A DNA stretch of 48,233 nucleotides from a virus (Duplodnaviria; Heunggongvirae; Uroviricota; Caudoviricetes). Under the pieces are notes generated by a model. That model made no database searches. It was not told where the DNA came from and saw nothing but the letters and a program-made list of their open reading frames with translations. Each line of letters begins with the position of its first letter. Within the stretch, counting starts at the first letter, position 1. This document shows, piece after piece, positions 1 through 48,233 of the stretch. The translations under genes were made by a program, and so were the position numbers. Location: the IMG/VR virus record IMGVR_UViG_2974569193_000001, positions 172,702 through 220,934 of that record, one strand, 5' to 3'.

Positions 1-1
1 G

Positions 2-265
2 GAGCCCAACTTTAAGCGCGCGGCGTCGCAACTTGCCCTCGTGGAAATGTACGCTGATCAGCTTCGGGTCAGCGTCAATACATTCCAGCGGGTGATGGAC
101 GAAGCTGGCCTCCTTTCAGGGCCGGAGGGGCGCAAGGCCTATGAGATCATCATGAAGCACCTCCAACATGATCTTGCAGGCGTGAAGGGCATGTCGATCC
201 GCTATAATGTCCGCGCCGCCGTCGAGGCGCTGCGCGGCTTGCCCGCCAAGGAGCCGGAAGCTTGA
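2..265 (+). CDS. hypothetical protein, 5'-truncated by window edge
   Basis: Frame open from base 2 to TGA at 265; overlaps next start. Confidence 0.7.
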   Translation, partial: EPNFKRAASQLALVEMYADQLRVSVNTFQRVMDEAGLLSGPEGRKAYEIIMKHLQHDLAGVKGMSIRYNVRAAVEALRGLPAKEPEA

Positions 266-474
266 GCCGCCGCTACACCGGCCCGCGCTTCTGGATCGCC
301 GAGGACGGCCACGTCCATCAAATCCAGGACGGCGTCACCAACGTCGTCGCCACCCTGACCAAGGACGAGATGAGCCGGCTGCGCAAGTGCGGCTGGAACA
401 TCGGCTCGTCCACCCGACGCTACGCCCACAACCCCGCCACCGTCCTGCGCAACGCCCTGGGAGCCGCCCGATGA
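262..474 (+). CDS. hypothetical protein
   Basis: TTG start overlapping upstream TGA; phage-like codon usage. Confidence 0.7.
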   Translation: MSRRYTGPRFWIAEDGHVHQIQDGVTNVVATLTKDEMSRLRKCGWNIGSSTRRYAHNPATVLRNALGAAR

Positions 475-1040
475 TCGATCCGAAAGCCAGCCTCGCCCAG
501 CAGACCGAGTCGTTCCTGGGCGACGGCCGCGCGCTCGCCGAGGTCTGTCAGCGCGAGGGCACCTACAATCTCGCCGACCAGACCCTGGCCTACATCGCCG
601 ACGCCGAGACGATCATCGAGGCCCAGCGCAAGCGCATCACCCAGTTCCAGGAGGAGAAGCTGCGCAACTGGGGCACCAACAACGCCTACCTGCGGGTGAT
701 CCAGGAATTCATCGCCGGCCGGGCGAACCCCCACCTCAAGGCCCTGCAAGACCTGGGCGGCATGACGATCGTCCAGGGCCGGCATCTCCAGCAGACCATC
801 GACAAATTCAACGCGACCCTGCGGGCCGAAGGCATCTCCGGAAAGGAGTTGACCGGCAAGGGTAAGCGCCTGATCGACCTCGTCGAGTTCTTCGTCTTCC
901 ACGAAATCCATCGCATCGCATGGTACATCGAGAAGTTCGTGGGCCGCGACATCCATCTGGCGGTGGCGGGGCTGACGCCGGCCGATATCAAGGACCTTCC
1001 AAACCCAGAGCCGCCGCAGCCCCAGGAGATGCCGTCGTGA
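471..1040 (+). CDS. hypothetical protein (189 aa)
   Basis: ATGA overlap at 471; MIDPKASL... Confidence 0.8.
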   Translation: MIDPKASLAQQTESFLGDGRALAEVCQREGTYNLADQTLAYIADAETIIEAQRKRITQFQEEKLRNWGTNNAYLRVIQEFIAGRANPHLKALQDLGGMTIVQGRHLQQTIDKFNATLRAEGISGKELTGKGKRLIDLVEFFVFHEIHRIAWYIEKFVGRDIHLAVAGLTPADIKDLPNPEPPQPQEMPS

Positions 1041-1264
1041 TCGATCACGTCTACCGCCGCGATCCGCGCGGCAAGGACTACGGCGTCCAGCGGATGGACC
1101 TGGGCGAGGCCCTGGCGGTGGTCGCCGCCGAGAAGCAGGACTTTCTCCTGCGGCTCGTCGAGGTCCTGCACGAGAACAATCTCCTGCGCGACGCAGACGT
1201 CCTGGAATTGCTCGGCAAGGGCTGGGGCCTGGAGGCCTACGACGTCCTGTACGAAGACGATTGA
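1037..1264 (+). CDS. hypothetical protein
   Basis: GTGA overlap; stop codon lies inside the -35 box at 1261. Confidence 0.75.
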   Translation: MIDHVYRRDPRGKDYGVQRMDLGEALAVVAAEKQDFLLRLVEVLHENNLLRDADVLELLGKGWGLEAYDVLYEDD

Positions 1265-1313
1265 CAACACTCTCGCGCCAGCATAGAGGTGTCTCCGACG
1301 ACAACGAAGGAGG
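1261..1313 (+). promoter_or_regulatory. class A phage promoter (TTGACA-N17-TAGAGG), forward operator 1265-1282, CGACGACAAC 1296-1305, RBS
   Basis: One of ten copies with the same architecture. Confidence 0.85.
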
Positions 1314-1318
1314 CTTCC

Positions 1319-1690
1319 GTGAAGCTCGCGACCCAAGACCGGACCGATCCCCGCCTGAACGCCGACTACCGCCTGATCAAGGCGGTCTTCTACTACGGCG
1401 GCCCGGCCGAGTACCCGATCCACCTGGACGAACGCTGGAGCGCGGTGACGCCGGCCCAGGTCGAGGACCAGATTTCGGCCCTCTGCCGCGATCTCGCCAA
1501 GTGCTCGGGCAACACCCTGGCGCCGGCGACCTTCTACGAGCGCGCCAAGCTGAGCTTCGCCGAGGTCCCGCCGGTGTCCGACGAGTTCTGGGGCCTGATC
1601 TCCGAGACCACCAAGCAGAACATCCTCGCCATGAAGGATCGCTTCACGGTCCACGGCAGCGGCTTCCTCCTGTCCTGGGCCAAGGCCTGA
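1319..1690 (+). CDS. hypothetical protein
   Basis: GTG start 5 nt after GAAGGAGG. Confidence 0.8.
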   Translation: MKLATQDRTDPRLNADYRLIKAVFYYGGPAEYPIHLDERWSAVTPAQVEDQISALCRDLAKCSGNTLAPATFYERAKLSFAEVPPVSDEFWGLISETTKQNILAMKDRFTVHGSGFLLSWAKA

Positions 1691-2028
1691 TGTGCCATCT
1701 GGCCCACACCCAGGGATGCCGCGAGTGCCCGTTCAAGCGCGCCGCCGCGCCCGGCTGGCTCGGCGCTGACACCCCGGAGGGTTTCCTGCGCGCGACCATG
1801 TCGGGCAGCGTCCAGATGCCCTGCCACATGACCGTCGACTACGAGGCCGACGACTGGCGCGAGCAGGCGGCCGACGCGCCGTTCTGCGCCGGTGCCCTGA
1901 TCTTCCTCAAGAACATCTGCAACCTGCCGCATGATCCGGTGATCGTCGCGGCCCGCGCGCAGGTCGAACCCAACCGCGAAGACTACTTCGCCCGCCCGGA
2001 CGAGTTCCTGGCCCATCACGGAGGCTGA
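1690..2028 (+). CDS. Cys/His-rich putative metal-binding protein
   Basis: TGATG overlap; CxxCPF...PCH...CAG pattern. Confidence 0.8.
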   Translation: MCHLAHTQGCRECPFKRAAAPGWLGADTPEGFLRATMSGSVQMPCHMTVDYEADDWREQAADAPFCAGALIFLKNICNLPHDPVIVAARAQVEPNREDYFARPDEFLAHHGG

Positions 2029-2029
2029 C

Positions 2030-2311
2030 ATGAGCAAGCCCGCCCAATACCGCGTCTACGCCTACACCAAGCGGGTCGCGGCTCAACGACCCTATATCGA
2101 CACCGAGATCGTCCACATGCAGGACCTCCAAGTGAGGCGCTGGTGGGGCTGGCAGACCATCGACGAGGAGGTCGTCCCGACCCACGTCAAGATCAGCCTG
2201 GGCGCGTTCGGCGACACCGGCGGCTGGGTCTCGAAGTTCACCAAGCTGGGGACCTTCGGCCGCGACGGCGTCTTTACCCTGCATCCGCACGTGGAGGCCA
2301 AACTGTCATGA
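2030..2311 (+). CDS. hypothetical protein
   Basis: GGAGG RBS, ATG start. Confidence 0.8.
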   Translation: MSKPAQYRVYAYTKRVAAQRPYIDTEIVHMQDLQVRRWWGWQTIDEEVVPTHVKISLGAFGDTGGWVSKFTKLGTFGRDGVFTLHPHVEAKLS

Positions 2312-2730
2312 AGCTCTTCCTGATCATCCTGGCGACCATCCTGTGGCTGGGCGACACCGCCCGCGCCCAGGCCTTCCGCCTCACCCAGCCGCTCAACTAC
2401 GGCAGCGATCTCCACTACACCGAGACGCGTGACGCCTCGGCCTCCCGTGAACCGCTCAAGCGGGTGATCGCTGACCTGTCGCGCTCGCCGACCGTGACGA
2501 TCGAGCGGGCCTGGACGTATGCGGAACTCGCCGGCGCCCAGACCACCTGCGGCGAGATCATCCTCAATGGTCGCCACCAGAAGTTCGTGCTCCAGCAGGG
2601 GCCGAAGACGGCCGTGATCGGCCCGGCCATGCCCACCGAGTTCTGGAGCCTGGACGTCCAGGACTACCAGTTCCGCAATGCCGGGTGCCTGCGCGACCGC
2701 GCCGCCCAGATCATCCCGCCGAGGTTCTAA
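2308..2730 (+). CDS. putative exported protein (Sec-type signal peptide)
   Basis: MKLFLIILATILWLGDTARA|Q; two Cys in mature part. Confidence 0.75.
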   Translation: MKLFLIILATILWLGDTARAQAFRLTQPLNYGSDLHYTETRDASASREPLKRVIADLSRSPTVTIERAWTYAELAGAQTTCGEIILNGRHQKFVLQQGPKTAVIGPAMPTEFWSLDVQDYQFRNAGCLRDRAAQIIPPRF

Positions 2731-2732
2731 CG

Positions 2733-2800
2733 GCTGGCGTTCTTGTGTTGACAGCGACCCTCATGCGGGCCTAGAACGTCATCGACGACAACAAAGGAGC
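2733..2800 (+). promoter_or_regulatory. class A promoter (TTGACA 2748-N18-TAGAAC), inverted operator 2733-2750, CGACGACAAC 2783-2792
   Basis: Motif match. Confidence 0.85.
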
Positions 2801-2805
2801 CCCGC

Positions 2806-3162
2806 ATGCCGCTGTATGATTTCCCGACCGGCCCGACCACGATGGAGGACATCGAAGCGTTCGTCGCCGGTGCCCAGGCGGTGGTCAACGCCCAGATGGC
2901 GAAGGCCTTCCCGAACGTGAGCCCGCCGGTCCTGACGATCGAGCCGATCCGCCCCAACACCCAGTTCGCCAAGATCGTGTCGAGCGACCGCTCGCAACGC
3001 TCGGTCTGGGCTTTCGTTCGCCTGGAGGACGGCCTGATCTACAAGCCCTCGTCGTGGAAGGTCCCGGCCAAGCACGCGCGCGGCACGATCCATACCGCGT
3101 CCTTCGGAGCCGAGTACGTCGACTGGACCGGCCCGCGCTACATCAAGGACCTGCGCCCGTGA
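2806..3162 (+). CDS. phage hypothetical protein (YKPxSWKxPAKxxRG motif)
   Basis: AAGGAG RBS; first gene after promoter. Confidence 0.85.
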   Translation: MPLYDFPTGPTTMEDIEAFVAGAQAVVNAQMAKAFPNVSPPVLTIEPIRPNTQFAKIVSSDRSQRSVWAFVRLEDGLIYKPSSWKVPAKHARGTIHTASFGAEYVDWTGPRYIKDLRP

Positions 3163-3419
3163 GCGTCTTCACCGTCATCCTGTCGCAGTACGACGAGCAG
3201 CGCTTCTACATCGTCGAGGCCGGCAACAACATCAATGCCCTGGCGCACGCCAAGCGGGTCGCGGAGTCCCATGACGACAACGGCTCGATCTGGAAACTCG
3301 ACATGATGTTCGTCGGCGCGCCCGACCTCGCGATGAAGGCCCAGGGCCTGAAGGTCATCGACCTGCGCGCGACCGTCCATGAGCCCGTTCCCCACGCCCA
3401 GCGGGGAGGCGGCTGCTGA
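3159..3419 (+). CDS. hypothetical protein
   Basis: GTGA overlap. Confidence 0.75.
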   Translation: MSVFTVILSQYDEQRFYIVEAGNNINALAHAKRVAESHDDNGSIWKLDMMFVGAPDLAMKAQGLKVIDLRATVHEPVPHAQRGGGC

Positions 3420-3961
3420 TGGTTGACCTGCTCGACAAGCGCACCATCACCGTCGACCCCTATGCGATCGTCACCGATCGCCTGGAGGGGTCGATCACCC
3501 TGGTGCGCCTCCATGAGGGCGGGCGTTACCGCCATGGTGGCAGTCTCATGTACTATAGCGGCCGGCAGATCAACACCGGGCTCAAAGGCGTCGCCTACAC
3601 CTACGACGACGAGACCAACGCCTCGTCGCTCGAATTCTGGGGCGGCTACGAGGACCGCGTCATGGCGCGCTTCGCGACCCGCGAGGACGCCATGAAGGCC
3701 CTGCACGATGGTCTGGCGGCGCGCGCCGAGGTCGACATCCTGGTCAAGCAGGCCCAGGCCATGCTCCAGGCCCTGGCCGATCTGCGCGACCGCCGGTTCA
3801 AGGAGACCGTCCAGGCCCAGGAGCGCGACGGCGTCCAGCGCGATGGCTGCGAGGTCTGCAACGGCGCGCGCGGCGGTGTGCCGGGCAACGAGAACGTCGT
3901 CGATGGCAAGGTGGTCTGCGACTACTGCCACGTCGACATCATGGATGCGAGGAAAGCCTGA
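3419..3961 (+). CDS. hypothetical protein with C-terminal CxxC...CxxC zinc finger
   Basis: CEVC...CDYC. Confidence 0.8.
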   Translation: MVDLLDKRTITVDPYAIVTDRLEGSITLVRLHEGGRYRHGGSLMYYSGRQINTGLKGVAYTYDDETNASSLEFWGGYEDRVMARFATREDAMKALHDGLAARAEVDILVKQAQAMLQALADLRDRRFKETVQAQERDGVQRDGCEVCNGARGGVPGNENVVDGKVVCDYCHVDIMDARKA

Positions 3962-4182
3962 TGGGCTCCTACATCTATTGCACGAATGGCGACTGCGGCG
4001 CCGGTTTGGGACCCCCTTCGGCCCGTGAGGTCGTGGAGCAGGATCGCAAGTGCCCACATTGCGGTACCTACGTGCCGGTCTACGACTCCATGGCCGACGT
4101 GCTGGAACGCATGGAAGGCCGGATCGAAGAACTGGAAGACGAGGTCAAGGCGTTGAAGATAGGGGACGGTCTTGGGGCTTAG
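3961..4182 (+). CDS. zinc-ribbon/coiled-coil small protein
   Basis: CxxxxC...CPHC then heptad-like acidic tail. Confidence 0.75.
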   Translation: MGSYIYCTNGDCGAGLGPPSAREVVEQDRKCPHCGTYVPVYDSMADVLERMEGRIEELEDEVKALKIGDGLGA

Positions 4183-4528
4183 GAAAATTCCGCCCGCCCA
4201 TTCGTGGCTTTCGGCGCTCGCCTTCAGGACGGCGTTCAAGCGTCCGAGCCACGAGGAGCGCCTCAAGCGCCTCCAGGCTGTCCGCGCTGCCCGTCTTTCG
4301 GGTTCGGAGCTACGTGACCCGCTGATGAAGAAGCTGGTCCGCGACGGCCTCGTGCGCCTGCATCGTCCGTCAAACGCCGAATTCTACAGGCAGACCAAGG
4401 GTGGTTTCATGAAGCGGACCCAGGCTTTCCTCACGCCGGCCGGCGAAGCCTATCTGGCGGACCCGACCACCCATCATGTTCCGAAGTCGGAGCGCACCGA
4501 GAAGGTCAAGGGGATTCGGGGCAAATGA
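4172..4528 (+). CDS. hypothetical protein, possible winged-helix
   Basis: MKKLVRDGLV...FLTPAGEAYL pattern; start uncertain. Confidence 0.7.
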   Translation: MGLRKIPPAHSWLSALAFRTAFKRPSHEERLKRLQAVRAARLSGSELRDPLMKKLVRDGLVRLHRPSNAEFYRQTKGGFMKRTQAFLTPAGEAYLADPTTHHVPKSERTEKVKGIRGK

Positions 4529-4977
4529 TCAACTGGAAAGACCCCTTTGGCCTGGAAGCCCGCCGCATCGAGCGTGAGCAGCGTTGGGAAGAAGAGGCCA
4601 AGGCGACCCGCGCCGCGCGCCTGAAGCGGGCGCAGGCGGCCGGGACCCATCGCATCAAGCAGACGGACGTTGACACCTTCTACGTGATGATCCTCGACCC
4701 GCACGGGCGTTGGCATTTCGTGTCCCGCGCCGGCCGGGTGACCGCCCAGTCCGCCGACAAGTGCTACAAGGGTGCGACCCTGGAGGCGGCCAAGACGATC
4801 GCGTCCGAGATCGAGCGCATCTTCCGCAACGACGTCGCCGACGAGGTCAAACGGTTGAAGAGCCACCAGAATTACTACAACCCTCCCGAGTACGAGGCCA
4901 AGCCTTACGACGTCATCAAGGACGATGATATCGCGTTCTGTGACGCGGTCGACGCGATGTGGAGGACGCGGGCGTGA
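4525..4977 (+). CDS. hypothetical protein
   Basis: ATGA overlap. Confidence 0.8.
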   Translation: MINWKDPFGLEARRIEREQRWEEEAKATRAARLKRAQAAGTHRIKQTDVDTFYVMILDPHGRWHFVSRAGRVTAQSADKCYKGATLEAAKTIASEIERIFRNDVADEVKRLKSHQNYYNPPEYEAKPYDVIKDDDIAFCDAVDAMWRTRA

Positions 4978-5186
4978 GTGAGGTCCTGATCGAAACCCGC
5001 GCGGACGCGATCCAGGCCGTCGCCCTGGCGCTCTATCAGCGCCAATGGAGCCGGGGAGGACAGGTTGACCCACCAGCCTGGGCGACCATCCCACCCCAGT
5101 TCAAGAAGCCCTTCCTGGAGACGGCCGAGCTTTGCGTCGACCTGATCATCGAGCACGTGAGGAACAACAGCCATGAACCGTCGTAA
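4974..5186 (+). CDS. hypothetical protein
   Basis: GTGA overlap, GGAGG RBS. Confidence 0.7.
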   Translation: MSEVLIETRADAIQAVALALYQRQWSRGGQVDPPAWATIPPQFKKPFLETAELCVDLIIEHVRNNSHEPS

Positions 5187-5802
5187 TCTCCTGCTGGGCG
5201 CTGGCGCGGCCGTCATCGCCGCCGGGGTCGCCCAGGCCCAGACGGTCCACGTGTCGGAGGTCAAGCCGACGACCTACACGTGGTTCTCCAGCATCGAAGG
5301 CGGCATGCGTCATCGCGAGAGCCACGACACTCGCTACGTGATCCAGTGGGAGAAGGGCGCGCTCCAGCATCCGCACTCCGAGATCGTGCGCAAGTGGGTC
5401 CGCGAGACGATCGACAGCGGCTACCTCTACTGCTACGGCGACATGCGCTGTATGGACCGCAAGGTGCGCCTGGAGGAAGTCCACATCCTCATCCGGCCGG
5501 GCAAGAAGGTCTGGAACCACGTCACCGGCTACACCGACGAGGAGGGTCTTCAGATCGAGGTCAACGAGGCCGGGGCGAAGTTCGCCCCTTTCGGCCTCGC
5601 CTCGACCCACGGGCTGACCTACGTCGCCGAGACGATGCGCGACACCTACTACGTCCGCAAGCCGTACCTGCGCTACGACGAGGAGCGCGAGCTTCGCTTC
5701 GCCCTGGGCGATGACCCGCAAGGCTACTACGCACCGAACTCGAAGATTGGGCTCGACGACCGGATGTGGACTGAAACCCTGGCCGCACTGGGCAAGACCT
5801 GA
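5173..5802 (+). CDS. putative Tat-exported protein
   Basis: MNRRNLLLGAGAAVIAAGVAQA|Q twin-arginine signal. Confidence 0.8.
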   Translation: MNRRNLLLGAGAAVIAAGVAQAQTVHVSEVKPTTYTWFSSIEGGMRHRESHDTRYVIQWEKGALQHPHSEIVRKWVRETIDSGYLYCYGDMRCMDRKVRLEEVHILIRPGKKVWNHVTGYTDEEGLQIEVNEAGAKFAPFGLASTHGLTYVAETMRDTYYVRKPYLRYDEERELRFALGDDPQGYYAPNSKIGLDDRMWTETLAALGKT

Positions 5803-6050
5803 TGGCCGACCCCCGCATCCACAGGGTCCACTATCACGTCTTCCAGGACGCGATCGACGCGGCGCAGTTCGCTGAGCGCATGCTGATGCGCTGCGCGCCG
5901 CACGATCGGCCCGTCCGGATGACTGGCGGAAGTTCCGCTGGCATTGAAGGTGTGCGCATCCTGTGGGCGGGTGGCGAGCCGATCGCCCAGGCGACGCTCT
6001 TCACCGACGACCTCAACCAGACCCTCGTTACCGTGGTGGCCCTCAAATGA
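5802..6050 (+). CDS. hypothetical protein
   Basis: TGATG overlap. Confidence 0.75.
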   Translation: MADPRIHRVHYHVFQDAIDAAQFAERMLMRCAPHDRPVRMTGGSSAGIEGVRILWAGGEPIAQATLFTDDLNQTLVTVVALK

Positions 6051-6547
6051 TCCGCTCTCGTCACGAACCGCCCGAGGCTACCGCCGGCAAGATGCAGGAG
6101 AGGTGGTCGGCCCAGAAGGTGGCTATCCACGGCTTCTTGTGCGGCCCCGAATCGGCGCTGAACGCCAACTGGCAAGAGGCGAGCGCCATGATCTGGGCGC
6201 ATGTCGACGGCCGGGTCCTGGGGGACTGGCAAGACCGCCCCGTGCGGGGCTGGACCGCCGAGCATATCAACGCGCCGTTCGACATCTGCATGGTTCAAGA
6301 CCGTGACGCCAAGACCATCAAGGATTGCGACTTGGCGCTGGCCATGATCGTGACCCTGCTTCCGCAGGCGCCGCTCAAGATCAGCAAGGGCTATGGGCGC
6401 GACGGTAGCTGGGAAGTCCAGATCGACACCCGCCACACCGTGGGGGCCAAGCACCACGGGATCGTCTGGGGCTTTGGTCCCGGCATCGCCCTGGCGGCGT
6501 GGCGCGCCTACTTCGGCTACATCAACAAGGAGCCCAACGATGTCTGA
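6047..6547 (+). CDS. hypothetical protein
   Basis: ATGA overlap. Confidence 0.8.
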   Translation: MIRSRHEPPEATAGKMQERWSAQKVAIHGFLCGPESALNANWQEASAMIWAHVDGRVLGDWQDRPVRGWTAEHINAPFDICMVQDRDAKTIKDCDLALAMIVTLLPQAPLKISKGYGRDGSWEVQIDTRHTVGAKHHGIVWGFGPGIALAAWRAYFGYINKEPNDV

Positions 6548-6761
6548 CATCTTCGACGAGGTCGAGCGCCGGCTCAACCGCAAGCGCCCCGGCTTTTGGC
6601 TGCACAAGATCGCCACGGTGTTCATCGCGGTGGTCTTCGTGATCGTGATCGCCGGCGCCGCCATCCAGGTCTTCAACCCGACCCTGGCGACGCAATGGCA
6701 GGCCAAGCAGGACGCGGCCTACGACCGCGCCTACGAGGAAGCCCGGCGGCGGGGCGAGTAA
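6540..6761 (+). CDS. single-pass membrane protein
   Basis: AAGGAG RBS; hydrophobic IATVFIAVVFVIVIAGAAIQVF. Confidence 0.8.
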   Translation: MSDIFDEVERRLNRKRPGFWLHKIATVFIAVVFVIVIAGAAIQVFNPTLATQWQAKQDAAYDRAYEEARRRGE

Positions 6762-7243
6762 TGGCCGGCCCGCAGTACACCTGGGAGCCGGCTTCGACCG
6801 CTGACGGCGTCAAGCTGACCGAACACGTGATCCGAGGCGAGATCGTCCCGATCTGCGTCGGCTCCTCGCTGCATGCGATCGAGATGCACGCGATGATGGG
6901 CGAGCGGCTCTACCGGGCCTTTGGGACCATGTCCGGCGACGCCGACTGGACCCAGGCTGAGATCGGCACGCCCCAGGCCCATCCGCTCGACGGTCAGGAC
7001 CTCAACGCCCTGGACTACCACACCAGGGTCCGCGAGGAGTACCGCCGCGACATCGCTACGGCCGGCGGCCGGCACCTGATGATCTGCCGCAAGACCGACG
7101 ACCTCCAGGACCTGCTCGCCCTGATCCCGATGGACCTGCGCCGGCGGCATGAGATGGCCAACATGATCACCCTACTGGCCCGCATGCTCCTCATCGAGAA
7201 TACGCCCCGCACCCTTTCCGACTCCAGCCTCAAGCGCTTCTGA
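6761..7243 (+). CDS. hypothetical protein
   Basis: TAATG overlap. Confidence 0.8.
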   Translation: MAGPQYTWEPASTADGVKLTEHVIRGEIVPICVGSSLHAIEMHAMMGERLYRAFGTMSGDADWTQAEIGTPQAHPLDGQDLNALDYHTRVREEYRRDIATAGGRHLMICRKTDDLQDLLALIPMDLRRRHEMANMITLLARMLLIENTPRTLSDSSLKRF

Positions 7244-7245
7244 CC

Positions 7246-7788
7246 ATGACCTCCCAACGCCTCGATTTCACCAGCAACGATCTCTGGCCGCCCAAGGTCG
7301 ACTACGAGATGAAGAAGCTGCGCTACGACACCACGCTCGATGCGCTGGAGATCGTCCACCCCAAGAACCGCCTGGGCAACCGCGTCGACGTCTCGCACGT
7401 CGCCAGCTACCTCGTGAACGGCCGCGTCAAGGGCGTGCTCGACCATATCGCCAGCACCGGCGTCGAGGACCCGCGCGAGCAGACCTTCAAAATCCTGCGC
7501 ATCCTGGAGAGCCGGGGCATGGTCGCCAACACCGGCGGCGACTGGACGCTGACCGCGACCGGCGCGATCTGGCATCTGGTGGCGGACAACCACCCCTCGG
7601 GCTGGGCGGAGCAACAGGCTCTGCTCTACGACATCCGCCTGCAATGGTGGGCGGGCCACGAGATCGCCACGGCGATCAAGGAGACGCCGTACTTCCAGAT
7701 GCGGCCCCAGCACGGTTCCGCGCCGATCATCGCCTTCGACCTCTCGGCCCTGCAACAGCCGCTCGATGGGTGGAACGGATGGCGCTGA
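7246..7788 (+). CDS. hypothetical protein, possible winged-helix segment
   Basis: ILRILESRGMV...WTLTATG. Confidence 0.8.
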   Translation: MTSQRLDFTSNDLWPPKVDYEMKKLRYDTTLDALEIVHPKNRLGNRVDVSHVASYLVNGRVKGVLDHIASTGVEDPREQTFKILRILESRGMVANTGGDWTLTATGAIWHLVADNHPSGWAEQQALLYDIRLQWWAGHEIATAIKETPYFQMRPQHGSAPIIAFDLSALQQPLDGWNGWR

Positions 7789-8315
7789 AGCAAGAAGCCT
7801 GGGACAGTCTGCTTCTCAACCTGCGCAGCGCCGCCCAGTTGAAGGATCGCGAGGCCTGGGACGACGCGATCCAGGCCCTGGAGAACGCCTTCGACGAGCA
7901 CGTCGACGGCCCGCTGGAGACCCACCCCAACACCCTGGCCTGGAAGAAGAGCGCCGACGAGCGCAAGCGCTTCTTGGCGGGCTGGGCGTACTGGGGTAGC
8001 GGCGCCCGCGATGTCCCCGACGACTACCGGGGCGATCCGCACTTCAACCGGGGGCGAACGGGCGCGGCGATCGCCCAGGACATGAGTGGCCTCCTGCGGG
8101 TTTTCGAGGCCTGCACCCACCAGGGCTCCAAGATCGAGGGTGGTGACAACACCGTGCTGCCGCGCTACCCCGCCGTCTACGGCTCCTACGCGGTTCAAAT
8201 CTGCCGTGGATGTCGTGGGTGGACCCAGGACCGTCACGGTCCGAAAACTTGGCATCCCGGCCCGTACTACGACGCCTACGAGAAGGCGATGCGCGAGGAA
8301 GAGGAGCGCTGCTAA
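7779..8315 (+). CDS. hypothetical protein
   Basis: ATG overlapping upstream 3' end; CxxC near C-terminus. Confidence 0.75.
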   Translation: MALKQEAWDSLLLNLRSAAQLKDREAWDDAIQALENAFDEHVDGPLETHPNTLAWKKSADERKRFLAGWAYWGSGARDVPDDYRGDPHFNRGRTGAAIAQDMSGLLRVFEACTHQGSKIEGGDNTVLPRYPAVYGSYAVQICRGCRGWTQDRHGPKTWHPGPYYDAYEKAMREEEERC

Positions 8316-9004
8316 TGCTCTACGTGTTCGGGGACATCCACGGCCGCATGGACCTCCTGGAGGAGGCGCGCCACGTGATCCGTGTACGCGGCGACTGCTC
8401 CCAGATGATCTTCCTGGGCGACTATGTCGATCGCGGGCCGCAGAGCCGCGAGGTGGTCGAGGCCGTGATGGGGCTGCACCAGCAGGGCGAGATCGCGCTG
8501 AAGGGCAATCACGAGCAGATGATGGTCGATAGCTGGCGGATCGCCAGCTATGGAGCGCTGTCCAAGCTCTGGGTCAGCAACGGGGGCAAGCAGACCCTGA
8601 AGTCCTATGGCGCCGGCGACAATGCCTGGAACGCTCAGTGGGACATGATCCCCCAGGCCCACGTCGACTGGATGGACGCTCTGCCGACCTTCTACGATAC
8701 CCCCGGCCGGGTCTTCGTCCATGCCGGGCTGATCCCCGGCGTGCCGCTCAAGGCGCACGACGAGGAAGAGATGATGTGGATCAGGGACCGATTCCTTCAT
8801 GGCCGGCCCCAGGACTTCGAAAAACACGTCGTCCACGGCCACACCCATACCCACGCCCTGAAGAAGATCAGCGAGCCCGAACTGCTCGTGCATCGGACCA
8901 ATCTGGACACCGGGGCCTTCTACACCGGCATCCTGAGCGTGGGGGTGTTTGATCCCGACGGCGACGGCGGCCCGGTCGAGGTGCTCAAGATCACGGAGGC
9001 CTGA
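8315..9004 (+). CDS. PPP-family Ser/Thr protein phosphatase / metallophosphoesterase (lambda NinI-like)
   Basis: GDIHG, GDYVDRG, GNHE, HAG, HGHT and DTG motifs in canonical order; TAATG overlap gives the start. Confidence 0.93.
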   Translation: MLYVFGDIHGRMDLLEEARHVIRVRGDCSQMIFLGDYVDRGPQSREVVEAVMGLHQQGEIALKGNHEQMMVDSWRIASYGALSKLWVSNGGKQTLKSYGAGDNAWNAQWDMIPQAHVDWMDALPTFYDTPGRVFVHAGLIPGVPLKAHDEEEMMWIRDRFLHGRPQDFEKHVVHGHTHTHALKKISEPELLVHRTNLDTGAFYTGILSVGVFDPDGDGGPVEVLKITEA

Positions 9005-9630
9005 TGTCGTTCGTCGACCGGATGCGGGCCTACCTGCAAGCGGACCTGGAGATCGTCAAGCACTTCACCGAGCGGTTCTTCGCCAAGCGTCCTGACGAGC
9101 CCGACGCGGGCGTCTCGCCGCAGCCCATGAAGCCCGCCCCGCCTGGGGCGGGGATGGGAAGCGGAACAATACCGGGCGGCGGCGGTGGTGGCGGCAACAC
9201 CCACTTCTACTATCCCGGCGTGGGTGGAGGCGGCGGCTATGCGACAGCGTCGGGCGGCAACGGCGGCGGCAGCTATAGTGGCTCATCCGGGCAGGTCCTG
9301 GCCTGCAATGGCCATGCCATGCCCTGGATGGTCGTATCGCCCGCAAAGTTGAAGTCCACCAAGCCGGCCGGCAGCTTCAAGGACCTCAACGCGACCGAGG
9401 AGGCGGTGGTCCACAACGTGGCCCAATACGAGGGCACCGAACTGGTCCGCGAGCGGGACGGGACGTTCTCCTATTGCCGCAGCGGGCTGGCGTTGGCCAA
9501 GGATCGCGTCAAGGCGCGTACCGTCAATGCCTTGATTTCAAAGAAATTTCTGGACGTGGTCGAGTTCGGCGACCGCGCCGAGGCCCTGGTCTGCAAGCTC
9601 GGCTCGAACATCTTGGTCCACGGCCGCTAG
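9004..9630 (+). CDS. Gly-rich protein with possible C-terminal winged-helix
   Basis: Poly-Gly tracts; RTVNALISKKFL. Confidence 0.75.
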   Translation: MSFVDRMRAYLQADLEIVKHFTERFFAKRPDEPDAGVSPQPMKPAPPGAGMGSGTIPGGGGGGGNTHFYYPGVGGGGGYATASGGNGGGSYSGSSGQVLACNGHAMPWMVVSPAKLKSTKPAGSFKDLNATEEAVVHNVAQYEGTELVRERDGTFSYCRSGLALAKDRVKARTVNALISKKFLDVVEFGDRAEALVCKLGSNILVHGR

Positions 9631-9637
9631 AAAGTGT

Positions 9638-9690
9638 TTGACAACACTCTCACGCCAACATAGAACCCTCCTCGACGACAACGAGGAGGG
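9638..9690 (+). promoter_or_regulatory. class A promoter (TTGACA 9638-N17-TAGAAC), forward operator 9642-9659, CGACGACAAC 9673-9682
   Basis: Motif match. Confidence 0.85.
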
Positions 9691-9694
9691 CCAT

Positions 9695-10114
9695 ATGGCT
9701 TACGACATTCCCGACCTGAGCGTGTTCACGTTCACCGACCCGTCGATGGAGAGCTTCGCCAAGGCTATGGTCTCGATGATCGAGGCCAACCAAGCGATCA
9801 TCGACCAATTCGCCGAGAGCCTGAGCAAGGACCCGATCCGCGCGCTGGAGCGCAGCCTGTCCGTCAAGCTGGCGGCCGTCCGCCAGAGCGAAGCCAACGA
9901 TGCCCTGGGCCATGTCCTGGACACGCTGCTGCACGGTGACGACAAGACCTGGGCCTACACCAAGCTCCAAATCCAGCAGTCGCTCACCTACCATGTGGTC
10001 TACGCCGCCGCGCACCCGTCGCGGTCGACCTGCGCCGAGACCAACGACATGGCGCGCTTCGAACTGCAAGCCAAGGCCGAGATGCTCGACCGCCTGATGA
10101 AGGGTCGCTTCTAA
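9695..10114 (+). CDS. hypothetical protein
   Basis: GAGGAGG RBS, ATG 9695. Confidence 0.85.
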   Translation: MAYDIPDLSVFTFTDPSMESFAKAMVSMIEANQAIIDQFAESLSKDPIRALERSLSVKLAAVRQSEANDALGHVLDTLLHGDDKTWAYTKLQIQQSLTYHVVYAAAHPSRSTCAETNDMARFELQAKAEMLDRLMKGRF

Positions 10115-10356
10115 TGCGCGGCGTCGACGTCAACGAGTCCTATCAGACCGAGCAGCGCTCGTTCGATGGGCAACTGGCCAGCAAGTACGGCGCCGCCTCG
10201 GGCGGACCGGACCTGACCCGCGAGCAGTGGCAGGCGATGCAGCGGGCCGACCGCAAGCGTTTCGCCGGCGTCACCATGGGCCTCTTCGTGTTCGTATTCT
10301 GCCTCGCCTGGGTGATCAACGATCTGACCGGCTTTGGCAACGCGCTGCCGTTCTGA
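10114..10356 (+). CDS. small membrane protein
   Basis: TAATG overlap; C-terminal hydrophobic helix. Confidence 0.75.
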   Translation: MRGVDVNESYQTEQRSFDGQLASKYGAASGGPDLTREQWQAMQRADRKRFAGVTMGLFVFVFCLAWVINDLTGFGNALPF

Positions 10357-10733
10357 TGAAGCCGCTCGACGAACGCATCCGCGAAGCTATCGCCACTCCT
10401 CGTCCGGCCTGGATCGAGAAGAAGGGCGACCGCTTCCACGTCATCACCAAGGGCGTGCTGTTCCCCAACACGCGCAACGCCCTCTCCAAGTCCTGGAGCC
10501 GCCGCGCCGGCGCCCTCGCCTGCATCCGCCAGGATTACCTCACCCTGCTGGAGGGCGACTGCCCGCTGCCGGAGGTGACCCAGGCCCAGCGCGACGCCTA
10601 CCAGTTCCAGGGGGCCGAGCGCCGCGAAGCCGTCGAGGCCCTGAGCCGCGAACTGGGCATCCACCAGGACGAAATCCGCCGCGCCCTGCGCAACCTCGAA
10701 GGGCGTGGCCTGATCCGTTTCGAGGCGCGCTGA
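10356..10733 (+). CDS. hypothetical protein with C-terminal winged-helix
   Basis: EALSRELGIHQDEIRRALRNLEGRGLI. Confidence 0.8.
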   Translation: MKPLDERIREAIATPRPAWIEKKGDRFHVITKGVLFPNTRNALSKSWSRRAGALACIRQDYLTLLEGDCPLPEVTQAQRDAYQFQGAERREAVEALSRELGIHQDEIRRALRNLEGRGLIRFEAR

Positions 10734-11038
10734 TGCAAATCCTGACCTTCGCCGAGTTCATCGCCATGCCCGACGGCGTCCTCTACCAGGAGGTCACCGA
10801 GTACGGCTCACCCGTCGCGGGACTGGCGATCCGCCACTCCGTCCTCTATGACGGCGACCGCCCGTTCGACTTCATCTACGAAGAGGTCCTCGCCCGGACC
10901 GCCGACGGTGAGATGGACGCCCCGCTGATCCTAGAAGGGCCGGGCACGGCGCGCTGGGGCCTGTTCGACTACGACCTTCGCTACATCGTCTACGAGGAGG
11001 CCGATCGCAAGGCCCTGGCCGCGAAGGTCCTCGGCTGA
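10733..11038 (+). CDS. hypothetical protein
   Basis: TGATG overlap. Confidence 0.8.
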   Translation: MQILTFAEFIAMPDGVLYQEVTEYGSPVAGLAIRHSVLYDGDRPFDFIYEEVLARTADGEMDAPLILEGPGTARWGLFDYDLRYIVYEEADRKALAAKVLG

Positions 11039-11043
11039 AGCAG

Positions 11044-11110
11044 CTTGGCGTTTGTGTGTTGACAGGGCAAGTCCGGTTCTGTAGACCTCTGCTCGACGAC
11101 AACGAGGAGG
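11044..11110 (+). promoter_or_regulatory. class A promoter (TTGACA 11059-N17-TAGACC), inverted operator 11044-11061, CGACGACAAC 11094-11103
   Basis: Motif match. Confidence 0.85.
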
Positions 11111-11115
11111 CCCCC

Positions 11116-11322
11116 ATGCCGCATCTGAGCAAGCAGTCCTACAGCTTCGGCTACACCAGCGACGCCCTGGCGGCGGCCGGCGAGTTCGAAGCCCTGACCA
11201 CTGAGTTCTATCGCTACGAGACCCGCTACCTCTACGACGCGTCTCGCGCGATCGTCGGCGTCGAGGTCCGCGTCATGGACGAGGACGGCTTCTTCGTCGG
11301 CTACGTCGCGGGCGAGGTCTAG
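11116..11322 (+). CDS. hypothetical protein
   Basis: GAGGAGG RBS. Confidence 0.8.
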   Translation: MPHLSKQSYSFGYTSDALAAAGEFEALTTEFYRYETRYLYDASRAIVGVEVRVMDEDGFFVGYVAGEV

Positions 11323-11325
11323 CCC

Positions 11326-11721
11326 ATGCAGAACCACACCATCGATCCGCGCATCGGCGTCCTCAACTCGGGCGTCTACTACGCTTTCGTCGACGGCTAT
11401 CACAAGCCCGAGACGCGCGGCACGCTCGAAGAAGTCGAGATCGCCCTGGGCGTTCGCAAGCCCAAGCCCGCGCCGGCTCCCCTGGTGGAAGTCCAGGGCC
11501 GGGGCGGTCGCGTCTCGGTGCAGTTCGGCACCATCAACGGCAAGCCCCTGACTCTGACGATCAGCGAGGCCGACAGCGTCTGCGCCGACGTCGAGTGCGG
11601 GCGCCACGGCTGCTCGCTGGCGCTGCTGGACGACTTCGGCACGATCGGCGAGGACGGTCCCCGCGTCTCCCAGAAGACCATCGACAAGATGATCGACTGG
11701 GCGCTGACGAAGGGGTGGTAG
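11326..11721 (+). CDS. hypothetical protein
   Basis: ORF in operon. Confidence 0.8.
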   Translation: MQNHTIDPRIGVLNSGVYYAFVDGYHKPETRGTLEEVEIALGVRKPKPAPAPLVEVQGRGGRVSVQFGTINGKPLTLTISEADSVCADVECGRHGCSLALLDDFGTIGEDGPRVSQKTIDKMIDWALTKGW

Positions 11722-11931
11722 ATGAGCACCACGCGCCTCACCGCCGAGGTCATGGAGGCCATGAAGAGCACCAACGACCCGTCGCTCCAGGAGCGCCGCG
11801 TTGGCGCCGCCATGGCCGAATACGCCGGCGATCCTGACACCTTCGATCTCGAAGGCCTGAGCCCGATGGCTCGTCGGGTCGTCCATGAAATCACGCTGGA
11901 CCTGCGGGCGCGCCTGCGCCTGTCTGCATGA
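11722..11931 (+). CDS. hypothetical protein
   Basis: Abuts upstream TAG. Confidence 0.7.
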   Translation: MSTTRLTAEVMEAMKSTNDPSLQERRVGAAMAEYAGDPDTFDLEGLSPMARRVVHEITLDLRARLRLSA

Positions 11932-11957
11932 AATTTTAATCCGGAGAGGGCCTTAAG

Positions 11958-13991
11958 TTGCTGAATTTCCAACCGTTTAAGACGGCCGTGGCGGCGCAGT
12001 TCGCCAAGATGTCCAAGGGCCAACTCTACCGCGTCGAGGTCGACAAGGACCTCCTGTGGCAAACCTATCTCGCCGCCTTCCCGCCGGGCACGGACCCGAT
12101 GTTCCGCGCGCGCACCGAGCACAACTGCTCGTGCTGCCGCGCCTTCGTGCGCCAGGGCGGCGACGTCGTGGCCATCGTCGACAACAAGATCGTCACCCTG
12201 TGGGACATCACCATTCCGGGCGAGCCGGCCTACCAGCAGGTCGCCGACAGCCTCGCGGGCCTGATCCGCTCGCGGCCGATCGCCGACGTTTTCCTGCACG
12301 ACCAGAAGTCGATCGGCACCGACCGCAGCGTCGAGTCGATGCTGGGCGGCGACGTGACCTGGAACCACTTCTACTGCGACGTGCCCGAGCGCTTCGTCAA
12401 GAAGCGCGCCGACATCCCCACGGCGCTGCACGAGCCGCGCATGGCGGCCGAGACGCTGCTGCGCGCGGTCACCGAAATCAGCCGCGAGGCGGTCGAGACC
12501 GTGCTCGAACTGGTCGCCCAGAAGTCGGTCTACCGGATCGAGGAGCACAAGGCGACGGTCGAGGCCTTCCGGGCGATGCAGAACAGCTTCGCCGGCAAGT
12601 CGGGCCTGGACGCGACCCTGCACGCCTGGACCACGGCCACCAAGGGCGAGGTCTGGGGTTCGGTGATCGGCATCAAGAACACCGTCATCGGCTCGCTGCT
12701 GCTCGACCTGTCGGGCGACATGGAGATCGAGGACGCGGTCAAGAAGTACGAGACCAAGGTCGCGCCGCAGAACTACAAGCGCACCTCGACGATCGCCACC
12801 AAGCGCCAGATCGAGGCCGCCAAGAAGACGCTGGAAGACCTGGGCCTGACCTCGGCCCTGGAGCGCCGCTATGCCGTCCTGACGGACGTGTCGATTAACG
12901 ACGTCCTGTTCGCTGATCGCTCGGCCAAGGCGGCGCTGAACGCGGACGTGTTCTCGGAGATGGCGGCCGAGGTGGGCGAGAAGACCAAGTCGTTCGACAA
13001 GGTCGAGGAGGTCCCGATCGACCGCTTCCTGAGCGACATCCTGCCCAAGGTCACCTCGATCGAGGCCCTGGTCGAGAACCGTCTGGCGGGCAACTTCGTC
13101 AGCCTGATCGCGCCCAAGAACCCGACGGCCGGCAACCTCTTCAAGTGGGGCAACAACTTCTCCTGGTCCTACGCGGGCGAGGTTGCCGACTCCATCAAGC
13201 AGCGCGTCAAAGCGGCGGGCGGCAACGTCTCGGGCGACCTCTGCTGCCGTCTGGGCTGGTACAACTACGACGACCTCGACTTCCACATGTTCGAGCCGGG
13301 CGGTGGTCACATCAACTTCCGCAACAAGCGCTCGGGCGCCACTGGCGGCCAACTGGACGTCGACATGAACGCTGGGCGCGGCACCACGCGCGCGCCGGTC
13401 GAGAACATCTTCTATGGCGATCGCCGCCGGATGAAGGAGGGCGTCTACGAACTGAAGGTCCACCAGTTCGACAACCGCGATCAGCCGCGTGATCCGGGCT
13501 TCGAGGTCGAGATCGACTACCTGGGCGCGGTGACCAAGTTCAGCTACGCCAAGGCTTTGCGCCTGGGCGAATACGTCACGATCGCCAAGTTCAAGTACAC
13601 CCACGCTGGTGGCGTGGAGTTCATCTCGTCTCTGCCGTCGTCCTCGGCCAGCAAGGACGTCTGGGGCGTGAAGACCGAGACCTTCCGCAAGGTCAACGTC
13701 GTCATGCTGTCGCCCAATTTCTGGGACGGCGAGCCGGGCGTGGGCAACAAGCACTTCTTCTTCATGCTGGAGGGCGGCATCAACGAGGACGGCGCGCGCG
13801 GCTTCTACAACGAGTTCCTCAAGGACTCGCTGAGCCCGCACCGCCGCGTCTTCGAGATGCTGGGCTCCAAGCTGAAGCCGGCGCCGGCCGCCGAGCAACT
13901 CTCGGGCCTGGGCTTCTCGTCGTCCAAGCCTGACACCCTGACCGTCAAGGTCTCGGGGGCTTTCACCCGCGTTCTCAAGATCAAGTTCTAG
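11958..13991 (+). CDS. 677-aa phage protein with HxCxCC motif and C-terminal YfaP/DUF2135-like segment
   Basis: GGAGAGG RBS + TTG; HNCSCC; DDLDFHMFEPGG...GGQLDVDMN...PVENI. Confidence 0.85.
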   Translation: MLNFQPFKTAVAAQFAKMSKGQLYRVEVDKDLLWQTYLAAFPPGTDPMFRARTEHNCSCCRAFVRQGGDVVAIVDNKIVTLWDITIPGEPAYQQVADSLAGLIRSRPIADVFLHDQKSIGTDRSVESMLGGDVTWNHFYCDVPERFVKKRADIPTALHEPRMAAETLLRAVTEISREAVETVLELVAQKSVYRIEEHKATVEAFRAMQNSFAGKSGLDATLHAWTTATKGEVWGSVIGIKNTVIGSLLLDLSGDMEIEDAVKKYETKVAPQNYKRTSTIATKRQIEAAKKTLEDLGLTSALERRYAVLTDVSINDVLFADRSAKAALNADVFSEMAAEVGEKTKSFDKVEEVPIDRFLSDILPKVTSIEALVENRLAGNFVSLIAPKNPTAGNLFKWGNNFSWSYAGEVADSIKQRVKAAGGNVSGDLCCRLGWYNYDDLDFHMFEPGGGHINFRNKRSGATGGQLDVDMNAGRGTTRAPVENIFYGDRRRMKEGVYELKVHQFDNRDQPRDPGFEVEIDYLGAVTKFSYAKALRLGEYVTIAKFKYTHAGGVEFISSLPSSSASKDVWGVKTETFRKVNVVMLSPNFWDGEPGVGNKHFFFMLEGGINEDGARGFYNEFLKDSLSPHRRVFEMLGSKLKPAPAAEQLSGLGFSSSKPDTLTVKVSGAFTRVLKIKF

Positions 13992-14003
13992 GAAAGGAAG
14001 ACC

Positions 14004-14420
14004 ATGGAAAACATCTTCGAAGTCGCCTCGCGCGAGAAGTACCGCTACGAATCCGCTAAGGGCCTCATCACCACCGAGGACCTGTGGGACCTGCCGCTGA
14101 CCAGCGACACGGGCAAGGCCAACCTGAACGACATCGCCGTCGGCCTGTTCAAGCAGGTCAAGGACCTGGACGACATCTCGTTCGTCAAGCCCAAGACGCT
14201 CGACAAGACCGTCGCCCCGCGCCTGGAGATCGTCAAGGCGGTGATCGCCTACCGCCAGGACGAGAACCGCAAGAAGCTGGAAGCCAGCACCAAGCGCGAG
14301 ACCGCCCGCATCCTGCAAGAAGCCATCAGCGCCAAGCGCTCCGAGAAGATCGCCGGCACCCCGCTGGAAGAACTCGAAGCGCAACTGGCTGCGCTGAAGG
14401 CCGAGGGCGTCGAAGCCTAA
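14004..14420 (+). CDS. 138-aa helical partner protein
   Basis: GGAAAGGA RBS; TEDLWDLPL motif; coiled-coil-like C-terminus. Confidence 0.88.
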   Translation: MENIFEVASREKYRYESAKGLITTEDLWDLPLTSDTGKANLNDIAVGLFKQVKDLDDISFVKPKTLDKTVAPRLEIVKAVIAYRQDENRKKLEASTKRETARILQEAISAKRSEKIAGTPLEELEAQLAALKAEGVEA

Positions 14421-14427
14421 TCGGCTG

Positions 14428-14480
14428 TTGACAACACTCTAACGCCAACATAGAAGGGCCTCCGACGACAACGCCGGAGG
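14428..14480 (+). promoter_or_regulatory. class A promoter (TTGACA 14428-N17-TAGAAG), forward operator 14432-14449, CGACGACAAC 14463-14472
   Basis: Motif match. Confidence 0.85.
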
Positions 14481-14488
14481 CCCTTTTC

Positions 14489-14827
14489 ATGCAAGCCGAG
14501 AACTACACGCAGAACCTGAGCGACTGGTCCCAGTACCGCAACAACGGGCGCGGCGGCTGCGGCCTCAAGCGCGCCGAGGGCACAATCTCCAAGCGCGCCT
14601 ATGAGCGGCTGATCCGCGAGGCCAAGCGCGACTTCCTGTCGGGCTTCGACATCGACTGGTCCAAGTACGGCGAGCCGACCGTCACCTTCTACGACATGCT
14701 GACCGCCCAGATCGAGTGGCCTAACCTGAAATCGGGTCAGTTGATCACGCTGACCCATATTTGGTTCGAGCGGAAGACCGGCGAAATCCTCCAGGCCGGC
14801 TCCAACCACGGGAGCCTGACCCTGTGA
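14489..14827 (+). CDS. hypothetical protein
   Basis: GGAGG RBS. Confidence 0.85.
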   Translation: MQAENYTQNLSDWSQYRNNGRGGCGLKRAEGTISKRAYERLIREAKRDFLSGFDIDWSKYGEPTVTFYDMLTAQIEWPNLKSGQLITLTHIWFERKTGEILQAGSNHGSLTL

Positions 14828-15300
14828 GCGAGACCCCCAAGGCCTTCAAGACCTTCACCGCCGACGAGGTCGCCGCCGCCATGGCGGCCCAGAACCGCGC
14901 CAACCGTCGCCTGGAAGCTCGGGCGGTCGAGAAGGAGCGCGAGGCCGGCGAGCGCCGCCAGCAAATCGCCCTGGACGACCTGCGCCGCCAGATGATGGCC
15001 GGCGCCCGCGCCAACGTCGAGCGTGGCGTGTACACGCTGTCGACTCTGGAGTGCGACGAGTACCGCCACACCAACGTGGTGCTGGCCGAGGTCCGCACCC
15101 GCGTCTTCGCCGCCCGGCTGTCGTTCTCGGACGAGGACGCGGCCTGGACGATCGAGGCGATCATCCGCCGCTTCCCCGGCGGGCCGGCTCGCGTCCTGGA
15201 GAAGGAAGTCCTGACGCAGCAGGCGGCCTGGGACTTCTACAACGAGATCATCGAACGCTTCTACAACACCGCCGGCTTCATCTGCCGCGTCGATTACTAG
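14824..15300 (+). CDS. hypothetical protein
   Basis: GTGA overlap. Confidence 0.8.
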   Translation: MSETPKAFKTFTADEVAAAMAAQNRANRRLEARAVEKEREAGERRQQIALDDLRRQMMAGARANVERGVYTLSTLECDEYRHTNVVLAEVRTRVFAARLSFSDEDAAWTIEAIIRRFPGGPARVLEKEVLTQQAAWDFYNEIIERFYNTAGFICRVDY

Positions 15301-15314
15301 GGAGGGACCCCGAC

Positions 15315-15779
15315 ATGATGGCTCACCTGATCCTCAACACCGCCCAGCAGCGCACCATGAACGAGGTGTCCGACGCGCTGGCCTACCTGATCCGCAACGA
15401 CGGCGATCCCAACAGCGCCGGCGAGGGCTACTACAACATGCTGCACCTGGACCGGATCGCCGACGACGTCACGGGCCTGTTCGCCCCCGTCGGCGAGCGT
15501 CCCCTGGCCAGGACGCTGTTCGACGTCCAGGCGACCTTCCGGGGCTACTGGAAGGGCCAGTACCCGAAGGTCGACACCCTGAAGAAATGGGCCGGCGAGG
15601 TCAAGCCGCACTTCAAGAGCCTGGAGCGGGTGCGCTACATCAACCGCCCGCCGGTCGAGCCCAAGACCGTCCGCGAGGAGGTCATGGCCAAGCTCTCCAA
15701 GAGCTATACCCAGGCCGAGATCGCCGTCTTCCTGGGGAACCTAGAGCAGCACGGCTTCGCGGTGGTCAAGGCCGGCTAA
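15315..15779 (+). CDS. hypothetical protein
   Basis: GGAGGG RBS. Confidence 0.8.
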   Translation: MMAHLILNTAQQRTMNEVSDALAYLIRNDGDPNSAGEGYYNMLHLDRIADDVTGLFAPVGERPLARTLFDVQATFRGYWKGQYPKVDTLKKWAGEVKPHFKSLERVRYINRPPVEPKTVREEVMAKLSKSYTQAEIAVFLGNLEQHGFAVVKAG

Positions 15780-15785
15780 AACTTT

Positions 15786-15852
15786 GTTGGCGCGAGAGTG
15801 TTGACAGAAGCGTCCTGACGCCATAGAACCCTCTCGACGACAACGAAGGAGG
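15786..15852 (+). promoter_or_regulatory. class A promoter (TTGACA 15801-N17-TAGAAC), inverted operator 15786-15803, CGACGACAAC 15835-15844
   Basis: Operator is the exact reverse complement of 17843-17860. Confidence 0.88.
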
Positions 15853-15857
15853 CCCCG

Positions 15858-16244
15858 ATGGGCGCGCAACTGGAAATCAAGGAAGTCTTCGCCGCCTCGC
15901 AGGACGCCGTCTATTCCTGGCGTGGCGAGGAAGGTGACGAGTATCGCGTGATGAGCCTCGTTCACGTCCAGACGATGGACGGCCGCTGGTTCCTGATGCC
16001 GGCCATGCGTCCCTACTCGGACGTCGAGCGCTTCGACTTCGAGATGGCCTGCGAGGGCGAACCCCTCTTCGGCATGGCGATCGTCTACTGGGACGCCGAG
16101 GCCTTCGCCGCCAAGGTCCGCGCGCGGGGCGTGATCCGCCCGGAGTTCTGGGTCGAGTACGAGCCCGACACCCGCACGACCGAGCAGCGCTTCGAGGACA
16201 TGTGGATCGAAGAGCAGTACGACCGCATGGGGTACGCCGCATGA
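15858..16244 (+). CDS. hypothetical protein
   Basis: AAGGAGG RBS. Confidence 0.85.
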   Translation: MGAQLEIKEVFAASQDAVYSWRGEEGDEYRVMSLVHVQTMDGRWFLMPAMRPYSDVERFDFEMACEGEPLFGMAIVYWDAEAFAAKVRARGVIRPEFWVEYEPDTRTTEQRFEDMWIEEQYDRMGYAA

Positions 16245-16483
16245 GCGCCCGCCGGAAGCAGACCGTGATCGACAAGCTGGATAAGACCTACAAGTCGATC
16301 CAGGCCCAGCAACAGCGGGGCGTCAACTGGGGCACCAAGGCGTGCCTGGAACTGGTCGATCGCTACAACGATCTGAAGGCCCAGGCCACGCGCGTCGGCG
16401 GCCATAGCAACCCCGAGTGGAAGGCCTACTGCGAGCGTCACGGCTCCAGCGTCGCCCACGACGGCTACGATCTGTGGGCGTGA
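16241..16483 (+). CDS. hypothetical protein
   Basis: ATGA overlap. Confidence 0.8.
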   Translation: MSARRKQTVIDKLDKTYKSIQAQQQRGVNWGTKACLELVDRYNDLKAQATRVGGHSNPEWKAYCERHGSSVAHDGYDLWA

Positions 16484-16485
16484 CC

Positions 16486-16680
16486 ATGTCCCGCACCGTC
16501 AAGGTCGAGCGGGGCAAGACGACCTACTACGTCACCATCGACGAGGCCGGAGAGGTCATCGCGATCTCGGGCGTGGCGGTGGTCGGCAAGGTCCCGCGCT
16601 ACAAGGGCGGCACCCGCCGCGTGCCCTGGAGCGGCGCGCATTGGCACGCCGGCTACAAGACCCGATCCCGCAACAACTGA
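16486..16680 (+). CDS. hypothetical protein, possibly frameshifted (natural end may be 16727)
   Basis: -1 frame continues to a TGA overlapping the next start. Confidence 0.6.
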   Translation: MSRTVKVERGKTTYYVTIDEAGEVIAISGVAVVGKVPRYKGGTRRVPWSGAHWHAGYKTRSRNN

Positions 16681-16723
16681 AGCCGATCGCCGACGAGGCG
16701 ATCCAGCAGAAGGAGGCCCAGGC

Positions 16724-17074
16724 TTGAGCCCGCAGCAAATCACCAGAGAGGAAGCGTCGCAGTTGATCGACGACCTCCAGACCACGTTTTCGACCCTGCG
16801 GATGCAGATCGGGCCGGCGAACGACGACATCTCCCAGGAGCGCCTCAAGCGCCTGCTGGCCTATGTCGAGCAGGACCCCGACGTCCCGCCAATCGAGGCC
16901 TACGTAAAGCGGGCCATCAGCCCGAAGTTCCGGGCCGAGATGGTCAAGCACGCTGAGCGCTGCGACGGCGAGGTCGACCTCATGAAGGGCGGCCCCTATA
17001 CCCGCACGACCTGGGTCCACAGGCGTTCGGCCGATATCCTGCGCAAGCTCGTCACCTTCCTGGATAAGGACTGA
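16724..17074 (+). CDS. hypothetical protein
   Basis: AAGGAGG RBS + TTG. Confidence 0.8.
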   Translation: MSPQQITREEASQLIDDLQTTFSTLRMQIGPANDDISQERLKRLLAYVEQDPDVPPIEAYVKRAISPKFRAEMVKHAERCDGEVDLMKGGPYTRTTWVHRRSADILRKLVTFLDKD

Positions 17075-17076
17075 TC

Positions 17077-17532
17077 ATGTCCGGAACCCTTCTCTGCCTC
17101 AATCCCGACGGCGCCAACTTCCAGGCCCAGGCCGTGCTCGCGGTGGTCCGCGACATGCTCGGCGAGGACTTCGAGCCGTCCTGGGACGCCAAGCTGGGCC
17201 GCCACCTCGCCGAGCCCCGGCTCGCCCGCTTCGACTCCGCTCGCCTCGCCGGCTACGTGATCTGGATGCGCGACTACCGCGCCATCGCCTGGGCGGGGGT
17301 CGGGGCCGGCCGGCAGATCAATATCGCGTTCTACCAACATGGCGTCAGCGACGAGATCATCGTCAACGCCTGGACCGGCGAGACCGAGGACAACCTGCCG
17401 CCCAACCATCGCGACATCCCAGACAACGACGACATGGCCACGCGCGGCGTCTTCAAGCAGCGTGAGGTCGTCCCGGCGGCGCAGTTGATCGTCGACGTCC
17501 TGACGGACTTCTGGGAGGCCGGCAACACATGA
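17077..17532 (+). CDS. hypothetical protein
   Basis: AAGGA RBS. Confidence 0.8.
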   Translation: MSGTLLCLNPDGANFQAQAVLAVVRDMLGEDFEPSWDAKLGRHLAEPRLARFDSARLAGYVIWMRDYRAIAWAGVGAGRQINIAFYQHGVSDEIIVNAWTGETEDNLPPNHRDIPDNDDMATRGVFKQREVVPAAQLIVDVLTDFWEAGNT

Positions 17533-17864
17533 CCGACTACGACGCCTGCCTGACTAACTGGGTCGTCTGCCTGACGCCGATCCCGGTCGTCGTCCGGGGC
17601 GACGCCGCGCCCGAGCCGGGCGTGGTGCTCGTCGGCGAGATCATGCAGGACCGGAAGGGGCGCTGGCCGGACGGTCGTCTCGTTCACACCTCGGTGCTCC
17701 TGAGCGCGCGGGCGCTGATCAAGCCGGGCGAGGTCGTGCGCACCCTGCGCAGCCACTACCTACTGGGCCGGCCCGCCGAGGAGATCACCCTGCGCCATAG
17801 CTTGGGGGCTATGTTCGCCCAGGTCGTCATCCAACCGCTTGACAACACTCTCGCGCCAACCTAG
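17529..17864 (+). CDS. hypothetical protein (LxGxI...DG..HTS...RT..S.Y.LG motif)
   Basis: ATGA overlap; 3' end runs through the next promoter. Confidence 0.75.
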   Translation: MTDYDACLTNWVVCLTPIPVVVRGDAAPEPGVVLVGEIMQDRKGRWPDGRLVHTSVLLSARALIKPGEVVRTLRSHYLLGRPAEEITLRHSLGAMFAQVVIQPLDNTLAPT

Positions 17865-17926
17865 AAGGGTCGTCGACGACAACGCCTGTCCGAAATTTGT
17901 ACACATTTTTCGGACATCAGAGGAGG
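17839..17926 (+). promoter_or_regulatory. class A promoter (TTGACA 17839-N17-TAGAAG), forward operator 17843-17860, CGACGACAAC 17874-17883, plus 30-bp palindrome 17887-17916
   Basis: Motif match; TGTCCGAAA...TTTCGGACA. Confidence 0.85.
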
Positions 17927-17931
17927 TCCCG

Positions 17932-18360
17932 ATGAGCTACCGCGAAGCTGAGATGGAAGCGCAAGCCGACTTCCACGCCAACGAGATGAACGTCGGCGAC
18001 GGCGCCTGGGGGCGCTACGTCAAGACGCTGGAGAAGCGCCTGGGCTTCGACCTAGACGGCGACAACTCCGAGGAGGCCAAGGGCTTCTTCTGCGACATGG
18101 GCCACTCGCTCGACGACACCTTCGAGATGTTCGAGAAGGGCGTGTCGGTCGCCGACGCCGAGAAAGCGATCCTGCGCTCGTGCGCCTCGGCCGCCGCGCG
18201 CGCCGCCGACGCCGGCGTCCAGGCCCTCTGCGAGGCTCAGGACCGCGCCAAGGCGGCCGGCAAGACCGACTACGTCGATCTGCTGGAAAAGCAGATCAAC
18301 GCCCTGCTGGACGAACAGAGCGCCGCCGCCACGGCGGCCGAGAAAGCGTTCGGCTGCTGA
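17932..18360 (+). CDS. hypothetical protein
   Basis: GAGGAGG RBS. Confidence 0.85.
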   Translation: MSYREAEMEAQADFHANEMNVGDGAWGRYVKTLEKRLGFDLDGDNSEEAKGFFCDMGHSLDDTFEMFEKGVSVADAEKAILRSCASAAARAADAGVQALCEAQDRAKAAGKTDYVDLLEKQINALLDEQSAAATAAEKAFGC

Positions 18361-18578
18361 TGAGCTACTTCCGCTCCCGCATCCCCGGCCCGCCCGAGCA
18401 GGCCGAAGAGCGCTTCAAGTTCATCGACATCGATGGCCGGCGCTACAAGGTCTACCGCTCGGGTCACGTGTCGGTCCTGATCCAGGGCACGAGCAAGCGT
18501 GCGGGCTACACCCGCTCGCTGACCCACAACAGCATCATCGCCGCCCGCGCGCGCGCCGCCTCCGGGTGGTTCGCATGA
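18360..18578 (+). CDS. hypothetical protein
   Basis: TGATG overlap. Confidence 0.75.
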   Translation: MSYFRSRIPGPPEQAEERFKFIDIDGRRYKVYRSGHVSVLIQGTSKRAGYTRSLTHNSIIAARARAASGWFA

Positions 18579-18973
18579 GCCGTCCGTCGATCGCGGTGGT
18601 GGGCTTCGTGTCCTCCACGCCTGAGCACTTCCGGATCGTCGACCTGAAGGTCGTCGACGACAGCCTTCGAACGGAGGACGGCAAGCCGCGCATGTTTGCG
18701 CGCGAGGCCGACCCGTACATGAAGGTCCCGCCCTGGGTCGAGTTCCAGATCGTGCTCGGCTGCTTCGATACCTTCGAAGAGGCCTACGAGGCGCTGAAGA
18801 AATCGCGGGACATCTGGAGCAGTGACTTCCGTGACGTCGTCAAGGCCGAGCGAGAACTGCAAGACGCCAATCGGGCTGTCCGGCTGGCCACCGCCGCCCT
18901 GGAGCGCGCCGAGAGCGATCGCCGCGCCGCCTGCCGCGAGCCGTTTCTCGGCACGCCCACCGAATATCGCTAG
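18575..18973 (+). CDS. hypothetical protein
   Basis: ATGA overlap. Confidence 0.8.
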   Translation: MSRPSIAVVGFVSSTPEHFRIVDLKVVDDSLRTEDGKPRMFAREADPYMKVPPWVEFQIVLGCFDTFEEAYEALKKSRDIWSSDFRDVVKAERELQDANRAVRLATAALERAESDRRAACREPFLGTPTEYR

Positions 18974-18981
18974 GAGGCCCC

Positions 18982-19185
18982 ATGACCAAGTACGTCATCC
19001 CCATTCAGGTCGACTTTCTGGTCCCGCCGGCCAGGGGCGATGTGGTGCAAACCCTGCTGTCGCGGATCGAGGCGATCCTCGACGAAGAGCTAGGCGTCGT
19101 CCTGACCGACGCACCCGACCGGGTCATCGCCCTGAGCCCCATCAAGGGTCTGCACCTGCGGACCATGACCTCCGAGGAGACCTGA
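18982..19185 (+). CDS. hypothetical protein
   Basis: AGGAGG RBS. Confidence 0.75.
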   Translation: MTKYVIPIQVDFLVPPARGDVVQTLLSRIEAILDEELGVVLTDAPDRVIALSPIKGLHLRTMTSEET

Positions 19186-19186
19186 C

Positions 19187-19666
19187 ATGGCCCAGGCCTA
19201 TCAGACCTACACCGTCAAGGGCTCCTGGCCCTTTCCGACCGACATGCTGCGCTACGACGACGCCAAGCCGGCGACCGTCTTCGCCAGCGAGACGATCAAC
19301 CGCCTGTCGGGCGACTACGCCCCGTCGCGCGAGAGCATCCGCGACGAGGTCGAGATCAGGCTGATCCGGGTCAAGCGCGGTCTGCCGGCGATCGACCGCT
19401 GGGAGTCGTTCGGCTGGAAGGTCGTCAACGGCGACGAGGACACCCAGTACGCGATCGCGGTGCGCACCCCGCCGCCGCTGGACCCCACGCCCTATGAGAA
19501 GCTACGCGCGGCGGTCAAGGCGTTGATCGACACCGTCGACTTCACGTCCGACCCCATGCGGGTCTTCCAAAAGACCGAGGACGAGCCCCTGACGGTCGAC
19601 GTCAGTCTGGCTATCAGCAATCTCACCGACGTCTACAACGACACCCCGGAGGCCCGACATGGCTGA
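19187..19666 (+). CDS. hypothetical protein
   Basis: GAGGAG RBS. Confidence 0.8.
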   Translation: MAQAYQTYTVKGSWPFPTDMLRYDDAKPATVFASETINRLSGDYAPSRESIRDEVEIRLIRVKRGLPAIDRWESFGWKVVNGDEDTQYAIAVRTPPPLDPTPYEKLRAAVKALIDTVDFTSDPMRVFQKTEDEPLTVDVSLAISNLTDVYNDTPEARHG

Positions 19667-20027
19667 GACCACCCCCGACGGACGCTACGCCATCGCCGGC
19701 TATACGGGCTGGGCGCCCCAGCACTTCAAGGTCGTCGACATGGACACGCGCACCGTGACCTACCGCGACATCGACGATGACGGTCAGGAGTACGCCCTGA
19801 CGCTGGATGGCCAGCCCTTCTACTACGAGGTCGTCAAGGCGCGCTTCGCCACGGCCGAGGACGCGGTGGGCAACCTCACCGCCGCCCAGGCTGCTTATGC
19901 TAAGCATGACGAGATCGTCAAGTCGCTCCAGGCGGCTTACGAAGACGTCAAGCGCAAGCTCGAACTGGCCGTCTCGACACGGGGCCGGGCCTACCGCAAG
20001 GCCATGAAAGGCGTGGACCTCGGATGA
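19659..20027 (+). CDS. hypothetical protein
   Basis: GGAGG RBS. Confidence 0.8.
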   Translation: MAETTPDGRYAIAGYTGWAPQHFKVVDMDTRTVTYRDIDDDGQEYALTLDGQPFYYEVVKARFATAEDAVGNLTAAQAAYAKHDEIVKSLQAAYEDVKRKLELAVSTRGRAYRKAMKGVDLG

Positions 20028-20299
20028 TCGTTTTCCTGCTCTGCGCCATCCCCTACGTTCTGGTCGGCGGCTGCATCTACGCGGCCCTGATCGACCGCTA
20101 TGTCGCGCGCGAATACGTGTCGTCGTCCGCCGATGAAGTGGGCGCGCGCCTGCTCTATGCGCTCTTCTGGCTGATCACCATTCCGATCCACATCCTCGTG
20201 ATCCTGTTCGACGTCCTGCGGCATCGGGCCTACCGCCAACGACACCTTCTGAAGACCAGCCACGACATCGGACCCTGGACCTACGCGGGCTGGCTCTGA
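20024..20299 (+). CDS. small membrane protein (2 predicted TM helices)
   Basis: Two hydrophobic stretches. Confidence 0.75.
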   Translation: MIVFLLCAIPYVLVGGCIYAALIDRYVAREYVSSSADEVGARLLYALFWLITIPIHILVILFDVLRHRAYRQRHLLKTSHDIGPWTYAGWL

Positions 20300-20301
20300 G
20301 C

Positions 20302-20369
20302 CTTGGCTGCAATGTGTTGACAAGCGGACGCGGCCTCCTGTAGAAGACTCCTCGACGACAACAGGAGGC
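20302..20369 (+). promoter_or_regulatory. class A promoter (TTGACA 20317-N18-TAGAAG), inverted operator 20302-20319, CGACGACAAC 20353-20362
   Basis: Motif match. Confidence 0.85.
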
Positions 20370-20373
20370 CCAC

Positions 20374-20856
20374 ATGCCCGACACCTCGAACTTCGACGCC
20401 GCCGTCCTCGTGGGCGTGGAGATCATCAAGACCAAGCCCGAAGGGCTCACCGCCCTGGAAGCCGTCCAGCGGTTCCAGCACCAGTCGCCGGACTTCGTCG
20501 AACTCGTCACCCGCTTCAACAAGCTGACTGCCGCGCTGCCGGCGGTGGTCAACGGCCACCACCTGCAATCGACCTGCGCCAAATGGGTGTTGGACGAGTC
20601 CCAGCAGCGCATCACCCTGCCGTTCGAGACCATCGCCCAGCGCGTGGAGTTCTACGCCAAGCAGATGACGATCCCGGCCTACGCCTACCTGATGGATCGC
20701 TACAAGGAGCGCCTCGACAGCAAGATCGCCACCGTGCGCGGCTGTCTGGAGGACCAGAACTACCTCGGCGCCAGCTACAACCTCCTCGACCTGGAGGAGA
20801 CCTTCCAGGAGATGGTCGACCGCCACGACGATCTCGTCTCGGACGGCTACCCCTGA
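20374..20856 (+). CDS. hypothetical protein
   Basis: AGGAGG RBS. Confidence 0.85.
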   Translation: MPDTSNFDAAVLVGVEIIKTKPEGLTALEAVQRFQHQSPDFVELVTRFNKLTAALPAVVNGHHLQSTCAKWVLDESQQRITLPFETIAQRVEFYAKQMTIPAYAYLMDRYKERLDSKIATVRGCLEDQNYLGASYNLLDLEETFQEMVDRHDDLVSDGYP

Positions 20857-20928
20857 TGGGCGCTTGCGCCCTCTTAGGCCTCGGCCTAGCTTCCTCGCGC
20901 CGCGCTGTTGCGGCTCAGAGGATTCGTT

Positions 20929-21189
20929 ATGGACAGGCTCAAGGTCAAACTCTTCGCCAGGGGCGTGCAGACCGCCGCCGAGGCGCTGGTGAACGCGATC
21001 GACGCTCTGCCGGCTGGCCCGGAGAAGGATGCGGTGGTCGCGGCCGAGAAGACGCTGCACGCGCGGCTCAACTACGGCGCCGTGCGCGCGGGCGACTTCT
21101 TCGGGGACGAGTCGATCAACCAGATCGGCACGCGCCGCACCGGGGGCGAGGACAAGCCGGATGCGCCGGAAGCCCCGCCCGAGGGCTGA
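20929..21189 (+). CDS. hypothetical protein
   Basis: AGAGGA RBS, ATG 20929. Confidence 0.75.
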   Translation: MDRLKVKLFARGVQTAAEALVNAIDALPAGPEKDAVVAAEKTLHARLNYGAVRAGDFFGDESINQIGTRRTGGEDKPDAPEAPPEG

Positions 21190-21199
21190 CAGGTGCGTC

Positions 21200-21724
21200 A
21201 TGGGCCTGACGGGGTGCGGCTTCGCGCTCCTGACGGCCGGCTCGGTCGCCTACGCGGTTGACCGTGGGGGCAGGGCGCTCAAGACGAGCGGCCTGCTCCT
21301 GTTCGCCACCTGGGCGTTCTCGGTCACCATCGGCTCGACCCTCGTGGCGGGCAACAAGCCCTACGTCTATGCCTGGGTGGACGGCATGTTCGCCGGCGCC
21401 GTTGGGGTGATGCTCACCGCGCGGTTCCAGCGCTGGCGGGCTGGGCTGTTCGCCCTGGCGATCCTCCAGATGTTCCTCCACCTCGCCATGATCGGCATCT
21501 GGGATTTCTCCCTGGCCGCGCGGCGGCTTCATGTCTTCTCGCTCAACCTCACCTACGCCCTGGAACTCTTCGTCCTCACCATCGGAGCGGCGGCCTATCG
21601 TCCAGGCGAGCGCGACGACGTGCCCGAGATCATCGAGGTCCAGCACCACATCGTCGGCAAGGATGACGGGACCCTGCTCTACTGGCTTGAGTGTGTTGAC
21701 AAAGCCAGACGTCCCGTCCTATAA
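21200..21724 (+). CDS. multi-pass membrane protein
   Basis: 4-5 hydrophobic segments; 3' end runs through next promoter. Confidence 0.75.
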   Translation: MGLTGCGFALLTAGSVAYAVDRGGRALKTSGLLLFATWAFSVTIGSTLVAGNKPYVYAWVDGMFAGAVGVMLTARFQRWRAGLFALAILQMFLHLAMIGIWDFSLAARRLHVFSLNLTYALELFVLTIGAAAYRPGERDDVPEIIEVQHHIVGKDDGTLLYWLECVDKARRPVL

Positions 21725-21748
21725 GCACCTCGACGACAACGAGGAGGC
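21681..21748 (+). promoter_or_regulatory. class A promoter (TTGACA 21696-N18-TATAAG), inverted operator 21681-21698, CGACGACAAC 21731-21740
   Basis: Motif match. Confidence 0.85.
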
Positions 21749-21752
21749 CAGC

Positions 21753-22184
21753 ATGCCCACGCCCAAGACCGCAACGATCTCCCGCGCGCTCGCCTACTTG
21801 GCGATCACCGGCGGCACGAACTGCCTCACGATCAACACCCGGATCGCCCTGCACCCCTATCACGATCTGGTCCCGGTCAAGTACAAGATCGGCGACACCG
21901 AACTGACCCGCCACGTCTACAAGCTCACCGACGAGGGCCGCGCCCTGGCCGAGAAGAGCAAGCTCTGGAAGGGTCATCAGAAGCTCGTCGAGATGGGCTT
22001 CACGTTCAAGCCGTCCAAGCGCCGCCAGTCCTCGCGCTTCCTGTCCTATGACCACGCGACCGACGATTGCCGCAAGGATCGTCGCGGCGCGTTCATCTCG
22101 GGCGACAGCCCCTACGCCCAGCCGGCGCCGGGGCAGACGCCCGAGGGCAAGAAGGACTGGGACTACATCAAGGTGGAGGTCTAA
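21753..22184 (+). CDS. hypothetical protein
   Basis: GAGGAGG RBS. Confidence 0.85.
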   Translation: MPTPKTATISRALAYLAITGGTNCLTINTRIALHPYHDLVPVKYKIGDTELTRHVYKLTDEGRALAEKSKLWKGHQKLVEMGFTFKPSKRRQSSRFLSYDHATDDCRKDRRGAFISGDSPYAQPAPGQTPEGKKDWDYIKVEV

Positions 22185-22187
22185 GCC

Positions 22188-22577
22188 ATGAAGCTCCATA
22201 CCCCCATCGAAATTCTCACCACCGCCGCTGCGCTCATCGAGCGCAACGGCTGGGGCCAGGGCAAGGACGTCGAGACCAGCCCTCGCGGTGTCGGCTGTCC
22301 GACCTGCGCCAATCTGGCCCTGGGTGACGCCGCCCGTCAGCCCCATGGTGTTCTCGGTCCCAACTACCGCCCCTACCTGCAAGCCCAGGTCGCGCTCCTC
22401 AAGTACCTGAAGATCGACATCGGTCTGGTGCTGTTGGGTCAGACCGTCCACGGCTCGCTGATCGTCAACTGGAACGATGCGCCCGAACGCACGGCCGCCG
22501 AGGTCGTCGCCGCCCTGCGTGGCGCGGCCAACGCGCTGATGGTCGAGACGCTGGCGACGGAAGCGGCCCACGCATGA
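22188..22577 (+). CDS. hypothetical protein, GW.QG...WNDAPERT family (DUF6197-like), paralog 1
   Basis: Shares GWxQ and WNDAPERTAxEV with next gene. Confidence 0.8.
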   Translation: MKLHTPIEILTTAAALIERNGWGQGKDVETSPRGVGCPTCANLALGDAARQPHGVLGPNYRPYLQAQVALLKYLKIDIGLVLLGQTVHGSLIVNWNDAPERTAAEVVAALRGAANALMVETLATEAAHA

Positions 22578-22969
22578 CCGTCGCCCATGATCTCGCCCGC
22601 GCGCGCCGGCTGATCGAAGTCCACGGCTGGGCGCAAGCCCGCCCGGCGGCCGAGCGCAATCCGACCGCCGCGCCGGACGGCACGATGGCCTACTGCACCA
22701 CCACCGCCATCCACGAGTCCTGCAAGTTCGAGGGCCGCTCGGACGATCCGCGCTTCGTGGTCGGCTACAGCAACCGCGTGCGCGACTGCTTCGCGGCCGT
22801 GCTCGACATCGTCAAGCCCGAGCGCGATCACCTCTTCGAACGCAGCAACCCGATGATGATCTGGGCCTGGAACGACGCGCCCGAGCGCACCGCCGACGAG
22901 GTCATGGAGACGCTGCACAAGGCGGCCGTGACGATGGCTGACAAACTGGGTCTGGGAGACGACGACTGA
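22574..22969 (+). CDS. hypothetical protein, WNDAPERT family, paralog 2
   Basis: Shares motifs with previous gene. Confidence 0.8.
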   Translation: MTVAHDLARARRLIEVHGWAQARPAAERNPTAAPDGTMAYCTTTAIHESCKFEGRSDDPRFVVGYSNRVRDCFAAVLDIVKPERDHLFERSNPMMIWAWNDAPERTADEVMETLHKAAVTMADKLGLGDDD

Positions 22970-23616
22970 TGCCGCTCTACCTGACCCGCTATCCCATCGT
23001 CTGGCCCGGCTCGTCGGCAAAGGGCTCGGTGATGACGACGCTCTTCGCCAGGGACTATATCGAGGCGGGCATTTATTGCCGCGAACGCGGCATGGGCGAG
23101 GAACTCGTCAATCCGGTGGTCGTCACCGATGCGCGCACTCTCAACCATATGCGTCCGGAAATGCCGTCCGACCTCCTGCGCCGTCGGCGCTACGCAGACG
23201 CCCACCATGCGGCGACCTTTCTGTCGTTCGTGGGCCTCAAGTCCGGCTACCTCAATGTTGACGAACTGCTGGGCGATGTTTCGCCGGTCCACACCCTGGC
23301 CCACTGGGTGATGTTCAAGGGGCATGCCGAGGAATTCGGCGGAACCTGGGCAGCGCCGGACGACGCCGAGCTAGAGCGGACGGCCGACTGGCTTGAACGC
23401 CTGGAGCGGCGCGTGCCCGGCTACCATCCCAACACCTTCGACGACAGCGAGCCCAAAGCCCCGCCGCTCGAAGACCCCATGCGGATCGCTCGCATGAAAG
23501 CCATGGACGTGGAAGCTCTGGCCGGCTTCGCCTCCGATTATCCAACCGAGCGCCGGATTATCCAGCGCCAACGCAAGAAGCGCGAGGCCAAGATCGCCCG
23601 CCTGGAGAACGCCTGA
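22969..23616 (+). CDS. hypothetical protein
   Basis: TGATG overlap. Confidence 0.8.
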   Translation: MPLYLTRYPIVWPGSSAKGSVMTTLFARDYIEAGIYCRERGMGEELVNPVVVTDARTLNHMRPEMPSDLLRRRRYADAHHAATFLSFVGLKSGYLNVDELLGDVSPVHTLAHWVMFKGHAEEFGGTWAAPDDAELERTADWLERLERRVPGYHPNTFDDSEPKAPPLEDPMRIARMKAMDVEALAGFASDYPTERRIIQRQRKKREAKIARLENA

Positions 23617-23617
23617 C

Positions 23618-24268
23618 ATGACCATCACGTGCATGAACAACGAGGCCGTGATCCACAACCCCAAGCACGGGGTGATCCGGTCGGGCACGGTGGTCGTCAT
23701 CGACTATTCCGAGGAGCCTGACCTCGACGGGCTGATCGGCCGCGTCACCATCGCCCAGGGCCGCGATACGGTCGAGGTCGCCGCTGGCCCCCGCGTCATC
23801 TCGGTCTTCCCGTGCAAGGTGCGTCCGCTGAAGATGGGCGAGCGCATCGGCGATCCCGAGGCCAACGCCCACCTTGCCCAGATCGCCGAGATGGTCGGCG
23901 AGGGCGACGACATCGGCGCGGCCTGGGAGAGCGTCCAGGCGATCATCACCGAGCGCGACGCCTTCAAGGCCGCGATCGACACGGCCCTGGTCCAGATCAG
24001 CGGTGGTCTCTGCTATTTCACGGCCGACGCCAAGCACGCCCAGTTGCGTGACGCCGAGAAGACCCTGGAGCGGGCGCTGAACGGCGGGCAGGCCCCGTTC
24101 GAGAAGCGCGTTCACGGCGAGGAACCGGGCGACGACTGGAGCCTGGAGCTTCACGTCTTCCACGCCGCCAACAACCCCAACCTGTCCGAGCCCACGCGGG
24201 AGCTTTTCAAGACCCTGTGGAAAGCCTACTGCGCCCTGGAACAACGCTGCGAAGGAGCCGCCCTGTGA
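23618..24268 (+). CDS. hypothetical protein
   Basis: GGAGA RBS. Confidence 0.8.
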   Translation: MTITCMNNEAVIHNPKHGVIRSGTVVVIDYSEEPDLDGLIGRVTIAQGRDTVEVAAGPRVISVFPCKVRPLKMGERIGDPEANAHLAQIAEMVGEGDDIGAAWESVQAIITERDAFKAAIDTALVQISGGLCYFTADAKHAQLRDAEKTLERALNGGQAPFEKRVHGEEPGDDWSLELHVFHAANNPNLSEPTRELFKTLWKAYCALEQRCEGAAL

Positions 24269-24813
24269 ACATCCTCCAAGACCTCCTCGCCCATCCCGAG
24301 CACATGACCGACGGCTACGCCTCGGCGATCTCGATGCGCATCGGCGACACCCTGGCCAGCCCTCGGCGCCAGGACCTCTTCGACCTCGCCACCGCCCTGA
24401 CGAGCATCTCCCACGCCCTGTTGGCCCAGGCGCCGCAGGCGACGCGCGACGCCATCATCCACGACAAGTCCGACATGGGTGACCCGATCATGGCCGCCTT
24501 CCGCCTGGGGCAGTTGTCCATGGCCGGCGAGATCATGGGCTACGAGGCCAGCCGCCGGGCTGACGATGACATTGTCGAGGTGGTGCGCGAACACCAAGCC
24601 TTCCTCGCCGACATCAGCGCGGGGCGCGGCACCCAGCGCGAACTCGCCGCCCAGTTCGGGATGTCGGGGCGTGAAGTCCGGCTCATCCTGCGCAAGCTGG
24701 GGAGCAAGGGCCTCGTCAATACCGTGCTCGGCAAAAAGGTCGGCGAGTTCGAGGCCCGGCTGACGCCGCTGGCCTCCTCGATCCTCGACCAGATCGAGAA
24801 GCGCGCCGCATGA
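24265..24813 (+). CDS. winged-helix-turn-helix DNA-binding protein
   Basis: TQRELAAQFGMSGREVRLILRKLGSKGLV...LTPLA. Confidence 0.8.
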   Translation: MNILQDLLAHPEHMTDGYASAISMRIGDTLASPRRQDLFDLATALTSISHALLAQAPQATRDAIIHDKSDMGDPIMAAFRLGQLSMAGEIMGYEASRRADDDIVEVVREHQAFLADISAGRGTQRELAAQFGMSGREVRLILRKLGSKGLVNTVLGKKVGEFEARLTPLASSILDQIEKRAA

Positions 24814-25418
24814 AGCCGCTCGTCACCCTGCGCGCCTGTCCGCCCGGCCCCTTCCGGTTCAAAGGTTCGCTCTTCCTCAAGACCGAGTATGGCACGATCG
24901 TCGGCCGCAAGGACGGCCTGGGCGAACCGCACCGCTACGAGATGACCGACCGCTCGGACGTCTACTGCCTGGGTTCGGGCGAGTATTTCTGGGGCGGGGT
25001 CAACGGCGACGTCGAGGCTCGCGAGAACCTGATGGTCGAGCCGATCGACATCGAGGCGCTCGACAAGATCAGCGAGACCGCCAACATGGTCCAGGCGATC
25101 ATGGAGGCCGTGGGCTTTGCCTCGCTCTACGACAACGGCGCGGGCATGTACGCCCGCAACGTCCTGCGCGCCATCCAGTCGGGCAAGTACGAGTCGTTCG
25201 AGGCCCTGCTGCCGCCGCATGTTCCCAGGGATGGAACGGTGGTGCGGGAACTGGACCAGGACGTCTCCCAGGAGACGCGCGACCTGATCGGCGACGCCTT
25301 CGGGACCGTGGCGCTGATCCAGGTCGAGGACCCGGAGGCCACGCCGGTGACCTTCACCCTGGCCGAGGTCGACGCCCTGCTGAGCGCCCAGCGCCGCAAG
25401 CTGGAGGCAGACCTGTGA
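24810..25418 (+). CDS. hypothetical protein
   Basis: ATGA overlap. Confidence 0.8.
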   Translation: MKPLVTLRACPPGPFRFKGSLFLKTEYGTIVGRKDGLGEPHRYEMTDRSDVYCLGSGEYFWGGVNGDVEARENLMVEPIDIEALDKISETANMVQAIMEAVGFASLYDNGAGMYARNVLRAIQSGKYESFEALLPPHVPRDGTVVRELDQDVSQETRDLIGDAFGTVALIQVEDPEATPVTFTLAEVDALLSAQRRKLEADL

Positions 25419-26008
25419 GGCTGGATCGCACGCTCTCCGAGGTCGAGTTCCGCGTCCTGACCTATCTGGGCCTGCGCAAGGGTAAGGGCACCACGGTGGG
25501 TCAAGTCGCCGCAAATGTCCCCGGCGCCGGCGGCATCGCGGGCGAGGTGCTCGAAAGCCTGCGGGACTTGCAGGTGATTCGCAAGATCGACGCCGAGCAT
25601 TTCTGGAGCTTCGTGATCCACGAGCGCGGCGAGGCCTATCTGAAGGGCAAGACCCCGCACGAGGTCAAGAAGCGGCGCAAGAAAGCGCTGCCCGAGCCGC
25701 CGCCGCTGATCGATCGGCTTCAGACGATCCTCGACGAGAGCATCGCCGGCATCGAGCATCCCTCGCAGGTAGCGATCAACGTTGCCGTGCCCCGCGCCGA
25801 CCTCCAGGAGGCCGTCAGGGGCCTGAAGCTGCGTGAGGTGTCCACCGGCCTGCCCGAGGACTTCCTGGCCGCCTGGGACGATCTGCGGCGGGCGATCACC
25901 GCGATCGAGACGGCGAGCCTTCATTCGATCGGCGAGGCCGTCCGCTGGCTCGAAGAAGAGCGGCAGAAATTTGACAACATGGTTCGCGACACGGCGAGAA
26001 ACGCATGA
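25415..26008 (+). CDS. protein with N-terminal winged-helix-like domain
   Basis: EFRVLTYL...TVGQVAA...VLESLRDLQVI...IHERGEAYL. Confidence 0.75.
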   Translation: MRLDRTLSEVEFRVLTYLGLRKGKGTTVGQVAANVPGAGGIAGEVLESLRDLQVIRKIDAEHFWSFVIHERGEAYLKGKTPHEVKKRRKKALPEPPPLIDRLQTILDESIAGIEHPSQVAINVAVPRADLQEAVRGLKLREVSTGLPEDFLAAWDDLRRAITAIETASLHSIGEAVRWLEEERQKFDNMVRDTARNA

Positions 26009-26331
26009 CCCCCAAGACCTTCATCGACAAGCTGCGCGTCGGCGCCCAGAAGGCGCTCGCCCGCTCCAAGGCCTGGACGCCCGAGGAGAACATCATCCTC
26101 CAGACCCTGGTCTGGGCGCCGGCCAACATCAAGCAGCGCTCGGACCTCTACGTGGCCGGGACCATGCGGGGCATGCTGGCGTTGATCTCGACGATGAGCG
26201 GCCGGGTCTCCGAGGAGATCAAGACCCTGCTCTGGATGGCCGGCGAGGCGACCGAGATCGACGCGCCTGTCCCGGATGATCAAGTCCAGGCGGCTTTGAT
26301 GGCGCTCGACGGCCTCCACGCGAGGGCCTGA
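26005..26331 (+). CDS. hypothetical protein
   Basis: ATGA overlap. Confidence 0.8.
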   Translation: MTPKTFIDKLRVGAQKALARSKAWTPEENIILQTLVWAPANIKQRSDLYVAGTMRGMLALISTMSGRVSEEIKTLLWMAGEATEIDAPVPDDQVQAALMALDGLHARA

Positions 26332-26332
26332 C

Positions 26333-26749
26333 ATGCTGTCGCGTGCGGCGCGTAGGGCGCAAATGACGTTGCAAACCGACGAACCCAATCTGATCGGCAA
26401 GGGCTACTGGCACAAGGGTCAGTGGATTCGCAACACCATGTCGATGCGGCTGAAGGCCTATATCGACCGCGTACCTGACGTGCGGTTCTTCGAGGGCGAG
26501 AAGGGCTACTATCCGGGCACCATGCTCGACCTGGGTGGTGACCAGTGGAGCATCACGCCGATCACCGGCCGGCTTAAGCGGAACGGCGAGGAAATCCCCG
26601 CCCCGCCGTTCTTCGACATCTCGTCCCGGCATTACAGCCTCGCCCTGATGCGCAAGCTGGAGAAGGAAGGCGCGCTGGTCGCCGCCGTGCTCGACGTGCG
26701 CTATGACGGCAAGACGACCGTGGCGCGCTTTGATCCTGTGGCCCGCTGA
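26333..26749 (+). CDS. hypothetical protein
   Basis: In operon; start uncertain. Confidence 0.75.
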   Translation: MLSRAARRAQMTLQTDEPNLIGKGYWHKGQWIRNTMSMRLKAYIDRVPDVRFFEGEKGYYPGTMLDLGGDQWSITPITGRLKRNGEEIPAPPFFDISSRHYSLALMRKLEKEGALVAAVLDVRYDGKTTVARFDPVAR

Positions 26750-27033
26750 TGCCCAAGCTCTGGAACAAGCCTGTCCCGCTGAAGGCCCAGCCGATCCCCT
26801 ACCAGATCGAGCGCTACCTGCTCGACCACCGCGACGTGCGGCTGGTGCGCGGGCGTGATGGTTGGTTCAGACTCCAGGGCCGAACCGGCGTCAACCACTT
26901 CTCCCGCGTGCCTGGATCGGGGCGCTATTCGGCGCGCACGGCGCTGCAATGCGTCGACAGCCTTTGCACGATCGAGTCCTACGACGACCGCAACCGGCCC
27001 GACATCATCGGCCTGCATCGGGACGTCATCTGA
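26749..27033 (+). CDS. hypothetical protein
   Basis: TGATG overlap. Confidence 0.75.
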   Translation: MPKLWNKPVPLKAQPIPYQIERYLLDHRDVRLVRGRDGWFRLQGRTGVNHFSRVPGSGRYSARTALQCVDSLCTIESYDDRNRPDIIGLHRDVI

Positions 27034-27398
27034 TGTGGTTCGATCCCAAGGTCCGCGCCCGGCGCCTGATGCTGCCCCGCAACGACGGCAAGTTCCGCTT
27101 CAACGGCGACGACTTCCCGTCGCTGATCTGCGCCGCCACGGCCGCCGTGCTGACCGACAGTATGTGGCAGAGCTTCGACCAGCATCCGATCCTGCTGCGT
27201 CGGACTGACAGCGACTTCCAACTCGATTGCGATCCTATCGGCCTGGAGGAAGATCGCCTGCTGTTCGACCAGGACATCGTGATCTCCAACCGCATCGCCA
27301 TGAAGCTTGTCGAGATGGGCTACCTGCTCGTCGTGACCAACACCGAGCGCGGCGCGCCCCAGCGCCTGGAGGTGGCGGACGTGGAGCGTCGGACGTAA
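27033..27398 (+). CDS. hypothetical protein
   Basis: TGATG overlap; MKLVEMGYL. Confidence 0.75.
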   Translation: MWFDPKVRARRLMLPRNDGKFRFNGDDFPSLICAATAAVLTDSMWQSFDQHPILLRRTDSDFQLDCDPIGLEEDRLLFDQDIVISNRIAMKLVEMGYLLVVTNTERGAPQRLEVADVERRT

Positions 27399-27679
27399 TG
27401 GCGAGGTCGCGTGTACGCGGCGCCCGAGGGCGCCGGCGCTTTGTCGAGGTGCGCGAGCAGCTTCAATGCGGCCCCTGGAAGCACCTGATCCGGGCCTATC
27501 GCGGCTGGCGGCGCTATAACCCCGAGACCGGGGCCATGGACATGTCCGAGCGCTACAGCAACGAGACCATTCAGCGCATGGTGACCAGCGGGACGCTCGA
27601 CGTCCACGAGTTCGACGAAGACGGCGTGGTCCAGGTCTATCGCCTGGGGGCCAGCTTCATCGGCTGGCGGTCGTCATGA
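27398..27679 (+). CDS. hypothetical protein
   Basis: TAATG overlap. Confidence 0.75.
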   Translation: MARSRVRGARGRRRFVEVREQLQCGPWKHLIRAYRGWRRYNPETGAMDMSERYSNETIQRMVTSGTLDVHEFDEDGVVQVYRLGASFIGWRSS

Positions 27680-28023
27680 ACTGGCAGGCCCACCCCTACT
27701 ACGCCCAGTTGGGCTTCTCGCCTCATCAAGCGCGCTACTGGGATGTCGAGAAGGCCATGGTGCTCAACCTGTGGGATGACATCGGCCGCGTTGGCGGGCT
27801 CGAAGAGCCCAGCCACTGGAAGCTCGTCTGGCGGCCCTTGCAAGTGGGCCGTGAAGGGCGATATGTCCTGGTCACCGCCCAGGCGGGGATCGCCTACCCC
27901 ATGGCGTATCCGAAGGGCTATCGCGGCGCGATCGTGCAGATCGCCGCCGACGAGGACACCCGGCTGCGGCCGACGGCGCGGGACGAGACAGGGCGGGTTC
28001 TGGAGTACCGGGGCATCCAGTGA
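27676..28023 (+). CDS. hypothetical protein
   Basis: ATGA overlap. Confidence 0.75.
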   Translation: MNWQAHPYYAQLGFSPHQARYWDVEKAMVLNLWDDIGRVGGLEEPSHWKLVWRPLQVGREGRYVLVTAQAGIAYPMAYPKGYRGAIVQIAADEDTRLRPTARDETGRVLEYRGIQ

Positions 28024-28640
28024 AGAGCGATTGGCGCGAGACCTTGGCGATGGCGTTCGACCGACCTCTCCCCGTGGAGGCGCCGGCCGATCCCTATGCC
28101 TTCGACCCCAACGCGCCGCCGCTGATCCTCGACTTGACCCCCGAGGAGAAGCTGTCGCTGACCGAGTGCCGCTGGGCGGCGCTGGACGCGATGGGCGAGG
28201 TGATCGGCGAGTTCTGGGCGATCCCCCAGGCCGCCGAGGGTCTGGCCCATATGCTCTATCCGGGGCTGGCGGCCTATGCGCGCGGTGGTCATCGCGGGCG
28301 CCTGAAGGCCAAGCGCCTGCGCCGGCTCTGCGAGGCCCAGAACTGGCGCTGCTGCTACTGCCATGGGGCGATGCGGCTCCCCGACGAGTGCGACAGCCCC
28401 AACGAGCCGGATATGGCGACCCTGGAGCACGTGCATCGTTCGACCGACGGCGGCGGGAGCACCTGGGACAACCTGATCGCCGCCTGCCAGACCTGCAATT
28501 CCCATCGCGGCTCGGTCACGCCGCTCAAGTGGTGGAAGCTGCGTCAGAAGCTCCTCCCGGTCTGGCCCGCCTGCTCGACGATCACCGAGGCGGCGCGTTA
28601 CGCCCTGCGCGGCTATGGCCTGCTGCGACGCGGCTGGTAG
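28020..28640 (+). CDS. HNH endonuclease-domain protein
   Basis: CCYC...ATLEHVHRSTDGGGSTWDNLIAACQTCNSHRG (McrA/HNH-type His-Me finger). Confidence 0.9.
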   Translation: MKSDWRETLAMAFDRPLPVEAPADPYAFDPNAPPLILDLTPEEKLSLTECRWAALDAMGEVIGEFWAIPQAAEGLAHMLYPGLAAYARGGHRGRLKAKRLRRLCEAQNWRCCYCHGAMRLPDECDSPNEPDMATLEHVHRSTDGGGSTWDNLIAACQTCNSHRGSVTPLKWWKLRQKLLPVWPACSTITEAARYALRGYGLLRRGW

Positions 28641-28642
28641 GG

Positions 28643-28691
28643 TACAACCGTTTTTGGTTGTAAAGGCGTTTTACAACCGTTTTTGGTTGTA
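28643..28691. repeat. two identical 20-bp palindromes TACAACCGTTTTTGGTTGTA (28643-28662, 28672-28691)
   Basis: Exact direct repeat; each copy is TACAACC-N6-GGTTGTA. Confidence 0.95.
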
Positions 28692-28757
28692 GCGCGACTG
28701 TGTTGACGGGGTTACGAAAACAGACTAGATGTAGGGCCTCGACGACAACGCAGGAGA
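28688..28757 (+). promoter_or_regulatory. class A promoter (TTGACG 28703-N17-TAGATG), divergent inverted operator 28688-28705, CGACGACAAC 28740-28749
   Basis: Motif match. Confidence 0.8.
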
Positions 28758-28762
28758 CCCGC

Positions 28763-28951
28763 ATGCCCAAGACCCTCGTCCGCACTGGTGACCTTGGCCT
28801 CGGCTGGTACGCCAACAGCTACAGCGACGACTCCATGACCGTGCGCAATCCCGACAAGGGTCTGCGCATCGACCTGGAGCCCGAGAGCGTCGAGCGCCTG
28901 CGCCAGTTCTTCGCCGAGGCCAAGGCCGAAATCGCCGAGCGCGCCGCCTAG
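28763..28951 (+). CDS. hypothetical protein
   Basis: AGGAG RBS. Confidence 0.8.
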   Translation: MPKTLVRTGDLGLGWYANSYSDDSMTVRNPDKGLRIDLEPESVERLRQFFAEAKAEIAERAA

Positions 28952-28953
28952 CC

Positions 28954-29418
28954 GTGACCTCGCACGTCTCGTTCAAGAGGCAGACCACGGGCTTTGGCCT
29001 GACGCCGGCGCACCCGCCCGGCGTCACCATCGTCTTGCCGACGCTCTCGCAGGTCATCCACCCGCGCATCCAGGCCCGCATCGACAAGCTGACCGCCCAG
29101 TACAAGCAGGCCAAGGATCGCGCCCGCCGGCGCCAGAGCTTCAAGCTCCAGGCCCTGCTCGATGAGACGCTGCCGGGCAAGGTGGTCTTCCACCGCACCG
29201 CCGGGGGTTTCTACAAGGCCGACTTCACCGGCACGCTGGAGGAGTTCCAGGCCATGAGCCGGTTCCTGATCGCCCCGCTCTTCACCCATGCCTGGGGCAT
29301 CCGTTCGCTCAAGCCCCTGATCGCCGACGGCGCCCTGGCGGTCGAGGCGATGGACGAATATTGCCGGCCGCTGACGGCGCGCTACGTCGACAATGTCTGG
29401 ACCTACGATGAAGCGTAA
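28954..29418 (+). CDS. hypothetical protein
   Basis: GTG start 2 nt after upstream stop. Confidence 0.75.
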   Translation: MTSHVSFKRQTTGFGLTPAHPPGVTIVLPTLSQVIHPRIQARIDKLTAQYKQAKDRARRRQSFKLQALLDETLPGKVVFHRTAGGFYKADFTGTLEEFQAMSRFLIAPLFTHAWGIRSLKPLIADGALAVEAMDEYCRPLTARYVDNVWTYDEA

Positions 29419-29788
29419 GCGCAAAGCGGCGGTGGTCAAGCACGGCCGGCGGCTCACCGATCTGGAGAGTGGCGTCTCGGTCACCGAGGCGGAGGCCTCG
29501 GTGATCGGCCTGCTGGCGCGCGGCAAGCGTCTGAAGTTCGTCGACCTGGGCGACGACGGCTACTATCGAGTCCACTCGCTCTGCACGGCCGATCTCCAGA
29601 AGATGATGGAGGGCGAGAAGTCGGGCGCCCGCGTCTACCACTACACCACGCGCTTTGCCCGGCCCACGATCGACAGCCTCGTCGCGGGCGGCTGGCTGGC
29701 GCCGGTGCTGTCGGACGAGAACGGTCGGCCCCAGATGCTGGTCGCGCCAGGGCTGGCGGGCAACTTCCTCAGGGAGATGTTCGCGTGA
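29408..29788 (+). CDS. hypothetical protein, possible winged-helix
   Basis: EASVIGLLARG...RPTIDSLVAGGWL. Confidence 0.75.
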   Translation: MKRKRKAAVVKHGRRLTDLESGVSVTEAEASVIGLLARGKRLKFVDLGDDGYYRVHSLCTADLQKMMEGEKSGARVYHYTTRFARPTIDSLVAGGWLAPVLSDENGRPQMLVAPGLAGNFLREMFA

Positions 29789-30105
29789 GGCGCCTGCGTC
29801 ATCGCCCGCATATCCGTCTCAAGCGGGTCATCATGCAGATGAGCCAAGCTGCCGACGCAGCGCTGCTGCGGCGCGTCAACGGTGTCTGGATCGTCACCTC
29901 GCCGACCGGAGTTCACGGCCGCTATGCCGACGGTGAAGATGGGCCGACCCTGTCGTTTCACCTGGGCGACGCCACGCGCTTTCACCCCACGACCCTGGCC
30001 GCCCTCCTCGACATGGGCGCCTTGATCGCCGAGCCCTGCGCCTGGGACCAGCACAAGCAGATCATCGAATATCGGGTCCTGAAGATGGTTCATCGCCACT
30101 CATGA
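29785..30105 (+). CDS. hypothetical protein, possible winged-helix
   Basis: HPTTLAALLDMGAL. Confidence 0.75.
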   Translation: MRRLRHRPHIRLKRVIMQMSQAADAALLRRVNGVWIVTSPTGVHGRYADGEDGPTLSFHLGDATRFHPTTLAALLDMGALIAEPCAWDQHKQIIEYRVLKMVHRHS

Positions 30106-30434
30106 GCAGCGCCATCCATCGCCTTCGCAGCCTGCTCGACCACATCGAAAAGACCTTCCCGACGGCCGAGATCAGGCTGGAGCACCAGGGCGGCGACACC
30201 TACCGCGTGCGGGTCGTCGACTATGATGGCACGGCCCGCGTCGGCTTCTACAGCGACCGCGCCGCGCGCGCCTTCACCCGCGAACTGGTCACGCCTGGGC
30301 TTCAACGCCAAGGCATGCGCTTTCGCATCGGCACGGTGCGCGACGCGCTCAAGCGCTGGCCCGCCGCCGTACTCACGCCCACGGCCTGGAACGAGTCGCT
30401 CAAGCCCATCGACTATCGGCTGGCGCTCGCATGA
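30102..30434 (+). CDS. hypothetical protein
   Basis: ATGA overlap. Confidence 0.75.
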   Translation: MSSAIHRLRSLLDHIEKTFPTAEIRLEHQGGDTYRVRVVDYDGTARVGFYSDRAARAFTRELVTPGLQRQGMRFRIGTVRDALKRWPAAVLTPTAWNESLKPIDYRLALA

Positions 30435-30763
30435 GGTCCGCCGGCGCCCAGTTCCTCGACGTGGTCAACGCCATCGGGCTCTACCCGGATGAGCGGGCCA
30501 ACCTCCTGCATGTCGACGGCGATCGCTTCGTCCTGGAGGTTCCGCGCCGCGAGCGCTGGGGCATAGGCGGCGCGTTCGGCTACATCGCCCTGAGCCCGCG
30601 TGGGCATGTCGTGTACGTGGCACACCCGGCGCTGGCCAAGCCCTGGCGCCGGCGGACCTTTGAAGAGGCGGTGCGCACTTCGCCCGGCTGGCTGGCCCTG
30701 GAGGTCACGGCGATGGACCAGAACCACGTCCCTGTCGGCTACACGTTGAGGGCGGTGCGATGA
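30431..30763 (+). CDS. hypothetical protein
   Basis: ATGA overlap. Confidence 0.75.
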   Translation: MRSAGAQFLDVVNAIGLYPDERANLLHVDGDRFVLEVPRRERWGIGGAFGYIALSPRGHVVYVAHPALAKPWRRRTFEEAVRTSPGWLALEVTAMDQNHVPVGYTLRAVR

Positions 30764-31182
30764 GCAATGCGACCAAGCGTAGGAAGCTCCTGCGCTACAC
30801 CCAGTTCGAGCGCGCCTATCGCGCGTTGCGCATCCTGGCCCAGGACTATGCCGACCAAACCTGCGACGGCTTCCCAGGCCGCGTGACCCTGGAGCGCCGG
30901 GAGTTCGGGCGCTGGGTGTTCCACTGGGACGGCCTGCCAATGTGGGTCAACGACGACGCGGGCACGGTGCTGGTCGCGCGCGCCGAGTATGGCAAGCCGA
31001 TCGCCCACTTCACCTCGCGCACCGTCCGGGTCATGATCCTGGCCTCACGCGGCACGGTCCGCAGCCCAGGCCCCAACGCCTACAGCGAGCGCCAGCCGCT
31101 GGGCCTGCTGCTGCCCGAGGCCTGGGACGAGCAGGCGCGCGTGATCTGCTACCGCGTCCTGCCCTGCCGCTTCCCATTCTGA
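30760..31182 (+). CDS. hypothetical protein
   Basis: ATGA overlap. Confidence 0.75.
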   Translation: MSNATKRRKLLRYTQFERAYRALRILAQDYADQTCDGFPGRVTLERREFGRWVFHWDGLPMWVNDDAGTVLVARAEYGKPIAHFTSRTVRVMILASRGTVRSPGPNAYSERQPLGLLLPEAWDEQARVICYRVLPCRFPF

Positions 31183-31215
31183 CACCACTGTCGCGCGTAG
31201 CGACCGTCATGACGC

Positions 31216-31244
31216 TTGACACCGCCACAGGCGTCTATTAACCC
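31216..31244 (+). promoter_or_regulatory. possible promoter (TTGACA at 31216; AT-rich TATTAACC downstream)
   Basis: -35 match in intergenic DNA; -10 spacing imperfect; lacks class A operator and leader. Confidence 0.4.
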
Positions 31245-31284
31245 TTCTCTCAACGTTAATCGGCTGGAAGAAATTGAGGTCTAG

Positions 31285-31390
31285 GGCGCCGCTTACCCGG
31301 CTCCCAGGCTGCGAAGCCCCCGGACCCCATAAGGGTGTCGCCCGGAGGCGCCGTAGGCGAAAGCCGAAAATTTCTCGATAAGAGAGAAGG
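31285..31390 (+). ncRNA. candidate structured 5' leader or small RNA
   Basis: Several short stems incl. two GNRA tetraloops (GGCT-GCGA-AGCC; GGC-GAAA-GCC); hairpin overlapping the RBS. Confidence 0.3.
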
Positions 31391-31399
31391 AATATACCA

Positions 31400-32530
31400 G
31401 TGCCCCGCTATAGCGTCGTCGACAAGTACGTCAAGGGCAAGCGCCTGACCCAGGCCCAGTTCCGCCGGCTGATCGTCGACACGGTCGGCAAGGTCAATGC
31501 CCTCTATCCCGACAGCGAGGGCGCGCGCGCCCGCCAGATCGCCGAAGCCCTCGGCGACCCCACGTGGCTGGAGGCCGACAACCTCCAGGTCCTGGCCCAG
31601 ACCCTGGTGAACCTGCGCGGCCAAAAGCACCTCCACTCCCCGGCGCGCGGGGCCTACGTCGTCAACAAGAGCCGCACCGACATGGGGATGGACGTCCCCG
31701 AGCAGTTCGAGCGCATCTTCCACGAGACCCTCGTGGAGAACGGCGGCTTCGCCCAGACCAAGACCCTGATCGCCGCCCTGCGCGTGGACAAGGGGACCTA
31801 CGGCGAGCGGGCCGCCGCCCGCGTCCTGGCCGGGAGCGATCTCTGCCAGCCCCACTTCACCGGATCGGTCTGGGCGCTGCGCAACCTCCCGCCCGAGGAA
31901 CTCGCCCACATCCCCATGCTCGGCCGCTGGGTCAAGCTGCGCCTGCTCTACGCTTACCGCATGATCATGAGCGCCAAGAACCTCAAGGAGGTCGACGATC
32001 TGGCCGAGGCCGAAGCCAACCGCCACTTCAAGCGGGTCGGGTCGGCGTTCCGCCACGTGCTCGACATGATCGGCGCCGATCTGGTCGAGGAGATGCCCGA
32101 CATGCCTCTCCTCGAAGAGGCCCTCGTCGAAATGCTGGAGAAGCACCCCAACGCCGGCACGCTGCGGGTCGCCGCGACCGACCCCTACGAGACCTGGGGC
32201 GCTGAGTACGCCCGGCTGAAAGCCAAGGGCTGGACCGACGCCGAGATCGACGACAAGCGCCAATCCGTCCTGGACGGCCTGCTCTTCACCATGTTCGACT
32301 GGTTCTGCGACGGCGACCCCTTCGCCCACGCGGTCGCGCCGATCGGCTTCTACACGGCCTTCGCCGACTTCGCCGGCCTGGACGCGGCGCAACTCAGCCG
32401 GGGGATCATGGAGTGGAACCTCCAGGAGACCTCATGGATGAAGAGCCGCCTCGCCAAAGCGCCCGCCATCTGGGAGGCCTTCCCCGAGTACGCCGATTTG
32501 GCCGGCTCGGCGGAAAAGCAGGAAGCCTGA
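31400..32530 (+). CDS. 376-aa protein, candidate multi-HTH regulator
   Basis: AGAAGGA RBS + GTG; ARQIAEALG...LVNL and FADFAGLDAAQLSRG resemble HTH motifs. Confidence 0.8.
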   Translation: MPRYSVVDKYVKGKRLTQAQFRRLIVDTVGKVNALYPDSEGARARQIAEALGDPTWLEADNLQVLAQTLVNLRGQKHLHSPARGAYVVNKSRTDMGMDVPEQFERIFHETLVENGGFAQTKTLIAALRVDKGTYGERAAARVLAGSDLCQPHFTGSVWALRNLPPEELAHIPMLGRWVKLRLLYAYRMIMSAKNLKEVDDLAEAEANRHFKRVGSAFRHVLDMIGADLVEEMPDMPLLEEALVEMLEKHPNAGTLRVAATDPYETWGAEYARLKAKGWTDAEIDDKRQSVLDGLLFTMFDWFCDGDPFAHAVAPIGFYTAFADFAGLDAAQLSRGIMEWNLQETSWMKSRLAKAPAIWEAFPEYADLAGSAEKQEA

Positions 32531-32539
32531 GCCTACCCC

Positions 32540-32780
32540 TCCTCTAGTTCAATAGCATGCTAGTTTTAAGGAGTATCTTATTAATAAGGCCTCTTAGGGG
32601 GAGAGGCCATCCACCCCTAACCTCTTTAGCAAAGTATGCTGTTTCTAATGAGTATCATATTAATCCATATCCACCTCTAACATAACTATCATTATATATA
32701 TCATTCTTTCCTACTACTTGGGGGTATAGCTCCTCCTCTAACTGAAAAGGGTGAGTGGTTTGGTAGAGTTTTAGGAGAAT
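32540..32780. other. AT-rich non-coding region with imperfect direct repeats (candidate replication origin)
   Basis: GAGTATCWTATTAAT at 32571 and 32650; ATCCACCYCTAAC at 32609 and 32669; hairpin 32588-32608. Confidence 0.45.
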
Positions 32781-33017
32781 AGGGCGGACAGTCTGAAAAT
32801 CCCGCAGGGACCACCGCGATCGACGGTCCTACTCGGGAATACCCGGCGGCTCTACCTCGCCCTACCTGAGCGATCCCGTCGCCCGACCCGGAACAACGCC
32901 GGCCATACCCGAAACAACGCTCTGCCCTAGCCTGACCCCGATACCCAGTAGCCGGCGACGAGACGTCCAGCGCCCGGAGGGAGAGCGCAGCGATTTCAGT
33001 CCGCGTCGGCGGGGGAG

Positions 33018-33046
33018 TTGACAGTCGTGGTTAACGACGCTAGATG
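33018..33046 (+). promoter_or_regulatory. sigma70-type promoter TTGACA-N17-TAGATG upstream of the packaging gene cluster
   Basis: Consensus spacing; no class A operator or leader. Confidence 0.6.
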
Positions 33047-33126
33047 TCGTGAATCTTGACATGCGGTGGTCTGCATGAGAGACATGGTTAACGAGATGGA
33101 CCCACTTGGTCTCTCGGGAGCCGCTC

Positions 33127-33837
33127 ATGATCACCGCCCCTACCCTGCGTTCGACCAACCCCCAAGACCCGCGCCCGACCCATGTCGACCGCGATGTCCA
33201 GGTGCTGGCCATCAGCACGGCCCTGCCGGCGATCCTCGACTGGGCGCGCCTGCATCAGCCGGGCTTCGACGAGGCCCACGCCGAGCACGCCCTGATCATC
33301 GCCCTCGAACTGGGCGGCGCGGACGCCTTCCGCATGGGGGTGGTGCTGGGCACGAAGTTCAACTGGCCGGTCGACTACACCCTGGTCCGGGCGATGAGCG
33401 CGGTGGTCGAGGCCCTGCCCACCGCCTACCGGGCGGTGACCGGCCGCTGGGTCGCCCGCACCGGCATCCGCTTCCCGGCCAAGGAAGGCGACACCATCGA
33501 GTTCTTCTCGGCCGCCGGCAAGCGCCTCGTTGGTAAGGTGGTGGGCGTGAGCGCCCTGACCGCCACCGCCTACGTCCAGCCCTCCAACGGGACCGAGTTC
33601 ACCAATCCGCCGATCGAGATCGCCGCCGAGGCGGTGGTCGCCAACGTCACCCAGAACCGGTTCACGCCCGAGACCCCGATCCTGGGCGCGACCTACGTCG
33701 ATGCGCCCGCCCTCGGCCGCGCCGCTGAAGCCGCCAGGGCCAAGATGACCGCCGGCGCGGCTTCGCCGAAGACCCCGCCGCCCTTCCCGCATCTCACCGA
33801 CTTCCGGCCGGACCCTGACGGGCCGGCGATCGCCTAG
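33127..33837 (+). CDS. hypothetical protein
   Basis: GGGAG RBS, ATG 33127. Confidence 0.8.
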   Translation: MITAPTLRSTNPQDPRPTHVDRDVQVLAISTALPAILDWARLHQPGFDEAHAEHALIIALELGGADAFRMGVVLGTKFNWPVDYTLVRAMSAVVEALPTAYRAVTGRWVARTGIRFPAKEGDTIEFFSAAGKRLVGKVVGVSALTATAYVQPSNGTEFTNPPIEIAAEAVVANVTQNRFTPETPILGATYVDAPALGRAAEAARAKMTAGAASPKTPPPFPHLTDFRPDPDGPAIA

Positions 33838-33858
33838 GGACGCCCCGCGAGCACGACC

Positions 33859-34035
33859 ATGAGCCTTTCCTACATCGACGACCCCGAGGAGTGCATCAAG
33901 GACGCGCTCGACCTCGACCTGCACGAGGTGGCGGTGGTCTGCCGCGACGCGTCGGGCGAACTCTACGTCCTGACCAACATCAAGGGCCGGCGCCTGGAGC
34001 GCCTGATGGCCGACGGCGTGGATGTCACCGAATGA
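33859..34035 (+). CDS. small hypothetical protein (58 aa, below ORF-track cutoff)
   Basis: MSLSYIDDPEEC...GVDVTE; ATGA overlap with next gene. Confidence 0.7.
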   Translation: MSLSYIDDPEECIKDALDLDLHEVAVVCRDASGELYVLTNIKGRRLERLMADGVDVTE

Positions 34036-34307
34036 TCGCCGCCCATCAACGCCCCTGCATGACGCCCGGCTGTCACTACCACATCCACGACAGCCCCGGC
34101 CGCATCCAGATCACCATCGACCTGCCGGCCGGCGTGTCGCTGAAGACCAACCAGCACGAGGTGCTGCACCTGATGGCCGAGATGGGCGTCGCCGCCGCGC
34201 TCACCAACGACGGGCAGGTCGACCGCGTCGATCTGACGGCCATCCGCCTGCATCAGGCCGCCTTTGAGCGGATCGAGGCCGAAGACAACCCTGGCGGTGG
34301 TGCATGA
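34032..34307 (+). CDS. hypothetical protein
   Basis: ATGA overlaps at both ends. Confidence 0.7.
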   Translation: MIAAHQRPCMTPGCHYHIHDSPGRIQITIDLPAGVSLKTNQHEVLHLMAEMGVAAALTNDGQVDRVDLTAIRLHQAAFERIEAEDNPGGGA

Positions 34308-34819
34308 AGATCATCGGCGTCGACCCTGGCATCTCCGGCGGCGTGGTGATGCTCGACACCGAGGCCTGCCTGCTGACGGTCGCCGACATGCCCACCGAGC
34401 CCTCGACCAAGGGTCGCCGGCTCGCCTCATCGGCCCTGCTGACCGTCTTCCTGCATGACGTCCAGCCCGATCACATCTTCCTCGAAGAGGTCGGGGTTCG
34501 GCCCGGCGAGGGCGCGGTCGGGGCCTTCTCGTTCGGTCGCGGCCTGGGACGCCTGGAGGGCGTGGCCGCCGGCACCCAAACGGCCCTGACCACGGTCACC
34601 CCACAGGAGTGGAAGCGCGTCACCAAGACGCCGGCCGACAAGAAGCGCGCCATCGCCCGCGCCTACCAACTCTTCCCCCGCTGCGTGAAGCTCTTCCAGG
34701 GGCCGCGCGGAGGTGAAAAAGACGGGCGCGCCGAAGCCGCCCTGATCGCCTTCTATGGGGCGATGAAGCTCGGCGTCGTCCCCAAAGCCCCCATCGAACC
34801 GGCGGAGTTCCCGGCTTGA
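34304..34819 (+). CDS. ruvC: RuvC-like Holliday junction resolvase
   Basis: IIGVDPG, FLEE, AFSFG, P..WK, DGRAEAALIA acidic catalytic pattern. Confidence 0.88.
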   Translation: MKIIGVDPGISGGVVMLDTEACLLTVADMPTEPSTKGRRLASSALLTVFLHDVQPDHIFLEEVGVRPGEGAVGAFSFGRGLGRLEGVAAGTQTALTTVTPQEWKRVTKTPADKKRAIARAYQLFPRCVKLFQGPRGGEKDGRAEAALIAFYGAMKLGVVPKAPIEPAEFPA

Positions 34820-35469
34820 CCCAGCCTCAGTACCTGACGCGCACGCAGCTTCCCCGTCGGCGCCTCGCTCTTCGCCGGCTCCCCCATGGGCGGTCCGGGC
34901 CGATCCCGACCTATGACGGCGACTACTCGTTCACCGCCGATCACCTGATCGACGATCCGCGCGAGCCCAACATCGTGCCGCTTGGCCTGCTGGACGCGCG
35001 CGGCGAGGAGTTGCTGAAGGTCCACATGCCCATCAAGGTCAAAATGGGTTTCGCCCTGCCGCCGTCCGACCGCGACACCGCCGACGAGGTGGTCGCCTAC
35101 GTGCCCGAGAGCCAGCTTATCGTCTCCGACATCGGCCTGGGCCAGGGCTACGTGACGCCCAAGGAAGCCGATGAGGCCGAAGACCTGGAAGCCGAAGACG
35201 ACGAGGACGAGGAAGACGGCGAGACCACTGTGTCGATCCGCATCCCCGCCACCGAGGGCGTCATCGCCGCGCACGGCCTGATGCAGGCGGCGGCCGAGGC
35301 GGTCGCTGATCAGGTCACCGCCATGCACGTGGCCTTGACCCCCGAGGGCCTCATCGTCCTGCGCGGTCTGGCCTCGGCTCAGACCGATGCCTTGATCGCC
35401 TTCCTCCAGGCCGCTCACGCCGCGCGCCAGGAGGTGGAGAAGGAGCCGGCCGGTGGCGGACAAGCCTGA
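34816..35469 (+). CDS. hypothetical protein with acidic tract
   Basis: TTGA overlap; EADEAEDLEAEDDEDEEDGE. Confidence 0.7.
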   Translation: MTQPQYLTRTQLPRRRLALRRLPHGRSGPIPTYDGDYSFTADHLIDDPREPNIVPLGLLDARGEELLKVHMPIKVKMGFALPPSDRDTADEVVAYVPESQLIVSDIGLGQGYVTPKEADEAEDLEAEDDEDEEDGETTVSIRIPATEGVIAAHGLMQAAAEAVADQVTAMHVALTPEGLIVLRGLASAQTDALIAFLQAAHAARQEVEKEPAGGGQA

Positions 35470-35746
35470 CCTCACCAGCCGCGTGGGCGCGGCGCGTCAT
35501 CACCGCGCCCACGACGCCGCGCTCGACGCCTCGGTCAACGCCTTCCATGAGGCGGTGCGGATGTACACGGGCCTGACCGCCCAGGTGGACCTCAAGAAGG
35601 TCCGCCCCGCCATCGTCGAGGACTACAGGCTGGGCGCGATCGCCGCGTTCGAAGCCCTGCTCGACAACATGAAGAACGCCAGCGACGCCCTGGCCATCCT
35701 CAACGCAGTGCGCGCGGCCGAACCGCCCAAGCGCCCGGAACTCTAA
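35453..35746 (+). CDS. hypothetical protein
   Basis: AAGGAG RBS + GTG. Confidence 0.75.
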   Translation: MADKPDLTSRVGAARHHRAHDAALDASVNAFHEAVRMYTGLTAQVDLKKVRPAIVEDYRLGAIAAFEALLDNMKNASDALAILNAVRAAEPPKRPEL

Positions 35747-35750
35747 ATCC

Positions 35751-36557
35751 ATGCCTCGCCTCGCCAATGACCGTCACGAGACCTACGCCCTGCTGCGCGC
35801 CAAGGGCATGAAGCCGCCCCAGGCCGCCCAGGGCGCCGGCTTCGTGGCGGGCTCGGCCGTCTACAGCGAACTGGAGAAGGACCCCGAGATCAAGGCCCGC
35901 GCCCAGGAACTGCTCGACGAGAACAACCTCAAGCGCGACCAGATGCGCACGGCCGCTCATGAGGCGGCCAAGGTCGTCGGGCAGATGAGCGGCGTGTCCA
36001 AGTCCTGGGTGCTTCAGAAGCTGGCCGAGAACGCCCAGATGGCGGCCCAGGATGGCGACTACAAGGAGAGCAACGCCGCCCTCAAGCTGATCGGCGACGA
36101 GTTCGGCATGTTCACCGGTGCGTCCGGCGAGGGTTCCGACCAAGGCGACGGCAAGCGCTCCTACGACCTCGACACCATGAGCGCCCTGCTCGACAAGGCC
36201 GCCGAGACCCTGCCCGCGCCGGCGCCCAAGGTCGACCCCAACGTCGCCTTCGACCTGATCGCCGGCCAAGGCGAGGCCGCCAAGCGCGCCCGCCAGAGCC
36301 GCGCCTTCTCCGACGGCGAGGAAGCCGACATGGCCTTCACCGAGGCGGCCGACATCGACGCCGTGCCCGACGGCCCCTGGTCGGGTCCCGCGCCCGAGGA
36401 CTTCTTCTCCGAGGACGAGCCCGAGGCGATGGTCGGCGAATCGTTCGAGAAGATCGACCCCCAGACCTCTCCCGAAGAGATCATGGCCCGCATCGCGCAG
36501 GCCGACCAATCCCCGACTTCCAGCGACGATCGGCCCAAGCGCCGGTCCTCGCGCTGA
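35751..36557 (+). CDS. terS: terminase small subunit
   Basis: N-terminal HTH (ETYALLRAKGMKPPQAAQGAGF), WVLQKL...AALKLIG..FGMF; directly upstream of terL. Confidence 0.75.
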   Translation: MPRLANDRHETYALLRAKGMKPPQAAQGAGFVAGSAVYSELEKDPEIKARAQELLDENNLKRDQMRTAAHEAAKVVGQMSGVSKSWVLQKLAENAQMAAQDGDYKESNAALKLIGDEFGMFTGASGEGSDQGDGKRSYDLDTMSALLDKAAETLPAPAPKVDPNVAFDLIAGQGEAAKRARQSRAFSDGEEADMAFTEAADIDAVPDGPWSGPAPEDFFSEDEPEAMVGESFEKIDPQTSPEEIMARIAQADQSPTSSDDRPKRRSSR

Positions 36558-36570
36558 CCACTGAACGTCT

Positions 36571-39303
36571 ATGACCTTCTACCCCATGGAGGACCGGGCC
36601 AAGGCCCGCTCCGTCGTCACCAACCTGCTGGACCTCCAGCGCGAAGCCGTCAAGGTCAGCCGCCAAGGCCTGATCCTGCCGCCCGAGCGCAAGCAGTTGA
36701 TCACCCAGTTGACCGAGACCGAGGATCACACCCGTTGGGTTGACCTGCTGGGCCAGTTCGCCGATCGCGTCCAGACCGATCACCTGAGCCGTCTGAAACC
36801 GATCGCCAAGGACGACTTCAACGCCTTCTGCGAGTACGTCAATCCCGACGAGCCGCCGGCCTCCAAGTGGCACGTCTTCCTGACCGGCACGCTCCAGGAG
36901 ATCGAGAACAATCCCGAGCTTGAGCGCTTCGTGCTCAACTGCCCGCCGGGCCACGCCAAGCCGCTCGACGTCGACACCGAGGTGCTGATGGCTGACGGCG
37001 CCTGGAAGCGCCTGGGCGACATCGTGGTGGGCGACTACGTGGTCGGCGAGAGCGGCGCGCGCTGCAAGGTCACCGCCGTTCACGAGCAGGGCGACCTCGA
37101 CACCCTGAAGATCACCACCGCCCACGGCCGGCAGATCATCGCCGCGCCCGATCACTCGTTCCGGGTCGGTGACGGCTGGAAGCCGGCCGGCAAGCTGCGC
37201 CCTGGCGACGCCCTGTCCGTCGTCGGCGCCGCCAACCTCAACTACGACGCCAGCGGCAAGACCATCGACCACTTCGAGCTTGCCGCCTACCTCCAGGCCA
37301 AGGGCGGGCGCTCCTACTTCCACCGCGTCCACAAGAGCGGGCCGAAGACCTACCGCAACGTCTATCTGTGGACCTCCGATCACCGCGAGGCCAGCCAGAT
37401 CGCCGCGTGCCTCAAGCGCATGGGCATCACCTTCAAGGGTCGTCTGGCCAAGACCGAGAAGGTCTGGAAGATGCGCCTGTCGACCGAGTGGGGCGACGCC
37501 CTGGCCGAGGAGTACGGCCTGGACGCCAAGATCGACGCGCGCCGTGTTCCGGCCTTTGTCACGAAAGGCGACGAGGAGCAGATCGGCCGCTACCTGTCGA
37601 CCCTGACCTCGCTGGCCGGCGAAGCCCCCGAGCGCTACACCATCCCGCGTCTGGTGCTCTACTTCAAGAACCCCGACTTCGCCACCGACGTCCAGCGCCT
37701 GTTCGCCGCCGTCGGCGTCAACGCCCGCATCGAGCCGCGCAAGACCGGCCGCACCCGGCTGCACATCTCCGGCGCGGACCTGGAGGCCTACTTCGCCGCC
37801 GGCCTGACCTACTCCGGCGCCAACGCCGACAAGCTGCCGGCCAAGCGCGCGGCCTTCCCGACCTCGCCCTCGACCCTGGCCGATCACGTCACCTGGATCG
37901 AACCGCACGGCGTGCGCCCCTGCCGCTGCCTGACGGTCGAGAACGAGCACACTTTCATCGCCCAGGGCGTTGTCGTCCACAACTCGACCTACGCCTCGCG
38001 CCTGTTCGTGGCGTGGCGCCTGGGGCGCGATCCGCGCCAGAAAATCATCGGCGGCGGTCACTCCCAGCGCTTCGTCGAGAACGAGTTCAGCGGCAAGATT
38101 CGCAACCTCGTGCGCACGCCTCAGTTCAAGGACGTCTTCCCCGGCGTCGTCATCGACCACGCCACCTCGGCTAAGGACATGTGGGCCATCGCCGGGCACG
38201 GTGGGCAGTACGCCGCCAAGGGCGCTGGGCAAGCCATCCACGGTCTGCGCGCCAACTTCGTCTGCGTCGATGACCCCTATCCGTCGATCCAGAAGGCCGA
38301 GAGCGGGGCCTATCGCGAGGAAGTCCGCACGTGGTTCTTCGGTGACGTTGGCTCGCGTCTGTTGCCGCTTGCCAAAGTATTCCTCATCATGACGCGCTTT
38401 CATGAGGAAGATTTGACGGGTACGATCCTCAAGTACAACCAAGACGCACTTGTGGAGTCGGATCGTTATCACATCGTCGAAGCGCCCGCCCTGTGTTACG
38501 ACCCTGAGAACGACGTCCTCGGCAGGGCGCTCGGCGAAGTTTTGTGGGACTACTATGACTTGCATTACTTCAAACGGAAGCGCTCCGAGTGGAAGTACCA
38601 AAGATTTGCTTTGGTTTATCAACAACTTGCGGACGCGGCCTCGGACACGTCCATCGCGTCTAAGTTCCAGACCTATACGCACCTGCCGCATCTGGAGCCC
38701 AAGACCCTCAAGGCGCGCATGGATGCGGGGCATGTCGACGATCGCGGCCGGCCGATCCCGGACCGCAAGGAGCACTTCCGCCGGGTCGTGACCTCGGTCG
38801 ACGCGGCTCAGAAAAAGGGCGCGCGCAACGACTACACGGTCGTCCAGGTGTGGGGCGAGACCCACGATCGCAAGCACTACCTGATCTACCAGGAGCGCAA
38901 GAAGGTCGAGATCAACGACCTGATCGAGATGGTCGAGCGCATCTCCAAGCGCTTCGACGTCGACTCGATCCTGGTCGAAGACAAGGGCAACGGCACCGCC
39001 TACATCCAGGCGCGGGGCCAGACCGACAGCCAGCGCCGGCTCGCGCCGGCCCCGATCGAGGCGATCCAGGTCCCCAGCACCTACTCCAAGGAGTTCCGCT
39101 TCAACGAGGTCATCCCGATGATCGAGGCGCAAGAGGTCTACCTGCCTGACAAGGCGCCGTGGCTGGACCTGTTCATCCGCGAAGTCGGGCAGTTCCCCGA
39201 AGGCGCCCACGATGACCAAGTCGACGCCATGACGCAGTACCTCCGCTGGGCCAAGTCCAAGCGCTCGCGGTTCGGCGCGCGCAAGGTCGGCTCGATGGGC
39301 TGA
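36571..39303 (+). CDS. terL: terminase large subunit, intein-containing (910 aa precursor, 569 aa if spliced)
   Basis: Walker A PPGHAK|S, Walker B CVDDP, TRFH..DL.G, nuclease motifs SVD..., VEDKGNG, HDDQVDA. Confidence 0.95.
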   Translation: MTFYPMEDRAKARSVVTNLLDLQREAVKVSRQGLILPPERKQLITQLTETEDHTRWVDLLGQFADRVQTDHLSRLKPIAKDDFNAFCEYVNPDEPPASKWHVFLTGTLQEIENNPELERFVLNCPPGHAKPLDVDTEVLMADGAWKRLGDIVVGDYVVGESGARCKVTAVHEQGDLDTLKITTAHGRQIIAAPDHSFRVGDGWKPAGKLRPGDALSVVGAANLNYDASGKTIDHFELAAYLQAKGGRSYFHRVHKSGPKTYRNVYLWTSDHREASQIAACLKRMGITFKGRLAKTEKVWKMRLSTEWGDALAEEYGLDAKIDARRVPAFVTKGDEEQIGRYLSTLTSLAGEAPERYTIPRLVLYFKNPDFATDVQRLFAAVGVNARIEPRKTGRTRLHISGADLEAYFAAGLTYSGANADKLPAKRAAFPTSPSTLADHVTWIEPHGVRPCRCLTVENEHTFIAQGVVVHNSTYASRLFVAWRLGRDPRQKIIGGGHSQRFVENEFSGKIRNLVRTPQFKDVFPGVVIDHATSAKDMWAIAGHGGQYAAKGAGQAIHGLRANFVCVDDPYPSIQKAESGAYREEVRTWFFGDVGSRLLPLAKVFLIMTRFHEEDLTGTILKYNQDALVESDRYHIVEAPALCYDPENDVLGRALGEVLWDYYDLHYFKRKRSEWKYQRFALVYQQLADAASDTSIASKFQTYTHLPHLEPKTLKARMDAGHVDDRGRPIPDRKEHFRRVVTSVDAAQKKGARNDYTVVQVWGETHDRKHYLIYQERKKVEINDLIEMVERISKRFDVDSILVEDKGNGTAYIQARGQTDSQRRLAPAPIEAIQVPSTYSKEFRFNEVIPMIEAQEVYLPDKAPWLDLFIREVGQFPEGAHDDQVDAMTQYLRWAKSKRSRFGARKVGSMG
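36961..37983 (+). mobile_element. 341-aa intein (residues 131-471) with Pro1, block-F Cys and degenerate LAGLIDADG domain
   Basis: PLDVDTEVLMADG...APDH...CRCLTV...HTFIAQGVVVHN|S; removal restores Walker A GHAKS. Confidence 0.92.
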
Positions 39304-39329
39304 TTAACCATCTTCGTTCACCCTGTCCG

Positions 39330-39366
39330 GGCCTGTTAACCTTAACACACCGAGGGTTAACAGGCC
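39330..39366. terminator. 12-bp perfect hairpin after terL (GGCCTGTTAACC/GGTTAACAGGCC)
   Basis: Inverted repeat; no U-tract, so may not be an intrinsic terminator. Confidence 0.45.
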
Positions 39367-39367
39367 A

Positions 39368-39502
39368 GGGACCCATCGAAATTAACCCTTGGGGACCCAG
39401 GGGAATCGTCAGCCGGGGACCCTGGGAAATTAACCCTTGGGGACCCACCAAAATCAACCTTCGGGGACCCTAGCAAATCGTGGCTCGGGGACCCTGGCAA
39501 AT
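39368..39502. repeat. six GGGACCC-N5-AAT units with exact 24-bp period
   Basis: Starts 39368, 39392, 39416, 39440, 39464, 39488. Confidence 0.95.
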
Positions 39503-39515
39503 CAAGGAGCCGGCG

Positions 39516-39749
39516 ATGGCCGAACTCATGTCTCTGATGGCCAGCGCCGCGCCGTTCCTGCTGCTGGCGATCGTCGTCTACCACGCCCTGGAGGCCTTCT
39601 GGGCGATCAGCCTGTGGGTCTACGGCCTGCGCACCCTGTGGAAGCTCCACCGCGACGACGTCAGCGAGGCCCTGACCCTGGAGCGGGCCTTGAGCCCCTT
39701 CTCCAGCCCTGGCCGCGACCGCAACGGCAATCCTGTCCCGCCGGCCTGA
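39516..39749 (+). CDS. small membrane protein
   Basis: AAGGAG RBS; hydrophobic N-terminal half. Confidence 0.75.
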   Translation: MAELMSLMASAAPFLLLAIVVYHALEAFWAISLWVYGLRTLWKLHRDDVSEALTLERALSPFSSPGRDRNGNPVPPA

Positions 39750-39756
39750 CGACCTA

Positions 39757-39782
39757 TGTCACGGACTGTAGGTTTCATGACA
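39757..39782. promoter_or_regulatory. TGTCA-N16-TGACA palindrome 1
   Basis: Same arms and spacing as 40063-40088. Confidence 0.45.
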
Positions 39783-39821
39783 AGGTGGATTATTCCACAA
39801 CGAAATCAAAGGCTTATCGCC

Positions 39822-40070
39822 ATGTCGATCCGCGCGTTCCTCCACGATCTGGCTGTCCGCTTCGTCGTTTTGGGGTGGATTTTTGCTCAAAAACCCCAGA
39901 AATGGGCTCCAAAAGGGCATAATTTTCAGCCCATCCCGCCGGCCCAGGTCGAGCGGCAGGACCTCCGGGGGCGCGTGCTCCTCCTGAGGAGCTTCGGCGT
40001 CCTCGCCGCCGCATGCACAACCATGGGCCTGTGTCAATACCTGCTCTGGTGCCGCGCGGCCATGTCATAG
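39822..40070 (+). CDS. hypothetical, possibly membrane protein
   Basis: Weak RBS, atypical codons. Confidence 0.45.
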   Translation: MSIRAFLHDLAVRFVVLGWIFAQKPQKWAPKGHNFQPIPPAQVERQDLRGRVLLLRSFGVLAAACTTMGLCQYLLWCRAAMS

Positions 40071-40088
40071 ACTAGGGCTTTCGTGACA
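40063..40088. promoter_or_regulatory. TGTCA-N16-TGACA palindrome 2
   Basis: Same arms and spacing as 39757-39782. Confidence 0.45.
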
Positions 40089-40117
40089 GCTTCACGATCC
40101 CGTTACCGGACAACCCC

Positions 40118-40273
40118 ATGCCCCACCTCGGTTTCTGGCTCTCCGCCGCCTGCATCGCCCTGGCCTGGGCGATCTGGGCCGGCGCCCGCGTGATCCGCCA
40201 CGACCGTGCCCGCAGGGCCGCCTTTGGGCGCCTGGGCCGGCTCACCGCCCGCACCCATATGCGTCATATATGA
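40118..40273 (+). CDS. 51-aa membrane peptide (below ORF-track cutoff)
   Basis: MPHLGFWLSAACIALAWAIWAGARVIRH..., basic tail. Confidence 0.55.
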   Translation: MPHLGFWLSAACIALAWAIWAGARVIRHDRARRAAFGRLGRLTARTHMRHI

Positions 40274-40350
40274 GCCCTTAGCCCCTCTAAGGTCTCATAT
40301 ATGCGACCTTACGGTCCTCTTGACGCCCTCGTGTTCCTCTGAACGCGGGG

Positions 40351-40458
40351 GCGTTTTGACGTCGGCGCATTTCCAACTCAACGCGGGAGCGTTTTGACGT
40401 CCGAGCGTTTTGACGCGAGCGCATTTTCGATTCGACGGGCGAGCGTTTTGACGTCCGA
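40351..40458. repeat. 54-bp tandem duplication containing four GCGTTTTGACG copies
   Basis: 40351-40404 vs 40405-40458, 45/54 identical by hand alignment. Confidence 0.9.
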
Positions 40459-40505
40459 ACGTTTTTCAACTTGACGTCGTTTCATTTACCACGAGCGCCT
40501 TAGGG

Positions 40506-40662
40506 TTAACCGCCGAGCCTGGGAAGGGTTAAGGCCCGTTAACCATGTTTGTTAACCCTCATACCATTAACCTATCACCCGTTAAGGTTAACGCGCCAGA
40601 CCCATTAACCCTTAGCGTGTTAAGGTTAACGCCCCGGCCCAGGCGCCCGGCGTTAACCTTAA
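40506..40662. repeat. cluster of 12 TTAA sites, incl. TTAACC-N8-GTTAAGGTTAACGC twice
   Basis: TTAA at 40506, 40529, 40539, 40552, 40567, 40582, 40588, 40605, 40620, 40626, 40653, 40659. Confidence 0.85.
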
Positions 40663-40681
40663 CGGCGCGTCCCCGGCCCAG

Positions 40682-40721
40682 GTCATACCCGGTAGGGCCG
40701 TCAGGCCCTACCGGGTATGAC
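40682..40721. repeat. perfect 18-bp inverted repeat with 4-nt loop
   Basis: GTCATACCCGGTAGGGCC-GTCA-GGCCCTACCGGGTATGAC. Confidence 0.95.
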
Positions 40722-40771
40722 TCCGCTGGCCAGCGCCAGCCGGCGAGCCCGGCGCCGATTTTCTTTCGGCG

Positions 40772-40803
40772 TTTACTTTTTGTTAAGAATTGGGCTCTAG
40801 TGT
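40772..40803 (+). promoter_or_regulatory. CtrA-box promoter 1 (TTTA-N7-TTAA, N11, TAGTGT)
   Basis: One mismatch to TTAA-N7-TTAA. Confidence 0.75.
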
Positions 40804-40846
40804 CCTCCTTGCCGGCGCACTTCCGCGCCGTCTGGAGAACGCCCGC

Positions 40847-41035
40847 ATGATCCCGGCCGAAGTGCTGAACCCCCGCGAGCACTGGACTCCCGTCGCCACC
40901 CGCGACGAGGCGGAGTCCATCGCCACCGCCTGCAACGCTTCCGACGACGTCGGCCGCTACTACGTCGAGCCCAAGGGCGCGGCCTTCGCCGTGGCCTATG
41001 ACGACGAGTCCGGCGCGTTCGTCGCTTACCTCTAG
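40847..41035 (+). CDS. hypothetical protein
   Basis: GGAGA RBS. Confidence 0.8.
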   Translation: MIPAEVLNPREHWTPVATRDEAESIATACNASDDVGRYYVEPKGAAFAVAYDDESGAFVAYL

Positions 41036-41051
41036 TCCTGGAGCCTTCGCC

Positions 41052-41339
41052 ATGTCTCGACTCACCGGCTACAACGTCAACGGAACCGGGTTCAAGGGCG
41101 GGGCGGTTCCGCCCGTCCCCGCCCAAGGCATGACCGGCCACGCCGACGGGCTGAACCTTTGGGTTCCGGCGCGCGAGCATGTCGCCGCGCTCTTGCCGCA
41201 CCGCTGGCGCGCCGCCTTCGCCCGCGCCGTGTTTTGGTACGACAAACACGACAACGCCAAGCCGGCGCGCGCCGACCTCTACGACTCGCGCGGCCGGTAC
41301 CTGACTCAGGTCTGGGCGCATCCGGTTTTCGCCGATTAA
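41052..41339 (+). CDS. hypothetical protein
   Basis: GGAG RBS; stop TAA forms a CtrA half-site. Confidence 0.8.
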   Translation: MSRLTGYNVNGTGFKGGAVPPVPAQGMTGHADGLNLWVPAREHVAALLPHRWRAAFARAVFWYDKHDNAKPARADLYDSRGRYLTQVWAHPVFAD

Positions 41340-41367
41340 CGTTTTGTTAAGACTTGGCCTCTAAACA
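41336..41367 (+). promoter_or_regulatory. CtrA-box promoter 2 (TTAA-N7-TTAA, N11, TAAACA)
   Basis: Perfect box. Confidence 0.8.
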
Positions 41368-41400
41368 GGGGTCAAGTCCAACCCCTGGAGGCCCTGCCCC

Positions 41401-41940
41401 ATGTCCGCTATCGAAACCGTCAACCTCTCGCGTGGCCGTGTTCTCACGGTCGAAATCGACGACTGCGCCCAAGAGCCCTACGCCGACGACAAGGGCGTGC
41501 GAATCGTCGTCCTGCATCGCCATTGGACGAACCCCGCCGCCGGCCTGCTGGACACCGTCGAGGACGTCCAAGCCTTCGAGGCGGAGAACGACGCGCCCGA
41601 CTCCGAATGGGCGATCTTTGAGCTATGGGTGATGGACCATAGCGGCCGGACCTTCAAGGCCGGCGCTCTGGGCGCCGGAAACCCGTTCGGCGCCGGACCC
41701 TACGCGCAATGGGATAGCGGCCGGGTCGGAGTCATCGCCCTGGCGCGCGCCGAGTGGCCCGCCGCCGACCTCAAGACCGCCCAAGGCGTCGCCGACACCT
41801 ACGGCGCATGGGCCGAAGGCGAGGTTTACCAATTCGTCATTTCGAACCGCCGGGGCGACGTGCTCGACTCGTGCGGCGGGTTCTACAGCGTCGCCGAAGC
41901 CCTGGCCACCGGCCGGCAGGAAGCGAAGGTGAAGGCGTGA
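41401..41940 (+). CDS. hypothetical protein (DHSG...WDSG.VG...GEVY...DSCGGFY motif)
   Basis: GGAGG RBS. Confidence 0.85.
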   Translation: MSAIETVNLSRGRVLTVEIDDCAQEPYADDKGVRIVVLHRHWTNPAAGLLDTVEDVQAFEAENDAPDSEWAIFELWVMDHSGRTFKAGALGAGNPFGAGPYAQWDSGRVGVIALARAEWPAADLKTAQGVADTYGAWAEGEVYQFVISNRRGDVLDSCGGFYSVAEALATGRQEAKVKA

Positions 41941-42131
41941 GGGTCGCCCGCGAAAGCTTCGCCGTGTTCTGGACCCGTCCCGGCTGGCGCGTCCAGTTTC
42001 ACGCCGACATGAAACGGGCGCTGTACCCGACCGCCAAGGCCGCCGCCGACGCCTTCGCCGCCATGTTCCCGGCTGATCAGGTCAAGAGCGTGCGCGACGG
42101 CTCCGGCCGCTTCCTGGCCTTCAAGCGCTAG
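41937..42131 (+). CDS. hypothetical protein
   Basis: GTGA overlap. Confidence 0.75.
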   Translation: MRVARESFAVFWTRPGWRVQFHADMKRALYPTAKAAADAFAAMFPADQVKSVRDGSGRFLAFKR

Positions 42132-42136
42132 ACCAG

Positions 42137-42172
42137 ACGCCCCGGAATCTTTTTCCGGGGCGTTTACTTTTT
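42137..42172 (+). terminator. intrinsic terminator
   Basis: ACGCCCCGGAA/TTCCGGGGCGT stem then T-rich tract. Confidence 0.8.
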
Positions 42173-42195
42173 GTTAAGAGTTTGCCTGATAGTGT
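42163..42195 (+). promoter_or_regulatory. CtrA-box promoter 3 (TTTA-N7-TTAA, N12, TAGTGT)
   Basis: One mismatch. Confidence 0.75.
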
Positions 42196-42247
42196 CCCCT
42201 TGCCGCCGGGCAATCCCGCCCGCCGGCCTTCGTTAGGATCGCACCGC

Positions 42248-43246
42248 ATGACCTCTCACGCCATGGTCGCCCATCGTTGGGCTCAAGACGACGAGAACGC
42301 CCGCAACGTCAAGGGCTTCAACATGTATTTCGAGCGTTACGGGCGCGGCCCGGACGCGGTCAACGTCATCTTTTCGTATGGGACTCACTTTCCGGCCGCC
42401 GCCTTCGTGACCGATGAGCACGGCCGCCGCGTGGTCCTGATCACCACGAAAGGTTACAGCGTCTCGACCTCTAAGCACATGTCGCACATCCGCCGGGCGA
42501 TCCCGTCGGGCGTGCCGGTCTTCCACGTGCCGCACGTCTCGCGCATGCACAAGCCGGGCGGTTCGTCCGACTTCCACGCCGTCAACCTCGAATCCTACCT
42601 CAAGGCCGTCGCCGACACCGCCGCCAAGGCCAAGCGCGCCCGGACCAATGGCCCTTGGCTGCTGTCGCAGGCCCGCGAAGCTCTGGAGGAAGCCAAGGCT
42701 TACGCCGCCGCCTTCAAGCTCAAGACCAAGGTTCCGGCCAATCTGGAGGATGTGGCCGGCGCATGGGCGAAGATGACCGCCGCCAAGGCCAAGGCCGAAG
42801 CCAAGGCCCGCAAGGAGGCCGAAAAGCGCGCCCGTGAGGCCGCCGAACAAGCCAAGATGCGCGACGCCGACGCCTTCGCCCGTTGGCAAGCTGGCGAGGG
42901 CTATCAAGCCCCCTACAGCTACCGCACCCGCGACGACGGAACGGTTTACCTCCGCCGCGTCGGGGACGAACTGCAAACCTCGCAAGGCGCAACCGTGCCT
43001 TGGGAACACGCGGTTAAGGCCTTCCGGTTCATCAAGCTTTGCCGTGAACGCGGCGAGGGCTTCAAGACCAATGGGCGGGTTATCCGCGTGGGTCACTTCA
43101 CCGTCGACTCCATCACCCCGGCCGGGGACATGGTGGCCGGTTGCCACCGGTTCGCGTGGTCGGAAATCGAACGCCTCGCGCGCGCCGAAGGGGTCCTAGA
43201 CCTCGCGCCGGCCGCCGACGCCGTCGAGAGCCGCGAGCACGCCTAA
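42248..43246 (+). CDS. hypothetical protein (332 aa) with central Ala/Lys coiled coil
   Basis: TAGGA RBS; YSVSTSKH and AGCHRF motifs. Confidence 0.85.
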   Translation: MTSHAMVAHRWAQDDENARNVKGFNMYFERYGRGPDAVNVIFSYGTHFPAAAFVTDEHGRRVVLITTKGYSVSTSKHMSHIRRAIPSGVPVFHVPHVSRMHKPGGSSDFHAVNLESYLKAVADTAAKAKRARTNGPWLLSQAREALEEAKAYAAAFKLKTKVPANLEDVAGAWAKMTAAKAKAEAKARKEAEKRAREAAEQAKMRDADAFARWQAGEGYQAPYSYRTRDDGTVYLRRVGDELQTSQGATVPWEHAVKAFRFIKLCRERGEGFKTNGRVIRVGHFTVDSITPAGDMVAGCHRFAWSEIERLARAEGVLDLAPAADAVESREHA

Positions 43247-43251
43247 CACCC

Positions 43252-43284
43252 AAGGCCGCGCCACCCTGGCGCGGCCTTTCTTTT
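43252..43284 (+). terminator. intrinsic terminator
   Basis: AAGGCCGCGCCA/TGGCGCGGCCTT then TCTTTT. Confidence 0.85.
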
Positions 43285-43295
43285 CCGTGTACGCG

Positions 43296-43327
43296 TTAAC
43301 TTCTTGTTAAGACTTTAGGCCTAGTGT
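43296..43327 (+). promoter_or_regulatory. CtrA-box promoter 4 (TTAA-N7-TTAA, N11, TAGTGT)
   Basis: Perfect box. Confidence 0.8.
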
Positions 43328-43374
43328 CCTCTTGCGGCCGGGCAATCCCGCCCCGCCGCCCTGGATCAAGTCCG

Positions 43375-43722
43375 ATGCAAAACGTCCCCGTTGGTCACCG
43401 CTTCACCCGCTACGGCCAAACCTACGTTGTCCGCCCTGGCCTGCGCTATGTGCCGGAGGCGCAAGCCGCCGACGCCTCGCGCCGGGGCTGGACCCTGCAA
43501 AACTCCGACCTCAAGGCCTTGTTGGGCTGGACGCCGAAGCTTCCCCGCGACGCCGTCGCCCCGGTCATGGTCGGGAACGTGTCGGTTTACGTTCTGAGCG
43601 CGGCCGAAGCCGCCGCCCGCAAGCCGAAGAATAACCGGCCGCACCGCGTGACGGCGGTTTGTCCCGGATGCGCCGCCCATGTGCCCGCCGGGCGCATTGG
43701 TCAGCACAAGTGCAAGGCCTAA
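43375..43722 (+). CDS. hypothetical protein with C-terminal CxxC...HxC zinc finger
   Basis: CPGC...QHKC. Confidence 0.8.
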   Translation: MQNVPVGHRFTRYGQTYVVRPGLRYVPEAQAADASRRGWTLQNSDLKALLGWTPKLPRDAVAPVMVGNVSVYVLSAAEAAARKPKNNRPHRVTAVCPGCAAHVPAGRIGQHKCKA

Positions 43723-43783
43723 CCCCTTTCCCCCTTCCCTGCCCCGGCCGCGCGCCGGGGCGCCCTCTCTGGAGATTTTCCCC

Positions 43784-44404
43784 ATGGCCCGCCTGATCAA
43801 AGCCAAGACCGCCGCCGAACAAGCCGAAGCCCTCGCCAGCCTGCGCAAGATGATCAAGCCGGGCGACACGGTTTATCCCGTGCTTCGCCACGTCTCGACC
43901 TCCGGCATGATGCGGGTCATTGACCTGATTATCCCGGTCACCGTCACCCAAACCGACACCTTGCCGGCCGATGCGCGCGGCTTCAAGATCGGCGTTCAAG
44001 CCTATGCGACCCCGCCGGAGCGCAACGCCCCCCGCGCCTTCTCAACCGGTACGGTTTCGGCTTTCGACGCCGACACCGTGACCATTGCCTATCAGGCCAC
44101 CGCCGACGGCCGGGGCGACGCGGAGTCGGTGACGTGGCCCCGTGGTCAGGTCAAGTTCTACCGCAAGAGCACGCGCCCCGGCGTCCGCTCGATCGGCTGG
44201 CTTGCCGCGAAGGCCATGGGCGACACTTTCGACGCCGACCGCCAAGGAATCAAGGTCGGCGGGTGCGGTATGGATATGGGCTTTCACCTCGTTTACAGCC
44301 TGGGCCGCACCTTGTGGCCGAAGGGGACGAAAAAGCCCCATGGCTCGCGCAATGGCGAGCCCGACCGCGACGGCGGTTATGCGCTGAAACATTCCTGGCT
44401 TTAA
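43784..44404 (+). CDS. phage protein with GCGMDMGFHLVY motif
   Basis: GGAGA RBS; LRHVSxSGM and GCGMDMGFH motifs. Confidence 0.85.
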   Translation: MARLIKAKTAAEQAEALASLRKMIKPGDTVYPVLRHVSTSGMMRVIDLIIPVTVTQTDTLPADARGFKIGVQAYATPPERNAPRAFSTGTVSAFDADTVTIAYQATADGRGDAESVTWPRGQVKFYRKSTRPGVRSIGWLAAKAMGDTFDADRQGIKVGGCGMDMGFHLVYSLGRTLWPKGTKKPHGSRNGEPDRDGGYALKHSWL

Positions 44405-44433
44405 CTTTTTGTTAAGAGTTTAGCCGCTAATGT
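44401..44433 (+). promoter_or_regulatory. CtrA-box promoter 5 (TTAA-N7-TTAA, N12, TAATGT)
   Basis: Perfect box overlapping upstream stop. Confidence 0.8.
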
Positions 44434-44482
44434 CTCCTTGCGGCCGGGCAATCCCGCCCGGCCGCACTGGAAAGCCAAGCCC

Positions 44483-44755
44483 ATGACCCGCGCTCAAGCC
44501 CTCGCCGAAATGAACGCCCTCCCCGGTATCATCGCCTCTTTCGAGCGCGAGACGGGCGAATATCGCGTCACCCTGCGCTTTGGCCCCCTGCCGGGCGGCC
44601 GGGGCGCTCAAGAGTGGATGCACAAGCGCCGCGAAGCCGTCGCCAGCTACAGCGACGACAAGGCCGACGCCCTGGCCACCGCCCGCGACATGTCGGCCCG
44701 CTGGGAAGCCATGACGCCCGCGCAACGTGATCACCTGTACCGCCACCCCGCGTAA
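44483..44755 (+). CDS. hypothetical protein
   Basis: ATG after leader hairpin. Confidence 0.75.
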   Translation: MTRAQALAEMNALPGIIASFERETGEYRVTLRFGPLPGGRGAQEWMHKRREAVASYSDDKADALATARDMSARWEAMTPAQRDHLYRHPA

Positions 44756-44784
44756 CCCTTCCTTAAGACCTCGCCGCCTAGGGT
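44752..44784 (+). promoter_or_regulatory. CtrA-box promoter 6 (GTAA-N7-TTAA, N12, TAGGGT)
   Basis: One mismatch. Confidence 0.65.
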
Positions 44785-44819
44785 GGCGGGGTCATCAACC
44801 CCCGCAAGGATCGCCCGAC

Positions 44820-45098
44820 ATGCGCAAGCCCCTCACCCAAGAGCAAAAGGCCCGCCGCCGCGTCCAACGTCGCGCCGCCCGCCTCGCCTGGAGCGACGAA
44901 CGCCGCGCGGCCGAATACGCCCGCCAATCGCGCTTTTTCCTGATGATCGCCGAACGCGCCCAAGCGGCGGGCGACGCCAAGGAAGCCGCCCGCCTCGCCA
45001 CCGTCGCCCAACGCAAGGTCACTAACTGGCGCATGGCGCAAGCCTGCGCTCGAATCAACGCCCTGGCGGTTCACGCCTGGGCTTCCGTCGCCGCCTAA
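44820..45098 (+). CDS. Arg/Ala-rich basic helical protein
   Basis: AAGGA RBS. Confidence 0.75.
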   Translation: MRKPLTQEQKARRRVQRRAARLAWSDERRAAEYARQSRFFLMIAERAQAAGDAKEAARLATVAQRKVTNWRMAQACARINALAVHAWASVAA

Positions 45099-45110
45099 GG
45101 AGCCGCAACC

Positions 45111-45434
45111 ATGCCCCCGATGACTCACCCTCACGCCCTGGCCTTGATCGCGCTCGCCGAAAAGGTCTTGCCCCTGACCCGGCTGGACCCGCTGAATCAG
45201 CGCGCCGCCGCTGTCGACCTGATCGGCGATCTTTACAGCCTCGCCGACTCCATCGACGCCACCGCCGGCCACTTGGTCGAGGCCGTCAACGGCGCCTTGC
45301 GCGACGGTTGCGAGGGCTACGCGCCCAAGAGCCGCGCCGCCGCCGCTGTCGCCACCGTCCGCGCCGACGAACTGCGCTCCGCCCTGGAGGCGTACACCGA
45401 AGCCGCCGCCCTGGCCCTGCCGAAGGTCGCCTAA
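45111..45434 (+). CDS. hypothetical protein
   Basis: AAGGAG RBS. Confidence 0.8.
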   Translation: MPPMTHPHALALIALAEKVLPLTRLDPLNQRAAAVDLIGDLYSLADSIDATAGHLVEAVNGALRDGCEGYAPKSRAAAAVATVRADELRSALEAYTEAAALALPKVA

Positions 45435-45437
45435 GCC

Positions 45438-46106
45438 ATGTCGCAACGCTACCGCCTCGCGCCCTCCGCCCGCGTCTCCAAGACGCTTTCGGACCTGCTT
45501 TATGCGGCGTCGGAAGTCGTCGCCACGGCGGCGCAATATGAGACGACGCCCGCCGGTCAAACCAAGCTCGCCAAGATGCGCGGCGACCTGATCACCGAAA
45601 GCGCCGGCGCCCTTGTGCGCAAGCCGCCTAGCGCCGTCCTCGCAACCCTCGTTTGGGTTGTCGAACTGGCGCAAGCCCGCGCCACGGAAAACGACTTCGG
45701 CAACGCCCAAGAGGCGCTGGACGAACACGACGCCTTAGCGTTCGTCGCCGATTGGCTGGAAGCCGAAGGCCTGGACGTGAGCGACATTCGCGGCGCCGCG
45801 CCCTCGGCCGAAGCCTTGGCCGAACTCGTCGCCCGCCGCGACGCCGAACAAGAGGCGCTGGACGCCCTAGAGCGCCCCGTTCCCCTCATCGCGTCGGATA
45901 AGGCCTATGCGCTCGCCGAAGTCTTCGGCGGGCTGATCCCGGCCGCCCTGGCGTTGGGCTATGAATTCCACGTCAGGCCCGACGGGCTCGCCCCGCCGCA
46001 CTACGTCAGCCGCAACGGCGTTCCCGTCGCCGCGTACTACGCCGACAAGGAAGCGCTCGCGCTGGACACCCTCGCCATTCACATCGACCAAGCCAAGGAG
46101 GCCTGA
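45438..46106 (+). CDS. hypothetical protein
   Basis: In operon. Confidence 0.8.
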   Translation: MSQRYRLAPSARVSKTLSDLLYAASEVVATAAQYETTPAGQTKLAKMRGDLITESAGALVRKPPSAVLATLVWVVELAQARATENDFGNAQEALDEHDALAFVADWLEAEGLDVSDIRGAAPSAEALAELVARRDAEQEALDALERPVPLIASDKAYALAEVFGGLIPAALALGYEFHVRPDGLAPPHYVSRNGVPVAAYYADKEALALDTLAIHIDQAKEA

Positions 46107-46109
46107 GCC

Positions 46110-46598
46110 GTGCGCACCGTGACCCGCAACGCCGACCCCGCGAAGATCATCGGCGGCTATCTCATGAGCGCGCAACGCTCCGGCGCCCTGACCTCGTCAG
46201 ACGAGGTTATCGCCACGCTAGAGGCGGCCGGCTACGTCATCGCCCGCCGCCGCGACGTCTTCACCGATGAGGGCCAAAAGCTGGGCGACGTCCTGGCGGC
46301 GCTTTATGACGCCGTCCCGAATTCGGCCGTCCGAACCCAACGCCTCGCCGACGCCCTCAAGCCGGCTTGCGCGTTCGTCTATCAGCCCCGGTTCCGGGTT
46401 GTGCTGGAAGCCGCGCCCGGCGCGCGCCTGACCGACTGCGAAACTGGCGCTTGCGTCTATTTCCAGCCGGGCGACGACGCCGACACCTTCCGCGAAGAGT
46501 TCGGCCCGTGGGTGCGCGACGACGTCCCCGATACGGCCGAAGGTCAGGCCCTGGCGTCGATGATGAACCCGACGGCGGAAGAGTATTTCTCCGGCTAA
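46110..46598 (+). CDS. hypothetical protein
   Basis: AAGGAGG RBS + GTG. Confidence 0.8.
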   Translation: MRTVTRNADPAKIIGGYLMSAQRSGALTSSDEVIATLEAAGYVIARRRDVFTDEGQKLGDVLAALYDAVPNSAVRTQRLADALKPACAFVYQPRFRVVLEAAPGARLTDCETGACVYFQPGDDADTFREEFGPWVRDDVPDTAEGQALASMMNPTAEEYFSG

Positions 46599-46623
46599 GT
46601 CATCAAACCTACCGTCTATGACA

Positions 46624-46653
46624 TGTCACGGGCTGAATACTTGGCCCGTGACG
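46624..46653. repeat. inverted repeat GTCACGGGC-N10-GCCCGTGAC
   Basis: Intergenic palindrome with arms related to 39757 and 40063 sites. Confidence 0.7.
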
Positions 46654-46779
46654 ACTTCCCCTAGTAAAGCTCACGCCTGTTTTCGTGACATAGCACAAGG
46701 AACTGAAATCGTTGGAAAAACTCCTAGAGGGTCACAAAGTTCTGGTTTGGCTGCTGCTGCTGGCCTGCCTCTGGCGCTT

Positions 46780-46812
46780 TTAACCCTTTGTTAAGACTTT
46801 ACCCGCTAGGGT
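46780..46812 (+). promoter_or_regulatory. CtrA-box promoter 7 (TTAA-N7-TTAA, N12, TAGGGT)
   Basis: Perfect box. Confidence 0.8.
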
Positions 46813-46867
46813 GATCTTGCGGCCGGGCAATCCCGCCCCGCCGCCTTCCTTCTCTGGAGCCGCTACC

Positions 46868-47308
46868 ATGCAAACCGCTTCCGTGATCCTCCCCGCCCAA
46901 ACCCTGGCCGGCGCCGATCTTGGCCCCGTCCTGATGGTCTTCGCCCTGGAACTGTCGCAGCACTTCGGCGACGTCGCCCAAGCCCCGACCGTCGAGCGCT
47001 GGACCGATGAGGCCACCGGCGCCGAATTCGTCGCCGACTGTGTGGCGTTCACGGTGTCGGCGGACTGGACCGCCAAGGGCGGGCGCATGGCGCGCCGCCT
47101 GGAGAACATGGCCGCCCGCTACGCCGCGCCCTGCGAGGCCCCCGCCCTGACCGTCCAGCACGCCGACGGCTCCACCGTGTACGTTGCCGCCCTGGAGGCC
47201 CTGGCGCGCCCTGCCCCGGTGCAAGGCCCCTCGCGCATCGCAGACCCGGCTTTCCTCCCTCGCCAGCGTGAGGACAAGGCCGCCCGCTTCGAGCGCCTGA
47301 CAGCCTAG
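46868..47308 (+). CDS. hypothetical protein
   Basis: GGAG RBS. Confidence 0.8.
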   Translation: MQTASVILPAQTLAGADLGPVLMVFALELSQHFGDVAQAPTVERWTDEATGAEFVADCVAFTVSADWTAKGGRMARRLENMAARYAAPCEAPALTVQHADGSTVYVAALEALARPAPVQGPSRIADPAFLPRQREDKAARFERLTA

Positions 47309-47337
47309 GCCCTGGCCTAGCCTCCCCCGCTTCCCCT

Positions 47338-47371
47338 AGCGCACCGCTTCCCATGCGGTGCGCTTTCTTTT
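47338..47371 (+). terminator. intrinsic terminator
   Basis: AGCGCACCGC/GCGGTGCGCT then TTCTTTT. Confidence 0.85.
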
Positions 47372-47376
47372 GCGTA

Positions 47377-47409
47377 TTAACTTGTTGTTAAGAGTTTAGC
47401 TGATAGTGT
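47377..47409 (+). promoter_or_regulatory. CtrA-box promoter 8 (TTAA-N7-TTAA, N12, TAGTGT)
   Basis: Perfect box. Confidence 0.8.
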
Positions 47410-47459
47410 CCCCTTGTTGGCGGCGCATCCCGCGCCGCTCCTCTCTTGGATCGCTCAAC

Positions 47460-47852
47460 ATGGCCCGCCCTTCTGACCTGCTCAACGTCAACGCCGCCCG
47501 CGTCCTGGCCTGCCTGGAAGCCCTGGCCGGCGTCGTCAAGACCGCCCCGGAAGCCGACCGCGCCGCCTTCTCCTACCTGCTGGACGCGGCCGAATTCGTC
47601 GCTTCCTGGCGCCGCAACCATACGGAAACCGACCGTCGCCGCGCTTACGGTGCGGCCTGCGCGGCGCAAGCCCTGGCCCTGACCAATGTCTATCAGCCCG
47701 CCACCCTGCAAGGCGGTGCGGTGCGCCGCGCTCTGGGCGCCTATGCCGCCGCCCTTAAGCTCTTGCTCGATGGCGAGCCGGTGCAAGCCGTCCGCGCCGC
47801 CGAAGGCGCCGCCCAGAGCGTGCGCGGACGCTTCGCTAACACCCGCATCTAG
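47460..47852 (+). CDS. Ala-rich helical hypothetical protein
   Basis: GGA RBS, ATG 47460. Confidence 0.75.
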   Translation: MARPSDLLNVNAARVLACLEALAGVVKTAPEADRAAFSYLLDAAEFVASWRRNHTETDRRRAYGAACAAQALALTNVYQPATLQGGAVRRALGAYAAALKLLLDGEPVQAVRAAEGAAQSVRGRFANTRI

Positions 47853-47884
47853 TAACCTTTTGTTAAGACCCCCTGGCCTATAGT
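47852..47884 (+). promoter_or_regulatory. CtrA-box promoter 9 (GTAA-N7-TTAA, N12, TATAGT)
   Basis: One mismatch. Confidence 0.7.
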
Positions 47885-47910
47885 CAGGGGGTCGCAAGGA
47901 GACACCCGAC

Positions 47911-48102
47911 ATGACCCGCCCCGGCCCCGCCTCGCTCCTCTCGCCCGCCGCCACCTTCTCGGCGCATAACCTCGTTCTTCCGGGCGCTCGCCCTATGCCC
48001 CTGCCCAAGGCGCAAGGCCTGACCTATGGCCAGTGCATCGCCCTGGGCGCTGGCCTGGGCGTGCTGGGCTTCCTCGCCCTGCGCGTCCTTGGTCTGGTCT
48101 GA
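47911..48102 (+). CDS. small protein with C-terminal TM helix
   Basis: AAGGAG RBS; IALGAGLGVLGFLALRVLGLV. Confidence 0.65.
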   Translation: MTRPGPASLLSPAATFSAHNLVLPGARPMPLPKAQGLTYGQCIALGAGLGVLGFLALRVLGLV

Positions 48103-48130
48103 CCTCCCCCGGCGCCCCCGTCGGGCGCGC

Positions 48131-48163
48131 GGTAGGGCTGTCCCATATTGAGACGGCCCTACC
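48131..48163. repeat. hairpin GGTAGGGC...GCCCTACC related to 40682-40721
   Basis: Shared arm sequence; followed by T-rich tract. Confidence 0.75.
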
Positions 48164-48233
48164 GGGGTAGTGTTTCTTTTTGGGACGAGGGACCCAAAGG
48201 CCCCTACGTTAACCATTTTTGGCGGCGCCCCCC

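Follow-up and report, generated by a model that had tools for sequence, protein, structure and literature searches.

The 48,233-nt stretch of DNA analyzed here (the window) is the right arm of the 220,934-bp genome of a phiCbK-like phage, one of the giant Caulobacter phages of the phiCbK group. PhiCbK itself is the standard phage for the Caulobacter cell-cycle model. The initial annotation had described ten promoters of the form TTGAC(A/G)-N17/18-TA(G/T)A in the window, each coupled to an 18-bp element. All ten promoters were recovered at the positions given, as were exactly ten matches to CAACAC-N5-MGCYA (four on the plus strand, six on the minus strand), against 0.09 expected from dinucleotide shuffles, none of which (0/100) reached ten. 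The overlap of the CAAC/GTTG end with the -35 hexamer that had been claimed was seen in both arrangements, and 15786-15803 is indeed the exact reverse complement of 17843-17860. Promoters with a forward element in the spacer are referred to as type A and those with an inverted element upstream as type B (Table 1); along the window, their succession is A B A B A B A B B B.

Table 1. Promoter cassettes and candidate regulator genes in the window (window coordinates).
Feature	Position	Strand	Remarks
Type A cassette	1261..1305	+	-35 TTGACA at 1261; forward site in spacer (1262-1281); -10 TAGAGG; leader CGACGACAAC 1296-1305
Type B cassette	2734..2792	+	Inverted upstream site 2734-2753 overlapping -35 at 2748; 18-bp spacer; leader 2783-2792
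Type A cassette	9638..9682	+	Site 9639-9658; orientation switched relative to phiCbK/Karma orthologue
Type B cassette	11045..11103	+	Site 11045-11064; -35 at 11059; leader 11094-11103
Type A cassette	14428..14472	+	Site 14429-14448; leader in loop of GC-rich hairpin, then TTTT
Type B cassette	15787..15844	+	Consensus site 15787-15806; exact reverse complement of 17840-17859 except central W
Type A cassette	17839..17883	+	Site 17840-17859; extra hairpin between leader and ribosome-binding site; ATG ~17932
Type B cassette	20303..20362	+	Site 20303-20322; -35 at 20317; leader 20353-20362
Type B cassette	21682..21740	+	Site 21682-21701; closest such promoter upstream of candidate gene 24265
Type B cassette	28689..28749	+	Weakest site (17.8 bits); -35 TTGACG at 28703; arm TAGCG
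Small HTH protein, PHROG 13027	10356..10733	+	Weak HTH_36/TrmB match; homologue in Colossus
Candidate regulator, 182 aa, PHROG 12757	24265..24813	+	Predicted C-terminal MarR/ArsR-like winged helix; candidate by fold and distribution
376-aa protein, PHROG 10876	31400..32530	+	Homologue is second gene behind a type-B promoter in Brevundimonas island; family also in Colossus

The ten promoters also share an exact leader, CGACGACAAC, which begins 5-8 nt (mostly 6) past the -10 hexamer; judging from this gap, it covers roughly the first ten nucleotides of the mRNA (+1 to +10). In 9/10 cassettes, the leader is immediately followed by a GGAGG ribosome-binding site, which at 17839 comes only after the further hairpin. 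The hairpin and TTTT at 14428 look like a terminator for upstream read-through, and the phiCbK record has a terminator annotated at the equivalent place. An eleventh TTGACA-N17-TAGA sequence, at 33018 in the window, has neither the element nor the leader and adjoins a promoter of a different class. The housekeeping promoter form is found in 10/10 cassettes in the window and genome-wide at 23/25 sites, which have TA.[AT] 16-18 bp after TTGAC(A/G). The Caulobacter housekeeping -10 consensus associated with Malakooti and Ely is said to be TAnAWC.

The unit that recurs at these promoters, yTGWC-N11-GCCAr, is a pseudo-dyad of 20-21 bp whose core (AACACTCTCrC) is asymmetric. Bases 1-5 of the -35 hexamer serve as one of its arms, and the two conserved blocks, CAACAC and CGCCA, lie about one helical turn apart. 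From the hexamer, the unit extends downstream into the spacer in type A (about -31 to -15, center about -23) and upstream in type B (about -49 to -33, center about -41). Its dyad symmetry is weak, with 4/5 arm positions matching around an asymmetric center.

We then took a census of these sites over whole genomes, on both strands, using a 20-bp matrix with a cut-off of at least 17 bits. Our phage carries about 25 sites (5 forward and 20 inverted), on both strands and between 52 and 201 kb, and 23-25 were counted in each of CcrRogue, Karma and phiCbK, compared to a single one in CcrColossus. Thus, the "ten-promoter regulon" originally proposed holds as a count for the window, but its size does not, as there are about 25 such promoters genome-wide; cassettes with the exact leader number 19. 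Forward and inverted sites include 18-bp exact reverse complements of each other. Every site in our phage sits on a -35 hexamer except a tandem upstream copy at genome position 165059; a copy 33-34 bp upstream of another site is likewise present in Karma and phiCbK, and such tandem copies show that a functional promoter is not needed for the site to be present. When scored by itself, the 14 bp outside the hexamer gave 21 matches above 14 bits genome-wide, compared to 2.35 in Markov controls. All but two of the 21 adjoin TGTCAA or TTGACAA, the two exceptions being one sequence present in both terminal repeats.

A comparison of ten orthologous type-B promoters between our phage and phiCbK revealed that the TGGC arm is identical in 10/10 and GTG is 93% identical, compared to 41% for the upstream flank and 64% for the spacer. 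The promoter before the MAYDIP gene (9638) is type A in our phage and in Rogue; since its orthologues in phiCbK and Karma carry the arm upstream, the orientation of the site has switched. The suggestion that the element is not a simple duplication is therefore supported, both by an arm that is conserved while its flanks diverge and by this change of orientation. The genome-wide search that had been proposed, extended to relatives, tied the site to the -35 box and uncovered tandem arrays in other mobile elements. Together, the coupling to the -35, the conservation, the orientation change and the tandem arrays indicate that the site behaves as one selected at the promoter and not as a relic of duplication.

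Outside the phages, the same 19-20-mer fused to TTGACA was found in a Brevundimonas integrase island, which has genes in common with phiCbK-like phages, and in a related provirus. Arrays of 2-3 copies, spaced 32-36 bp apart, occur in provirus L180, in the Brevundimonas island (L202) and in a related contig, and the upstream tandem copies have no -10. In contrast, Caulobacteraceae chromosomes were not enriched for the site, whether searched with TGGC-N6-GTGTTGACA (3 sites versus 2 for the control, 121 genomes), with the free element (1 match versus 2, 201 genomes) or with up to two mismatches (68 matches versus 55, 61 genomes). In very large collections, some lone exact matches are no more than expected by chance, and the lone sites in L179, L187 and L184 may therefore mean nothing. 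Since host chromosomes show no enrichment, the phage-encoded factor proposed earlier is more probable than one of host origin; the putative factor is most likely encoded by the phage or by a mobile element.

In the 2023 RNA-seq study of phiCbK, the early class comprises 41% of genes and includes tgrL and the replication genes, and early transcripts top out at 15 min and then drop. In our phage, tgrL and the replication genes sit behind promoters of the type described here (promoter at genome position 161617). That study defined temporal classes without cis elements, and Gill et al. 2012 touched on promoters only in passing. Our literature searches found no description of phiCbK promoters and temporal control, and no published description of the -35-overlapping site.

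Three genes had been named as possible sources of a regulator, of which 24265 gains modest support from a MarR-like predicted fold and from its restriction to site-bearing phages. Its product is present in our phage, Rogue, Karma, phiCbK and BL57 and has no match in Colossus, although this agreement with the clade depends on one contrast, that with Colossus, and the distribution is common to many other genes. The predicted fold is a winged helix (pLDDT 77-90), and among the Foldseek matches listed, MarR- or ArsR-type winged-helix transcriptional regulators predominate overwhelmingly; sequence matches to the Pfam TrmB/MarR models were below threshold. On these predictions, we regard the 24265 protein as the best candidate factor. 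The other two fared less well. For 25415, neither family nor fold evidence was obtained, its N-terminal sequence being winged-helix-like by eye only, and its alignment in Karma and phiCbK is confined to the C-terminal ~100 residues. For 31400, there are weak winged-helix leads only, and the protein also occurs in CcrColossus, which lacks this site. The small HTH protein at 10356 is likewise a poorer candidate, because of its Colossus homologue. No homologue of 24265 or of another phage DNA-binding-fold protein was found in the partial records of the island and the provirus.

We put at about 0.5 the probability that the element is the operator of one putative sequence-specific DNA-binding protein controlling the whole early promoter class of the phiCbK group. 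The promoters are near-consensus for sigma-73 (TTGACA, 17-18-bp spacer, TAGAAG-like -10, +1 leader) and would fire on unmodified host RNA polymerase. Since the -35 core TTG-A-CAA reads almost the same on both strands, the hexamer can carry such an operator in either of two layouts. A protein bound in either layout would lie on -35 bases, and the simplest action that we infer is thus competition with sigma region 4, through which the putative factor would shut off early transcription in a coordinated way or damp it by feedback. The 24265 gene is itself inside an early operon, which, if it encodes the factor, would result in negative feedback. Operators of MarR-family repressors usually lie across the -35 or the -10, where polymerase is blocked, and the predicted MarR/ArsR-like winged helix of 24265 would be similar in kind. 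However, the palindromes read by MarR dimers are short, with their arms close together, whereas here the arms are 11 bp apart around an asymmetric center; with this center and its weak dyad, the site would suit a monomeric protein that has two reading heads better than a dimer of the classical MarR kind.

The type-B center near -41 is the textbook class II activator position, and activation is therefore possible as well. A rather unlikely alternative is a position-dependent dual regulator of the marbox kind, a monomeric or otherwise asymmetric factor that would activate or recruit polymerase at type B and repress at type A, thereby switching expression between two subsets of early operons. Marboxes, bound by MarA/SoxS/Rob in Escherichia coli, are also non-palindromic, bipartite and about 20 bp long, with an orientation tied to position relative to the -35; they lie on the -35 at class II promoters and in the spacer where they repress (PMC12052159), and both layouts recur here in an asymmetric bipartite site with blocks about one helical turn apart, oriented according to where it lies with respect to the -35. 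The types also mostly alternate in the window. On the other hand, marboxes serve a host stress regulon, are read by AraC/XylS monomers and are unrelated in sequence, whereas here both layouts stand on consensus promoters: the -35 is equally perfect and the -10 good in both types, so that neither looks activator-dependent. Nor is an AraC/XylS-family protein detectable in the phage, as PF12833 gave no match at E <= 1 in a six-frame search of its genome. A more elaborate scheme strikes us as unlikely: one clade-specific phage protein would use the near-palindromic -35 core as an operator arm and dock on either side of it, helping or tolerating polymerase from upstream and blocking it from the spacer, so that about 25 early promoters of a model jumbo phage would be reprogrammed both ways, with an anti-leader small RNA carrying the same operator.

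It is also quite unlikely that a host protein, or host RNA polymerase itself, reads the site as an extended promoter element that Caulobacteraceae mobile elements exploit for very strong early transcription. This would explain its presence, fused to TTGACA, in the Brevundimonas island and provirus, for which no regulator common with the phage was found. However, host chromosomes (61-201 genomes) lack enrichment, an element contacted by polymerase should fail when mirrored into the spacer, the upstream tandem copies have no -10, and the genes that the island has in common with phiCbK-like phages mean that its sites may share their origin with those of the phage.

Alternatively, the cassettes may have spread without any binding, as mobile recombination linkers, the inverted form arising by inversion about the palindromic -35 core. 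The model for this would be the PeSLs of the T4-type phages RB49 and phi1, in which strong early promoters of the sigma-70 type, each with a hairpin, recur many times between small accessory genes and coincide with mosaic breakpoints; PeSL stem-loops mediate module shuffling (PMC2839356). Here too, BLAST placed homology breakpoints versus Rogue, Karma or phiCbK within about 10-65 bp of several cassettes, at the boundaries of shuffled modules, and the genes after the 14428 cassette differ between our phage and Rogue. A clear hairpin can be folded around the leader in about 10/19 cassettes; a T-run follows in only 3/19. However, the description given of PeSLs is that of modules for recombination and transcription that have no operator in common, whereas our cassettes have an additional conserved block. 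Among paralogues and orthologues, the type-B -35/-10 spacer varies freely and the arm outside the promoter is fixed, which points to selection on the arm and not recent copying, and recombination requires homology, not a fixed mirror geometry. We therefore consider spread without binding very unlikely, even though it can account for dispersal and is compatible with an operator. A role at the RNA level, in which forward and inverted copies pair as long-range duplexes in read-through transcripts (e.g., as RNase III processing sites between operons), is barely credible despite the perfect 18-nt complementarity of the copies at 15786 and 17843 and the A/B alternation over most of the window, since the central five bases of neighboring A/B pairs show uncompensated differences (e.g., 1265 versus 2735; 9642 versus 11046), 20/25 sites have the same orientation and most thus have no partner, and nothing at the RNA level accounts for the strict fusion to the -35.

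Several other known systems were considered and set aside. A search of the phage genome for the Q-family proteins of Q-type antitermination (PF03589 and PF06530) returned no match. Type-B sites differ from a sigma-54 promoter (TGGCAC-N5-TTGC), where GG and GC are spaced by exactly ten bases, in that TGGC is followed by TTGA nine bases on, two more than in sigma-54, with GA replacing GC. For the TgrL/XRE regulon of phiCbK and Caulobacter, the published TgrL ChIP-seq matrix (S2 Table, PMC10688885) scored below the genome 99.9th percentile at most promoters, with no consistent position.

As an operator, the element has a parallel in L5, a cluster A mycobacteriophage, whose repressor site contains TGTCAA, the complement of a -35 hexamer. 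There, one phage protein uses 20-30 non-dyad sites across the genome; some of these lie within early promoters, Pleft for instance, and act as true operators (PMC6550527). In contrast to our sites, which are on the -35 hexamer (except for the 165059 tandem copy) and in both orientations in a phage regarded in the literature as lytic, those of L5 are 13-14 bp long, have one orientation relative to transcription and are mostly off promoters, where they block elongation.

Circuits of many promoters under one operator are familiar from lambda, L5 and P22. Since the logic is already known from these phages, the appeal of the present case is specialist rather than general; the two-way layout is the unusual part. 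What emerges is a concrete map of about 25 early promoters, with a shared putative operator of two geometries, a common +1 leader and one named candidate regulator. If the operator reading is true, it would explain the joint switch-off of the early class, and Caulobacter genetics would gain a compact and orthogonal pair of promoter and operator.

The window covers bases 172,702–220,934 of a 220,934-bp phage record, which carries direct terminal repeats and has a nucleotide identity of ~92% to Caulobacter phages RBC63, RBC8, BL64, and CcrRogue and ~78% to phiCbK, Karma, and Magneto. Small plus-strand genes fill window positions 1–31,200; the equivalent region of the CcrRogue record has 74 annotated genes, nearly all hypothetical. 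An Rfam search of the window matched no family. The initial annotation had proposed a set of ten promoters here, between positions 1261 and 28749, each with an operator overlapping its −35 hexamer. All ten promoters were recovered, and the element pattern gave ten matches (four forward and six inverted) versus 0.09 expected from shuffled sequences; as also claimed, 15786–15803 and 17843–17860 are exact reverse complements. The set itself was drawn too small, since a 20-bp matrix applied to the whole genome identified 25 sites scoring at least 17 bits, 5 of them forward and lying in the promoter spacer (type A) and 20 inverted and lying upstream over the −35 (type B). The feature is therefore real and more extensive than first described. 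A −10 hexamer stands at the correct distance for 23 of the 25 sites, and the same search returned 25 sites in Rogue, 25 in Karma, 23 in phiCbK, and 1 in Colossus. Along window 1261–28749, the sequence of types is A B A B A B A B B B, an alternation that may be due to chance because sites outside the window are mostly type B.

We then considered the anatomy of the site. When 98 sites were placed in a common orientation, the consensus was nTGTCAACACtctcncGCCAnc (~29 bits), and the whole site reads yTGWC-N11-GCCAr. An asymmetric center, AACACTCTCrC, separates two arms that repeat each other imperfectly in inverted form (TTGAC or TTGTC versus TTGGC); one arm consists of bases 1–5 of the −35 hexamer. 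The near self-complementarity of TTG-A-CAA allows the site to be placed over the hexamer in both directions, which explains the mirror geometry noticed earlier. With a 17-bp spacer, type A spans approximately −31 to −15 and type B approximately −49 to −33. Background occurrence away from promoters had been named as one observation that would count against such a regulon; genome-wide, the GCCA/TGGC arm never stands alone. The 14 bp outside the hexamer gave 21 genome-wide matches above 14 bits, versus 2.35 in Markov controls, and all but two of these adjoin TGTCAA or TTGACAA, the two exceptions being the same sequence, found once in each terminal repeat.

A third conserved block had been missed. 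The exact 10-nt leader CGACGACAAC is present in 10/10 window promoters, starting 5–8 nt (mostly 6) past the −10, and in nine of them it is immediately followed by a GGAGG ribosome-binding site. Genome-wide, the gap from −10 to leader is 5–6 nt in 16 of 18 measurable cassettes (promoter, operator, and leader together). Given this gap, CGACGACAAC probably corresponds to bases +1 to +10 of the mRNA. The whole genome contains 19 exact-leader cassettes, on the minus strand at 135–157 kb and on the plus strand at 115 kb and 165–201 kb; anti-SD/SD pairing was seen in ~10 of the 19. Part of the leader, GACAAC, is similar to the −10 form TAnAAC as well as to the operator core. Colossus lacks the operator, and its promoters fall into classes of their own, flanked by other sequences; that it has nevertheless retained a related leader, GACGAWCAA, argues that the leader predates the operator. 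At window 14451–14490, and also at genome 135,338 and 115,248, a 9-bp GC-rich hairpin has the leader in its loop and is followed by TTTT. Such a hairpin resembles an intrinsic terminator for read-through transcription from upstream; transcripts initiated at the cassette would lack its 5′ arm, because that arm precedes the cassette's own start.

Coordinates of leader copies and of operator sites in the phage and in other mobile elements
Feature	Record	Position	Detail
CGACGACAAC leader, 10 nt	Window	1296, 2783, 9673, 11094, 14463, 15835, 17874, 20353, 21731, 28740
Type-B promoter and non-coding stretch (L190)	Phage genome, outside the window	52,081–52,230	Operator site at 52,081–52,100
Operator sites	Provirus L180	1358–1447	Three copies at spacings of 34 and 36 bp
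Operator sites	Brevundimonas MAG island L202 (G003:C4:36000-55999)	7951–7970, 12534–12585	Two copies 32 bp apart, third 4.6 kb off

Comparison with phiCbK across ten orthologous type-B promoters showed an identical TGGC arm in 10/10 pairs, with 93% identity in the GTG, 100% in the −35, 64% in the spacer, and 41% in the upstream flank. This pattern of conservation is evidence that the site is under selection. The MAYDIP gene is preceded by a type A promoter in this phage and in Rogue, but by one with its arm upstream in phiCbK and Karma; this switch of layout indicates that types A and B are interchangeable in evolution. BLAST homology to Rogue, Karma, or phiCbK breaks near cassettes (window 2728–2735, 11034, 14493, 20297, and 28713), for several of them within a few tens of bases, and the genes after the 14428 cassette differ between this phage and Rogue. 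From the position of these breakpoints, cassettes mark mosaic boundaries, a behavior likewise known from PeSL (PMC2839356).

The site also occurs apart from a promoter of its own. Karma and phiCbK each have a full copy, lacking a −10 of its own, 33–34 bp upstream of another copy; the corresponding position of this phage (genome 165,059) is occupied by a weaker copy. These copies are evidence that TTGACA may belong to a binding site, beyond its role as a −35. Outside the clade, the exact 19-mer was found in four further IMG/VR contigs and one Brevundimonas genome, with only 11 occurrences among 185,579 species genomes. In the provirus, the copies lie upstream of a separate TTGACG-N17-TATATA promoter; the Brevundimonas island adjoins a phage-type integrase, and a related metagenome contig repeats the tandem pattern. 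Provirus and island have homologous first genes behind their sites. The island has three genes in common with the phage: those for a PHROG 10876 protein and for a RuvC-like resolvase, in the same order as at window 31400–34819, and one whose product has no significant Pfam match. Because of these shared genes, neither the island nor, through its first gene, the provirus is wholly independent of the phage. Scanning metagenomes for further contexts yielded 19 stretches, most of them single matches in low-GC contigs without a common neighbor gene, which we treated as chance; tandem copies were confined to the contig related to the island. The lone sites in three other records (L184, L179, and L187) are probably also at chance level.

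Expression of 41% of phiCbK genes reaches its maximum by 15 min and declines afterwards; this early group includes tgrL and the replication genes (PMC10688885 and preprint), so there is an early shut-off in need of explanation. In our phage, tgrL lies on the minus-strand arm directly downstream of the type-B promoter at 161,617, and the replication arm on that strand has eight further sites; with early genes behind them, the cassettes are thus early promoters. Both promoter types are near consensus and should work without an activator. Since the site overlaps −35 bases in both layouts, a putative factor would compete with sigma region 4, and coordinated repression is the simplest reading of these sequences, to which we give a probability of about 0.5. 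Its main rival is a position-dependent dual action resembling that of marboxes, asymmetric elements that cover the −35 of class II promoters and mediate repression when located in the spacer (PMC12052159). The PeSL-like boundary behavior is compatible with either repression or dual action. A sigma-54 promoter was rejected on its spacing. Coordinated repression has its nearest functional analogue in the L5 repressor, with 20–30 asymmetric sites per genome, some in promoters (PMC6550527), and the system is best filed under the familiar "one operator, many phage promoters" design. A literature search found the two-orientation operator described in no paper.

We therefore asked whether a host or a phage factor reads the site. 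A host regulon was rejected, as three pattern searches of Caulobacteraceae stayed at control level: the type-B pattern in 121 genomes (3 sites versus 2 in the control), the free element in 201 genomes (1 versus 2), and the 16-mer with up to 2 mismatches in 61 genomes (68 versus 55). Since no host regulon uses the site, a factor encoded by the mobile elements is more economical. The earlier suggestion of a phage-encoded factor is accordingly favored over a host one. A regulator common to the phage and the other site-bearing elements was sought by blastp and phmmer, which found only the three shared proteins; of these, PHROG 10876 occurs in Colossus, and the L180, L179, and L187 records lack it.

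Three HTH-like candidates had been put forward, among which the 24265 protein fared best. Its counterparts in Rogue, Karma, and phiCbK share 74–86% identity with it, Colossus gave no match, and a collection of 5.8 billion proteins contains only four clusters of it, all from phiCbK-like phages. Its gene (window 24265–24813) lies within the operon of the type-B promoter at 21696, and the phiCbK orthologue is encoded at about 192,981–193,511 of NC_019405. The predicted fold of its C-terminal 80 residues (pLDDT 77–90) has three helices and a beta-hairpin wing, and the Foldseek matches listed are overwhelmingly MarR- or ArsR-type winged-helix regulators, with weak E-values (~3e-3). It is the best candidate factor; co-occurrence of protein and site across phages turns on one contrast, Colossus, and is suggestive only. 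The 25415 ORF has no family match. By eye, the N-terminal 70 residues of 25415–26008 resemble a MarR/PadR-type winged helix; because conservation in Karma and phiCbK is limited to the C-terminal 100 residues, this domain may be found in the Rogue lineage only. The 31400 protein (PHROG 10876) gave weak winged-helix leads. Against solved structures, the candidate sequences returned nothing significant. TgrL was rejected because its published matrix does not match the site, and Q-type antiterminator, AraC-family, and HTH_17/AlpA-like proteins for want of family matches in the phage. An AlpA-like guess by eye for the first gene behind the provirus and island sites found no Pfam support, and the small zinc-finger protein beside the L179/L187 site, which may itself be chance, has no phage homologue.

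A second promoter class consists of GTCGTGAATC fused to TTGACA, often followed by GTTAACC (in the window, 33046–33061). It has 18 copies genome-wide, at 19–117 kb, and marks the structural/late arm; its upstream block is a 15-bp dyad centered on a GANTC (CcrM methylation) site, and its Colossus analogue is GCCAGNAWTC-TTGACA. Separately, window 40320–40480, in the terminal repeat (also genome 1796–1952), contains six tightly spaced GCGTTTTGACGTC-like repeats, which could be iterons or another binding-site array. The terminal repeat also carries CtrA-box cassettes, a class distinct from the leader cassettes.

One operator-bearing promoter precedes a short non-coding stretch in which, at genome 52,169 and before a terminator hairpin, lies CCTCTGCGTTGTCGTC, complementary to the leader and part of the ribosome-binding site. 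Together, the operator and such an anti-leader RNA would constitute two layers of control on one class of genes.

What the first reader, a model, noticed from the sequence alone, without database searches (positions are those of the whole stretch)
36961..37983. Non-canonical intein starting with proline inside the TerL Walker A motif
Seen: the insertion splits PPGHAK|ST. Residue 1 is Pro, block B is AxxH (APDHSF) not TxxH, block F has Cys where canonical inteins have Asp (CRCLTV, TGC at 37927), and the end is VHN|S. Established: class 1 splicing needs Cys/Ser at position 1; class 3 inteins use a block-F Cys and typically a Trp-Cys-Thr triplet; KlbA-type class 2 use direct attack by the +1 residue. 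Here only the Cys of the triplet is present (Phe and Val replace Trp and Thr). Since TerL is essential and the catalytic Lys-Ser is interrupted, it presumably splices. Inference: an atypical class-3-like mechanism and a possible redox- or condition-gated switch on packaging. TerL inteins in this phage group have, I believe, been noted, but I know of no mechanistic study.
Basis: partly seen in the sequence, partly recalled or inferred. Interest (0 to 1): 0.75.

Follow-up and report, generated by a model that had tools for sequence, protein, structure and literature searches.

The report
Known proline-first intein in phage terminase
The large terminase gene of this phiCbK-like Caulobacter phage is interrupted in its ATP-binding loop by a self-splicing intein that starts with proline; the intein is real, but it is already annotated, published and catalogued as a rare "FCV" variant of class 3 inteins, and nobody has tested how it splices.

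Summary
A 341-residue intein (36961-37983) splits the TerL Walker A motif PPGHAK|ST. It has Pro1, AxxH in block B, Phe at B:12, Cys at F:4 (TGC at 37927), Val at G:5 and HN|S.

It is not new. The window is 98.5% identical to Caulobacter phage CcrRogue, whose GenBank record annotates the same boundaries. Gill et al. 2012 described P131-N471, noted Pro1 and cited the class 3 paper. Hoffmann et al. 2020 list FCV as the second most common triplet among 1702 class 3 inteins, and their accession list includes CcrRogue TerL.

- The FCV type is a large family (more than 200 clusters at 50% identity).
- Its signature is nearly invariant: P1 / AxDH(P/S)F / CRCLTV / VHN|S-T.
- It sits after the P-loop lysine of TerL, RuvB, DnaB and other ATPases.
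- It never has Trp at B:12. A sampled WCT family never has Phe there.
- In the phiCbK-type TerL clade the homing endonuclease has lost its catalytic aspartates, so the intein looks fixed and vertically inherited.

Splicing through Cys F:4 (class 3 chemistry) is the best-supported mechanism, by inference only. The redox-switch idea has no evidence here. First readers noted the same feature on two related genomes in this scan.

The parts
36571..39303 (+). terL precursor ORF (910 aa plus stop)
   Evidence: 98.5% aa identity to CcrRogue TerL. Terminase_6C domain.
36571..36960 (+). N-extein (aa 1-130), ending in Walker A ...PPGHAK
   Evidence: Aligns to RXM TerL 11-117, ending at the P-loop Lys.
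36961..37983 (+). Intein, 341 aa (P131-N471)
   Evidence: Pfam. Same mat_peptide coordinates in JX100814. Gill 2012. AlphaFold model with pLDDT 93.4 that matches intein-HEN structures, TM 0.73.
36961..36999 (+). Block A region beginning with Pro1 (PLDVDTEVLMADG)
   Evidence: Pro1 in 198/207 family members. 39% identity over 70 aa to the N-half of the Cjw1 class 3 TerL intein.
37126..37167 (+). Block B: Ala62 (B:7), His65 (B:10), Phe67 (B:12)
   Evidence: Alignments to Mtu RecA and Cjw1. H 207/207, A 188/207, F 176/207 and never W.
37243..37860 (+). LAGLIDADG homing-endonuclease-like domain with both catalytic Asp positions replaced (Lys114, Ala219 in intein numbering)
   Evidence: Pfam LAGLIDADG_3. 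Fold kept. Catalytic Asp lost in the PGHAK-TerL clade but kept in the rest of the family.
37918..37965 (+). Block F: Cys321 (F:2), Arg322 (F:3), Cys323 (F:4, TerL C453), in CRCLTV
   Evidence: Alignment to Mtu RecA puts D422 opposite the second Cys. F:4 Cys 205/207, F:2 Cys 195/207, F:3 Arg 184/207.
37963..37986 (+). Block G: Val339 (G:5), His340, Asn341, then Ser+1 (TerL S472)
   Evidence: V 200/207, H 194/207, N 207/207, +1 S/T 205/207.
37984..39300 (+). C-extein (aa 472-910), starting with the Walker A Ser-Thr
   Evidence: Aligns to RXM TerL 118-559. Terminase_6C nuclease domain.

Best explanation
This is the TerL P-loop intein of phiCbK-like Caulobacter phages. It is a full-length intein (HINT splicing domain plus a LAGLIDADG-fold domain) inserted between the Walker A Lys130 and Ser472.

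It most likely splices by class 3 chemistry:
1. Cys323 (block F position 4, TerL C453) attacks the Lys130-Pro131 peptide bond and forms a block-F branched thioester.
2. The N-extein is passed to the hydroxyl of Ser+1.
3. Asn341 cyclises, helped by His340, and releases the intein.
4. An O-to-N shift restores PPGHAK-ST, giving a 569-aa active terminase.

His65 (B:10) would activate the scissile bond. Phe67 and Val339 take the structural places of the Trp and Thr of the usual WCT triplet. The intein belongs to a distinct, widespread 'FCV' sub-family with an extra, nearly invariant Cys at F:2.

In this phage clade the endonuclease active site is dead, so the intein no longer homes and is inherited vertically with terL.

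Shown here: anatomy, boundaries, conservation and family membership. Inferred: every chemical step, and that splicing occurs at all.
For: Boundaries and restoration of Walker A.

The interrupted terL is the only full-length copy in the complete genome. The other hit is the terminal-repeat copy of the 3' part.

Family conservation: P1 198/207, His B:10 207/207, Cys F:4 205/207, Asn 207/207, +1 Ser/Thr 205/207. The two members without Cys F:4 are a class 1 intein (P0089) and a Cys1 outlier.

The splicing sub-domains are under purifying selection. dN/dS is 0.04-0.08 against CcrRogue and 0.19-0.21 against phiCbK.

Kinship with proven class 3 inteins:
- The N-half is 39% identical to the WCT intein at the same TerL site in mycobacteriophage Cjw1.
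- Arg at F:3 is shared (184/207 here, 67/120 in the WCT family).
- Class 3 inteins generally lack Thr B:7.

Published mutagenesis shows W and T are not chemically essential. In MP-Be DnaB, W67F was the best-tolerated Trp substitution and Thr339 substitutions gave only temperature-dependent splicing, while C320A/S killed all activity. T144A in AceL NrdHF only slowed splicing about tenfold, and that intein works with an MCT triplet.

Hoffmann et al. 2020 place these very proteins in their class 3 set and list FCV as a triplet variant.
Against: No FCV-type intein has been shown to splice in any paper I could find. Tori & Perler 2011 was not held.

Two of the three WCT signature residues are absent.

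By sequence profile the family scores better against solved class 1 inteins (NpuDnaB, Ssp DnaB, Mtu RecA, VMA) than against solved class 3 mini-inteins, which fall above E 0.01.

In a splicing-domain tree the WCT clan sits on a long branch (1.38) and FCV lineages form an unresolved grade. Common descent with WCT inteins is therefore allowed but not demonstrated.

I could not obtain model coordinates, so the distances from Cys F:4 to the scissile bond were not measured.
Confidence: 0.8

Rival explanations
1. Class 2 (KlbA-like) splicing. Ser+1 attacks the Lys-Pro bond directly, and Cys F:4 only plays the supporting role that Asp F:4 has in other inteins.
For: There is no N-terminal nucleophile. 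Tori & Perler 2016 state that such inteins could in principle use either route, and that only the F:4 mutation distinguishes them.
Against: Cys F:4 is kept in every non-class-1 member, and Asp never replaces it. The sequence relatives that lack an N-terminal nucleophile are class 3, not KlbA.
Confidence: 0.06
2. A modified or conditional class 3 mechanism that uses the invariant CxC pair. Cys F:2 (C451) might act as a relay or alternative nucleophile, might stand in for the His-polarising Thr G:5, or might form a disulfide or metal site with Cys F:4 that gates TerL maturation.
For: Cys F:2 is present in 195/207 FCV members and 0/120 WCT members, and it co-occurs with loss of Thr G:5. The catalytic Cys of the class 3 DnaBi1 intein is reversibly trapped in a disulfide under oxidative stress.
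Against: A few family members have Thr or Met at F:2 and keep everything else, so F:2 is not obligatory. There is no structural measurement and no experiment. Residues i and i+2 of a beta-strand are poorly placed for a disulfide (my own inference).
Confidence: 0.1
3. The insertion does not splice. TerL either works with the insert or the gene is defective.
For: No direct evidence of splicing exists for this phage group (one search gives bioinformatic evidence only).
Against: The insert splits the Walker A Lys-Ser. It is the only full-length terL in a complete genome of a cultivable phage group. All splicing residues are conserved under purifying selection across relatives down to about 35% intein identity.
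Confidence: 0.03

Closest known systems
TerL intein of Caulobacter phages phiCbK, CcrRogue, Karma, Magneto, Swift and Colossus (Gill et al. 2012, PMC3556154; GenBank mat_peptide features)
   Same: It is the same element. CcrRogue is 97% identical over the intein and 98.5% over TerL, with identical boundaries P131-N471. Pro1 was already noted, with reference to class 3.
   Different: Nothing of substance. The paper did not discuss the missing Trp and Thr, the F:2 Cys or the dead endonuclease.
Class 3 inteins with the WCT triplet (MP-Be DnaB, Msm DnaBi1, mycobacteriophage TerL1-a such as Cjw1 gp8)
   Same: No N-terminal nucleophile (MP-Be DnaB also starts with Pro and is also 341 aa). Cys F:4, His65 at B:10, no Thr at B:7, Arg often at F:3, Ser/Thr +1, insertion after the P-loop Lys, LAGLIDADG domain.
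   Different: Phe replaces Trp at B:12 and Val replaces Thr at G:5. Cys is present at F:2, Leu replaces Ile at F:5, and Pro1 and Ala B:7 are nearly fixed. The two signatures do not mix in 207 versus 120 sequences, and the WCT clan is a separate, long-branched group.
'FCV' triplet class 3 inteins catalogued by Hoffmann et al. 2020 (PMC7891396, Tables S1 and S4)
   Same: The same triplet. Their accession list holds YP_006989360.1 (CcrRogue TerL) and YP_007001261.1 (CcrMagneto intein).
   Different: They counted 7 such sequences and did not comment on them. Metagenome databases hold more than 200 clusters at 50% identity, in several ATPase families.
AceL NrdHF split intein (MCT triplet)
   Same: A class 3 intein that lacks the Trp yet is shown to splice by the class 3 route.
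   Different: It is split, keeps Thr G:5, lacks the penultimate His, and has a different host protein.

Membership tests
Intein (HINT splicing domain) | Blocks A, B, F and G with His B:10 and a C-terminal Asn followed by a Cys/Ser/Thr, and removal restores the host protein | tested here: met
   Pfam PF14890 above its cut-off. Alignment to solved inteins. Removal restores a contiguous Walker A, as in intein-less TerLs. Model matches intein structures.
Class 3 intein | No Cys/Ser/Thr nucleophile at intein position 1 | tested here: met
   Pro1 (CCG 36961-63), conserved in relatives.
Class 3 intein | Cys at block F position 4 | tested here: met
   Cys323, placed opposite Mtu RecA D422. 205/207 in the family.
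Class 3 intein | Trp at block B position 12 (W of the WCT signature) | tested here: not met
   Phe67. Never Trp in 207 family members. The literature treats this Trp as structural, and W67F is partly functional.
Class 3 intein | Thr at block G position 5 (T of the WCT signature) | tested here: not met
   Val339. V in 200/207. Thr substitutions are tolerated in two studied class 3 inteins.
Class 3 intein | [quoted passage not shown] | tested here: met
   Ser472. S/T in 205/207.
Class 3 intein | Operational definition of Hoffmann et al. 2020: no Cys at the N-end and Cys at C2:4 | tested here: met
   Definition. The near-identical CcrRogue TerL accession is in their class 3 list.
Class 3 intein | Mechanism: obligate block-F branched thioester intermediate | not testable with these tools
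   Needs mutagenesis and detection of the intermediate. No published test for any FCV-type intein was found.
Class 2 (KlbA-type) intein | Ala1, Asp at F:4, and direct attack by the +1 residue (taken as Cys+1 here) | tested here: not met
The intein has Pro1, Cys F:4 and Ser+1. Ala1 and Asp F:4 for KlbA come.
Active LAGLIDADG homing endonuclease | Catalytic acidic residue at the end of each of the two LAGLIDADG motifs | tested here: not met
   Lys114 and Ala219 stand where 141/168 and 135/168 of the more distant family members have Asp.

The most novel reading that the evidence does not exclude
FCV/CRC inteins could be a mechanistically distinct sub-class of class 3. The nearly invariant Cys at F:2 might replace the Thr G:5-His B:10 interaction, or might pair with the catalytic Cys F:4 as a redox or metal switch. 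That would make terminase maturation, and therefore DNA packaging, conditional. The fold-preserved but catalytically dead endonuclease domain might be retained for a new role.
Probability: 0.12. Interest if true: 0.6.

Novelty: already known. Interest (0 to 1): 0.3.

Why it matters
For this window it matters little. The intein, its boundaries, its Pro1 and its class 3 assignment are already in GenBank and in two papers.

The wider family is a useful natural experiment. More than 200 diverged inteins keep Cys F:4 but have swapped the Trp and Thr thought to typify class 3 for Phe and Val, and have gained a second Cys. Testing one of them would show which parts of the WCT signature are chemistry and which are lineage history. 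The phiCbK/Caulobacter system is tractable for this. It could also supply new splicing scaffolds with Ser/Thr +1.

Tried and rejected
- Upstream Cys of NCPPG as the true intein start: rejected, because intein-less TerLs keep PPGHxK|ST contiguous.
- Pro1 as a sequencing error: rejected.
- A second, intein-free terL in the genome: none. The second hit is only the terminal-repeat copy of the 3' part.
- Placing the family by phylogeny: the splicing-domain tree gives a well-supported WCT clan and a class 1 clan (97/97), with FCV lineages as an unresolved grade between them. This fits a single origin of Cys-F:4 inteins but does not root it. The class 1 sample (12 sequences) was small and biased towards FCV-like sequences.
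- An extein-based database search failed on time. I used the phage collection instead.
- Tori & Perler 2011 (J Bacteriol) could not be read.
- The Bethlehem record as held shows no 341-aa DnaB intein host, so Cjw1 gp8 served as the WCT reference.
- dN/dS at the larger distances (Bajun, Colossus) is unreliable because of saturation.
Full report
**What is there.** The window is the right-hand 48 kb of a 220,934-bp phage genome with direct terminal repeats. The ORF at 36571-39303 (+) encodes a 910-aa protein. It is 98.5% identical to the large terminase precursor of Caulobacter phage CcrRogue and about 87% identical to that of phiCbK.

Residues 131-471 (nt 36961-37983) match Pfam Intein_splicing (E 3e-10, above the cut-off), Hom_end_hint and LAGLIDADG_3. 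They also match solved inteins, best the Mtu RecA intein. An AlphaFold model of the intein with ten flanking residues on each side is confident (pLDDT 93.4, pTM 0.91). It superimposes on full-length intein/homing-endonuclease structures such as TliVMA, with TM 0.73.

**Boundaries.** BLAST of the precursor against the intein-less TerL of Citromicrobium phage RXM gives two pieces. TerL 36-130 aligns to RXM 11-117, and TerL 472-910 aligns to RXM 118-559, so the two pieces abut in RXM. The spliced sequence PPGHAK-ST aligns with PPGHCKST, PPQHGKST and PPRHGKSM of intein-less terminases.

The intein is therefore exactly P131-N471. The upstream Cys of NCPPG cannot be the start, because that would delete the Walker A motif. 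The same coordinates are annotated as a mat_peptide in GenBank JX100814.

All are correct.
- Pro1 is CCG at 36961.
- Alignment to Mtu RecA puts APDH opposite TPDH, and the second Cys of CRCLTV opposite Asp422.
- Alignment to the class 3 TerL intein of mycobacteriophage Cjw1 puts AAPDHSF opposite ASDHHLW.
- So B:7 is Ala62, B:10 is His65, B:12 is Phe67, F:2 is Cys321, F:4 is Cys323 (TerL C453, TGC at 37927), G:5 is Val339, followed by His340-Asn341 and Ser+1.

**Already known.**
- Gill et al. 2012 (PMC3556154) described this intein in all six phiCbK-like phages. They gave P131-N471, noted that the N-terminus lacks Ser/Cys, and cited the class 3 paper for functional Pro1 inteins.
- The class 3 prototype, the MP-Be DnaB intein, itself begins with Pro1, is 341 aa long and sits in a P-loop. 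Tori et al. 2010 already listed phage terminase large subunits among the hosts of such inteins.
- Hoffmann et al. 2020 (PMC7891396) defined class 3 as no Cys at the N-end plus Cys at C2:4. Their Table S1 shows WCT 1685, FCV 7, and a handful of others among 1702 inteins.
- Their accession list contains YP_006989360.1 and YP_007001261.1. I verified these to be the CcrRogue TerL precursor and the CcrMagneto intein.

The FCV deviation is thus catalogued, but it was not discussed. I found no experimental study of any FCV-type intein in the held library. Tori & Perler 2011 was not available.

**The family.** Searches with the intein alone found 87 proteins in the word-indexed database. In the exhaustive search of 50%-identity representatives they found 1295 at E<=1e-3, of which 284 were at E<=1e-10. 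Among 207 extractable inteins the signature is almost invariant:

| Position | Residue and count |
|---|---|
| -1 | Lys 191 |
| 1 | Pro 198 |
| B:7 | Ala 188 |
| B:10 | His 207 |
| B:11 | Pro 175 |
| B:12 | Phe 176 (otherwise I, V, Y, L, M, H; never Trp) |
| F:2 | Cys 195 |
| F:3 | Arg 184 |
| F:4 | Cys 205 |
| F:5 | Leu 190 |
| G:5 | Val 200 |
| G:6 | His 194 |
| G:7 | Asn 207 |
| +1 | Ser 167, Thr 38 |

Hosts are terminases of two Pfam types, actinobacterial RuvB, DnaB and other ATPases. The insertion is always after the Walker A Lys.

A family of 120 inteins gathered around the Cjw1 TerL intein shows the opposite, equally clean signature:

| Position | Residue and count |
|---|---|
| 1 | Ala, Gly or Pro |
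| B:12 | Trp 120/120 |
| F:2 | Thr or Val, never Cys |
| F:4 | Cys 120/120 |
| G:5 | Thr 118/120 |

The two share Arg at F:3, His65 spacing, Ser/Thr +1 and the insertion site.

**Relationship to WCT inteins.** This is not settled.
- The N-half is 39% identical to Cjw1.
- The family profile nevertheless scores solved class 1 inteins better than solved class 3 mini-inteins.
- In a maximum-likelihood tree of the splicing domain, WCT inteins form one long-branched clan (100/100). Twelve class 1 inteins form another clan (97/97). Eleven of these were taken from second insertion sites of the same proteins, and the twelfth is P0089. FCV lineages form an unresolved grade between the two clans.
- This allows a single origin of Cys-F:4 inteins but does not prove it. 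The class 1 sample is small and biased.

**Mechanism.** I infer class 3 chemistry through Cys323. The grounds are:
- There is no N-terminal nucleophile.
- Cys F:4 is conserved in every member that is not class 1.
- The +1 residue is Ser/Thr, a weaker nucleophile than Cys for a direct (class 2) attack on an amide.
- Published mutagenesis shows that only Cys F:4 and His B:10 are chemically indispensable. In MP-Be DnaB, W67F gave about half splicing at 30 C and more than 90% at 15 C, and Thr339 changes were only temperature-sensitive, whereas C320A/S abolished everything.
- In AceL NrdHF, T144A slowed splicing about tenfold, and that intein works with Met at B:12.

Splicing is presumably required because the interrupted gene is the only full-length terL in the genome. 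The splicing sub-domains are under purifying selection, with dN/dS 0.04-0.08 against CcrRogue and 0.19-0.21 against phiCbK. None of this has been shown experimentally.

**The redox idea.** The redox or conditional switch remains speculation. The only support is the precedent of Msm DnaBi1, whose catalytic Cys118 is trapped in a disulfide under oxidative stress, plus the presence here of a second, family-specific Cys two residues upstream. A few family members replace that Cys with Thr or Met, so it is not obligatory.

**Endonuclease.** Outside the closest terminase clade, 141/168 family members keep the catalytic Asp of LAGLIDADG motif 1 and 135/168 that of motif 2. In the 39 members whose N-extein ends PGHAK, including this phage, the counts are 0/39 and 7/39. 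Here the residues are Lys114 and Ala219.

The fold is still predicted with high confidence. Between close relatives the domain is still constrained, with dN/dS 0.16 against CcrRogue and 0.41 against phiCbK. The intein therefore looks immobile, fixed and co-inherited with terL across the Dolichocephalovirinae and related metagenomic phages.

**Verdict.** The class-3-like reading is supported by comparison, and the switch is unsupported. The finding itself is already known: it is annotated, published and catalogued. First readers noted the same feature on two related genomes in this scan.

What remains open is a biochemical test, for which the wider FCV family defined here gives a clear set of residues to mutate.

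Noticed in passing
window 37243-37860 (intein residues about 95-300): The LAGLIDADG domain has lost both catalytic Asp residues (Lys114, Ala219). The same is true across the whole PGHAK-type TerL clade (0/39 and 7/39 keep Asp, against 141/168 and 135/168 elsewhere). Even so, the fold is predicted confidently and dN/dS is 0.16-0.41 between close relatives. This is a dead endonuclease domain that is retained rather than deleted.
   Followed up: partly
proteins P0010 (aa 130-815) and P0018 (aa 130-812), metagenomic TerLs: Two inteins lie back to back at the same Walker A site. A WCT-type class 3 intein (D1...GHEW...QCIEV...TPTHN) is followed immediately by an FCV-type intein (P1...CRCLTV...VVVHN|STYAS). 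The +1 residue of the first intein is Pro1 of the second, so the FCV intein would have to splice first to give the WCT intein its Ser+1.
   Followed up: partly
window about 38525-39303, and G000:C1:3-776: In the CcrRogue, phiCbK, Karma and Magneto records the terminal direct repeat begins inside terL, at nt 1955 of the gene. In the window's own genome the last 258 codons of terL are present again at the left end.
   Followed up: no
G000:C1:84618-84779 (-), outside the window: A second, weaker intein match lies in a 955-aa ORF. It is probably the class 1 ribonucleotide reductase intein that Gill et al. 2012 describe.
   Followed up: no
family members P0027-P0029, P0034-P0037, P0041, P0047, P0055-P0057, P0068: FCV-type inteins sit in the Walker A (GPPGLGK|T) of RuvB in Micromonospora, Actinoplanes and Plantactinospora. 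These copies keep intact LAGLIDADG motifs, so the family is also chromosomal in actinobacteria.
   Followed up: no
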